The position numbers and the translations under genes are program-made. From Blepharisma stoltei ATCC 30299 (lineage: Eukaryota; Protista; Ciliophora): a stretch of DNA of 64,000 nt. Under the pieces are notes generated by a model. It saw nothing but the letters and a program-made list of their open reading frames with translations, was not told where the DNA came from and searched no databases. Numbering within the stretch: position 1 is the first letter of the stretch; each line of letters begins with the position of its first letter. The stretch spans positions 62,001 to 126,000 of the forward strand of contig CBFDEM010000061.1 in the NCBI GenBank assembly GCA_965603825.1, given 5' to 3'. Positions 1 to 64,000 of this stretch are shown piece after piece.

Positions 1-3000
1 AGTAAGGCACATACAGTGGTCTACAGGCTTATAAGCATTTGTAATGCAGCTTGTACATTCACCTGAAAAAGTAGTGCACGAGTAACATTCTTTGTCCCTG
101 CAAAGTCTACAAGATAAATTACTGACACACCCTTGGCTGCAGCCTGCCAAGCAAACAGTGCAGCTATCTGGGTATTCATTTACAGCGCAATTACTTAAGC
201 ATTGATTATTTGCAGGGCAAACTGAGCATCCACCACCACAAGAAGTAGAATAATCATCAGATTGATGACTATAGGAGCTATAAATATTAACTCTTGCTAA
301 AAACCCATATAATCCTAAAGTCCCAGAGGTTTCGTCATTTCCAATATATAAAATTCCTGTATTAGTATCTTTAAAGTAAATTAGAGATGACGTTGTGGTA
401 ACAGCAAATGCCGCTGTATTGATATAGAGAGACAACTTCGTCTTGCCATCGTTTTGGACCTGCCCTGTAAAGCTTAAAAAGTTCCAACTACTTATTATGT
501 TTGTTGGAGTAGTTAAAGTGAGAGATGATGAATCAGAAAAGGTTACTGAAAGCAAAGGATATCCTGAGGAGACTATTGATATTTTTAGGATATCGCTCAA
601 AGTATATTTAGTCAATAGAACTCCAGCTGAAAGTGGCTTTGCCCACAGGGAAATAGTGAAGGATGGTGCTATTACGACAGTGGAATATAAATAATTGCTT
701 TGATAAAAATAGTAGCCTCTTTTATAAGAAGGAATAGGATCCTTTGCATCTAAATTCCAATCAGGATAAATATTTGTATTCACAGAGCCTACATTAAACC
801 CAGAAACTGTATCAAGACGTACTTGGTCAGTCAAGTCTAGACCAATCCCTAAATCTGATGACCAATCGCAAGCTTTTCCTGCAGAATTTGTACTATAGCC
901 AGATGGGCATTCAACTAAGCACTGCCCAGTTGGTGCAAAGAAATAATACCCTGAAAAGCATGCTGTGCATTTTACATAAGTTAAACCTGTACATTGAGAG
1001 CAACCAGAAGAGCATTGATCACAGGAAAGCCCATCAGCAGAAGTTGTATAGCCAGGATTACATACACAAGGAGTTCCACTAGCATTAGAAACGCATTGGG
1101 TGCATTTTCCTGAGCCAAATCCAGAACAAATAGAGCATAATAAATCATCACAAATATTGCATATAGATGACCTGACACAGCCTTTACTACAGGAATTGCA
1201 GGCTGTATAAGTAGTCCCATCATAATAATGAGATAAATCACAAGACCATAAACAAGCATAGCCAGAGCCACAAATAGCACTAATATAGCTTGAAAAATCA
1301 TTAATTGGAGAATTTCATAGCTGAAAAGCATTGATAACCCCTACAAAGCCTGAAGAGCTGCTTTTCCCGATCATTAAATTTGTGGTAGCAAGGTCTCTAA
1401 ACACATAATTTAAAATAAGTGTATTTGCAACTGAAACACCATTGAGATAAATATTGAGATTTGTGACACTAGAAGTGTATTCAAAGGTGACTGATAAATA
1501 GTTCCAATTAGTTAGAGTAGACCCTGAAGATAAACTTTTAGTAGACACTGTTTGTGTAGGGTCTTCCATTTTAGCACTTATATCTCCTGTAGAATGTAAA
1601 ACAAGTTGCTGGCTTTCTTTTTCAAGCCAATCTCCATCAGTGATTACATAAAGTCAAGCTCCTATAGAAAAACTATGTGAAAACAAAAAGTTAGCTGACG
1701 ACAATAAGTACATGCTTCCATCAAAATATAAGCCTCGCTTATATGCAGGAATCGGGTCAATTGATTCAGGAGTATTAAAAAATTGAAAAGATGATGTACT
1801 TGTTCCTGTTGCAAAAATCCCATAAGAGCCTTGAAAGTCTATATTGAAAGATTGATCTATCACAGGGGTTGAGACTGGTGAACAAGGAGATCCAAATCCA
1901 TAAGGACAACCATTTAAGCAGACGTTCCCAACCAGTTGAGAGCTTCCTGAGCAAAGAGAGCATTCAAAATAAGTTGTTTTTATACAAGTAGAGCATAAGG
2001 CATCACAGATTTCGCATGTTTGAGATGAAGCTACCCAAAAAGCATTAGTACCGCAAGTGCAGCCTCCAGTCCCATCAGCAACAGCATTTGCAATGCAAGT
2101 CAAGCATGAATTTGTCCCAGAAAACTCTGTGCAGGTGGCGCATTCTTTGGTCTTGCAGAGTCTGCAAGTGTCAGCATTTCTACACCCTTTACTGCAGCTT
2201 GCTATACAATTTGTGCAGCCAGAGCCATTATAGTATTGGGATAAAGAGCAGTTATCAGGGCAACTTAAGTCAGCTGGACACTTTGTGCAGCTACCTGAGC
2301 ATCCAACTGTCTGATAATCGTCTAAAGCATGGCCACTTTGGGTACAAATTTTAAGAGTTCATAGAAATCCTGTAAATGCTAAACTAGAATCCCCAATTTG
2401 CATAATTCCTGATTGACTGTCTAAAAGGTAAAGTGGAGTAGCTGTAGTAGAGGAGACTTGATTGGTTCCATCAATATAAGAACTTACCGTTGTTGTCCCA
2501 TCAGCATTAATTATGCAGTCAAATGAAACAAAAAATCAGTTGTTAAGCACACTTGAAGATCCGGTAACTGATATAATGGTTGATGAATCTGATAGAAGAA
2601 GTGAAATATTTGGCTGTCCTGAAGCCAAAATATATATAAGTCATTGAGTTGCCGATACAAACTTAGAAATAATCTGGCCAGATGTTGTAGCTTTTATTCA
2701 TATAGAAATTGAAAAGGAAGGAGCAAGCATAAAATTTGTTTTTATATAGCTATCAGAATTAAAATAGTATCCTCTCAAATAAGAAGGATAAGGATCATTT
2801 GGGTCATAGTTTGAATATGAATTAGCATTTGAAGCCCCAACAGTTATCCCAGAAATGGTACCTAGCAAGATACTATTAGATAAATCTAGCGAATAAGTTG
2901 CAATAGAAAGATCACAGTTTTTTGTACCTGAATTTTGTGTGTATCCTGATGGACACTCTGGTAAGCACTGAATATTAAGAAAATAATGCCCAGTTAAACA

Positions 3001-6000
3001 GGCTGTACACTGGTAGTATCCACCTCCAGTGCAGGTTTGGCAGTTTGCTGGGCATGCAACGCACGAAAATCCATCATTTGAAGTTCTAAACCCTGAGTCA
3101 CAAACACAATTTATTGGGTTTTTTGAAGCATTGGATACACAATTATTGCATTTTCCTGAGCCAAAACCTGCACAGATAGAGCATAATAGATCGTCACAGA
3201 TATTACATGTATTAGCTCTGATACATCCTGTGCTGCAGGAATTACAAGCAGAGCAAGAAGCACCGTTTTTATAGGTAGAGATCCCACATGTCGATAAACA
3301 AGAAGCTCCTAGCCCTGATCCACAAAACGTAAAGCCATTGATAATAGCTGAAAACCCTGTAATCCGAGTATTTCACAGCTGAAAATAATAAATAAACCCT
3401 ACAAACCCAGAGCTACTACTTTTTCCTAGCTGCAGATTGGTTGATGCTTGGTCCCTATATATTCTGCCAGAGATAGTAGTCGACCCTGCTGAAACTCCGT
3501 TTATATACAGAATAATAGGCGAAGCATTTGATGTATAATATAAAGTAAAAGACACATAAGCCCAGCCAGTGAATGAGGAGCTTGGGGATAAAGTTCGTGT
3601 AGATGTTGCTTGTGCAGTGTCTTCCATTAAAGCTGTTATAGCGCCTGTTGATGAAACTGTTAGCCTTGTTTGTTTTTGCAATAAATCTCCATTAGTAGCT
3701 ACATAAATCCATGCACCAATAGAAAAACTATGAGAAAGATAGACAGAAACTGAAGATAATAAATACATGTTTCCATCAAAATATAGTCCTCTTGCATAGG
3801 CAGGGACAGGATCTACAGTCTCAGGGGTATTAAAAAATTGATAAGAACTTGAGTCTGCTCCTGTAGTAAAAATCCCATAAGATCCTTGGAAATCAGTGTC
3901 GAATAATTGATCAATCACTGGTGTTGACACTGAAGAACAAGAAGTTCCATAGCCATATGGACAATCATTTAAACAAGTACTGTCTACTAATTGTTTCCCT
4001 GTATCGCAAGTAGTGCACTCAAAATAAGTAGTTTGCTTACATACAGAACAAATTGCATCACAAAAGTCACAAGTCGCTGTACTAGAATGCCAAAAAGCAT
4101 TTGTCTTGCATTGGCACCCATCAGACCCATCACTTTCTGCATTTGTAATGCAGCTTGAGCAAGATCCAGAAAAAGAAGTACATTCATAGCACTGTTTTGT
4201 CTTACAAAGTCCGCAAGTATCTGTATATCTGCATCCTTTTGTGCAAGATCCCATACAATTAGCGCAAGAAGAGCCGTCATAATATTGCAATAACGGACAA
4301 GAGTTAGGACAATTATGATCGCTAGGACAGCTTGTGCAAGGAGAAGTGCAGCTTGATGTTGTATAGTCGCTGTACTGTAAGTTTTCGACGTTATAAATAT
4401 TTAAGTCATATAAAAATCCAGTAAATCCACTGCTTAAGGTAGATTTTGTCCCAGTATAAAGAGTGCCTGAACTGCGATCCTGAAAATAAGCAGCATTTGA
4501 CGAGGAGCCTGAATCTGTTGCAAGAGAATTAAAATATGAGTTTATTGTTGTTATGTAACTTGTGTCGATTTTTCCTGTAAATGCGATAAAGTTTCAACTA
4601 TTCAGTGCAGAATGGGATAAAGTTACTGAAAAGGATGATGAGTCGCTCAAAGTGATGGAGAGCTTTGGGTATCCAGACCCATTTAAAATTTCTAAGCAAA
4701 ATATTTCAATCCCAGAAATTGTTTTCGAGACAATAGTTCCAGCCCCAGTTGGATATACTCATATTGAAACAGTAAAATAAGGCCCAATCACGGTATTAGT
4801 CGACAGATAGTAACTACCACTGAAATAGTAGCCTCTTAGATATGATGGATATGGATCATTTGAATCATAACTAGGATATGTATTTGAATTAGAAGATCCT
4901 ACTTGGACTCCCGCAATAGAATTAAGCATAATTTTATCATAAAAAACTATGCTCAGCCCAGTATTCGACAAAAAATCACAGCTTTTTGTGCCTGTATTTT
5001 CTGTATACCCAGTAGGGCAATTTGAAAGACATTGTATGCTGCCATATAAAAAATAGCTAGAGCCACAGGATGCACACAAATAATAAGCTGAGCCAGTGCA
5101 AGAAGCACATCCAGTATAGCAAGCAGAGCATAAAGCTTGATTTATCGGCTGATAAAACCCAGAATTGCAGGAGCATGGAGTCCCAGAGGCATTATCGATA
5201 CATAACGTGCAGGCACCTGATAAAAATGATGAGCATTGTTTGCATAAAAAGTCGTCACAGATATAGCAGGATGTCCCTCGGGTACAGCCCATTGTGCATG
5301 TACCTATACATGGCTGGCACATACTTCCATCATAATAATGAGAGTAGTCGCAGGACCATAAAGTTGCCACTATGCCTCCAGAAAAGCCAAAAAGATTATA
5401 AGGAGTAGAAAAGTCAGTGGTAGTGGTTCCTCACAGCTGGAAATAGCTGATAAAGCCATTGAAATTTGGAGACCCTTTACCTATATATAAAGTCTCACCA
5501 CTTGCTAACCGAAATACATAATTTAAAGCTGTTACTGCTGTCCCAGCTACTGTATTATAATATGGAGTTAACGTTGTAGTCTTACTTGCAAACCCTACTG
5601 AATAAGAAACATAGCTTCATGCATTCAAAGTTATAGTCTGTGATGTCGAATAGCTTGCATAAGTCCCATCCCATTTTTGTAAGTCAAAATTAATAGTCCC
5701 ACTCGAACTTATAGTAAGCTTATTAGTGGTATGGCTAATAATAGTCCCTGAAGTAGCAAAAATCCACATCCCTATACTCCAAGTATTGGACAAATTCTGA
5801 GTCACTGTCAAATATTGATTGGAATTAAAGTAAAGTCCTCTTTTTTTTGCTGGCAATGGATCAGACCCTTCAGGAGAATTCCAATAATTATAGCTGCTTG
5901 AGCTTGTCCCTGTAATATAAACTGAAGTATAAATCCCTGCAAAAGTCCCTGTGAAATCTCCAGTTGTCGTACCAAAACAAGAATTTCCTCCACAGTTCCA

Positions 6001-7158
6001 CCAGCCAACTGGATACCCATACAAGCAAACTCCTGCATTATTAGGGACTCCAGTGTTGCAGGCTGTATTTGTCCAGGTCTGTGTACAAGTTGTCCCTAAA
6101 ATATCACAACACCCAGGAACTATCCCTGTAAAGCATGCGGTACACATAGAAAGCGAATACCCATAGCAAGCACTGCAGTCTGAAGTATAACAAATCCTGC
6201 AGTCTGTGCTTCTAATGCACCAAGGCCAGGTAGGACAGCTTGTATCACAATTCTGACAGGCAGCTCCATCTCAAAACTGATTATCAATACAGTTAATTTT
6301 GTTCGGCATATCCACATAATTTGTATTAGTGTCAGCTCTAGCTTGTAGCCAATAAATAAACCCTCTAAATGAGTTTCCTCCACTAGTATTCCCAATCGTT
6401 CACGTATAAGTTCCAGTAGGGAAGCTTACTTCTGCAGAAGATAAAGGTGTTGTCCCAACCGATGACCCGTCAATGTAAAAAATAATGCTTGCTGAATTAC
6501 AAGAAGTTTGCTCGAGAAGCATCGAAGCTGAATGCCAAGATGACGAATAAGAAGAGCCAGAACCAGTAACTGTATTGGCATTTCCACTGGAATCATAAAT
6601 TTTTGCAGTAAATTTATAAACTCCAGAGGAATCAGCCCATATTCGGAGATATTGGGTTGAGCTTGAAATGACATTTAAAATTTCCCCACTGGCAAGTGGC
6701 TTAATTCATAGGGTTAATATAAAATAAACTGCTGGGGTGTAGCTCTGGTTACTAGTGATTCCTGAAGTTGTTGCAAAATAAAACCCACGATCATATGTCG
6801 GAAGTGGTGAATTTTGGGTCGGAGAATTATAAGAAATAGACCCTGGGTTGTTCCACTTATCGGCAGAGTTACTAGTGCTTGCAATATAAGTTGCTGATAA
6901 GTCTTTGATATTGGAAAATTCCAATGTAAATAAAATAGCGCCTGCGTCAGTGGGCTTGCCACACATTTTGCTGCAAGCAAAGGGGCAATATAGCTGATAA
7001 TAACTAAAAAGAGATGGGCATGCATTTGCACAAACCTTATTGTCAACATAATATTTAGAGCTTAGACAGGCAGTAGCTCCTAAGACGGTTATGCTGTTGT
7101 TTGGGCATACAGAATAGACAAGCACAATTTGACTGATAAAAATTAAGGCTTTGTTCAT
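1..7158 (-). CDS. Giant LamG/furin-repeat surface protein, paralog A (3' end outside window; >2,380 aa; 7 LamG-like modules visible)
   Basis: ORF fragments 6706-7158, 5617-6147, 4759-5370, 3373-4290, 1654-2103 and 1315-1569 are all in one frame and are separated by TGA at Trp positions (e.g. LTL-W-IKP, FQL-W-N). Starts with a signal peptide-like MNKALIFISQIVLVYSVC. Repeated DP(Y/I)PxYxRGxYF ... WIKP ... YING ... GFxGF motifs alternate with CxxC/CPxGY Cys-rich linkers. Confidence 0.88.
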
Positions 7159-7694
7159 TTTAATAAAGTAGTTGAAAAATTGTTTTAAGGTAATAAAGCA
7201 TTTTAAGGTAAAAGCATAACTGATTTTATTTAATAGAATAAAGGCATTTAATTGTTGTCATTTCTACTATAATTAAAGCTCTTTAGTTCTTTTTTATAGC
7301 TCTAATTGAAATTAAAGGAAAATTAGCATTTTGACAATATAATTTTTTATTTGAGATTAATGCTAAATAATTAATCAATTTTAAATTAATATAATTGATT
7401 AATCTGATATTGAAAGGAGAATAATTGGAACTAAGATAAATTTCAAAGACTCTTATAAAAATCATACAGATTTAATTTTAAATAAATAAGAGTATAAAAT
7501 TAATTTTGATTTTGTTTTTTAAGATTCTTATTTATCAATAAGTTTCAAATAGCTTAATACATAAACTTGCCAGACAAGATGCTGCCATTTTAAACTCCAG
7601 TTAAACTTTGATGCTATTATCGGATTCGTTTTGAAATGCCAATAAGATTTAAATTCTTAAAAAGTTCAAATATATGAATAAAAATAATAAATTA

Positions 7695-10600
7695 TTATAT
7701 TAACTTTTTTCTTTTATAATTTTCCTCTAAAATTTGTTGTTGATTTTTTATAATTCCTGCTTCTGTTAGTTTATATTTGATGATTTCATATAATGTCCTT
7801 GCAAAAATGGCTATTGAAGCTAAAATTTGAATCCCCATAGCTGCGATCACAATTGCTACAATTCCATCCTCAATAATTGACATAATTTTGGGATCCATAT
7901 TAAATAAATAAACTGTAGTTGCACTCATAATTATAAAAATGCCTCCTTCCGTTAATAAATTGCTTATTTGTAAAATAGAGTCCTTAAATGGCCAAAAGAA
8001 AATTAAATGTAGAATAGTTATCACTGAAAGAATGATATTAATGGTCACTTCTGTTTGTGGATAGTCTCTTAAAAAAACTAAATTTATGATATAGATGAGT
8101 CTCCTTGCAAAGAATACAAAATAATACTGTGTTGCAAGTGGCCCACGATCAGTTCGAAATTCATAAAAAAACGAGCTAAATAGCTTAGTAAAGGTCTTTT
8201 CTTGTGATTGGATCCTATTTTTATTTTTATAAGAAAACCAGAAATATACTGGTGGAGTAATAGCATGGAAACTATAAATAGCTGAACACATAATAAAATT
8301 CGCTACTTGAGTGTTATTATTAAATCCAAAAGTAATAAGTCCAATACTTGAAGCTGCTCCCAGTTCTAGATAGCATTGTATTCAAAATCTTATATAAAAG
8401 GCAAAATGATAAGCCTTGACGCTTTTCATAAATTTCTTACCAATTCATCTGAATGAGCATCGAGAAAAGAAAAGCACAATTGGGAAAACTAATAGAGAAA
8501 CCAAAATCAGTGTAAAATCATTACCTGCAGTAATTAATATCAGATCAGTGTCAAACCCAAAATCTTTTGCTTTAGAATAAGGAGTTTTTCCTTCATCTTC
8601 ATCTATAATATATGTAAAAGCATTTGGAAATAAGTTAAAGGAGTTCAAGCTATTCAAAAAAGCGCTCATTTTGCTGGATAAAGGAATCCCAGACAAAGTC
8701 AAGTAGCTGAGAATCTGTAAACTGTTCATCATACTCCATAAAGAACTTGGATTAGAATTTATAACAGATAAAACAGCAGCTACAGCAATGCCTGTTTGAG
8801 CAACAACAGCAGCTTGAGATGATACTGCTGCAATAGCTGGAGAATTTGGCGCAGGGTCATAAGAATTTAAGAACACCGAAATTTCTGAAGAATTTAAGAC
8901 ACCATTTGATACTGATCTCACTTCAGTCAAATTTGTAAACTTAAGCATAGCTAATGTGCCTTTTGATATTTCTTCTGAAATTTTTAAAGTAATGTAATAG
9001 CATGCACTGTTTACCTGCTCAAATTTATATGATATTTTTCCTAGTTTTTTAATTTTTATAGTAAAATCATCTATAGTAAGATTCTTAGCAAGACTGTCTG
9101 AAAAAATGAGATAGAGAGAATTATCTGATAAGACTGAGAGTTTTGCTGAAAAAGGAACTAATATGCAATTTGCAGTTCCGTTATAGCCTAAACTACAATA
9201 GCATAAGCTATTAATTAGATTCGCATTTTCCACACAGGCAGTGCATTCTGTAAGAGACTGACAATAAGTGCAGTATTTCGGGCATGAATAAAATTTGCCA
9301 TCAGAGCCTCTAAACCCACCAGCCTCAAGAAGAATGCAAGTGCTGTTGCTAGAAGTGTCCAGAACATAATTGAGATCACAAATGCATGAGTCAGGGTTTA
9401 TTGCATACTCTTTACAAGCTGAGCACCCAGAATCAGAATAATCAGTGCAGATGTCGCATAATAAATTACTACAAAGAGAGCATGTTGATCGCCAGTCTCT
9501 ACAGGATTTCTTGCATTTAATATTACAATTATAGCATTTATTATAGGCAGGCCCACTTCAATATAGATTTATTTTGCAGTTAGGAATGCATTTTTGGCTT
9601 ATTGGGCAGACATTGCACGGTTCGGTGCAAGATGTTGTCGCTAGAGCTGATATTGATTTTACTGTATTAAATATCTGAATTGTATAAATAAAGCCTTGAT
9701 AAAAATTATAAACTGATGATGAACTTATTTGAGCTCCTATAGTCATTGTAGTAAAAAAACTAACATCAAGAAAGCTTCCATATCCTGTCATTACTGATGA
9801 GTCAGAAGCCCCATTTATATAGCAGGATAACTTATTGTAGCCATTTTGAGCAGTTTCTAATGTAAATACAACATGGCTCCATTCATAATGATTAAGCGAT
9901 GCTTGGCACATATAAAAGAATGGAGACGAGTTTATTAAAAGAGAAATCGTTGGCTTGTCACTAGTTAAAGTGATAGAGTAAAGAGCTGAATAATTATCAG
10001 AAACATTATGTTTTGATAATAGAGAAGAAAATGACGCTTTAATGTTTAGCCATATAGAAATAGTAAAGTTTTTGCCCATTACGAGTTTTGGAGATGTATA
10101 ATTTAAATAGTCAGGTAGCCTTAAAACTGAGGACTGACCATTAAACCAGAAGCCTCTCAAATATGCAGGGATAGGATCATCATCTTCATAGTCTGGATAA
10201 AATTGGCTAGTTGATCCAGTAATAACAGGTATTTCGCTTGCACTATCATAAATGACTCCATTGAGAGTATTCAAATCTAAATCAAAAATTTTTTCTTGAA
10301 CCAAAATACATCCACTTACCGTTCTGGAATACCCTGATGGGCAGTTACTTACACAAATTCCTGAAACCATATAGTAATCATCAGCACATGTCAAACAGTC
10401 CAAATAGCTAGCAGATGTACATGATTTGCAAGAATTATCACATTTTACACAAATATTTGTCCCAGGACTTGCAAAATACTCTGATGGGCATGCACTTAAG
10501 CATTCACCAGTGGCTGCATAGAAATTATATCCTGAAAAACATGCTAAACAATCATAAGAAGCTAAGCTTGTACATTGAGAACAGCCAATATAGCATGCCT

Positions 10601-13600
10601 CACATGAAAATCCATCAGAAGAAGTCTTGTATCCAGCATTACAGATACATTGGCCTGGAGCTCCACTAGCATTAGTAACACATTGAGTGCATTTACTTGA
10701 CCCAAAGCCACTGCAGACAGAGCATAATAAATCATCACAGATATTGCATGTAGATGCCCTGACACATCCTTTACTGCAGGAATTGCAGGCTGTATAAGAA
10801 GCCCCACCATAATAATGAGACAAGTCACAAGACCATAAACAAGTATATCCTTGTCCTGTGCCACAAGCGCTATTAATAGAGCTTGAAAAATCACTAATAG
10901 GTGTATTTCATAGCCGAAAAGAATTAATAAACCCCACAAAGCCAGAAGAGCTGCTCTTGCCTATCATTAAACTTGTTGTAGATAGGTCTCTAAATATATA
11001 ATTTGAAATAGGTGAGCTTAAAATTGAAGCGCCGTTTAAATAAATCCTAATATTTGTTAAGTCAGATGTATATTCAAAGGTGAATGATAAATAGTTTCAA
11101 TTATTAAGTGTCGTACCTGATGATAAAGTTTGAACAGATGTTGTTTGGGTAGGATTTTCCATTTTGGCTCTTATATCTCCTGTAGAGTAGAGAACAAGAT
11201 ATTGATTTTGCTTTTCCAGCCAGTCTCCATTAGTTATTACATAAATCCAAGCTCCAATAGAGAAACTATGTGAAAGCAGAATATTTGTATTTGATAGTAA
11301 GTACATCGTCCCATCAAAATATAAGCCTCGTTTATATGCAGGAATCGGGTCAATTGATTCTGGGTTATTAAAAAATTGAAAAGATGTTGAGCTTGCTCCT
11401 GCTGTAAAAACTCCATACGAACCATAGAAATCTATATCAAAAGACTGATTTATTACAGGGGTTGATACTGATGAGCAAGGATTGCTATACCCATAAGGGC
11501 AGCCATTAAGGCAAACAGTACCAACTAATTGGTAGCTTCCTAAGCAAGTAGAGCATTCAAAATAAGTTGCACTTATACAAGTAGAGCATAAGGCATCACA
11601 GATTTCACATGTTTGAGATGAAGCTACCCAAAAAGCATTAGTATCACAAGTGCAGCCTCCAGTCCCATCAGCAACTGCATTTGTAATGCAAGTCAAGCAT
11701 GAATTCGTCCCAGAAAACTCTGTGCAGGTGGCGCATTCTTTGGTCTTGCAGAGTCTACAAGTTTCAGAGTTTCTGCACCCTTTATTGCAGCTTGCTATAC
11801 AATCTGTGCAGCCAGAGCCATCATAGTACTGAGATAAAGGGCAGTTATCTGGACAGCTTAAATCAGCTGGGCACTTTGTGCAGCTACCTGAGCATCCAAC
11901 TGTCTGATAATCGTCTAAAGCATGACCATTTTGACTATAAACTTTTATATTTCATAAAAATCCTGTAAATGCCGCGCTAGCATCCCCAACTTGAAAAATT
12001 CCTGATTGACTGTCTACATAGTAAAGCGGAGTAGGTGTTGAAGCAGAAACCTGATTTGCCCCATCAATATAAGAGGTTATCGTTGTTGTCCCATCAGCAT
12101 TAATTATGCAGTCAAATGACATAAAAGTTCAGTTGTTAAGTACACTTGAAGATCCTATAACGACAAGAAATAATAATGGGTCTGATAGACGAAGGTAAAG
12201 ACTTGGCTGGCCTGAAGCAGAAATTTGAATAATTCATTTGGACCCTGATATATACTTAAGCATGACAATACCACCTGATGTAGGTTTTAAGCACAAGGAA
12301 ATTGAAAATGAAGGGGCAAGCATAAAGCTTGTATGCATATGGGTCTTGATAGTGAAATAGTAGCCTCTCAAATAAGAAGGATAAGGATCATTGGCATCAT
12401 AAATTGGATATGAGTTTGTACTTGATGCTCCAATACTATTTCCAGAAAAGGTGCCTAGCAGTATCTCATTAGAAAATGACATTGAATAAGTTAAAGATAC
12501 AAAGTCACATGTATGCGTCACTGAATTTTGGGTGTATCCTCATGGGCATTCAGATAAACATTGAATATTTAGAAAGTAATAGCCATTTTTGCAGCTTGTG
12601 CATTGATAATATCCAGGTCCTGTACAAACTTGACATCCTGTTGAGCACTGAACACATGAAAACCCATCAGTAGAAGCCACAAATCCAGTATTGCAAGCAC
12701 ACAGCCCTGGAGCTCCACTCGCATTTGCAACGCATTGAGTGCATTTGCCTGAGTCAAATCCTGTGCAAACAGAGCATAATAAATCATAACAAATATTGCA
12801 GGTATTTGCCCTGACACATCCCAAGCTGCATGAATTGCAGGATATATAGTTTGCCCCATCATAGAAATGGGATAGATCACAGGACCATAAGCAAGCAGAT
12901 CCTGAACCGCACACTGCATTGATAAAGCTTGAAAAATCACTGATTGGGGTATTTCACATCTGAAAGCTCCTAATGAATCCTACAAAACCAGATGTGGTGC
13001 TCTTCCCAATTATTAAAGAACTTGTAGAAGTATCTCTAAAAAGCCTATTTGAAATGAGCAGGGATGAGACAGGAGACCCATTTATATAGATTGTTAAAGT
13101 AGAGCTCCCAAGATAATAGATTGAAGTAACTGATAAATATTTCCAGGTATTGAGTGGACTGGCTAAGGACAGGGTTACGGGCAACAATCCCCTCGCAGAA
13201 TTTTCCAATCTGATGGAAAAACTCCCTGTTGATGCATAATTGAGCCGGTCAGGTATTTTTTGTAGCCAGTCACCATTATTTATGACATAAATTCAAGTTC
13301 CAAAAGAAAAACTATGAGACAGCTGAGGAGTAAATGACGGTGCCAAGTACATATTTCCATCAAAAAATAAACCTCGCTTATACGCAGGAACAGGATCAGC
13401 TGTCTCAGGAGTGTTAAAAAACTGAAAAAGTGCTGGATCTGTCCCTGTCGTAAAAATTCCATATGCACCTTGGAAATTTCCATCAAAAGAAATATCAATA
13501 ACAGGAGTAGACACTGGTGAGCAAGGAGAAGTCCCAAACCCATAAGGGCAGCCATCAAAGCATACAGTCCCAATCAAATTGTAGCTCCCTGAGCACGCAG

Positions 13601-15812
13601 AGCATTCAAAAAAAGCTGTTTTCAAACAAGTCGAGCAGAATATATCACAAAATTCACAAGACTGTGACGAAGAAACCCAGAAAGCATTAGTATCACAAGT
13701 ACAGCCCCCAGCACCATCATCGACAGCATTTGTAATACAAGTTAAGCATGAGCCTGTCCCTGAAAATGCTGTGCAGGTATCACATTCTTTCGTTTCGCAT
13801 AGTCTGCAGGAATCAGAATTTTTGCATCCTTTAGTGCAAGTACTCATACAGTCTTTGCATGTAGAACCATCATAATATTGATTAATTAAGCAATCATCTA
13901 GGCAAACGTAATCTTCTGCGCACTTAATACAAGTTCCTGAGCATCCTGTAGTTGAATATCACTGTGTTCATATGGCTGTATCAACGGCAAGTTTAACTTT
14001 TCATGCAAATCCAGTAAATCCTGAGCTGTAGTGCCCTAAATATAAATTTCCTGATAAGCTGTCTAATAGAAAAAGAGGAGTCGTAGTTGAGGAAGTGACC
14101 TGATTGGCTGTATCGATATAAGAGTTTACAGTTGTGGTCCCATCAGTGTTAATAATGCATTCAAATGAAACGTAAAATCAATAATCCAAGACGCTTGAGG
14201 CTCCGGTAACTGAGAGAGTTGTTGAGGAATTTGAGAGAAGAAAGTAAAATTTTGGCTCCCCTGAAGGCAAAATTTGAACAAATCACTGGGTTGTGGTCGA
14301 TACATATTTGATGAGAACGAAACCTCCAGTAATAGTCTTTATTCAGGCCCCAATAGAGCTAGAAGGAGAATGCATATAAATTGTTTTTAAATAGCTATTA
14401 GAGTTGAAATAGTAGCCTCGATTATAAGCTGGATAAGGGTCATTAGGGTCATAATTTGGGTATGAGTTGGTATTTGACGACCCTACGTCTACTCCAGAAA
14501 TGGTGTCTAGAAGTATGATTTTGGGAAATTGAAAACTATATGCAGTAGTCCCACTAAAAACACATTTATTTGTTGAAGAGTCAGGGGTGTATCCTGTTGG
14601 GCATTCAGTGAGACATTGTATTTGAAGAAAGTAATAGCCAGTTTGGCAGCTTTTACATTCGTGATAGCCGCCTCCTGTACAAGTTTGGCATCCTGTTGAG
14701 CAGACGATGCGGGAAATTTTAGATATTTGAGAATTAGAAATGTGATCTGTGCACATTGATAAAGAATAACCGTAGCATGAGCTGCAATCTGAGGAAATAC
14801 AAAAACTACAGCCACCTCTAATACACCAAGGCCAAGTTGGACAGCCAGCTTCACAATTTTGACAAGCAGATCCATCTCAATATTGATTATCAGCACAATC
14901 AATAGCGATAGTCATAATCCCATAGTTTATATTGCTATCAGCTCTTGCTTGAATCCAATAAATAAACCCTCTAAATGAGTTGTCTCCTCTTGTACTTCCA
15001 AAAGTTCATGTATAAGTTTCAATTGGAAAACTTATTTCAGAGCTGCTTAAACTTGTTGTTCCAGCCTCATTCCCATCTATATAAAAGGTTATGGAGCCTA
15101 AATCACAAGACAACTGTGACAGAGAAACTGAGAGTGAGTGCCAAGATAGCGAATATTTAGCAGAGGAGGCTCCAGATACTGCTATTTGAGCCCCATTGGA
15201 GTTAAAAATTAACGCACTTATTTTATAGTAGCCAGAGCTATCTGCTCATATCCTCACATATTGTGTTGAATTTATTTGTATATTTAAAATGTCTCCACTT
15301 CCCAAAGGCTTGATTATCAAATTTAAAATAAAATAAAGGCCAGGTGTATAGCTCTGATTGCTAGTCATACTTGATGTGGTAGCAAAATAAAAGCCACGAT
15401 CTAAAGTCGGAAGCGGAGAAGTCATACTTGATGTGGTAGCAAAATAAAAGCCACGATCTAAAGTCGGAAGCGGAGAATTTTGTGTTCCAGAAATATATGG
15501 GACTCCTCCTGGGTTCACGAATTTCTTGTTAGAATCATTTAGGTCTGACACATAAGTTAAAGTTAGATCTTGGACCTTTGATAATATTAATGTGAATAAA
15601 ATTGCATCGCTGCCAGTAGGCTTACTGCAGTAGTTAAAATATCCTACATCAAAATGCTGTTGGTAGAAATAATAAAGTGTAGGACATCCAGGAGCACATA
15701 CTTTGGAATCAACCATAAATTTAGGGTTATTACACCCAGATTCTCAGCTATCGTATGGGCAACTTGAAGAAGTCAACACAATTTGGGAGATAACAATAAA
15801 AATAAGGCTCAT
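7695..15812 (-). CDS. Giant LamG/furin-repeat multi-pass membrane protein, paralog B (~2,705 aa; 6 LamG-like modules; TRP_C/FLC-like C-terminus)
   Basis: ATG at 15812 gives MSLIFIVISQIVLTSSSCPYDSWESGC. Ten ORF fragments between 15246-15716 and 7695-8291 share one frame and join through TGA. Ends TAA TAA. The C-terminus has ~8-9 hydrophobic segments with NSLQILSY, FFYEFR and YYFVFFARRL motifs. Confidence 0.88.
15364..15477. repeat. Exact 57-bp tandem duplication inside gene B (SPLPTLDRGFYFATTSSMT x2)
   Basis: 15364-15420 and 15421-15477 are identical. Paralogs A, E and G carry a single copy. Confidence 0.95.
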
Positions 15813-16186
15813 AGTGCTTATTATTTAAATTGGATAAATAATAATTTTTATGATTTGTTTTAATAAAAGAATAAGATATAAGTGTTTGGAAGCCTAGTGA
15901 AGGATTATGGAAAGTCTAAATATAACAATAATTTATTTATTCTCTGTCTTTAACTGTCACAAATAATAAGGGATAATTTACAGGAAAATTCTGATTGTGA
16001 GATGCTATGATAAAAGTGAGGTAAATAGGAGAAGTAAAGATGTAACCGAACATATTAACTAAGGTATAGAATTTAACCAAAATTCAATAGAACAGTACCC
16101 TGAGATTTTCATATTTTATTATGGGATAATTTCTATCTAAAAAAATTTCAGGATGGGTTGAGGAATTCTAAGGTATCATCCCCTGT

Positions 16187-16562
16187 GCTGGAGTTTTATT
16201 TTCTGAGGAAAATTTACTTGAGCTGAAATCAAGCCAAGGAGTAGAGCTTCATATGTTTAGATACACTAATGAAAATCCCTGTGCTTCAGTCTTCATTTTC
16301 ATTGCTGGTTTTCAGCTTCAAGCAGCTATTATCATTTTGCCCATCGATTTGAGCAGTCAAATTTTACAGCTTTTGCATTTGACCAATGAGGATATGGAAG
16401 AAGTGGAGCTGCAAGAGGAGAGGTAAGAGATATAAGCGTAACATTAGGCTAGGTGTTGAGTTTATAAAGAAAATAAGATAGCAATATTCTGATTGTCTCT
16501 CTGTATTTATTACTGGAGAAAGCATGGGTGGATTAGTATGCATAGAAATTTCCTTAGATTAA
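16187..16562 (+). pseudogene. Decayed alpha/beta-hydrolase (monoacylglycerol lipase/lysophospholipase, Hydrolase_4-like), N-terminal half
   Basis: Reads LKSSQGVELHMFRY...VFIF / YHFAHRFEQSNFTAFAFDQ(W)GYGRSGAARG (16381; cf. D-x-RGHGRS) / VFITGESMGGLVC (GxSxG at 16515). Has two frameshifts, an in-frame TAG at 16479, and ends at TAA 16560. Confidence 0.75.
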
Positions 16563-17193
16563 TATATAATCTTATATTTTTTGCTTATTATTTATATTAT
16601 AATATGATCTTTTTCTGAAGGGCTAAACAAGCCAGCTCTTTTAACTGCGTTTTCTGATATTATCAAACAACCCTATTCATTCAATGCATGAGTTCATCCA
16701 ATCAAGTCTTTGATAATTCTGCCAGAAGGCCTCATGATCTGCGTTTTTTGCTGTTTATCTTTCCTGCATAAATAGCCAACTATCGTGAGTGCTCAGCAAT
16801 AAAACCTATTTCTCCCATAATCCAAGGGCTGCCTCCTTAGCATACGCACTATGCGCTCCTCATATATAAACAATTATCTTTTAGACCCCATCTTTGGTGT
16901 GAGAAAATTCTAAACTAGCAAAACCAATGCTGCTTTAATTTAACAAACTACTATCAGGTTTTACCAAATAGAAATCTTCGCATCCCAATAATCGGACTAT
17001 TCATGATAATAAGTATAGCTGGATAAAGAGTTACTGGAAAAAAGGATCATATTAAAATTGCCAAGAAGAGAAAGTTATCCTTAAAAATTTCTCCAAAAAC
17101 ACCCTTAATATTATTTCAAATATTTCATCAATAAATTTTTTTAATTCTTAATGTCTAATATTGATTTGTTTCAACAATTATGCCATTATGATA

Positions 17194-20100
17194 ATGAATT
17201 TTATTCAGATTATTATCTCCAAAGCTGTGCTCATCTGGTCATTTAGTCTACATGGCAACTATGATTGAGGAATAAAGCCTGGTCACTTTTATATTGATCA
17301 TCCTCCCCTATTTAATTGAATAAGCCAGAATATTAGTTTCAGCATTTGTACAATAATAAGCGAAGGTAAGGCAAATTCTTTTGAAATGAATTTTTCAAGT
17401 GTTCAAGATTTAGCAGCTAAAAATTTCTTATTCTCAAATAATTCTCCTCAAAAAATGTTTATTCAAACCCTTGCTTCATTCCACCCTAAGCAAGCTCTGA
17501 TAACATCTCCCAATAAGAAATTTTATTTTGACGCAGCTCCAAGCATTTTTGATAGAGAAAAAGCTTCAAATTCTTATATATCGACTTCAAACGTTTTCTC
17601 AGATTTTTATAATGCAACTTATCGTTTAATAGCGTTTTATATATTTCTGTTACTGTTTACTGGCAAAATTCTGGATTTAGCAAATAGAGGCACCAAGCTG
17701 ATTATTATAGCTGGTCTCATAGCAAAAGTTTATTGTGTTGCCTGTGGTTCTGGCTCTTTCTCATACCAAAACATATTATGTTTATCATATTGTCCTACAG
17801 GATATTTACAAAATACAGGCACAAATGCCTGCGATTTAAACACTCTTCTTGCGCTTACCATAAATTTAGATAATAAGATTATTCTTGACCAAAGAGGAGG
17901 GGTTTTGGTAGGAAATTCGATAACTAATACTTATCCAACTTATGATGCAAATGATCCTTATCCAGTTAAATCGAGAGGCTACTACTTTACATCTAATAGT
18001 TATTTAGCATATCCTTTTATGCTTGCTCCAACATTTTCAATTGCTGTTTGGCTAAAGGCTTTATCAGAAGGAATAGTTCTAGTCAAGCATATACCATCAT
18101 ACCAATGGATTTTGGAAATTTCCTCAGGATATCCTACGCTTTCCCTGCTTATGTCAGATTCTTTAACTACAATTTCAGTAGCAGGAAGCTCTAATGTCCT
18201 GAATGGATGGTCCTTTGTCTCATTTGATGGCTACATAAATCCTGACGGGACCACAACAATAAGCTCTTATATTGATGGATCATTCTTACAATCTTTCACA
18301 ACAGCAACTGCATTGTATATGCAAGACAGCGTTTCAGGAAATGTATACATAGGAAATGATTTTATTGGATTTACAGGCTTTATTTGGAATATGAGAGTTT
18401 ATTGCTTAAATAATCATTACTTAGATGAATGGCGAACACCAGGATGCACATCACCCTGCACAAAATGTCCAGCTGATTTAAGTTGTCCAAGTGATTGTCC
18501 TTTAGATAAGTATATTGATGGCTCATCTTGTAAAGACTGTAAAACAAGCTGCAATAAGGGATGCGTAAGTTCTGCTACTTGCAATTTATGTTTGACTAAA
18601 GAATGCGCTACATGCACAGCATTTTCAGGGACAGACTCATGCTTGACTTGTATTACAAATGCTGTTAGTGATGGATCAGGAGGCTGCGCTTGTGATACAT
18701 ATGCATTTTGAATATCTCTAACTCAGTCATGTGAAAGATGTGATGTGCTTTGCCAGAATTGCCTAAAAACAACTTATTTTGAATGCTCATTTTGTAGATT
18801 TTCAAGGCTTATATGGAGTTTTGACAACAGGAACCAGTTCATCATCTTTTCAGTTTTTTAACACTCCAGAATCAATTGACCCTATTCCAGCCTATATGAG
18901 AGGCTTATATTTTGATGGGAGTACTTATCTTTTATCATCTATATCAATACTCCTTTCTCATAGCTTTTCTATTGGATTATGGCTATATGTAACAGCGAGT
19001 GGGGATATATTGGAAAAACAAACTCGGCTTATTTTATCATCATCAGGAGTTACAGCTATTATGGAAGATCCTACTCAAGCCACAGCTTCTAGAGCTTTGT
19101 CTTCTGGCACAACACTTAGTGATTGGAATTATTTGTCAGTTACTTTTGCATATTAATCTGGTAGTACAGCTATCACAATCTATATTAACAATGTTTTAGC
19201 TTCAACCCTATCAGTTTCAAATTATATTTTTAGAGACCTTGCTTCCACAAACTTAATGGTTGGCAAAAGCAGCTCGTCCGGGTTTGCAGGCTTTATTAAC
19301 TCTTTTCAGCTCTGAAATGCACCAATCAGCTCTTTTTCAAGCTATATTAATGCTGTGTGTGGATCAGGGCACGCTTGCTTATGGTCATGCGATTTGTCTC
19401 ATTATTGAAGCGAGTCTTCTTATTTATCCTGCAATTCATGCAGCAAAGGCTGCGTTAGAGCCATAAATTGCAATATTTGTGACGATTCATTATGCTTAAT
19501 ATGTGCTGGCTTTGGAGCAGGAAAATGCACCCAATGTGTTTCTAATGCAATTGGAACTCCATGCACATGCATTGCAGGATATATGACCTCTTTTGATGGG
19601 TCTTCCTGTGTAGCATGCTCGAACGGGTGCTCGCATTGCACAGATACAGCTTATAACACATGTAGCGCTTGCAATAAGGGGTTTTATTTTTTTCCTCCAA
19701 CTAGACAATGCTTAAATAGCTGCCCATCTGGGTATAGCGCTTTCCCGAGGATGGCGCGGAATGGCGCCATCCTCGGGAAAGCGCTATATAACACAGGGAT
19801 AAATACTTGTGATTACTCAGTAGATTATGGAATTAACCTTGATTTAACTGATAAGATCAGTCTTAATACTGTTTCTGGGTTTAATGTAGGCTGAGACGTC
19901 GCCAATACTTATCCTTACTTTACTGATGTCAATCACCCAATTCCTTCTTACAAGCGAGGCTATTATTTTGAAGCAAACAGCTATCTGTTGTCGTCAGTTG
20001 TGATTGCGCCAGCCTTTACAATTTCTATATGAGTAAAATCAATTGTGAATGGGATTATTTTGTCAAAACACCTTTCCAGTCCAATTCTTACAATTTCTAT

Positions 20101-23100
20101 AGACACTTCAGGACATCCATCTTTATTAATAACCTTTTCTGACTCCTCATCAGCCGCCTTATCTACTTCTACTAGCATATTTAACAGCTGACATTTTTTA
20201 AGTTTTACAGGACAAATCCAAAGTAACGGCAAAACGCTTCTAAATCTTTATATTAATACTACACCTATAAATTCTTATACAACTACAACTTCAATATGCT
20301 TTGAAGACCTCTTAGGAGAAATTTATGTTGGAAACGACCAACCATTAGGCTTTGCTGGGTTTGAAGGATTTTTATCTAGAATCATGATATATAACTCTTA
20401 TAGCCACCAGGCTGATGATTATAAAGTTTCTTCATGCAGCTCTGGGTGTTCTGCTTGTCCATCAAATTTTCAATGCTTAAGCGAATGCGCCTTTAATTCA
20501 TATCCAGATAGCTGCAGTTCTTGCTTACCAGGTTGTAATAAAGGATGTGTTGATAATTTATCATGCAGCCTTTGCAGAGATAAAGAATGTCCGGCTTGTG
20601 ATAATTTTACAGGGGAATGCGCCAGCTGTATTGCAAATGCTGCTAAAGTAAATGGACATTGTAAATGTGTTGCTGGAGCTGGGTGGATTTTGAGTTCACA
20701 AACCTGCGAGTTTTGTCATTCTATTTGTGATAATTGCTCTACAGTTCAATTTGATGGCTGTCTTACTTGTATATCAGGGTATTATCTTATTCAATCGTTA
20801 TGCATGCCATTTTGCCCTACTGGATATGTTATAAATGGCAGCAATTGTGATAGAGCTCCTGGTTATGCGAATTATTTAGTGTTTAATCTGATGCCTCATC
20901 AAATAAAAGACATTGTGACAGATTTAGCATCAAGTATTCCAGTCCTTACAGGCAAAGATAATAATTTTTATCCAAATTATGATACAACTGATCCTATAGC
21001 TACTATTTATAGAGGATATTATTTTACTGGGTCATCTTATATGCAGCTACCCCCCTACACAGGCACTTCATCACCGTTGTTTACTTTTTCTCCAAAGTTT
21101 GTGATGACAACCTGAATAAAGCCAATATCAAGTACTGGAACTATTTTTTCTAAAGGGCAAATCAGCGGTGGGACATTTAAAAAATATGTCAGTTTTGAGC
21201 TCATAGGAAAAATGCCATCTCTAGCTTTGACCCTAAAAGGTTCAACTATCATAGCCTATGCAAGCTCCAATCCACTATTAGAAGTAACTCTTTTACAATG
21301 GAGTTTTCTTTTCGTAGAATCTAGTATAAGTGGAACTCCACCTCAGCAAATCATTACCTTACAAACAAACTCAAATTCAGATTTTTCAAGCAGCTTGCCT
21401 TCCAGCTGATTTATTGATTTGCAGAATTCATTTTTAATTTCAATTGGAGTTAGCTACCTAGATGCTTCCACACTTACATCATTTTTCAACGGTTTCTTAT
21501 GGGATCTTAAAATATATAATGATATTCCATCAAGTGCTTTAGTTTCAAGTACTTGCAATACTTGCTCATTATGCCCAATTGATAATGCTAATACTTGTCT
21601 GGATAGCTGCTTAATAGACAGTTATTGGAATGGTAACAGCTGCTTGGCCTGCTTAACTGGATGTTCAAGTAAAGGCTGTGTAAGAAAGGATTTAAATTGT
21701 AACCTTTGCCAAGATGTCATATGTGAAAAATGCAACGACTATACAAGTACTTGTAATAAATGCAAAACAAATGCAAGCTTAGTAGGGACAAGCTGCCAAT
21801 GCAATTCTGGGTATTATTGGAATGATAGCAACGAAAGTTGTGAGCTATGTGATATTTCATGCAAATCATGCACGTCTCCTAATTGGTATGATTGCTTGGC
21901 GTGCTATAGTGGGTATTATAAGGTTTTAGGAAGTTGCACATCAAGCTGTCCATCAGGCTATACTTCTTCATCTGCAGGTGTGTGCATAATTTCTCAAGAA
22001 AAAATATTTGATTTAAATTTGAATACTTTGAATGGAGTAGTTTATGATAAAGCTAGTTTGATTCCAGTTGTAACTGGATCAACCAAAGAATTTTATCCAG
22101 ACTATGAAGCTGATGACCCTATCCCTGCTTACCTAAGAGGATTCTATTTTAATGGAGAATCTTCACTTTTAAGGATGCCAGAGTACTCAACCTATAATTC
22201 GCCAAAGCTTGTTATAGTCCCTTCCTTCACTATTTCTATATAGCTTAATACTGAAAAATCTTATTCAGCTATAATTTCAAAGCACAATATTTCTGATAAT
22301 TACTCAACTATTTACTATATCTCTCTAGTAGAAGGCAAGCCAACATTTTCTTTTTTAATAAGCTCATCTGCGTTTTTTTATATGTCGCAAAAATCGCTTA
22401 ATAATTATGAATGGAGCCATATTGTATTTACTTTGAAAATAGACAGTGGCTATAATATAATATCAAGCTATATAAATGGACTATCTGACTCTTCTACAAT
22501 GACAGGATATGGAACTTTTTATGATATAGGTCCTCATACCACAATGGCTATAGGAGCTCAAGTTAGCTCTTCAGCAGTTTATAATTATTATCAAGGCTTT
22601 ATTTATACTATTCAGATTTTTAATGCAGTAAAGCCTATATCAAGCCTGTCAATTACATCTTGTACTGAAAGCTGCAGTGTTTGTCCTATTAGCCAAATCT
22701 GCATACCTAACTGCAAAATAAAAGAATATTGAAGCGGCCCAGCCTATAACAAATGCTATAGTTGTAATATTAAATGTAAAAACAGCTGCAGAGACTGACG
22801 AAATACTTGCTCACTTTGCGATGATTTATTATGTGAATCCTGCAATGATTATTCAAGCTGTGAAGCTTGTAAAGAGAATGCTGCTAACCCTGATTCATGC
22901 ACCTGTGATGATAGTTATGCACTTGATGATACCCAAAGTAATACATGCATTCCAATTGAGCCTGGCGGATTCAAAGGGGAAGATGGGCACTCTCATAAAT
23001 GTCCAAATTTATGCATATCTTGTGAGTCTCTTACAAAATGCACAGCTTGCTCAAGTAATGCTAGTCTTAAAAACGACCTATGCTCTTGCAACTTAGGATA

Positions 23101-24566
23101 TAATGGAATAGAAAGTTGTAGTTTAGTCTCTTTTTCAGCAAAGCTTACAGTTTTGGCTGATGACTCTTTATATCTGACTTTTTCTGAAAGTCTAGTAAAA
23201 GATCTAACTACTTCAGATTTTGTTATAATAATTGGAAATCGAGTAGAACCTTCATTTAAATTAGAGAAAATAAGTGGCATATGCTACTATATTTCTTTAG
23301 TAATTACTGAGGAAATTTCCCAAGATACTTTAGTTACTATACAATTCTTTAACCTACCAAAATTAATATCGGTATCAAACGGTATCTTAAATTCATCAGA
23401 GATTTCTGCAAGCTTAAACTCATATGATCCAGCATCATATTCGACAGTTACTAAGTCAGTCTCGTCTAAATCTCAAACAGCATCTCAATCAACTGTATCT
23501 GTAGTTGCTTCTATGTCAATTATAAATTCAAGTCCAAGCTCTTTATGAAGCCTGATGAACACTTTGCAAATTCTGAGCTATATGACTTTATCAGGAATCC
23601 CTTTTTCAAAAAAAATGAGATCATTTTTGAATAATTTGAATTCTTTTAGTTTATTACCTAACGTTTTCCCATATTTTATAGATAAAAACAAAGGAAATAC
23701 TCCATACTCTCAAGCTAAAGAATTTGGATTTGACACTGATTTAATCCTAATAAATCAAGGAAATTATTTTACATTGCTTTTAGGCTCAATTGCAGCTCTA
23801 CCTTTAATTTTATATTTTTCACGATGCTCTAATAGATGGATAGGTAAAAAATTTACAAAAAGATTGAAAGATTATCAATATGCCTTTTATTTCAGGTTTT
23901 TGATTCAATGCTATCTTGAGTTAGGAGCAGCTGCATGCATTGGACTTACAATTTTAGAACTTAGCAATATTACACGAATTGCAAATTTTGCTTTGTGTTT
24001 ATCTCTTTTCATATTACTAATAGTTACTCCAGGTGCATATTTTATGTTTTCTTATAAAAATAAAGCCCGCATTATAGCCCGTGAGAAAGCATTTTTTGCC
24101 TCATTTTTTTTATGAGTTTCGAGCAGATAAAGGACTGATAGCAACCCAATACTATTTTCTATTTTTTGCGAGAAGGCTAGTTTATATAATAAACTTAATT
24201 TATTTGAGAGATTATCCACAAACCGAAGTGACTGTGAATATTGTTCTTTCCTTTTTAACTATAATGCACTTAGCTTACTGCTGACCCTTTGAAGACCAAA
24301 TTTTGCAAATAACCAATTTAGTGACTGAAATATTGATTTTCTTAATAATGATCGCTACATCGGCTTTTTTATTTAATTTTGAGCAAGAAGTTATAGAAGC
24401 GATTGAGGATTCTATTATCATAATTGTTATAGCTATTATAGCAATCCAAACAATTTCTTCAATAATTATTTTTTCTAAAACTTTATACCAAACTATAAAA
24501 AGAAAGTTAGTGAAGTCAGGAATTGTCAAAAAAATCAATAATCGTAATAGAATAATTAAAATGTAA
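17194..24566 (+). pseudogene. Disrupted LamG/furin-repeat membrane protein, paralog C (sister of F)
   Basis: Starts MNFIQIIISKAVLIWS. Lesions: net 110-bp deletion versus F at ~18790 (frameshift); TCA>TAA at 19154; TGG>TAG at 22241; net 8-bp deletion/frameshift at ~24104; palindromic insertion at 19733. Otherwise collinear with the other paralogs down to TAA 24564. Confidence 0.85.
19733..19788. repeat. 56-bp TA-bounded palindrome (25-bp perfect arms, 6-nt loop); IES/MITE-like insertion
   Basis: TATAGCGCTTTCCCGAGGATGGCGC-GGAATG-GCGCCATCCTCGGGAAAGCGCTATA. 33 of 56 bases are G/C in an AT-rich context. Absent at the homologous CPSGYxxN site of paralogs A, E and H. Confidence 0.92.
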
Positions 24567-25012
24567 TAATTGAGCAGAATGAAAATCTTTGAATATTTAA
24601 AAGTTTTAAAATTTAGCCATAATTATAGCTAAAACCCAGTAAAGCATAGGCTCTAGACGTTTGACTTTTGACGCAAAATAATCTATTGATGAGATCTTAT
24701 AAAATATATATTTTAACAGGTTTTTATTTTCTAATTTGTCAATATTATTTGGACTAAAAAAGTTCAAGATAAAAATAAAGTTGCATTTTAAATAAATTAA
24801 ATTAAAAATATTTATTTCTTTATAACTAGCAAACTAGCTTCAATCATTTTTTAAATACTTTTAAATTAAAGATAAATTGTTTAAAGCCAACATATATATT
24901 TATTTTAATACTTTAATTTGAAAGCAACTGGAATAAACCCGAGAAGCATTTCAAAAATCCCATTTTTAAACAATTATTCAAATTTCATGAATTAAATTTT
25001 TATCTCTAAACA

Positions 25013-25354
25013 ATGATTATTATAACTAAATCAAAACTAAATATATGTAATGCATTGACTGAAATCTCAATTTTATTAATAATGAGCTCCACATCAGTTT
25101 ATTTATTTAACTTAAATCAGGGAACTATTTCAGAATTTGAAAGTGTCATAGCAATTACAATAACAGCTATGGTGATCCAGGCATTTGCTTCAATAGCTAT
25201 TTTTACGAGAGCACTATATGAAATTATCCACCGTAAGCTGACCAAAGGGGGGATTGTGAGAAGAAATATTAATATGTATAAACCTCATTTCAAAAAAGTA
25301 ATTATGAGTAATTGAATCAGAGATTTCTCTTTAGATTCCAATTTTGAATTATAG
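25013..25354 (+). pseudogene. Orphan fragment: last two TM helices and tail of a giant-family paralog
   Basis: CNALTEISILLIMSSTSVYLFNL...VIQAFASIAIFTRALYEIIHRKLTKGGIV aligns with the family C-terminus. With TGA=W the frame runs to TAG at 25352. No upstream family sequence. Confidence 0.78.
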
Positions 25355-25593
25355 CAGATACTAACTCTGGCTGTAAGAGCAGAAACTGAACTCAGTCCAT
25401 CAATCCAAACTCTGAAACTTCCACAATTTATAATGATCTCTCTTATTTCAATAAGGACCCTAGTTTTTATTTAATAGTAAATTCATAATTCTTCTTGATG
25501 CCAATAACCTATTAATCTATCATGATAAAATTATACATATAGAAGCTCTAATTTATATAAGGAAAAGATTTATTTAGACGAAGCCTAATTATT

Positions 25594-28354
25594 CTAAATC
25601 TGCATTTTTTGGAGTAGCTCAAAACGGTCTCTTCCTAATACGTCGTTAATAAACTTGATATCCTCTTCAGAAAGTTTTCATTCGCCCCCAGTGAAAACAT
25701 CACTTACTTGACTTCCTTGCTTCAAATTATAAGCCGTATTAAAGTCCTGCAAAGTAGCTTCTTCCTCTCTGAGATTATTAAATACTCTAGCACGGTTGCA
25801 AAAAAGCAAAGGATTATCGGGTTCAAGGTTGATTGCCTCATCATAGCATTGTATTGCTTCTTGATATCTCTCTAAAACATAAAAAGTATTGCCTTTATCA
25901 TTATAATACTTGGCATTACTTGGATTGATTTTGATTGCTTTGTTATAGCTTTTTATTGCTTCAGGATATCTACCTAATTTATATAAAGCAGATCCTTTCT
26001 TCCAGTAAATATCATTATCATAGGTTGGTCAGATTTCGAGGGCTTTGTCAAAGCATTCGATTGCTTCTATATATCTTTGTAAATCATAAAAAGCGTTGCC
26101 TTTATAATTGTAATAATCAGGATTGTTTGGATTGAGTTTGATTGCTTCATCATAGCATTCGATTGCTTCTAGATATCTTTCCAAAACATCGAAAACGGCG
26201 CCTTTATTATCGTAAAAAATAGCGTTTGGATTGAGTTTGATTGCTTCATCATAGCATTCAATTGCTTCATAATATCTTTTTAAACGAGAAATAGCGTTGC
26301 CTTTATTGTTGTCTATATAATCATAGCCTGGACTGAGTTTGATTGCTTTGTCATAGCATTCGATTGCTTCTAGATATCTTTGTAACTTATAAAAAGCGTT
26401 GCCTTTATGATAGTATGCAAAAAGATCTCTTGGATAGAGTTTGATTTCTTCGTCAAGGAAATTAATTTTCGCTAGATTTTCTCCTAAAGTACTTAGAGCA
26501 ATATCTTTTACATTGCATTCATCCAGATAAGAAGGATCAATATTAAAATCCTGGTTATTGCATTTTATTGCTTCAATCTTTTGGCCTACTCTTTTAAGCG
26601 AGATTGACTCATTACCGTAAGCAACATCAATAATTTTTTTCTGATCTAAATTAAAATAAAAATATTCTCTAACCGATTTATAAATCGTTGAGATCCATAT
26701 TCCTCCTTTATTATATGAACAATACACTTGATCAGGATGACAATTAATTTTTGATTTTCCTATTCGCTTTCAATTCGAGTAAATTCCAATTTCGCTTTCA
26801 TATATTAATCCATTTTCGCATTCAATCAGATATAGTCTCTCTATATTTATTAGGATTTTTCATTTGTCTCGACCAAAATCATAAGGTATTATTGAGAAAG
26901 AGTCAATATCAATTGAGTATAGCAAAAGATTTCTACTTGCATATCCAGAAATCAAAATATTTCCATTCAATATTATGCTATTGCATTTCAAGATATCTTT
27001 TGACATTGGAGCTAATTGAATTCATCGATTTTGATCTAAATCAAATCTACTAGATGGAGCTCAATAACCTCTATTTCATCCTATAAAGCAATAGACGCTG
27101 TTGTTGAAATAGATATATGATGATCTCTCATGAGGAGTTCCAGATGTCAGCACTTCGAATCTACCATTCACATCAATCAGAACTGTAATCCCAGAAAGTT
27201 TAGTATTAGCACAACAGAATAGCTTGCCGTTTGGAAGTTGAGTTATGCAAGGAAATCTCTTTAGTGGTTGTGGAGTCTGCAAGGTCTTGACTTCTTCGGT
27301 TTCAGTTTCAGTGTTATATATAATTAAATTAATTCTGTTGCTTTTATTTCTAGGTATATTATATCTAGGTATATTATAAAGAGATGTCTTTTGTTGATAA
27401 GCTTGAATGTAATCTTGGTAAGCTTTCATAAGTGATGGATCATAAAAACTAAAATTGTCTTGATATGCTAAGCAAGTTGTTCTGAAATCCATCTCTAATT
27501 CTGGATTGTTTGGTCTACTCAAAATCTCAGCTGTTTTATTTCTTAAGGTATCTATAGCGTTCAAAGCGCTTTCTGTTTCTTTTTGTTTGCTGTTGAGATC
27601 ACTAGAAGCAGTGCTTATTTGAAAATTAAGCAAGCTTGCCTTATTTTCTGGGGGTTTTTTATTGGCTTGTTTGCGTTTTCAGGCTCTTTCAAACTATCAC
27701 TGTTCTCATTTATTATTAAGGAAATCGAATCCTTAGCGTTTGCTGACTCTATACTTGTTGGCTTCATAATTTTATTATCCATTTCAAGAGGACTTTGCAT
27801 ATTCTTTTTTTCTATATATGCCCTGGATATTTCTGTAAAGAAAGGTCTATTTAGACTTTTTAACTTTTGCTTGAATATATAAAACAGCTTTGCGCCATTG
27901 TATCAATTTCTGCTAGCTATGGTCATCAATTTTACTTTCTCAATAGCTTCTTGAGGCTGTAAACTCAATAATCCTAAAATTGGATCTTCTTCTGACTTTA
28001 ATAGTTTTGTAGCTTGGGAAATCTTTACCAAAAAATCATTTATTTCATCTGAATAACAATTGAGTTTGCTTGTGAAATCTCCTAAATCTTTTTCTGAATT
28101 ATGGCTATAGGAATCTATAATTTTTCTTGTTAACTGCTATATTTTGACTTTTCTTTGGTAAGGAATTCAAGAATTGCTTCTTTTGTCCCTACATAAGGCT
28201 GCATAAAAATCGATTCAAGACTATGAACTCTATTAGGCAAGTTTACATGCTCCCCGATATGCTCTCTGCGCAATAAAGTCTCAAGAGAAGAGCATTTGCA
28301 TGAATGCTCAACCTCATTCATACACCTTGGCTCGAAACATTTCTTAGCCATCAT
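25594..28354 (-). pseudogene. Zn-finger (B-box-like)/coiled-coil/Kelch-like/TPR gene, copy I (two -1 frameshifts)
   Basis: N-terminus MMAKKCFEPRCMNEVEHSCKC...EH.EH. Single-base deletions versus copy II at ~28133 and ~27654. From 27633 the frame is open (TGA=W) through Kelch-like blades (QLPNGKLF, NSVYCF, FDLDQNRWIQLAPM) and ~7 TPRs (KGNAFYxLxRYxEAIECYDxAIKLNP) to TAG at 25594. Confidence 0.8.
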
Positions 28355-28519
28355 ATAATTATTATCTAATTTATATAAGGATATATTTTTTTTTAATTAT
28401 AAGAAACAATTTATCTCATCTAAAATTTAATTCCTCAAGAATTAAGCCAATCGAAGAGAGGCAGAACTTGCTAGGCAATTCTTAGAACAATACTAACTTA
28501 CTTTTAACTAATCATTTTA

Positions 28520-29449
28520 TTAGATTTTTAATTCATTCAATCTCTTTTCATTCAAATCAAACTTGAAGTAGTAAGATCCATCTATTCCAATATATATTTC
28601 TCCTTTATTATATGAACAATACACTTGATCAGCTCTGCAATTGATTTTTGTTGTTTTTCCTATTGGTCTCCAATTCATGTAACTTCCAATTTCGCTTTCA
28701 TAGATATCTCCTCTATTATCACATTCAATCAAATAAAGTCTCTCTGCATTTATCAGAACCTTTCTTTTCCATGTAGCAAACTCATAAGGAATTGTCGAGA
28801 AAGAGTCAATATCAATTGAGTATAGCAAAAGATTTCTTCTATAATAATATCCAGAAATCAAAATATTTCCATTAAATATTATACTATTGCACTTGAAATT
28901 AGATTTTGGCATCGGAGTTAATTTAATTCATCGATCTCTAATCAAATCAAATCTACTAGATAGAGTTAAAGTACCTTCATTATCTCCTCCAAAGCAATAG
29001 ACGCTGTTGTTGAAATAGATGCATGATGATCATTCACAAGGAGTTCCAGACGGCAGCACTTCGATTCCACCATTTGTATCAATTAGTACTGTATATCCAG
29101 AAAGTACACAATTACCAAAACAGAATAGCTTGCCATTTGGAAGTTGAGTTATGGAAGTTGATAAGTCTAGTGGTTGTGGAGTCTGCAAGGTTTTGACTTC
29201 TTGGGTTTTAGTTTCAGTGTTATAAACAATTAAATCAGTTTCCTCATTATCACGTTTAAGATTATAAAGAGATGTTCCATGCTGACAAGAATTAAGATAA
29301 TCTTGGTAAGCTTGCATTAGTGGTGGGCCATGAAGACTAGGATTAATTTGACTCACTGAACAATTTGCTCTGAAATCCATCTCAATTTCTGGATTGTTTG
29401 ATTTGCTTAAAATCTCAGCTGTTTTATTTCTTAAGGCTAGTTCTACCAT
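28520..29449 (-). CDS. Stand-alone Kelch-like beta-propeller protein K1 (309 aa)
   Basis: ORFs 29030-29470 and 28520-28912 join in frame via TGA=W. ATG at 29449 (MVELALRNK). Motifs LPNGKLFCFG, SVYCFGG, RFDL..DRWIKLTPMP. Confidence 0.82.
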
Positions 29450-29642
29450 TATGTCTATTATACAATACAAAGTAACTTTCTAAATTTTTCAGTGAAGCTT
29501 GCTATACAAGCAAATTCAATTACTTAGTAAGAATTTATGACAAAAAGCAATTTATCTTACTTTAAATTCAGTATCAATCAAAAAGAGGCAGAACTTGTTA
29601 GGAAATTTTTAAAACATTACTTACTTATTTTAACTAATCATT

Positions 29643-30572
29643 TTATGACATTTTTAATTCAATCAATCTCTTTTTATTCAAATCAAACTTGAAGAAATAA
29701 GATCCCTCTATTCCAATGTATATTCCTCCTTTATTATATGAGCAATACACTTGTCAGGCTCTGCGAGTGATTATTGATATTCTCCCTGTTGGTCTCCAAT
29801 TCATGTAACTTCCAATTTCGCATTCATAGATAGCTCCTTCATTGCATTTTATCAAATAAAGTCTATCTGCATTTATCAGGATCTTTCTTTTCCCAATTTC
29901 AAACCAAAAAGGAATTGCCGAGAAAGAGTCAATATCAATTGAGTATAACAAAAGATTTTCTCCTATATATCCAGAAATCAAAATATTTCTATCAAGCATA
30001 ATGCTATTGCAATTGAAATCAGGCCCTGGCATTGGAGTTAATTGAATTCACCGATTCTGATCTAAATCAAATCTACAAGATAGAGTTAAAGTAGTTTTTT
30101 TATTTTGTCCTCCAAAGCAATAGACGCTTTTGTTGAAATAGATGCATGATGAAAATCTAATAGGAATTCCAGATGGCAGCACTTCGACTCCACCATTTCT
30201 ATCAACTAAGACTGTAGTTCGAGAATACTTATCGTCACCAAAACAGAATAGCTTGCCATTGGGTAGTTGAGATATGCAAGCGGAATAGTCTAGTGGTTTT
30301 GGAGTCTGTAAGATTATGACTTCTTGGGTGTCAGTTTCAGTGTTATAAATATATAAATTAGTTTTTTTATCAACTTTTCAAATGCTATAAAGAGATGTTC
30401 CGATTTGGCAAGTGTTAAGATAATTTCGGTAAGCTTGCATTAGTGGTGGGTCGTAAAGACTAGGATTGATTTGAGGCGCTGAGCGAGTTTTTCTGAAATC
30501 CATCTCTAGTTCTGGATTTTTTGGTCTATTCAAAACCTCAGCTGATTTATTTCTTAAGGTTAGTCCTCCCAT
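29643..30572 (-). CDS. Stand-alone Kelch-like beta-propeller protein K2 (309 aa)
   Basis: Single frame from MGGLTLRNK (30572) through three TGA codons to TAA at 29643. Collinear with K1. Confidence 0.82.
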
Positions 30573-30810
30573 TATGTTTATTATTACAAGACAAATTAAA
30601 TTTCTAAGTGTATCATATTGATGGAAAATGAGAACACGATAGTTAGCAGCAGAAATGGTATTGCACGATTCAATTGTGGAGATAAATGTTAGTAAGGATT
30701 TGTGACCAAAAAAATTGTCTTATCTCAAATTCATTTCCAATCGAAAAGAGGCAGAACTTGTTAGGCAATTCTTAGAGCACTACTTACTTACTTTTACTAA
30801 CCATTTTATA

Positions 30811-31734
30811 CTATTTTAATTCAATCATTCTCTTTTCATTCAAATCAAATTTGTAACAGTGATATCCCTCAATTCAAAAGTATATTCCTCCTTTATTATA
30901 TGAGCAATACATTCAATCAACTATATAGTTGATTTTTGTTGTTTTTCCTATTGGTCTCCAATTCATGCAACTTCCAACTTCACTTTCATACATTTTCCCG
31001 TTTTTATCGCATTCAATCAAATAAACTCTACTTGCATTTATCAGGATCTTTCTTCTTCCTTCAATAAACTCATAAGGAATTGTCGAGAAAGAGTTAACAT
31101 CGATTGAATATAACAAAAGATTTCCATACCACTTTCCAGAAATCAAAATATTACCATTAAACATTACACTATGACATTCATAATCGCCATTTGGCATCGG
31201 AGTTAATTGAATTCATCGATTCTGATCTAAATCAAATCTACTAGATAGAGGTAAAAAACATTGATTATATCCTCCAAAGCAATAGACGCTTTTGTTGAAA
31301 TAGATGCATGATGATCATCCACAAGGAGTACCGGATGGCAGCACTTCAACTTGATAATTTTAATCAATTAGCACTGTATATCCAGAAAGTAAATGATTAC
31401 CAAAGTAGAATAGCTTACCATTTGGAAGTTGAGCTATGCAAGTTCTTGAGTCGAGTGGTTGTGGAGTCTGCAAGGTTATGACTTCTTGGGTTTTAGTTTC
31501 AGTGTTATAAATATTTAAAGTAGTTTTTTTGTTTTCATAGTTAAGATTATAAAGAGATGCTCCTTGTTGACAAGGATTAAGATAATCTTGGCAAGCTTGT
31601 AACAGTGGTGGTTTATAAAGACTAGGATAGAGTTGACTCGCTGAGTAATTTGCTCTGAAATCCATCTCTAGTTCTGGATTGTCTGGCCCACTCAAAATCT
31701 CAGCTGATTTATTTCTTAAGGTTAGTCCTCCCAT
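30811..31734 (-). pseudogene. Stand-alone Kelch-like gene K3 with one in-frame TAA
   Basis: Collinear with K1/K2 in one frame, but VLID-TAA-NY at 31360-31362 where paralogs have ACA/AGA/GTG. Ends TAG at 30811. Confidence 0.78.
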
Positions 31735-31846
31735 TACGTCTATTATTGCAACACAAAGTAAATTTCTAAATTTTTTGGTGAAACTAGATATATAGAAGCT
31801 CTAATTTATATAAGGAAAAGATTTATTTAGACGAAGCCTAATTATT

Positions 31847-34337
31847 CTAAATCTGCATTTTTTGGAGCAGCTCAATACGGTCTCTCCCTAATACGTCGTT
31901 AATAAACTTGATATCCTCTTCAGAAAGTTTTCATTGACCCCCAGCGAAAACATCACTTACTTGATTTCCTTGCTTCAAATTATAAGCCGTATTAAAGTCC
32001 TGCAAAGCAGCTTTTTCCTGTCTGAGATTATTAAATACTCTAGCACGGTTGCAAAAATGCAAAGGATTATCGGGTTCAAGTTTGATTGCCTCATCATAGC
32101 ATTGTATTGCTTCTTGATATCTCTCTAAAACATAAAAAGTATTGCCTTTATCATTATAATACTTGGCATTACTTGGATTGATTTTGATTGCTTTGCTATA
32201 GCTTTCTATCGCTTCTGGGTATCTATCTAATTTATATAAAGCAGATCCTTTCTTCCAGTAAATATCACCATCATAGCTTTGTCTGAGTTTCGATTGCTTT
32301 GTCAAAGCATTCGATTGCTTCTATATATCTTTGTAAATCATAAAAAGCGTTGCCTTTATTATTGTAATAATCAGGACTTGTTTGGATTGAGTTTGATTGC
32401 TTCATCATAGCATTCGATTGCTTCTAGATATCTTTCCAAAACATCGAAAACGGCGCCTTTATTATCGTATAAATATAGCCTGTTTGGGTTGAGTTTGATT
32501 GCTTCATCATAGCATTCGATTGCTTCATAATATCTTTTTACATGAGAAAAAGCGTTGCCTTTATTATTGTATAAATCACCAGCTGCTCTGGATCTGAGTT
32601 TGATTGCTTTGTCATAGCATTCGATTGCTTCTATGATATCTTTGTAAACGATAAAAAGCGTTGCCTTTATCATAGTATAAACTAGCATTGCTTGGATTGA
32701 GTTTGATTTCTTCGTCAAGGAAATTAATTTTCGCTAGATTTTCTCCTAAAGTACTTAGAGCAATATCTTTTACATTGCGTTCATCCAGATAAGAAGGATC
32801 AAGATTAAAATCCTGGTTATTGCATTTTATTGCTTCAATCTTTTGTCCTACTCTTTTAAGTGCGATATGCTTATTATAGTAAGCAGCATCAATAAGTATT
32901 TTTTGATTTAAATTAAAATAATAATATTCTCTAGCCCAATTATAAATCGCTGAGATTCATATTCCTCCTTTATTATATGAACAATACACTTGATCAAGAT
33001 TACAATTAATTTTTGATTTTCCTATTCGTCTCCAATTCGAGAAACTTCCAATTTCGCTTTCATAGATTAATCCATTATCGCATTCAATCAAATATAGTCT
33101 TTCTACATTTATCAGGATCTTTCATCTATTTCGACTAAATTCATAAGGTATTGTTGAGAAAGAGTCAATATCAATTGAGTATAACAAAAGATTTTCATTT
33201 AGAAGCCCAGAAATCAAGATATTTCCATTTATAATTATGCTATTGCATTTGTAGTCTCCTTTTGGCATTGGAGCTAATTGAATTCATCGATTTTGATCCA
33301 AATCAAATCTACTAGATAGAGATAAATAACCTCTTTTTCATCCTCCAAAACAATAGACACTCTTGTTGAAATGTATAAATGATGATCACTCATGAGAAGC
33401 TCCAGATGGCAGCACTTCGAATCCACCATTCACATCAATCAGAACTGTAATCCCAGAATGGTTAGTATTATCAAAACAGAATAGCTTGCCGTTTGGAAGT
33501 TGAGTTATGCAAGTGAATCTGCTTAGTGGTTGTGGAGTCTATAGCGTTTAAAGCGTTTTCTGGTTCTTTTTGTTTACTGTCGAGATCACTAGAAACAGTG
33601 CTTATTTGAAAATTAAGCAAGCTTGCCTTATTTTCTGGGGTGTTTTTTATTGGCTTGTTTGCAAGCCCTTTTAAACTATCAATATTCTCATTTATTATCA
33701 ATGAAGTCGAATCCTTAGCATCTGCTAACTCTATACTTGCTACCTTCTTAATTTTATTATCTATTTCAGTAGCATTTTGCATATTCCTTATTTCTAGATA
33801 AGCCCCACATATTTCTGTAAAGAAAGGTCTATTTAGACTTTTTAACTTTTCCTTGAAAATGTAAAACAGCTTTGCACCGTTGTATCAATTTCTGCTAGCT
33901 ATGGTCATCAATTTTACTTTCTCAATAGCTTCTTGAGGCTGTAAACTCAATAATCCTAAAATTGGATCTTCTTCTGACTTTAATAATTTTGTAGCTTGGG
34001 AAATCTTTGCAAAGAAATCATTTATTTCATCTGAATAACAATCGAGCTTGCTTGTGAAATCTCCAAAATCATTCTCTGAATTATGGATATAAGAATCTAT
34101 AATGTTTCTTCTCAACTCGCTATATTTTAACTTTTCTTTTGTAAGGAATTCAAGAATTGCTTCTTTTGTCCCTTCGTAAAGCTGCATAAAAATTGATTCA
34201 AGATTATGAACTCCATGAGGCAAATTTACATGCTCCCTGATATGCTCTCCGCACAATAAAGTCTCAAGAGAAGAGCATTTACATGCATACTCAACCTCAT
34301 TCATACACCCTGGCTCGAAACATTTCTTGGCCATCAT
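31847..34337 (-). pseudogene. Zn-finger/coiled-coil/Kelch-like/TPR gene, copy II (275-bp deletion and three +1 insertions)
   Basis: Open from 34337 to a deletion junction at ~33540 that shifts the frame (stop at 33468). The Kelch and TPR parts are collinear with copy I, with extra single bases at ~32636, ~32377 and ~32291. Ends TAG at 31847. The 3' flank is identical to that of copy I. Confidence 0.78.
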
Positions 34338-34438
34338 ATAATTATTATCTATATAGACTTTTCTAATTTCTTATTGTTTATTCTTAAATTTTATCATTTT
34401 TATGTATTTTTAAGTTATTGAATGAGATTATAATAAAA
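34338..34438. promoter_or_regulatory. 101-bp AT-rich spacer between divergent start codons (probable bidirectional promoter)
   Basis: The ATG of copy II (-, 34337) and the ATG of gene E (+, 34439) are back to back. No specific motif was identified. Confidence 0.45.
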
Positions 34439-37400
34439 ATGCTAGGGATCTTTATTTTAATCGCTCATGCTGTTTTAGTTCTTTCAGCTTGCCCAAATGA
34501 TAGTTTAGATGTAGGTGGAAGACTTAGCTGTAATAAGCCAAAATACATGACTGACAACCTTATATGTACAGAGGAGTGCCCAACTCGCTTTTCAGATGAA
34601 TATACTTGTCCTAGCTGCTATAAATATTGTGATGGGCCTGATCCGTCAAATACAATTTTATTCACTTTAGAATTTTCTGGTTTTCAAGATTTTACGCTTG
34701 ACAGAATCCAGGATCCCAGTGGAACAGAATTTTTAAACCCAGGAGGAATCTCATTTAATGATCCATCACAAAATTCCCCGTTACCTACCTTAGACCGAGG
34801 CTTTTATTTTGCCCCTACATCTGGGATGTCCAGCAGCACAAGCTTTATCCCAGGTCTTTATTTTATTTTAAATTTATGAATAAAAGCTCTTGATGGTGGA
34901 GAAATTTTAAACGTCCTTATTGACCCAATTTCTTATATAAGAATATCTTCAGTCCTTGGGTTATATCAATTTGATGCTTTGATTAAAGGCTCAGACGGAT
35001 CACAATATTCTGTTTCAGAGATGAGTGGAAATTCATATTCTTCATCTTGGCATTATGTGTCAATTTATTTTAGTCAGGATAATTGTAATACAGCATCATT
35101 CAGCATTGATGCTGATGGAGGTACAGATTATAGCACGTCATGAGCTGATTCTGAGATGAGTTTTCCTAGTGGGACTTATAATTGAAATCTTGGATCTACA
35201 AGTACATATAATTCGTTTAAAGGGTTTATTTATTGGCTTCAAACAAGAGTCGATAATGAAGTAAATAGCCCAACGTCGGCTCCAACGGTTGATTGTGCTG
35301 ATAAGCAGTACTGAGATGGAACTAATTGCAATGACTGTAATAATTCATGCCCAAATTGGCCTTGATGCATTAGAAGCGACTGCTCAATTTGCTATTCGCC
35401 AGATTGTAGCTCTTGTACTGGGTATTCTTTTGCAACTTGCTCTGCATGCACTACAGGAGTCCTTCCATTATGCTGTGACCATCTAGCAACAGAATGCACC
35501 CAAACTTGGACTAGCACATTATGTAATTTTGGGTTACCTAGCGCAGGAGTTTGCTTGTATGGGACTCCGTATGGGGCATGGGACTGTGGAGGTTATTATT
35601 GTTTTACAGTTTTAACAGCTGATTTTAATACCCCATTTGCTGGGGCATATGGTTCAGAATTTATTACTGGTAGTAGCTCTTCAAGCTATAATTATTGGAA
35701 TAGTCCAGAAGCGTCTGATCCATTGCCAGCTAAAAATAGAGGCCTTTATTTTGATTCGAATAGGGTTTTGAGTGGGTCTATAAACTTATCTAATACTTGG
35801 AGCATAGGAATTTGGGCTTATGTTATTTCTGGGGTTCTAATTAGTGCTGGCTCAAATAAACTTAATTTTAGGACTATAGGAGCTATTGATTTTGACTTAG
35901 AAACTTGAGACGGCACAAAAGTAAGCTACACTGTATCAAATCCTCTAGCTTTAAAAACATGAAGTTACATTTCTTGTTCAGTTGGGTTTGCTAATAAATC
36001 TACAACAATAACTCCTTATTTAAATATGATACCTGGGACAGCACTTACAGTTGCAAATAGCGTATTTAGGTTTCCAGATGGTGGAAAGCTGTATATAGGC
36101 TCAGGTCTTCCAAAATTTAAAGGCTTTATAAGCTATTTTCAGCTATGAGGAGAAACCATTACAGACTTTTCTACGCCCTATAATCTTTATGGCTTTACAG
36201 GCGGAGTGGTATCAACCTTATGGCCATGCGAGTATTCTTATTATTATGATGGAAGCAATTGCCAGCCATGCTTAGGCTCTTGTACAATGGGCTGCACTAG
36301 AGGGACATCTTGCTATATTTGTGACGATATTTTATGTGCCAAATGCTTATCTTTTTTACCAAACAGCTGCACGCTATGCATTTCTAATGCTTCTGGACCT
36401 CCTTGCCAATGCAATCCTGGATTTTATCAACCTGCAAACCAAGCTCTTTGCTCTCCTTGCCATACAAAATGTGCTTCTTGTGTAGGGTCTTTAGACACTT
36501 TATGCACTTCCTGCAATTCTGGCTATTTTTTATATATTAATAAGGTATGTCTACTTAACTGCCCAACAGGATATATAGAGAATTTCTCAACAAAAATTTG
36601 CACATTTTCATCAGCAACTGGGTTAAGTTTATCCCTTTACGACCAAATAAAGCTCGATTCAGTCTCAGGGGTACAAGTTGGGCCTACCAGTAATGTTTAT
36701 CCAACCTATGAGACAGGCGATCCATACCCTCAGTATCTACAAGGGTATTATTTTAAATCATCAAGCTATATGTTAACAAATACTGTGATAGGCCCATATT
36801 TTACTATATCTATATGAGTATTTCCAACATCTTCAGGCCCAATTGTTAGTAAAATAGTTTCAGGTGTACAAATTTTTTGTTTGGAACTCAATGGTGGATT
36901 TCCCAAACTTTCGCTTTCTCTCAGTGATTCTTCGTCATTTTCTGTTTTATCATCTCAGAATATCCTGATAAGCAGCTGGAGTTTTGTTTCATTTACAGGA
37001 AAAATTGATTCAAGCAGCACAGTGACCATAAACTCATATTTTAACTCAATATCTACAGGGTCAGGCAGCTCTTCAACACAAACTTATTTTCAGGACCTAA
37101 ATACTGGTACTCTTTATATTGGAAATGCAGGCACAAGTGGATTTGAAGGTTTTTTATACAATTTAAAAATTTTTAATTCAGCAAGTTATTATATCAACGA
37201 CTATAAAACTTCAAGCTGCACTTCTCCATGCACTCAGTGTCCTAGTGACTATAACTGTCCTAAAACTTGCCCATTTTTGGAGTTTTATAATGTATCAGCT
37301 TGTGAAAGTTGTGCAGGATCATGCACCAATGGGTGTAGATATAGCAGTTCTACCGGCACATGCACCCTTTGTAAGACTCTACAATGTTATGTATGTGATT

Positions 37401-40400
37401 CATTTTCTGGGTCTTGCTCAAGCTGTATCACAAATGCAGAAAATGATGGATCAGGAGGATGTAAATGCAAGACAAACACGTTTTGGAAGCCAGGTAATTG
37501 TGAAGTGTGTGATGTGCTTTGCTCTCTCTGTAAGCAAGCCAGCTATTTTGAATGCAGCAGCTGCACAACGGGAAGCCAGATGGTAAATGATATATGTTTA
37601 AATGACTGTCCTTATGGATATGGAGCTGCTTGCACAGTAGTCTCAACTGCAGTTATTGATTTATTATTTGATACTGATTTTCAAGGTTCTTATGGTATTT
37701 TTACTTCTGGGAGTTCTTCAAGCACCTATCAGCATTTTGTATCCCCTGAAGCAGTTGATCCTGTGCCTGCATATAAAAGAGGTCTTTATTTTGATGGGAG
37801 CATGCATTTAGAATCTTCATTGCCTGTTCCACTTTCTCACAGCTTTTCTATGGGGACGTGAAATTGGGATTTAACTGCTGACACTATTATAAGTAAAAAT
37901 CAGCTACAAATAATATCAGATGGATCTATGAGAGTAAAACTGGTAGATAATATGCAAGTAGAGTCAGTAATTTCATTAACACAAAGTACCCTGCTCTTAG
38001 CTTGAAATTACATATCAGCCGTAGTAGCTTACACATCAAGTACGACTATTTTCGAAATTTATATTAATGGAAATTTAGTGGACTCATTAAGCAGCCCTAA
38101 TTTGATTTTTCGAGACCAATCATCTACTAATTTGAAATTAGGAAAATATAGCAGTTCTGGATTTGTTGGGTTTTTATATTCTTTTCAGCTGTGGAATGTA
38201 AGAATTAGTGATTTTTTAAGTATCCTTAATGGCTTCTCATTTTGTGGGGCTGGATTAAAATCTTCTTGCTTATCAACTTGCTCATATTCAGCATATCAAG
38301 ATGGTGCTTCTTGCCTATCTTGCAGTTCATGCACTAAAGGATGTGTCAGAGGAAATTCCTGTAATATTTGTTATGATATATTATGCTTAGTTTGTTCAGG
38401 GTTTGGAGCAGGAAAATGCACTCAATGCATTTCTAGCGCTAATTTAGTTTCTGGCTCATGCTTTTGCAATCCTGGCTATGGGGCTTCTGTAGATGGACTC
38501 TCATGTGCGTTATGTCCAAGCGAGTGTTCTCTATGTACTATTTCGATCTATAATAAATGCACTGCGTGCATTTCAGGGTTTTTCTTGTTTGCCTCAACTG
38601 GACAATGCTTAAGTGAGTGTCCATCGGGGTATATTAAAAATTCAATCACAAATGCATGTGATTATGTATCAAATATAGGAATAAATCTGGATTTAACAGA
38701 CCAGATTCGTCTTGATACTGTTTCTGGGTTCAATATAGGTATTTATAATGCAAACACTTATCCAAATTTTGATGTTAATGATCCAATTCCAGCTTATAAA
38801 AGAGGCTACTATTTTAAATTCAGCAAATATTTATCATCGACTGTAATGATAGCACCATCATTTACAGTTTCTATATGAACTAAACCACTCTCAGGTGGGA
38901 TATTAGTAACAAAGTACTTCTCTAGCGATATTTTCAAGATAACTGTAGACCCATCTGGGTTTCCAGTCCTCTCAATAAAATTTTGCGATTCAACTTCTAC
39001 AACTTTAACAGCTTCTACAAGTATTTTAAACAGTTGGCATTTCTTAAGCTTTACAGGCCAAGTTCAGTCTGATGGAAAAACCATTATTAATCTCTACATC
39101 AATGCAGTATCTACTAACTCTATTACAACTACTTCTTTGACCTACTTTAAAGATACTACTTTAGGATACCTTTATATAGGAAACGATGAAACTTTTGGAA
39201 CTTCAGGACTTCACGGCTTTTTAGCACGATTAATAATATATAATTCGTATAGCAACCAAGCTGATGATTATGCTACTTCTTCATGTGTGACTGGCTGCTC
39301 TGCTTGTCCATCAAATCATTTGTGCTTAAGTGAATGTGACTTCGATAAATACCCTGATAGCTGCATAGCTTGCTCTAGCTGCAGCCAAGGATGTGTTAAT
39401 GGCTTATCATGCAACCTTTGTAGAGATAAAGAATGCGAATCATGCACTAACTTTTCAGGAGAATGCACAAGTTGTATTGCAAATGCTTATAAATCAGCTG
39501 GCCATTGCATGTGTCTTGCAATTGCATTATGAGTTCCCAACTTCCAAAGCTGTGAGCTTTGTCATTCAATTTGTGCATCTTGCTCTACACTGAAATTTAA
39601 TGGCTGCCTTACTTGTATATCAGGGTATTATCTGATTCAATCTTTGTGTATGTCATTTTGCCCTACTGGATATACTGTAAATGGTAGTAATTGTAATGCT
39701 AATCCTGCTTATACCAATTTTTTTGTATTTAATTTGATGCCGCATCAAATAAAAGATGTCGTTACTGATTTAAAGTCAAATATACCAGTACTTACAGGCA
39801 AAGATAATAGCTTTTATCCTGATTATGATGCAACTGATCCTATAGCAACTATTAATAGAGGTTATTATTTTACTGGCTCATCTTATATGCAGCTGCCTCC
39901 TTATGCAGGTACTACCACACCACTATTTACTTTTGCACCAAAATTTACTATAGCAGCTTGAATAAAACCAATAATAGGCACTGGGGTTATTTTTTCTAAG
40001 CAAGCTAATAGCGGATTATTTAAAAAATCGATCAGTCTTGAACTAATAAACAAATATCTATCACTTACTTTGACTCTAAAAGACTCATCTACAATTACTT
40101 ATACAAGCTCTAATCCCTCATTAGAGACTACCCTTTCTCAATGAAATTTTATATCAGCAATTTCCAGCATAAGCTCTACCCCTCAGCAAACTATAACTTT
40201 ATCTCTAAATGGAGCAAGCGATCTCTCAAGCGATTTAGCCCCAAGCTGGCTGATAGATTTAGAAAATTCGTTTTTAATAGCAATTGGGGCATGCTACTCA
40301 AGCCCTACATCTTTAATATCATTTTTTAATGGATTTTTATGGGATCTAAAAATCTATAATACACCAATAGCAGTCAGTAGTTTAGCTTCAAGTTCTTGCA

Positions 40401-43400
40401 ATTGATGCTCCATATGTCCTATTGATAATGGCAATGCTTGCATTGATCCTTGCGGTTTAGACAAATACTTGGATGGCAGCATCTGTGTAGCCTGTTCGCT
40501 TGGATGTTCTACAAATGGCTGCGTAAGAAGTGATAAAAGCTGCAACTTATGTAAAGACGTTATCTGCAAAGTATGTGACGATTACACAAATACATGCATT
40601 ACTTGCAAAACAAACGCAAATTTAGTAGGCACAAGCTGCCAATGCAATTCTGGGTATTATTGGAACACTATTAATGAAGACTGCGAATTATGTGATATTT
40701 CTTGCAAAACCTGCACATCATCTAGCTCTTTGGACTGCTTATCTTGTGCAGATGGATATTATAGTTCTTTAGGAGTTTGTAAAGTTGAGTGTCCTGTAGG
40801 ATATTCTTCTTCTCCAAGTGGATGTGTGCTGGCCAAAGAAAAAATTTTTGACTTAGACCTTAATACTCTGAATGGAGTCATTTATGATAAAGCAAGCTCA
40901 ATCCCAGTGATAACTGGGTCATCTGAACAATTTTATCCAGATTATGAAGCTGATGACCCTATCCCTGCTTATTTAAGAGGATTTTATTTTAATGGGCAAT
41001 CTTCAGTTTTAAGGCTGCCTGAGTATTCGACCTATACATCTCCAAATCTTCTAATTGGGACTACCTTTACAATTTCTATATGAATTAATACAGAAATTTC
41101 CTCTTCTGCTCTGTTATCGAAACATGATATTACTAACAATTTTTCAGTGATTTATTCAATCCTGCTAATAGGCAGCAAGCCAGCAATCTCATTGATTATA
41201 AATTCATCTCCTTTTATATTACAGTGCCAAACCTTGCTTAATAATTATGAATGAAGTCATATTGCATTTACACTAGAGCCAAATAGCGGCTATAATATAA
41301 TGTCAAGCTATATAGATGGGCTATCTGATTCCTCTGCAACTACAGGGTATGGAGCTTTTACTGATACAGTTTCTCATACTACAATTACTATAGGAGCCCA
41401 ACTTAGTTCTCAAGGACTTTATAATTATTATCAAGGCTTTATTTATAGTATCCAGATGTTTAATATAATAAAACCAATATCAAGCCTGTCTACTAAATTG
41501 TGTAATGAAAACTGCAATGTTTGCCCAACAAACCAAATCTGCATCCCAAACTGCAAAATAAATGAATATTGGAATGGGCCTGCTTATAATAAATGCTATA
41601 ATTGCAATAATAAATGCAAAAAGTCTTGCAGGGACTGACGAGACACCTGCTCACTCTGCAGTAATTTATTATGTGAAGACTGCGTTGGATATTCATCAGC
41701 AGAATGCTTAACTTGCACAGAAAATGCTATAAACCCTGACTCATGTATCTGCGATGATAATCATGTACTAGGAACTCCAAATAACACCACTTGCATTACT
41801 ATAGCACAAGGTGGGTTTAGAGGTCCTGATGGTGTCTTTTATCCCTGTCCAAACCTCTGCACTCTTTGTGAGTCTTCTACAAAATGCACAGCTTGTGTAG
41901 AAAACGCTAGCCTCAAAACCGATCTCTGCTATTGCAATCTAGGCTACAATGGCATTAAAGCTTGTGCATTGGTTCCTTTTTCAGCCAAACTTGCAGTTCT
42001 CTTTGATAATTCCCTCTCCCTTACCTTTTCAGAAAGCCTAGCAAAAGTTCTTACAGTCTATGATTTTATAGTAGTAATTGAAAAGCAAGGAGAAATTGCA
42101 TGTAAAATTGAGCAAGTAAATAGTACCTTTTATTATATTTCTTTGAACATAAAAGAGAAAATTTCTAAAGGCACCTTAGCTACATTTACATTTTTAGATC
42201 TAAAAGAAGTAAAATCAGTGTCTAATGGCATCTTAAATTCATCAGATTTTACTGTGATTTTGAATTCTTATGATCCTGATCCGTATTCCTCAGATGTTGA
42301 GGCAGTTACATCACAAGCAACGGCAATAACGCAAACTACAGTTGCTGCAGGTCTTGCGTTATCATTTATAAGCCCAAATCCAAGCTCTTTATGAAGCATT
42401 ATGAATACATTGCAAATTCTCAGCTATTTGACTTTATCTGGAATCCCTTTTTCTAGCAAAATAAGAGCGTTTCTGAATAATTTGAACAGTTTTAACTTAT
42501 TTCCAAATATGTTTTCTTATTTAATAGATGAGAAAGAAGGAAATACTCCATATTCTCAAGCTCAGGATTTTGGATATGAGACTGATCTAATTTTGATAAA
42601 TCAAGGAAATGATTTTACATTGATATTGGCTTCTATTGTAGCTCTACCATTAATATATTATTTTTCGAAATGCTCTCAGAGATGGATTGGTAGTAAGCTT
42701 AGAAAAACATTAAAATCATATCAATTTGCATTTTATTTGAGATTTTGGATTCAATGCTATCTTGAATTAGGAGCTGCAGTTAGTATAGGAATTATCGAAT
42801 TAAAGTTTATTAACGCAACACAAATAATCAATTTTATTATCTGTGCATCAGTCTGCATATTACTCATTATTACTCCAGGATTATTTTTTAGATTTTCCTA
42901 TAAAAATAAAAATCAGATCCTATTACATCAAAAAACATTTTTTGCCTCTTTTGGGTCACTATTTTATGAGTTTAGAACTGACCAAGAATTTCTCACAACC
43001 CAATATTACTTTGTATTTTTTCTAAGGAGGCTTATTTATATAGTAAACTTAGTCTACTTAAGAAACTACCCAGAAACAGAAGTTACCATTAATATTGTGC
43101 TTTCCTTAATGACTATCATGCACCTATTACTTTATTCACCTTTTAAAGACCAAATATCGCAATTAAGCAACTTAGTTTCTGAAATATTAATATGTATAAT
43201 AATGGGCTCCACAGCTGCTTATTTATTTAATCTTGAGTCAAATGTGATATCTAAAATTGAAAATTGTATTGTGATTATTATTGTCATAATAATAGGGGTT
43301 CAGCTGCTTGCTTCAATAACTATTTTTGTTAGGACTATATATGATTTTTTTAGAGCTAAGTTCAACACTGGAAATATCGACAAAGTAAAAATACTTCCGA

Positions 43401-43456
43401 TTCACAGCCAAATTGTGCAAAAAGTAAAGAAAGCTGATCAAAAAATTATTTTATAA
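34439..43456 (+). CDS. Giant LamG/furin-repeat multi-pass membrane protein, paralog E (~3,005 aa; 7 LamG-like modules)
   Basis: Signal peptide MLGIFILIAHAVLVLSACP. Eleven ORF fragments from 34418 to 43456 share one frame and are separated by TGA. The gaps read by hand had no TAA/TAG. Ends TAA. Confidence 0.9.
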
Positions 43457-43871
43457 TTTAATTTAGGAACCTTCATATTATTATATATGATACTTAAATC
43501 TAATAAAATTAATTTATATAACTTAGTGCTTAGAAAAGAATTAGAAAAATAGTAAAATAACTTTAGTATTGAATATAATAGCTTAGAGTAAATTGTGCTA
43601 ATATATTTAGACAATCTTAATTGTAATTATTATTCAATTTTTAGTTTAGAATACCTATAGTGAAGATATCAAACAAAACAACTAAAATAATTTCAATTAG
43701 AACAAAAATTGATCAAATTTAAATAAACTTATTTTCAATATACAATTTTTGATTTAATTGGAAATAATTATATTATATAATGACTTAGACAATATATAAT
43801 CAAATATTTCCTCAATAAAATTTTTTAGTTCTTAATATCTAATTATTGATTTGTTTCACCATGATGCCATA

Positions 43872-46800
43872 ATGAATTTTATTCTGATTATTATCTTCAA
43901 AGCTGTGCTCATCTGGTCATTTGGCCCACATGGCAACTATAATTGAGGAATAAAGCCTAGTCACTTTTATCTTAAACATAAAATTGACTACAAAAAAGCA
44001 AATCCTTCCCTATTTAGCTGAATTACTCAGAATATTTGTTTCAGCGTTTGCACAATACTAACCGAAGATAAGGCAAATTCGCTTGAAATGAATTTTTCAA
44101 GTGTTCAAGATTTAGCAGCTACAAATTTCTCATACTCAAATATTTCTCCTCAAAATTTGCTTATTCCAATCTATCCTTCATTTCGCGCTAAGCAATCCCT
44201 GATACTATCTCCCAATCAGGAATTTTATTTTGATGGAGCTTCAAGCATCATAGAAAACCTAAAATTTAAACTATATGATTATTTTAAGTGGGTTTTATCA
44301 ATAAATCCACTCTATCGAGAAAAAGTTTCAAATTCTCATATATCGAAGTCAAACATTTTTTCAGACTTTTATAATCCACCTTATCATTTAATTGTGCTTT
44401 ATGCATTTTTGAATTTTTTTATTTGTAAAATTCTGGATTTAGCAAATAGAGATGCCAGTCTCAATTTTCAGCTAATTACTATAGCTGGTCTCATAACACA
44501 AGTTTATTGCGGCTCTTTCTATTTCTCATACCAAAACATATTATTTTTGTCATATTGTCCTACAGGATATTTACAAAATACAAGCACATATACCTGCGAT
44601 TTCAATTTTCTTGTTACGCTTACCTTGACTTTAAATAATAAGATTATTCTCGACCAAGGAGGAGGGATTTTGGTAGGAAATTCGATAAGTAATACTTATC
44701 CAAATTATGATGCAAATGATCCTTATCCAGCTGAATCGAGAGGCTACTACTTTACATCTAATAGTTATTTAGCATCACCTCTTATGCTTGCTCCAACATT
44801 TTCAATTGCTATTTGGATAAAAGCCCTATCAGCAGGAGTAGTTCTAGTCAAACCTATACCAGCATACCAATGGTCTTTAGAAATTTTGCCCTCAGGATAT
44901 CCTATGCTTTCCCTACTTATGTCAGATTCTTCAACTACAATTTCAGTAGCAGGAAGTTCTAATGTTCTGGATGGATGATTCTTTGTTTCATTTGACGGAC
45001 ACATTAATACTGACGGGACCACAACAATAAGCTCGTATATTGATGGATCATTCTTACAATCTTTCACAACAGCAACTGCATTGTATATGCAAGACAGTAC
45101 TTCAGGAAATGCATATATAGGACATGATATCATTGGATTTACAGGCTTTATTTGGAAAGCGAGAATTTATTGCTTAAATAATTATTACTTAGATGAATGG
45201 CGAACATCAGGATGCACATCAACCTGCACAAAATGTTCAGCTGATTTAAGTTGTCCAAGTGATTGTCCACTAGACAAGTATATTGATGGCTCATCTTGTA
45301 AAGACTGTAAGACAAACTGTAATAAAGGATGCGTAAGTTCTGATACCTGCAATTTATGTTTGACTAAAGAATGTGCTACATGTACAGCATTCATAGGGAC
45401 AGGCTCATGCTTGACTTGCATTACGAATGCTGTTAGTGATGGAAATGGAGGTTGCACTTGCGACGCATATGCATTTTGGATATCTTTAACTGAATCATGT
45501 GAAAGATGTGATGTGCTTTGCCCGAATTGCCTAAAAACAACTTATTTTGAGTGCTCAGCTTGCTCAGGGAGCTATCAATTAGTTGGAAATGTCTGTCTAA
45601 ATGGCTGCCCTTATGGGTTTAGCGGGTCTTGCTTGCCTGTAACAACCCCTGTGATAGATAAGTCTTTCAATGTAGATTTTCAAGGCTTTTATGGAGTTTT
45701 GACAACAGGAACCAGCTCATCATCTTTTCAGTTTTTTAACACTCCAGAATCAGTTGACCCTATTCCTGCCTATATGAGAGGCTTATATTTTGATGGGAGT
45801 ACTTATCTTTTATCATCTATATCAATACTCCTTTCTCATAGCTTTTCTATTGGATTATGGCTATATGTAACAGCGAGTGGGGATATATTGGAAAAACAAA
45901 CTCGGCTTATTTTATCATCATCAGGGGCTACAGCTATTATGGAAGATCCTACCCAAGCCACAGCTTCTAGAGCTTTGTCTTCTGGCACAATACTTAGTGA
46001 TTGGAATTATTTGTCAGTTACTTTTGCATATTCATCTGGTAGTACAGCTATCACAATCTATGTAAACAGTGTTGTAGCTTCAACCCTGCCAGTTTCAAAT
46101 TATATTTATAGAGACCTTGCTTCCACAAACTTAATGGTTGGCAAAAGCAGCTCGTCTGGGTTTAAAGGGTTTATTAACTCCTTTCAGCTCTGAAATGTAC
46201 CAATCAGCTCTTTTTCAAGCTATATTAATGCTGTATGTGGATCAGGGCACGCTTGTTTATGGTCTTGTGACTTGTCTCATTTTTGAAGCGGATCTTCTTA
46301 TATATCCTGCAATTCATGCAGCAAAGGCTGTGTAAGAGCCGGAAATTGCAATGTCTGTGATGATTTATTATGCTTAATATGCACTGGTTTTGGATCAGGA
46401 AAATGCACTCAATGCGTTTCTAATGCTAGTATTATAGGCACAAATTGTCAATGCAATTCTGGATATTATTGGAATAATATTAATGAAAGCTGTGCTCTAT
46501 GCGATATATCATGCAAATCATGCACATCTGCTAATTGGTATGATTGCTTGACGTGTTATAATGGATTTTATATGGTTTTAGGAATTTGCTCTTCAAGCTG
46601 TCCATCAGGATATAATTCTTCATCTGCAGGTGTGTGTGTATTTTCTCAAGAAAAAATATTTGATTTAAATTTGAATACTCTGAATGGTATAGTGTATGAT
46701 AATGCAAGCTCAATTCCAGTTATAACTGGATCAGCAAAACAATTTTATCCAGACTACGAAGCCGATGACCCTATTCCTGCTTACCTAAGAGGCTTCTATT

Positions 46801-49238
46801 TTAATGGAGAATCTTCAATTTTAAGGATGCCAGAGTACTCAACCTATACATCGCCAAAACTTGTTATAGCCCCTACCTTTACTATTTCTATATGGCTTAA
46901 CACTGAAACGTCCTATTCTGCTATAATTTCAAAGCACGACATTTCTGAAAATTACTCAACGCTTTACTATATTTCTCTAATAGCAGGCAAGCCAACAATT
47001 TCTATTCTAATAAGCTCATCTGCATTTTTTTACACATCCCAAGCATCGCTTAATAATTATGAATGGAGCCATATTGTATTTACTTTGAAAATGAACAGTG
47101 GCTCTAATATAATTTCAAGCTATGCAAATGGGTTATTTGACTCTTCTACGACGACAGGATATGGAACTTTTAATGATGTAGGTCCTCATACCACAACGAC
47201 TATAGGAGCTCAAATTAGCTCTTCAGCAGTTTATAATTATTATCAAGGCTTTATTTATACTATTCAGATTTTTAATGCACTAAAACCTATATCAAGCCTA
47301 TCGACTACATCTTGTACTGAAATATGCAGTGTTTGTCCTATCAGCCAAGTATGCATACCTAATTGCAAAATAAAAGAATATTGAAGTGGCCCAGCTTATA
47401 ATAAATGCTATAATTGTGATATTAAATGTAAAAGCAGCTGCAGAGACTGACGAGATACTTGCTCGCTTTGTGATGATTTATTATGTGAATCCTGTAGTGA
47501 TTATTCAAGCTGTGAAACTTGTAAAGAGCATGCTATTAACCCTGATTCATGCGCCTGTGATGAAAACTATATACTTGATGATACCCAAAGTAATAAATGT
47601 ATTCCAATTGAGTCGGGCGGATTTAAAGGGGAAGATGGACACTTTCATAAATGTCCAAATTTATGCTCATCTTGTGAGTCTCTTACAAAATGCACAGCTT
47701 GTTTAAGTAATGCTAGTCTTAAAAGCAGCCTATGCTATTGCAATTTAGGATATAATGGGATAAATAGTTGTATTTTAGTCTCTTTTTCAGCAAAGCTTAC
47801 AGTTTTGGCTGATAACTCTTTATATCTGATTTTTTCTGAAAGTCTAGCCAAAAATCTCTCTACTTCAGATTTTGTTATAATAATTGGAAATCAAGGAGAA
47901 ATTTCATCTAAATTAGAAAAAATGAATGAAACATGCTACTATATTTCTTTAGCAATTACTGAGAAAATTTCCCAAGGTACTTTAGCTATTATTCAATTCT
48001 TAGATTTATCAAAAGTAAAATCGGTATCAAATGGCATCTTAAATTCATCAGAGATTTCTGCAAGCTTAAACTCATATGATCCAGAATCAAATTCGCCAAT
48101 TACTGAGTCAGTCTCATCTCAATCTAAAACAGCATCTCAAACAACTGTAGCTATAGTTGCTTCTATGTCAATTATAAATTCAAGTCCAAGCTCTTTATGA
48201 TGCCTGATGAACACTATGCAAATTCTGAGCTACATGACTTTATCAGGGATCCCTTTTTCAAGCAAAATGAGATCATTTTTGAATAATTTGAATTCTTTTA
48301 ATTTATTCCCTAACGTTTTCCCATATTTTATAGATAAAAGCAAAGGAAATACTCCATATTATCAAGCTGAAGAATTTGGATTTGACAATGATTTAATCCT
48401 AATAAATCAAGGAAATGATTTTACATTGCTATTAGGCTCAATTGCGGCTCTACCTTTAATTTTATATTTTTCTCGATGCTCTAATAGATGGATAGGTAAT
48501 AAATTTACAAAAAGATTGGGAGATTATCAATATGCCTTTTATTTTAGGTTTTGGATTCAATGCTATCTTGAGTTAGGAGCAGCTGCATGTATTGGACTTA
48601 CAATTTTTGAATTTAGCAATATTACACAAATTGCAAATTTTGCTTTGTGTTTAGGTCTTTGCATATTACTAATAGCTACCCCAGGTGCATATTTTTGGTT
48701 TTCTTATAAAAATAAAGCCCGTATCGAAACCCGTGATAAAGCATTTTTTGCCTCATTTAGCACATTTTTTTATGAATTTCGAACAGATAAAACACTGATA
48801 ACAACCCAATACTATTTTCTATTTTTTGCTAGAAGGCTAGTTTATATAATAAACTTGGTTTATTTGAGAGATTATCCACAAACCGAAGTGACTGTGAATA
48901 TTGTTCTTTCCTTTTTAACTATGATGTACTTAGCTTTGTGCTGGCCCTTTGAAGATCAAATTTTACAAATAGCCAACTTAGTGACTGAAATATTGATTTT
49001 CTTAATAATGAGCGCTACATCTGCTTATTTATTTAATTTTGAGCAAGAAGTTATAGAAGGGATTGAGGATTCTATTATCATCATTGTCCTAGTTATTATA
49101 GCAATTCAAACAATTTCTTCAATAATTATTTTTTCTAAAACATTATACCAAGCTATTAAAGAAAAACTTGTGAAGTCAGGAATTGTCAAAGAAAACAATA
49201 ATCCGCAATGTAATCGTATTAGAAAAATTCAAATATAA
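43872..49238 (+). CDS. Giant-family paralog F (~1,788 aa; degenerate first module plus 3 LamG-like modules; TM domain)
   Basis: With TGA=W the 44088 ORF extends upstream to MNFILIIIFKAVLIWS at 43872. Fragments 44088, 45081, 46548, 47805 and 48207 are in one frame. Ends TAA TAA. Confidence 0.86.
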
Positions 49239-49963
49239 TAATTAAGCAAAATGTGAAGCTTTAAATGTTTAAAAGATTATAATTTAGCTATAATGATAAT
49301 TATTTTCCGTTGAAAACCGATAAAGCTTAGGTTTTAGATGTTTGAGCTTAAAAGCAAAAAATAATCTGCTGGAGAGATCTAATAACATTTATATTTTAAT
49401 TGCAGGCTTTTATTTCGGATTTGTCAATACTCATTGAACTAAAAATAATCTTTTAATGAGATCCAATTTTAACAGGTTTTTATTTTCGAATTTGCCAATA
49501 TTCATTGGACTAAAAACGTTTAAAATAAAAATGGGTCTCATTTTAAGCATATTAAAGTAAAATAATTATTTCTTTAATAACTAGCAAACTAGCTTCAATC
49601 GTTTTTTAAATGTTTTTAAAATTATCAAAGTTATATATATTTATTTTAATATTTTAATTTAAAAGCAACTGAATAAAATAAGCGTTGTTAACCACCTGAG
49701 AAGCATTTCAAAAATCCCATTTTAAAAAATATTCGAATTTCATGAATTAAAATTTTTCAAATAAGTGATGCTTATTGTTATATATCGATTTTATACCTCA
49801 AACTTAAATTATATAAATTATTATAAAAAGGCTGAATAATTAAGCAAAATTGAATTATTTGGAATTTAAAGTAAGCTTCGACATATAAAAAATTAAATTA
49901 TATATAATTTCATATAAAATAATCAGTCTTTTGTCAAAATAAAAGCTAAAATGATAAGTTTTA

Positions 49964-52900
49964 TTATTTAATTTTTGCTATCTCGCATGAATTGACCTTT
50001 AAAAATTTTTGTTTTTCTAGCTTATACTTGATAATCTTATATAACGTCCTTACAGAAATAACTATTGAAGCTAAAATCTGAATTCCCATAATAGCTATTA
50101 CAATTGATACAATCACTTCCTCAATAATTGACAAATTTTCTTGGTCTAAATTAAATAAATAAATAGAAATAGTGGTCATTATGAAAAAAATACCTATTTC
50201 AGTCAATAAATTACAAATTTGTAAAGTATAGTCTTTAAATGGCCAAAAGAAAAATAAATGCATTATAGTCATTATTGAAAGAACGACATTAATTGTTACT
50301 TCAGTTTGTGGATAGTTTCTTAAGAAGACCAAACTTATGATATAGATAAGTCTCCTTATAAAAAATACAAAATAATACTGTGTTGCAAGTAACCCTCGAT
50401 CAGTTCGAAATTCATAAAAAAACGAGCTAAATCGTCTATTAAAGGTTTTTTCTCGCGACTGGATCCTATTTTTATTTTTATAAGAAAACCAAAAAAACAC
50501 TGCTGGAGCAATAGCATGCAAAATATAAATAGCTATACATATAAGAAAATTCGCTATCTGAGTGATATTATTAAATCCAAAAGTAATAAGTCCAATACTT
50601 GCAGCTGCTCCTAGTTCTAAATAGCATTGTATCCAAAATCTCAAATAAAAGGCAAACTGATAAGCCTTCACAGTTTTCATAAATTTCTTACCAATTCATC
50701 TGAATGAGCATTGAGAAAAAAATAAAATAATAGGAAAAGCTAAAAATGAAGCCAATATAAGCGTAAAATCATTTCCAGTATTTAATAGTATCAGATCAGT
50801 ATCAAAACCAAACTCTTTTGCTTGAGAATACGGAGTTTTTCCTTCATCTTTATTCGTAATATATATAAATGCATTTGGGAATAAGTTAAAGGAGTTCAAG
50901 CTATTCAAAAAAGCGCTTATTTTTTTAGACAAAGGGATCCCTGATAATGTCAAGTAGCTGAGGATTTGTAAAGTATTCATCATGCTCCATAGAGAGCTCG
51001 GATTAGGATTGATAATCGACAAAGCAGCTACTAAAGCAACAGTCGTCTGAGCTATTGTTTCTGCTTGAGAACTGACTGCAGCAATAGTAGGCGAATATGG
51101 AGCAGGGTCATAAGAATTTAAAGATGCTGAAATTTCTGACGAATTTAAGAGCCCATTTGAGACTGATCTCACTTCTGTCAAATTTAAAAACTCAAGCGTA
51201 GCTAATGTCCCTTTAGATACTTCTTCTGTAATTTTTATAGTAATATAATAGCAAGTATTATTCACCTCCTCAATTTTATAGGAAATATTTCCTAGCTTTG
51301 CAATTTTTATGGTAAAATCATTTGTAGTAAGTTTTTTAGCAAGACTGTCTGAAAAAGTGAGATACAGAGAATTATCTGATAAAACGGAGAGTTTTGCTGA
51401 AAAAGGAACTAAAATACAATTTTTAGTACCGTTATAGCCTATATTGCAATAACAGAGATTATTAATTAGACTCGCATTTTCTACACAAGCAGAGCATTTA
51501 GTAAGGGATTCACAAATAGTGCAGTAATTTGGACAAGGATAAAAAATTCCATTAGGATCTCTAAATCCACCAGCCTCAAGAGGAATGCAGCTGCTATTAT
51601 TGGAAGCATCTAATACATAATTTATGTCACAGATACAGGAATCAGGATTAATCGCATACTCTTTGCAAGCTGAGCATCCAGAAGCTGAATAATCAGTGCA
51701 GACGTCACATAATAAATTACTACAAAGCGAACATGTAGATCGCCAATCTCTGCAAGTTTTTTTGCATTTAATATTGCAATTATAGCATTTATTATATGCA
51801 GGGCCACTCCAATATTCATTTATTTTGCAGTTAGGTATGCATGCTTGGCTGATAGGACAAACACTGCAAGGTTCGATGCAAGATGTTGTCGATAGACTAG
51901 ATATTGATTTTGCTGTATTAAATATTTGAATAGTATAAATAAAGCCTTGATAAAAATTATAAACTGCTGACGAGCTAATTTGAGCTCCTATAGCCATTGT
52001 GGTATGAGGACCTATATCAAGAAAAGCTCCATAACCTGTCATTCCTGATGAATCAAGCACTCCATTGATATAGCAGGAAATCTTATTGTAGCCATTTTGA
52101 GCAGCTTCTAATGTATATACAATATGGCTTCATTCATAGTTATTGAGTGATGCTTGACATGAGTAAAAGAAAGGGGATGAGCTTATTAGGAGAGAAATTG
52201 CAGGTTTACTGCTTATTAATGAGATAAAATAAAGAGCTGAGTAATTATCAGAAATGCTATTTTTTGACAATAGAGCTGAGAATGATGTTTCGGTGTTTAA
52301 CCATATAGAAATAGTAAAGGTTGGGGCTATAATGAGTTTTGGAGATGTATAATTTGAAAATTCAGGTAGCCTTAAAACTGAAGACTGACCATTAAATCAG
52401 AATCCTCTCAGATAAGCAGGGATTGGGTCGTCAGGTTCATAATTTGGATAAAATTTATTAGTAGAGCCAGTAACAACCGGTATCGAGCTTGCTTTATCAT
52501 AAATGACTCCATTTAGAGTATTCAAATCTAAATCAAAAATTTTCTCCTGCACGCACCCATTTGCAGATAAAGAATACCCTGACGGGCAGCCGCCTAAACA
52601 AATTCCAGTAATCTTATAATAGCTATCAGCACATTCCAAGCAATCCAAATAGCTAGCAGAAGTACATGTTTTGCATGAGACATCGCATTTTACACAGATA
52701 TTTGTCCCAGGATTGATAATATACCCCGTTGGGCATGCAGTTAAGCATTCACCAGTATCTCCATAGAAAAAATATCCTGAAAAGCATGCTTTGCATTCAT
52801 GAGAAGTTGAGCCTGTACATTGAGAGCACCCAGTATAGCACGCAAAACATGAAAATCCATCAGAAGACACCCCATATCCAGGATTACAAGCACATACCCC

Positions 52901-55900
52901 TACATTTAAACTCGCATTAATAACACACTGAGTGCATTTTCCTGAGTCAAATCCTGTACATTTCAAGCATAATAAATCATAACAAATATTGCAGGTATTT
53001 CCCCTTACACATCCAAGGCTGCATGAATTGCAGGATACACAGTTCGCACCATCATAATAATGAGACAAATCACAAGACCATAAGCAAGCTGACCCTGATC
53101 CACAAGCTGCATTTATATAGCTGGAAAAATCAGTTATTGGAGTATTTCACATCTGAAAAGACCTAACGAATCCAACAAAACCTGATGTGCTGCTTTTTCC
53201 AATTGTTATAGTGCTTGTAGCACTATCTCTAAAAATCCTATCTGGAACTAGAAGTGATGAGAGAGCAGCGCCATTCATATAGATTGCTAAAGTAGTTTGC
53301 CCTAGATAATAAATAGAGGTGACTGATAAGTACTTTCAAGTGTTGAGTAGACCTGATGAGGACAAAGTTACAGGAATATTGGTATTATTCCAAAGTTGAA
53401 GTCTAATAGTAAAGCTCCCCAATGAAGAATAATTAATCAAGATAGATTTTTGCATTCAGCTACCATCAATAATTACATAAATTCAAGCCCCTAAAGAAAA
53501 ACTATGAAACAATTGAGGGTTTGTTCAGGTTGATAAATGCTTACTTCCATCAAAAAATAAGCCTCGCTTATATGCAGGGATAGGATCAAGAGCCTCAGGG
53601 TTATTAAAAAACTGAAAGGACACGAAATCTGTACCTGTTACAAAAAGTCCGTATTGGCCTAGAAAATCTCCATCAAAAGATAAATCGATGACAGCAGTTG
53701 ACACTGGTGAGCAGGGAGATCCAAACCCATAAGGACAGCGACTAAAGCAGACTGTCCCAATCAAAAAATTTGTTCCTGAACACGCTGAGCATTCAAAATA
53801 AGCTGTTTTCAAACAAGTTGAGCAGAAATTATCACAAATTTCGCAAGACTGTGATGAAGATACCCAGAAAGCATTATCTGCACATTTACAGCCCCCAGCT
53901 CCATCACTTACAGCATTTGTAATACAAGTTAGGCATGAATTCGCCCCTGAAAATGCAGTGCAGGTAGCACATTCTTTTGTCTTGCATAATCTGCAGGTAT
54001 CAGAATTTCTGCATCCTTTAGTGCAAGTATCTATACAGTTTTTGCATATAGATCCGTCAAAATATTGATTAATTGAACAGCTGTCCAGACAAGTTAAATC
54101 TCCTGCACATTTTGAGCAATTTCCTAAACATCCTGAAGTAACATAAAAAGTGTCTCACGAGTTTGTTATAGGGATAAGCTTAACTTTCCATGCAAATCCA
54201 GTGAATCCTGAGCTATAGTGCCCTAGATATAGATCTCCTGATGAGCTGTCTAATGGATAAAGAGGAATTGTAGATGAAGAGGTGGCCAGGTTGGCTGTAT
54301 CAATATAAGATTTTGCAGTAGTTGTCCCATCAGAATTAATATCACAATCAAATACAATGAAAAATCAATAATTTAGGGCGCTTGATGCACCTGTTACAGA
54401 AAGAATTGTAGAAGAGTCTGAGAGGAAAACAGAAAGTTCTGGCTGTCCTGAAGGCAAAATTTTCACAGACCATTGGGTTGTACCTGATATATACTTGATT
54501 AAGAGGAGACCATCTGTAATAGGCCTTATTCAGGCTGTGATAGAATGAGAAGGTGAAAGCATATAACTTGTTTTTAAATAGCTGCTAGGGTTAAAATAAT
54601 ATCCCCGATTATAAGCTGGATAAGGATCATTAGGGTCATAATTTGGATATGAATTGATATTCGATGATCCTACGTCTTTTCCAGAAATTGAGTCCAAAAG
54701 TATTATCTTAGGAAATAAAAATAGATAAATATAATCAACACCAAGATCACAGCTATTTGTTGTAGAGTTTTGGGTATATCCTGTTGGGCATTCCGGTAAA
54801 CATTGTATATTAAGAAAGTAATAGCCTATTTGGCAGCTGGTACATTCGTAATATTCAATTCCAGTACAAGTTTGACATCCTGGTCAGCAAACGAGGCGGG
54901 AAATTTTAGGTATTTGATTAGAAAAATGATCTTTGCACATTGATAAAGAATAACCGTAGCATGAACTGCAATCTGTGGAACTACAAAAACTACAGTCACC
55001 GCCTCTAATGCACCAAGGCCAAGTTGGACAGTCAGCCTCGCAATTTTGACAAGCAGATCCATCTCAATATTGATTATTAGTGCAATCAATAGTGATAGTC
55101 ATAATCCCATAGTTTATATTGCTATCAGCTCTTGCTTGAATCCAATAAATAAATCCTTTAAATGAGTTGTTTCTGCCTGTATTTCCAAAAGTCCATATAT
55201 AAGTCTCAGTTGGAAAACTTATTTCAGAGTTACTTAGCATTACTTTTCCAGCCTCATTCCCATCTATATAAAAGGTTATGGAGCCTAAATCACAACACAA
55301 CTGCGACAGAGAAACTGAGAGTGAGTGCCAAGATAACGAATATTTAACAGAGGAGGCTCCAGATACTGCTATTTGAGCCCCATTGGAGTTAAAAATTAAT
55401 GCACTAATTTTATAATAGCCAGAGATATCTGCTCATATCCTCACATATTGTGTTGAATTTATTTGTATATTTAAAATTTCTCCACTTCCCAAAGGCTTGA
55501 TTATCAAATTTAAAATAAAATAAAGGCCAGGTGTATAGCTCTGATTGCTTGTCATACTTGATGTATTAGCAAAATAAAAGCCACGATCTAAAGTCGGAAG
55601 TGGAGAATTTTGTGTTTCAGAAATATATGGGATTCCTCCTGGGTTCACAAATTTCTTATTAGAATCATTTAGATCTGACACATAAGTTAAAGTTAAATCT
55701 TGAACCTTTGATAGTATTAATGTGAATAAAATTGCATCGCTGCCAGTAGGCTTACTACAGTAGCTAAATCATCCTATATCAAAATACTGTTGATAGAAAT
55801 AATAAAGTGTAGGACATCCAGCTGCACATACTTTGGAATCCACCATAAATTTTGGGTTATTACACCCAGATCCTCAGCTATCATATGGGCAGCTTGAAAG

Positions 55901-55942
55901 AGTCAATACAATTTGAGAGACAACAAAGAAGAGCCAGCTCAT
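49964..55942 (-). CDS. Giant-family paralog G (~1,992 aa; 4 LamG-like modules; sister of B)
   Basis: ATG at 55942 gives MSWLFFVVSQIVLTLSSCPYDSW. Fragments 55433, 55064, 53525, 52397, 50696 and 49964 are in one frame. Ends TAA TAA. Confidence 0.87.
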
Positions 55943-56232
55943 TAATTTTTTTATTAGAAGTTGAAGAAATTTTGAAATTAAGATAATTTAAATTCAGGAT
56001 AACAATTATTTTTATTGTTGTTTTGAAAGGCGCAAGGTTTTAAAATGCTTTATAGTGCCCGGAGAAGAATATCAGAAGCCATGAAATTAGTATATAAAAA
56101 AGGCTTAATATTTCTAGAGTCGCCTAAATTAAAAACATAAGATAATTATTTGCTTAAATTTAAATAATATGCTAATAAATTGATTGCTTCAATTCATAAA
56201 CACATAATTTAAAATATATAAATTTATTATTT

Positions 56233-59200
56233 TTAAGATTCTAAAGTCTGTTTTTTATACTCATAAGGATTTTTTTTCATAATTCCTGCTTTGGTAAGTT
56301 TATTCTTGATCACTCCATATAAAGTTTTTCCAAAAATGGCAATTGATGCGCATGACTGTATTCCAATAGCTGTTACTACAGTCGCTATAATAGCGTTTTC
56401 CACAATTGAAACAATTTCCTGCTCTAAATCAAACAAATATACCGATGTTGCACTCATTATTAAAAAAATCAATATTTCCGTCAAAAAATTGCTCACCTGT
56501 AAAATAGAATCTTCAAAGGGTCAGAAAAATCATAAATGCATAATAGTCATCAGCGACAGGACAATATTAATAGTCACTTCTGTTTGAGGGAAATCCCTTA
56601 AATATACCAAATTTATTATATAAATAAGTCTCCTCAAAAAAAATACACAGTAATACTGTGTTCCAAGTAGCCCACGATCAGTCCGAAACTCATAAAATAA
56701 AGAACTAAATGATGCAAAAAATGATTTTTCTCGTGACTGGATCCGATTTTTATTTTTATAGGAAAACAAAAAAAATGCAGGTGGGGTGAGAATCAGCAGT
56801 ATACAAACTGCTGAACATATAATAAAATTGTTAAGCTTTGTGACATTACTGAATTCAACACTAAGAAGCCCTATAGCTGAAGCAGCTCCTAATTCAAGGT
56901 AGCATTGTATCCAAAATCTTAAATAAAACGCAAACTGATAAGCCTGAACCGTTTTTCTGAATTTTTTACCAATTCATTTATAGGAGCATCGTGAAAAAAA
57001 GTAAACAATTGGCAAAGCTGAGATTGACGTCAATAACAGTGTAAAATCATTTCCTGTCGTTATAAGGATAAGATCAGATTCAAATCCAAAATCCTGGGCT
57101 TTAGAATATGGAGCATTCCCTTCATTTTCATCTATAAAATACTGGAAAATATTTGGAAATAAATTATAAGAGTTCAAATTATTCAAAAATGTGCTGATTT
57201 TGCTTGATAAAGGGATACCTGACAAAGTCAAATAGCTGAGAATCTGCAAAACGTTCATTATGCTTCATAAAGAACTTGGGCTTGGATTTAGCACAGATAA
57301 AGCTACAGCACCAGACACTGCGATGAGAGCTGCTGCTTTAGCTTGTGAAGCAATTGTTGACACAATTGGAGAATAAGGTGCTGGGTCATATGAATTTAAA
57401 GCTGCAGAAATTTCTGATGAATTTAAAATCCCATTAGAGACTGATCTAATATTATTTAAATTCAAAAACTCGAGAGTAGCTAGTGTCCCTTTTGCAATTT
57501 CTTTTGAAATTGATAGAGAAATATAATAGCAGGTACTATTAACTTGCTCAATTTTGCATGAAATTTTTCCTTGATTTTCAATTGTAATAGTAAAATCAGT
57601 GACTGTTAAATTGTTTGCTAAACTCTCTGAAAAATAAAGATATAGAGAATTATCAGATAAAGCTTTGAGATTTGCATAAAAAGAAACCGAAATGCAAGAT
57701 TTGGTACCATTGTAACCACTATTACAATAGCAAAGGTCGTTTTTTAGGCTTGCATTTTCTTTACAGGCTGAGCATTTGGTCAGGGATTCACAAGCTGCGC
57801 ATAAACTAGGGCATGGGTAAAAATATCCATCTGTGCCTTTGAATCCGCCTGATGGAATCGGGATACATGTGCTGTTATTGGAAGGGTCCAGCACATAACT
57901 TGTATCACAAGTACAAAAATCAGAGTTAATAGCGTTCTCTTTGCAAGTAATGCAGCCTGAGGAAGAGCAATCAGTACAATCTTTACATAGAAGATTATTG
58001 CAAAGTGAACAAGTAGGTTGCGAGTCCTTACAAGTAGTTTTGCAATTAAAATCACAATTATTGCATTTATTATAAGCAGGGCCACTTCAATATTCTTTTA
58101 TTTTGCAGTTTGGAATGCATACTTGGCTGATAGGACAAACACTGCAGCTTTCAGTACAAGATGTAGTTGATAGGCTTGATATAGGTTTTAGTGCATTAAA
58201 AATCTGAACAGTATAAATAAAGCCTTGATAATAATTATAAACTGCTGAAGAGCTAATTTGAGCTCCTATAGTCATTGTGGTATGAGAGCCTATATCATTA
58301 AAAGTTCCATATCCTGTCATTGCAGAATAATCAAATATCCCATTAATATAGCTTGACATTATATTATAGCCACTTAGAGCTTCCAATGAAAATTCTAAAT
58401 GGTTCCACTCATAGCTAGTAAGTGAGGTTTGGCACGAATACACAAAGGGAGACGTGTTTATTATTAGAGAAATTGCTGGCTTGTTCGACATTATTGAGAT
58501 AGAATAAAGAACTGAATAATTATCAGTAATACTGTATTTCGATAATAGAACAGAATTAGGGCTCTCAATGTTTAGCCATATAGAAATTGTGAAGGTAGGA
58601 GTGACTAAAAGCTTTGGTGATATATAATTGGAATACTCAGGCAGCCTTAAAAGGGAAGACTGCCCATTAAATCAAAATCCTCTTAAATAAGCTGGAATTG
58701 GATCATCAGCTTCATAGTCTGGGTAAAACTGTATAGTAGATCCAGTAACAACTGGGATCGAGTTTGCTTTATCATAAATGACTCCATTCAGAGTGTTCAA
58801 ATCCAAGTCAAAAATTTTTTCTTTACTCTTAATACATACACCAGAAGAAGGAGAATACCCTGCTGGACAGACTGCTAGGCATACCCCTGAAAACATATAA
58901 TACCCACTTTTACACATTAAACAGTCTAAAGGACTAGACGATGTACAGGTTTTACAAGAAATATCACATAACTCACAGCTTTCATCATTAGTATTCCAAT
59001 AATACCCACTATTGCATTGACAGTTTACACCTATTAGGTTTGCATTTGTTTTACAAGTAATGCAGGTATTTGTAAAGTCATCACAAATTTCACATATTAC
59101 GTCTTGGCAAAGATTACAATTTTTATCACTTCTTACACAACCAATCCCTCAGCATACTGTTAAGCATGGCGTACAGCTGTTACCATTTCAGTAACTGTCA

Positions 59201-62200
59201 ATTAGACAGCTATCTAAGCATGTATTAGCGTTATCAATTGGACATAATGAGCACCCATTGCAAGTGCTTGAGAATAAAGGGCTAGCTGGTGTATTATAGA
59301 TTTTTAAATCCCATAAGAAGCCTTTGAAAAATGAAGTCAGAGTTGCAGTGTCAAAGTGGCTTGCTCCAATTGTTATGAAGAATGAATTTTCTAAATCATT
59401 TAGCCAGCTTGCGTGCAGGTCACTTGATGTATCGGTGACTCCGTTAATAGATAAACTTATGGTTTGCTGAGGGGTAGAGCTTGTGCTAGAAATTGCTGAT
59501 ATAAAATTCCATTGAGAAAGGGCGACTTGTAATGAAGGATTTGAGCTTGTATAGGATACAGTAGAAGAATCTTTTAAAGAAATAGTAAGTGATGGAGCTT
59601 TATTTATCAGTTCAAGACAGACATATTTTTCAAACAGACCACTATTGGCTTGCTTGGAAAAAATAGTCGCTGTGGCAGTAATTGGCTTTATTCAGGACGA
59701 TATAGTGAATTTTGGAGAAAAAGTAAACAACGGTGATGAAGTGGCTGTATAAGGAGGCAGCTGCATATAAGCTGACCCAGAAAAATAATACCCTCTATAA
59801 ATAGCTGCGATTGGGTCAGTTGTATCATAATTCGGATAAAACTCATTATCTTTGCCTGTAAGTACTGGAATACTCGAAGCTAAATCGACTACAATGTCCT
59901 TTATTTGATGAGGCCTCAAATTAAATACTAAAAAATTACTATAAGCAGGGTCACTATCACAATTGCTACCATTTATAATATACCCAGTAGAGCAAAAAGT
60001 AATACATAAAGACTGAATAAGATAATTCCCTGATATACATGTAATGCAGCCATTATATTTAATAGTAGAACAAGACGCACAAATAGCATTGCAAAATTCA
60101 CAGGTCTTAGAACTTGACACTCATACTGCGTTATCAAGACATTTACAATGCCCAGCCAATTTATAAGCATTTGTGATACAGTTTATGCATTCTCCTGAAA
60201 AGGTGGTGCACGAGTAGCATTCTTTGTCCCTGCAAAGCCCACAGGTAAACCCACTGACGCAGCCTTGGCTGCAGCTTGAACAAGCTGTGCAGCTGTCTGG
60301 ATATTTATTAAAATCACACTCACTTAAACATTGATAGTTTGCAGGACAAACAGAGCAGCCAGTTGTGCAAGAAGAAGTAGCATAATCATCAAACTCGTGA
60401 CTATAAGAGTTATATATGTTTAGCCGAGCTAAAAATCCATATAATCCTGAGCTAGTAAAAGTTTCATCATTTCCTATATATAGAGATCCTGCATTGGTGT
60501 CTTTAAAAAAAGTCAAAGTTGTTGTCATGGTAGTGCTAGCAGGAGATGCTGCATTATTTATATAGAGAGCTAATTTTGTTTTCCCATCAGATTGGACTTG
60601 TCCAGTAAAGCTTATAAAGTGTCAGCTGTTTAAAATACTTGTAGAAGCTGTCAGAACTAAAGATGAATTATCATTAAATTTGATAGAAAGCTCTGGATAT
60701 CCTGAGGAATCTACATTTATTTTAAAAATGCCACTGGAAGTGTATTTAGTCATTAAAATCCCAGCACCAAGCGGTTTAGTTCATATAGAAATTGTAAATG
60801 ATGGAGCAATCATAACAGTAGAAGACATATAGTTGTTGTGGTAAAAATAATAGCCTCTTTTATAAGCAGGGATTGGGTCTTTGGAATCAGATCAATTTGG
60901 ATAAGCATTACTATTATCAGAACCTACATTAAAGCCAGAAACTGTGTCAAAGCGAATCTGGTCTGTTAAATCTAGACTTACCCCGACCACAGATGCATAA
61001 TCACATATATTTGTCCCTGAATTCGTGCTGTACCCAGACGGACACTCATTTAAGCATTGTCCGGTATTTTGAAATAAATAAAGCCCTGAATAGCAGGCAG
61101 TGCATTTATTATAGCCTGTATCTGTACAATGGCTACAACCACTGTAGCATGCCACACATGAAAATCCATCAGGAGAAGTACCATAGCCGGTAATGCAGAC
61201 ACATGGACCAGGAGCGCCATTAGCATAAGTAACACATTGAATGCATTTCCCTGAATCAAAACCGGTACAGATAGCGCATAATAGATCATTACAAATATTG
61301 CATGTAGCTGCCCTGACACATCCTTTGCTGCAGGAATTACAAGCTAAATAGTTCGTTCCGTCATAATAATGAGATAAATCACAAGACCACAAGCAAGAGC
61401 TGCCTGAGCTACAAAGTCCATTTATATAGCTTGAAAAATCACTTATCGGCACATTTCACAGCTGAAAACTGTTAATAAACCCCACAAACCCAGGAGAGCT
61501 GCTTCTTCCTACCCATAAGCTTCTAGCTACATTATCCCTAAATATCCTATTTGTTACAGGAGTAGTTGCAGCAGAAGCTCCATTAATATAAATAGCTAAA
61601 TTTGTAACAGCTAAACTATAGCTAAAAGTGACTGATAAATAAGTCCACCCTGAAAATACAGTACTTGAAGTCAATGATTGAGTGTCGCTGCTTTGTAATG
61701 GGTCTTCCATATTGACTGTAATAGTTACTGCTGTAGATAAGGAAAGGAGAAATTGTTTTTGGAATCAGTCACCGTTAGAAATTACGTAAACTCAGGCTCC
61801 TATAGAGAAACTGTGAGAAATCAAGATGTTGGAGGAGGTAAGGACCATAGTCCCATCAAAATAGAGGCCTCGCTTGTAAGCTGGGATTGGGTCAAAAGTT
61901 TCTGGGGTGTTAAAAAAGTTATAAGATAAAGAGCTGGTGCCTGTGGTGAAAATTCCATATAAGCCTTGAAAATCTGTAGTAAAGGATTGGTCTATGACTG
62001 CTGTTGATACTGGCAAGCAAGAAGTTCCATATCCATAAGGGCAGCTGTTAAGACAGACTGTGCCAACTAATTGGTAGCTTCCTGAACAAGTAGAGCACTC
62101 AAAATACGTATTTTTCAAGCAAACCGAGCAAAGCATATCACAAATTTCACATGTCTCTGAAGAATATATCCACAAGCTATTTTGTGCACATGTGCAGCCA

Positions 62201-64000
62201 CCAGTCCCATCAGGAACTGCATTTGTAATACAAGTCAAGCAGGAATTCGCCCCTGTGAACGCTGTGCAGGTGGCGCATTCTTTCATCTTGCATAATCTAC
62301 AAGTATCAGAATTTCTGCATCCTTTCAAACAATTTGCTCTGCAATTTGTGCAGGCAGAACCATTAAAATATTGTGATAACGGACAGCCATCCAAGCAGGT
62401 AAAATCAGCAGGGCATTTAGGGCAGCTATTACTGCATCCAACTGTTGTAAAATCGCTTAATGCGAATCCGCTTTGGCAGTAGATTTTTAATGTCCATAAA
62501 AATCCAGAAAATCCTAAATCATAATGTCCAATATACATAGAGCCTGATTGGCTGTCTAAAAGATAAAGAGGAGTCGCTGTTGTTGCCGCAATTAAATTAG
62601 CCCCATTAGTCCAAGTTTTTATCGTTGTTGTCCCAGCAGCATTAATTTTGCACTCAAACGATACAAAAAATCACCCCTGATTCAGCAGATAGGTAGTCCC
62701 TATAACAGAAATCGTCGTTGTTGTGTCTGATAACAACAGAGAAAGCTTAGCATACCCTGAGTTTAAAATCTGTACAAACCATTGGGTTGTTGACACATAT
62801 TTAGTTATCACAAGTCCAGCCGCAGTCGGTTTTATCCACATTCCAATTGAAAAAGTCGGAGCAAGCATAAAAGTTGTCTTTAAATAGGTATTGTAATCAA
62901 AATAATACCCTCTCAAATATGCAGGATGAGGGTCGTTGGCATCATATGTAGGATATGTATTAACATTTGACAACCCTACGTTTACTCCTGAAATAGTGTC
63001 AAGGAGAATATTATTAGAAAAAGAAAGCCCATAAGTAGTAGAAGAAAGGGTACAAGAATTCGTGGCAGAGTTGGGAAGGTAGCCTCATGGGCATTCAGAT
63101 AAACACTGGATGTTTAAAAAATAAAAGCCACTTTTGCAGCTTGTGCATTGGTGGTAGCCACTTCCTGTACAAGTTTTGCAGCCAGTATAGCAGGCAGAGC
63201 AGATAGCTTGGTTTATAGGCTGATAAAAGCCAGGGTCACATGTACATGGAGTTCCAGAAGCATTAGAAATGCATAATGTGCAAGAATTAGATGCAAAAGA
63301 TGAGCATTGGGAGCATAAAAAATCGTCACAGATATAGCAAGATGTCCCTCTAGTACAGCCTATTGTGCATGACCCTAGACAGGTTTTACAAGTGCTTCCA
63401 TCATAATAATGAGCATAATCACATGGCCATAGAGTTGTGCCTGCACTTGTATATACAGTATAAGATGCTGAAAAATCTGTAACAGTCGTTCCTCATAGCT
63501 GAAAATAGCTAATAAATCCATTAAAATTTGGTGAGCCCTTTCCTATATATAAAGTTCCACCATCTGCTAATCTGAATACATAATCTGTGACTGTAACTGC
63601 AGTTCCAGCGACATTATTAATATATGGCGTTAAAGTTGTAGCTTTATTAGCAAAGCCAACTGAATAAGAAACATAGTTCCAGGTGTTTAAGGTTATAGAT
63701 TTTGATGCTGAGTTGCTTGCGGATGTCCCGTCTCATTTTTCTAAATCAAAATTAATAGTCCCACTTAAGCTGATAGTAAGCTTATTACTGCTATGGCTAA
63801 TTATAGTCCCTGAAACAGCAAAAACCCAAATCCCCATGCTCCAAGTATTAGAAAGATTTATAGACCCAGCTAAAAACTGGTTAGAATTAAAATAAAGGCC
63901 TCTATTTTTTGCTGGAAATGGGTCATCTATCTCAGGAGAGTTTCAATAATTATAGCTGCTAGAGCTTGTCCCAGTATTAAACACAGACCCATAAACTCCA
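56233..64000 (-). CDS. Giant-family paralog H (5' end outside window; >2,580 aa; 6 LamG-like modules visible; TM domain)
   Basis: Twelve ORF fragments from 62671-62973 down to 56233-56496 share one frame. The frame is still open at the window edge (GVYGSVFNTGTSSSSYNYWNSPE). Ends TAA at 56233. Confidence 0.87.

Follow-up and report, generated by a model that had tools for sequence, protein, structure and literature searches.

In fungal Flc/Pkd2 proteins, a small N-terminal extracellular domain (TRP_N) precedes the transmembrane (TM) domain. Pkd2 of S. pombe passes Ca2+ under membrane stretch (PMC9727806). The protein family described here resembles these proteins in joining an extracellular N-terminal part to an apparently remotely homologous multi-pass C-terminal domain (PF06011), but replaces the small TRP_N-type domain with a LamG/furin-repeat ectodomain of 1000-4000 aa and numbers ~60 copies. 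A second comparison is provided by DGF-1 of Trypanosoma cruzi and the bodonins, proteins of ~3000 aa with seven tandem modules that cluster by position, an Ig-like part and a multi-pass TM part (bioRxiv 10.64898/2026.07.27.741050). Here too, a large multigene family carries tandem modules grouped by position, followed by a probably Ig-like segment and multi-pass TM domain, and DGF-1_C is among the atlas neighbours of that domain (0.90), which we take only as a lead for TM homology. However, DGF-1 has a canonical set of seven ribs formed by beta-helices, whereas the present proteins have 2-13 LamG sandwiches separated by Cys-rich linkers.

Among ciliates, the 90-bp-exon LRR families of Tetrahymena vary in repeat number through unequal crossing over within and between genes and have been proposed as a recognition repertoire (PMC6564038). 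The units described here are instead 1-kb LamG+linker modules within long ORFs, and neither an exon-phase rule nor a retrotransposon was seen. Tetrahymena MTA/MTB and Paramecium mtA combine furin-like Cys-rich repeats with a conserved C-terminal TM part (PMC7786109), a likeness of gross layout; five TM helices are present there, and LamG arrays have not been described in them. Tandem LamG domains with disulfide-rich linkers also recur in neurexin and laminin LG arrays, in LamG- or pentraxin-bearing adhesion GPCRs and in polycystin-1 (Foldseek), at fold level only (6-20% identity). No GPS/GAIN, REJ or 7TM_2 match was found in the array proteins, and the same ciliate cassettes occur on REJ(+GPS) C-termini in this genome, REJ and GPS being confined to the sister proteins P0013, P0009, P0018 and P0021.

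A tandem array of LamG/furin-repeat membrane proteins

The window, a 64,000-nt stretch of Blepharisma stoltei MAC contig C61, contains seven long genes (Table 1) whose reading frames stay open only when TGA is read as sense (Trp); the standard and TAR=Gln codes were rejected, as neither yields long ORFs. The long ORFs of C61 show no sign of introns. The contig is repetitive and 298 kb long, its array comprises ~31 loci, and the family occupies 79% of its first 256 kb, with three pseudogenes or fragments interspersed among the copies. Roughly 30 further membrane-domain copies lie on other contigs, and relatives are present in Stentor, SteCoe_8686 among them. We read C61:1-256000 as DNA, while C61 256-298 kb and the other contigs were covered from match coordinates and database proteins, making their module strings less sure. 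Expression signal is weak and consists of low-depth contigs from runs guessed to be RNA.

Table 1. Genes, modules and junctions of the window (window coordinates unless marked C61).
Feature	Position	Strand	Description
Gene A	1-7158	-	3689 aa; a-b-c-d-c-d-e-f-g, stalk, TM; identical to database protein P0004
Gene A, part beyond left edge	C61:58092-62000	-	f, g, TM
Gene A modules	a 6285-6933; b 5349-5955; c 4335-4968; d 3285-3921; c 2286-2907; d 1239-1869; e 186-855	-	
Gene B	7695-15812	-	a-c-d-c-d-g-TM
Gene B a-to-c junction	near 14747	-	odd-number loss
Gene B d-to-g junction	near 10448	-	modules 7+8 lost
Gene B duplication	15363-15477	-	in frame, 57 nt
Gene C	17188-24600	+	pseudogene; leader-c-d-e-f-g-TM
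Gene C lesions	near 18790; 19154; 22241; 24103	+	frameshift; in-frame TAA; in-frame TAG; 8-nt deletion
Gene C intact paralog	C61:127767-135299		
Gene E	34439-43456	+	canonical a-b-c-d-e-f-g-TM
Gene E modules	a 34652-35297; b 35603-36230; c 36608-37232; d 37643-38282; e 38666-39299; f 39716-40406; g 40838-41516	+	membrane domain from about 42275
Gene F	43872-49238	+	leader-c-d-g-TM
Gene F parts	c 44604-45228; d 45651-46269; g 46647-47328	+	membrane domain about 48081-49235
Gene F junction	46415-46435	+	d-e linker joined in frame to f-g linker; modules 7+8 gone
Gene G	49964-55942	-	1992 aa; a-c-d-g-TM; identical to P0019
Gene G modules	a 55078-55726; c 54115-54715; d 53071-53701; g 51865-52549	-	
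Gene G junctions	54898-54931; near 52693	-	a-to-c; d-to-g
Gene H	56233-64000	-	canonical a-b-c-d-e-f-g-TM; 2990 aa; full ORF identical to P0006
Gene H, part beyond right edge	Met at 65205	-	start and module a
Gene H modules	b 63420-64000; c 62421-63045; d 61380-62007; e 60354-60996; f 59250-59934; g 58143-58821	-	

Each protein begins with a signal peptide (atypical in the group whose strings open with a leader) and continues through its LamG/ConA-like modules and furin-like linkers. A stalk, which includes a Cys-poor segment that is probably Ig-like, and the conserved multi-pass membrane domain complete it. In one family member, a malectin domain stands at the N-terminus. A per-module tree resolved seven classes, in which a is module 1, b module 2, c modules 3 and 5, d modules 4 and 6, and e, f and g modules 7, 8 and 9. 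Modules cluster by position, with b sister to d, c to e, and module 8 to module 9, leaving module 1 as a class of its own. The classes differ by more than 55% at the protein level (c and d are only 28% identical), and linkers b-c and d-e share 44% identity, compared to 22-37% for other linker pairs. A preliminary description of this DNA had reported two anchor motifs, which are real, in modules of ~340-370 aa, close to the measured period of about 335-375 aa; its two alternating module types describe modules 2-7 but not 1, 8 and 9. All seven of its module strings agree with the tree, although the 'd1' it assigned to genes C and F amounts to just about the first third of module 1. Its statement that module 9 is present in every complete copy applies to C61 1-256 kb but not to the whole genome, where P0005 ends c-f-TM.

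The modules match PF13385 above the cut-off in several pieces (best 1.8e-10) and contain the jelly-roll beta-sandwich of about 150-200 aa typical of LamG/ConA-like domains. A d-c-d three-module model (pLDDT 89, pTM 0.63) yielded Z-scores of 13-18 to LamG, CBM40 and pentraxin folds, every module resembling glycan-binding sandwiches such as AbnA domain 4 (Z 17.9), CBM40 (Z 15.9) and pentraxins. Each module is thus predicted to be a complete, independently folding sandwich domain. Neurotoxin chains in the fold searches were set aside, as they share only the common LamG-like sandwich at 10-18% identity.

The membrane domain and a possible sensing role

PF06011 matched 7 of 26 homologues at E<=0.1 (best 1e-6), while the first window member gave no match and no window protein reached the Pfam cut-off, unlike the fungal proteins. 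A TM profile retrieved P0169 (E 1.9e-23), which itself passes the PF06011 cut-off and so provides a transitive link, suggesting that the domain is remotely related to fungal Flc/Pkd2. The fold predicted for the TM domain is of low confidence (pLDDT 49.7) and matched no known fold, and Foldseek, atlas and PDB sequence searches returned nothing usable. A TM search with a single sequence, under a length filter, recovered just fragments of this family; Pfam returned no match in the stalk/Ig segment or the C-terminal 650 aa.

We then considered what the proteins may do. A variable recognition system, as first proposed, is plausible. We tentatively suggest, at a likelihood a little short of even, that glycans or glycoproteins carried by prey, substrate or other cells would be the ligands of the LamG modules, with module number setting reach and avidity, and that tension or binding on the tethered ectodomain would reach the membrane domain and become a Ca2+ or other signal. 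A broader proposal, in which recombinable LamG cassettes coupled to an Flc/Pkd2-like Ca2+ pathway and REJ/GPS polycystin-1-like partners would form a heterotrich-wide, ligand- or tension-gated sensor repertoire for innate, paralog-specific recognition of prey, mates or touch, is speculative and improbable as a whole. For mating, the gamone 1 receptor is still just putative (PMC10892320).

It is less likely, but worth weighing, that the family is a structural coat or adhesion family in which the membrane domain is a mere anchor and differences in length are mostly drift that is tolerated in an array prone to recombination, an idea put forward for other multigene surface families of protists. 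We found dN/dS values of 0.2-0.3 overall with a maximum of 0.87, and hence no sign of positive selection (no dN/dS >1), which is consistent with a coat, as are the pseudogenes and the reuse of a remote PF06011 relative in unrelated protist surface families, to which the atlas placement of DGF-1_C points. However, the conservation of the TM domain (dN/dS 0.21, with invariant charged residues in its helices) exceeds the need of an anchor. Amino-acid change is higher in the LamG modules than in the C-terminal part (614/512 versus 288/338, p=7e-4), and in the leader group the c module lying outermost evolves significantly faster than the modules next to it (84/27 versus 74/74, p=3e-5, a comparison chosen after the fact), the latter speaking against a coat.

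Module pairs and repeat register

The preliminary description held that the module pair is the structural unit. As it reported, the A/E, A/H, B/G and C/F differences are exactly two modules with the frame kept, and the junctions of the 7+8 losses lie in Cys-rich linkers. B and G, however, are separated from A by an odd count of modules, module 1 being joined directly to module 5, a difference left aside there by counting only 'homologous' crossovers. The internal (5-6)n, or (c-d)n, core follows the pair rule strictly: among the B. stoltei copies that were read or mapped, none has two c or two d modules side by side. Genes with intact ORFs have lost module 2 alone (C61:212k), module 8 alone with an e-g join (C61:250k), half of one c module (C61:201k) or, in the abfg gene at C61:291k, the three modules c-d-e.

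An underlying explanation is provided by DNA self-similarity in gene A, which occurs at shifts of two and four modules (1189 nt at 67%) and at a shift of one only as a single 69-nt f/g piece, so that the pair bias of the internal core arises from period-2 homology. Where a junction unites non-homologous linkers, losses of an even and of an odd number of modules come to about 5-6 each (5/10 even, p=0.53 versus 40% expected). The pair rule is therefore mainly a footprint of repeat register, and the pair is not obligatory. Modules 7 and 8 were lost jointly through five junction forms, compared to one loss of 8 alone and none of 7 alone on C61; the linkers flanking the joint loss are not especially alike (32%), and this residual bias is left unexplained by homology. 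An asymmetric rule, in which b, d and f require their upstream partner, was rejected on the abfg gene and P0044.

We consider it unlikely that the pairs a-b, c-d and e-f, with the same linker type, form structural or functional units and that selection purges most single-module changes. The strict core, the joint removal of e and f by five distinct d-to-g forms and the pTM of the three-module model, which would fit one rigid two-module block, agree with such units. Against them stand the open ORFs with a-c (twice), e-g, b-f and half-c joins on C61, the roughly equal even and odd losses, the complete predicted fold of every module, and single-module runs in relatives (f x4 in P0012, d x6 in P0015 and c-c in Stentor P0031), which together contradict the pair as an obligate unit.

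Recombination, probably in the germline

Unequal crossover, also proposed initially, and ectopic exchange as the source of ectodomains of varied length are supported by several observations. Gene A is mosaic, with a B-like c-d pair set into a C61:47k-like frame; recent conversion tracts between the 201k and 212k genes are 98-100% identical with flanks at 77-82%; and microhomology junctions are in frame, including that of gene F, which sits at short microhomology (Asn-Ala codons) and recurs in paralogs at C61:142k, 148k and 176k. Module number and order were thus shown to vary via recombination within and between paralogs. Because conversion makes such trees unreliable, a C-terminal gene tree built by a quick method was left out of event ordering. 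The recurrence of junctions at separate loci, together with conversion tracts and the low overall dN/dS, argues for real, selected germline variation and not mis-assembly.

We consider it probable, on balance, that the family is a birth-and-death tandem family of giant surface proteins shaped by (c-d)n register and linker deletions, with a putative sensor role. The core is an old two-module repeat, and homologous crossovers, pairing c with c or e and d with d or b, therefore change its length by whole pairs. Microhomology deletions in Cys-rich linkers, which are rarer, take out one, two or three modules at a time and persist if frame and Cys spacing are maintained. Such changes would build up in the germline over evolutionary time.

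Programmed somatic assembly, in which the developing MAC would join cassettes to one constant TM part, is very unlikely. MTA/MTB are assembled somatically onto a shared exon, and a ciliate host, furin-like repeats and a C-terminal TM part that stays constant recall that system. However, each of the ~31 C61 loci keeps its own diverged TM domain (mean identity 60%); the junctions are old, common to paralogs 3-20% diverged and under purifying selection; and gene G is tiled by contigs from two DNA runs, each of a different study, which show no indels and do not break at the gene's junctions. Mis-assembly chimeras are hardly credible: although the contig is repetitive and no single short-read contig examined spans gene G, identical junctions recur at 3-5 separate diverged loci, the module classes differ by over 55% in protein, short-read contigs agree with G at 99-100% in 30/30 bins, and the assembly was built from HiFi reads (PMC9942806).

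The pair rule is the lesser result beside the family itself, which has ~60 membrane-domain copies and Stentor counterparts, and which databases label only as 'unnamed' or 'TNFR-Cys domain' proteins; our literature searches for this protein family in ciliates found no describing paper. These findings suggest that protists in general use the PF06011-like membrane domain as a platform for ectodomains that are large and variable, and they make the family a set of concrete candidates for how large heterotrichs may sense prey, partners or mechanical contact.

Modular anatomy and census of the family

In a comparison of genetic codes on the window, only reading TGA as sense gave long open reading frames; the published HiFi macronuclear assembly of B. 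stoltei ATCC 30299 (41 Mb, 64 sequences) uses UGA as Trp (PMC9942806), and the genome we searched comprises 41.46 Mb in 64 contigs. C61, the contig carrying the window at positions 62001-126000, begins with CCCTAACA repeats. Translations of window genes A, G and H are identical to database proteins P0004, P0019 and P0006, respectively.

Family ORFs occupy 79% of C61:1-256 kb, and a profile of the C-terminal multi-pass membrane domain (TM) detected about 31 C61 loci, with about 30 more in the rest of the genome. Searching with a repeat profile, we found modules spaced at 335-375 aa that match LamG_3 (PF13385) and are joined by Cys-rich, furin-like/EGF-like linkers. When 147 modules from C61:1-256 kb are placed in a tree, they group according to position as classes a (module 1 of the preliminary description), b (2), c (3/5), d (4/6), e (7), f (8) and g (9), with b+d, c+e and f+g as sister classes; all seven module strings proposed in that description are borne out. 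The leader it called d1 contains the first third of module a only. In the leader group this module a remnant is accompanied by a second signal-peptide-like stretch, and the leader is open in 7/7 copies despite weak constraint (dN 0.16, dS 0.25). On other contigs, (c-d)n runs reach 13 modules (P0003), and other forms read acffffg (P0012), end in f without g (P0005) or carry an N-terminal malectin domain (P0008). The array includes pseudogenes, gene C being disrupted at four places. Most family copies off C61 contain one or two in-frame TAGs inside the TM match, mostly absent from C61 copies; they may represent very small in-frame introns that the C61 clade lacks.

Module strings on C61 and coordinates of associated features (strings at the far end of C61 were read by coordinates only)
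Feature	Location	Copies or remarks
abcdefg	C61	10
abcdcdefg	C61	
abcdcdcdg	C61	
abcdcdg	C61	2, one with half of c deleted
acdcdg	C61	2
acdg	C61	2
leader-cdefg	C61	2
leader-cdg	C61	4-5
abefg	C61	
abcdeg	C61	
abg	C61	3
abfg	C61	
ab joined directly to stalk (segment before TM)	C61	1
Leader group	window 43872-44600 and 17188-17840	seven paralogs; leader ~200-240 aa
57-nt exact in-frame tandem duplication of the conserved module a anchor motif, gene B	window 15363-15477	
~54-nt linker insertion, gene C	window about 19724-19790	relative to intact paralog at C61:127k
Kelch-like and TPR-repeat genes	window 25597-34370 (-)	between genes C and E; several frameshifted; TPR confirmed by Pfam
Gene similar to those of the kelch/TPR block	C61:44758-47415	
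Contig meeting gene G by two 21-nt matches	window 53658-53845	one contig in three runs; long unrelated flanks
Copies with in-frame TAG	C6, C12, C24, C29, C40, C48, C63, C2	off C61
REJ or REJ+GPS fusions	P0013, P0009, P0018, P0021	P0013 modules map near C40:311-317k

Pairing of modules and its exceptions

The preliminary description took the module pair as the structural unit, with paralogs differing by whole pairs. Pairing is indeed strict within the c-d core of B. stoltei, where we saw no c-c or d-d neighbours, and register explains it: gene A resembles itself in DNA at two- and four-module shifts (1189 nt at 67%) and at a one-module shift in one 69-nt piece only, so homology-guided crossover moves whole pairs. 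Classes c and d are 28% identical, and linkers b-c and d-e share 44%, compared to 22-37% for other linker pairs. Junctions between non-homologous linkers show odd losses at about the same frequency as even losses. The 212k locus (named by its position in kb on C61) lost b alone compared to its sister 201k, through a 14-nt imperfect microhomology; genes B and G have a second a-to-c junction in common, f alone is lost at 250k, b is joined to f at 291k, and half of c is missing at 201k. Even-side joins are d-to-g and b-to-g. Even losses made up 5/10 events by an approximate count, versus 40% expected (p=0.53, no departure). On C61, five junction forms mark the joint loss of e and f, compared with a single loss of f alone and none of e alone; this bias keeps alive, to a limited degree, the idea of e-f as a functional unit.

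Modules also fold independently. In a model of the d-c-d segment of gene A (40-row alignment; pLDDT 89, pTM 0.63), every module is a complete ConA-like sandwich, and thus there is no sign in this segment of two modules completing one fold; neighbouring modules may still share a packed interface. The best fold matches are AbnA domain 4 (Z 17.9, rmsd 2.5), CBM40 (Z 15.9), PAPP-A LamG and pentraxins. An obligate pair is therefore not supported, given these single-module folds and the single-b, single-f, b-f and half-c events.

Recombination, selection and assembly support

Nearest-paralog scans reveal mosaics generated by recombination: in gene A the first c-d and e-f are closest to the 34k/47k genes, the second c-d to gene B; identity of 201k with 212k is 98-100% over d-g and drops to 77-82% downstream; and for 220k with 230k, 94% identity is confined to the last part of the TM. 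Mis-assembly is disfavoured: several loci that have diverged share identical junctions, and gene G is tiled without indels by short-read contigs of two DNA studies, although none of the contigs listed clearly spans both of its junctions. The contig meeting gene G by 21-nt matches is probably another locus with short motifs in common. In runs tentatively taken as RNA, contigs of low depth match 17-21 of 30 gene G bins, weakly suggesting expression.

The family is under purifying selection (pooled dN/dS 0.30 in LamG modules, 0.23 in linkers, 0.19 in the stalk and 0.21 in TM). Amino-acid change is relatively higher in LamG modules than in the C-terminal part (p=7e-4), and dN/dS reaches 0.87 in the leader group's outermost c module (p=3e-5, test picked post hoc). 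This faster change fits relaxed or perhaps diversifying selection.

Relatives and proposed function

Stentor coeruleus P0031 reads adccg-TM. An environmental eukaryotic contig (L021:10001-25536, standard code, 41.5% GC) holds adjoining family genes a-dddddd-c and a-dd-c, which have a single-module period of ~305 aa and differ by four near-identical d modules. The TM, described earlier as constant, is so only within this family, since B. stoltei also fuses the same LamG/Cys-rich cassettes to REJ and REJ+GPS C-termini, a layout resembling polycystin-1. Modules a-b-c-d-c-d of P0013 are close to C61 modules, which suggests that cassettes have moved from one receptor class to another. In the membrane domain, at least six helices are clearly hydrophobic; the structural model of this domain is unreliable. 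Sequence evidence points to a remote relationship with PF06011, and the atlas places ciliate clusters, PF06011 and DGF-1_C among its neighbours. Membership tests placed the family outside DGF-1, adhesion GPCRs and MTA/MTB-type assemblies.

Our literature search found no description of the family, which is real and apparently undescribed. The variable recognition role proposed for it is putative, and the family is varied by a known process: the tandem array would vary in the germline by unequal crossover and microhomology deletion. In how it works, the family resembles DGF-1 (bioRxiv 10.64898/2026.07.27.741050) and Tetrahymena LRR genes (PMC6564038), which are likewise modular surface families of protists. 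With less confidence, the modules would bind glycan or glycoprotein at the cell surface, module number would set reach and avidity, and the binding ectodomain would couple to a Flc/Pkd2-like membrane domain, a relative of which in fission yeast lets Ca2+ through when stretched (PMC9727806).
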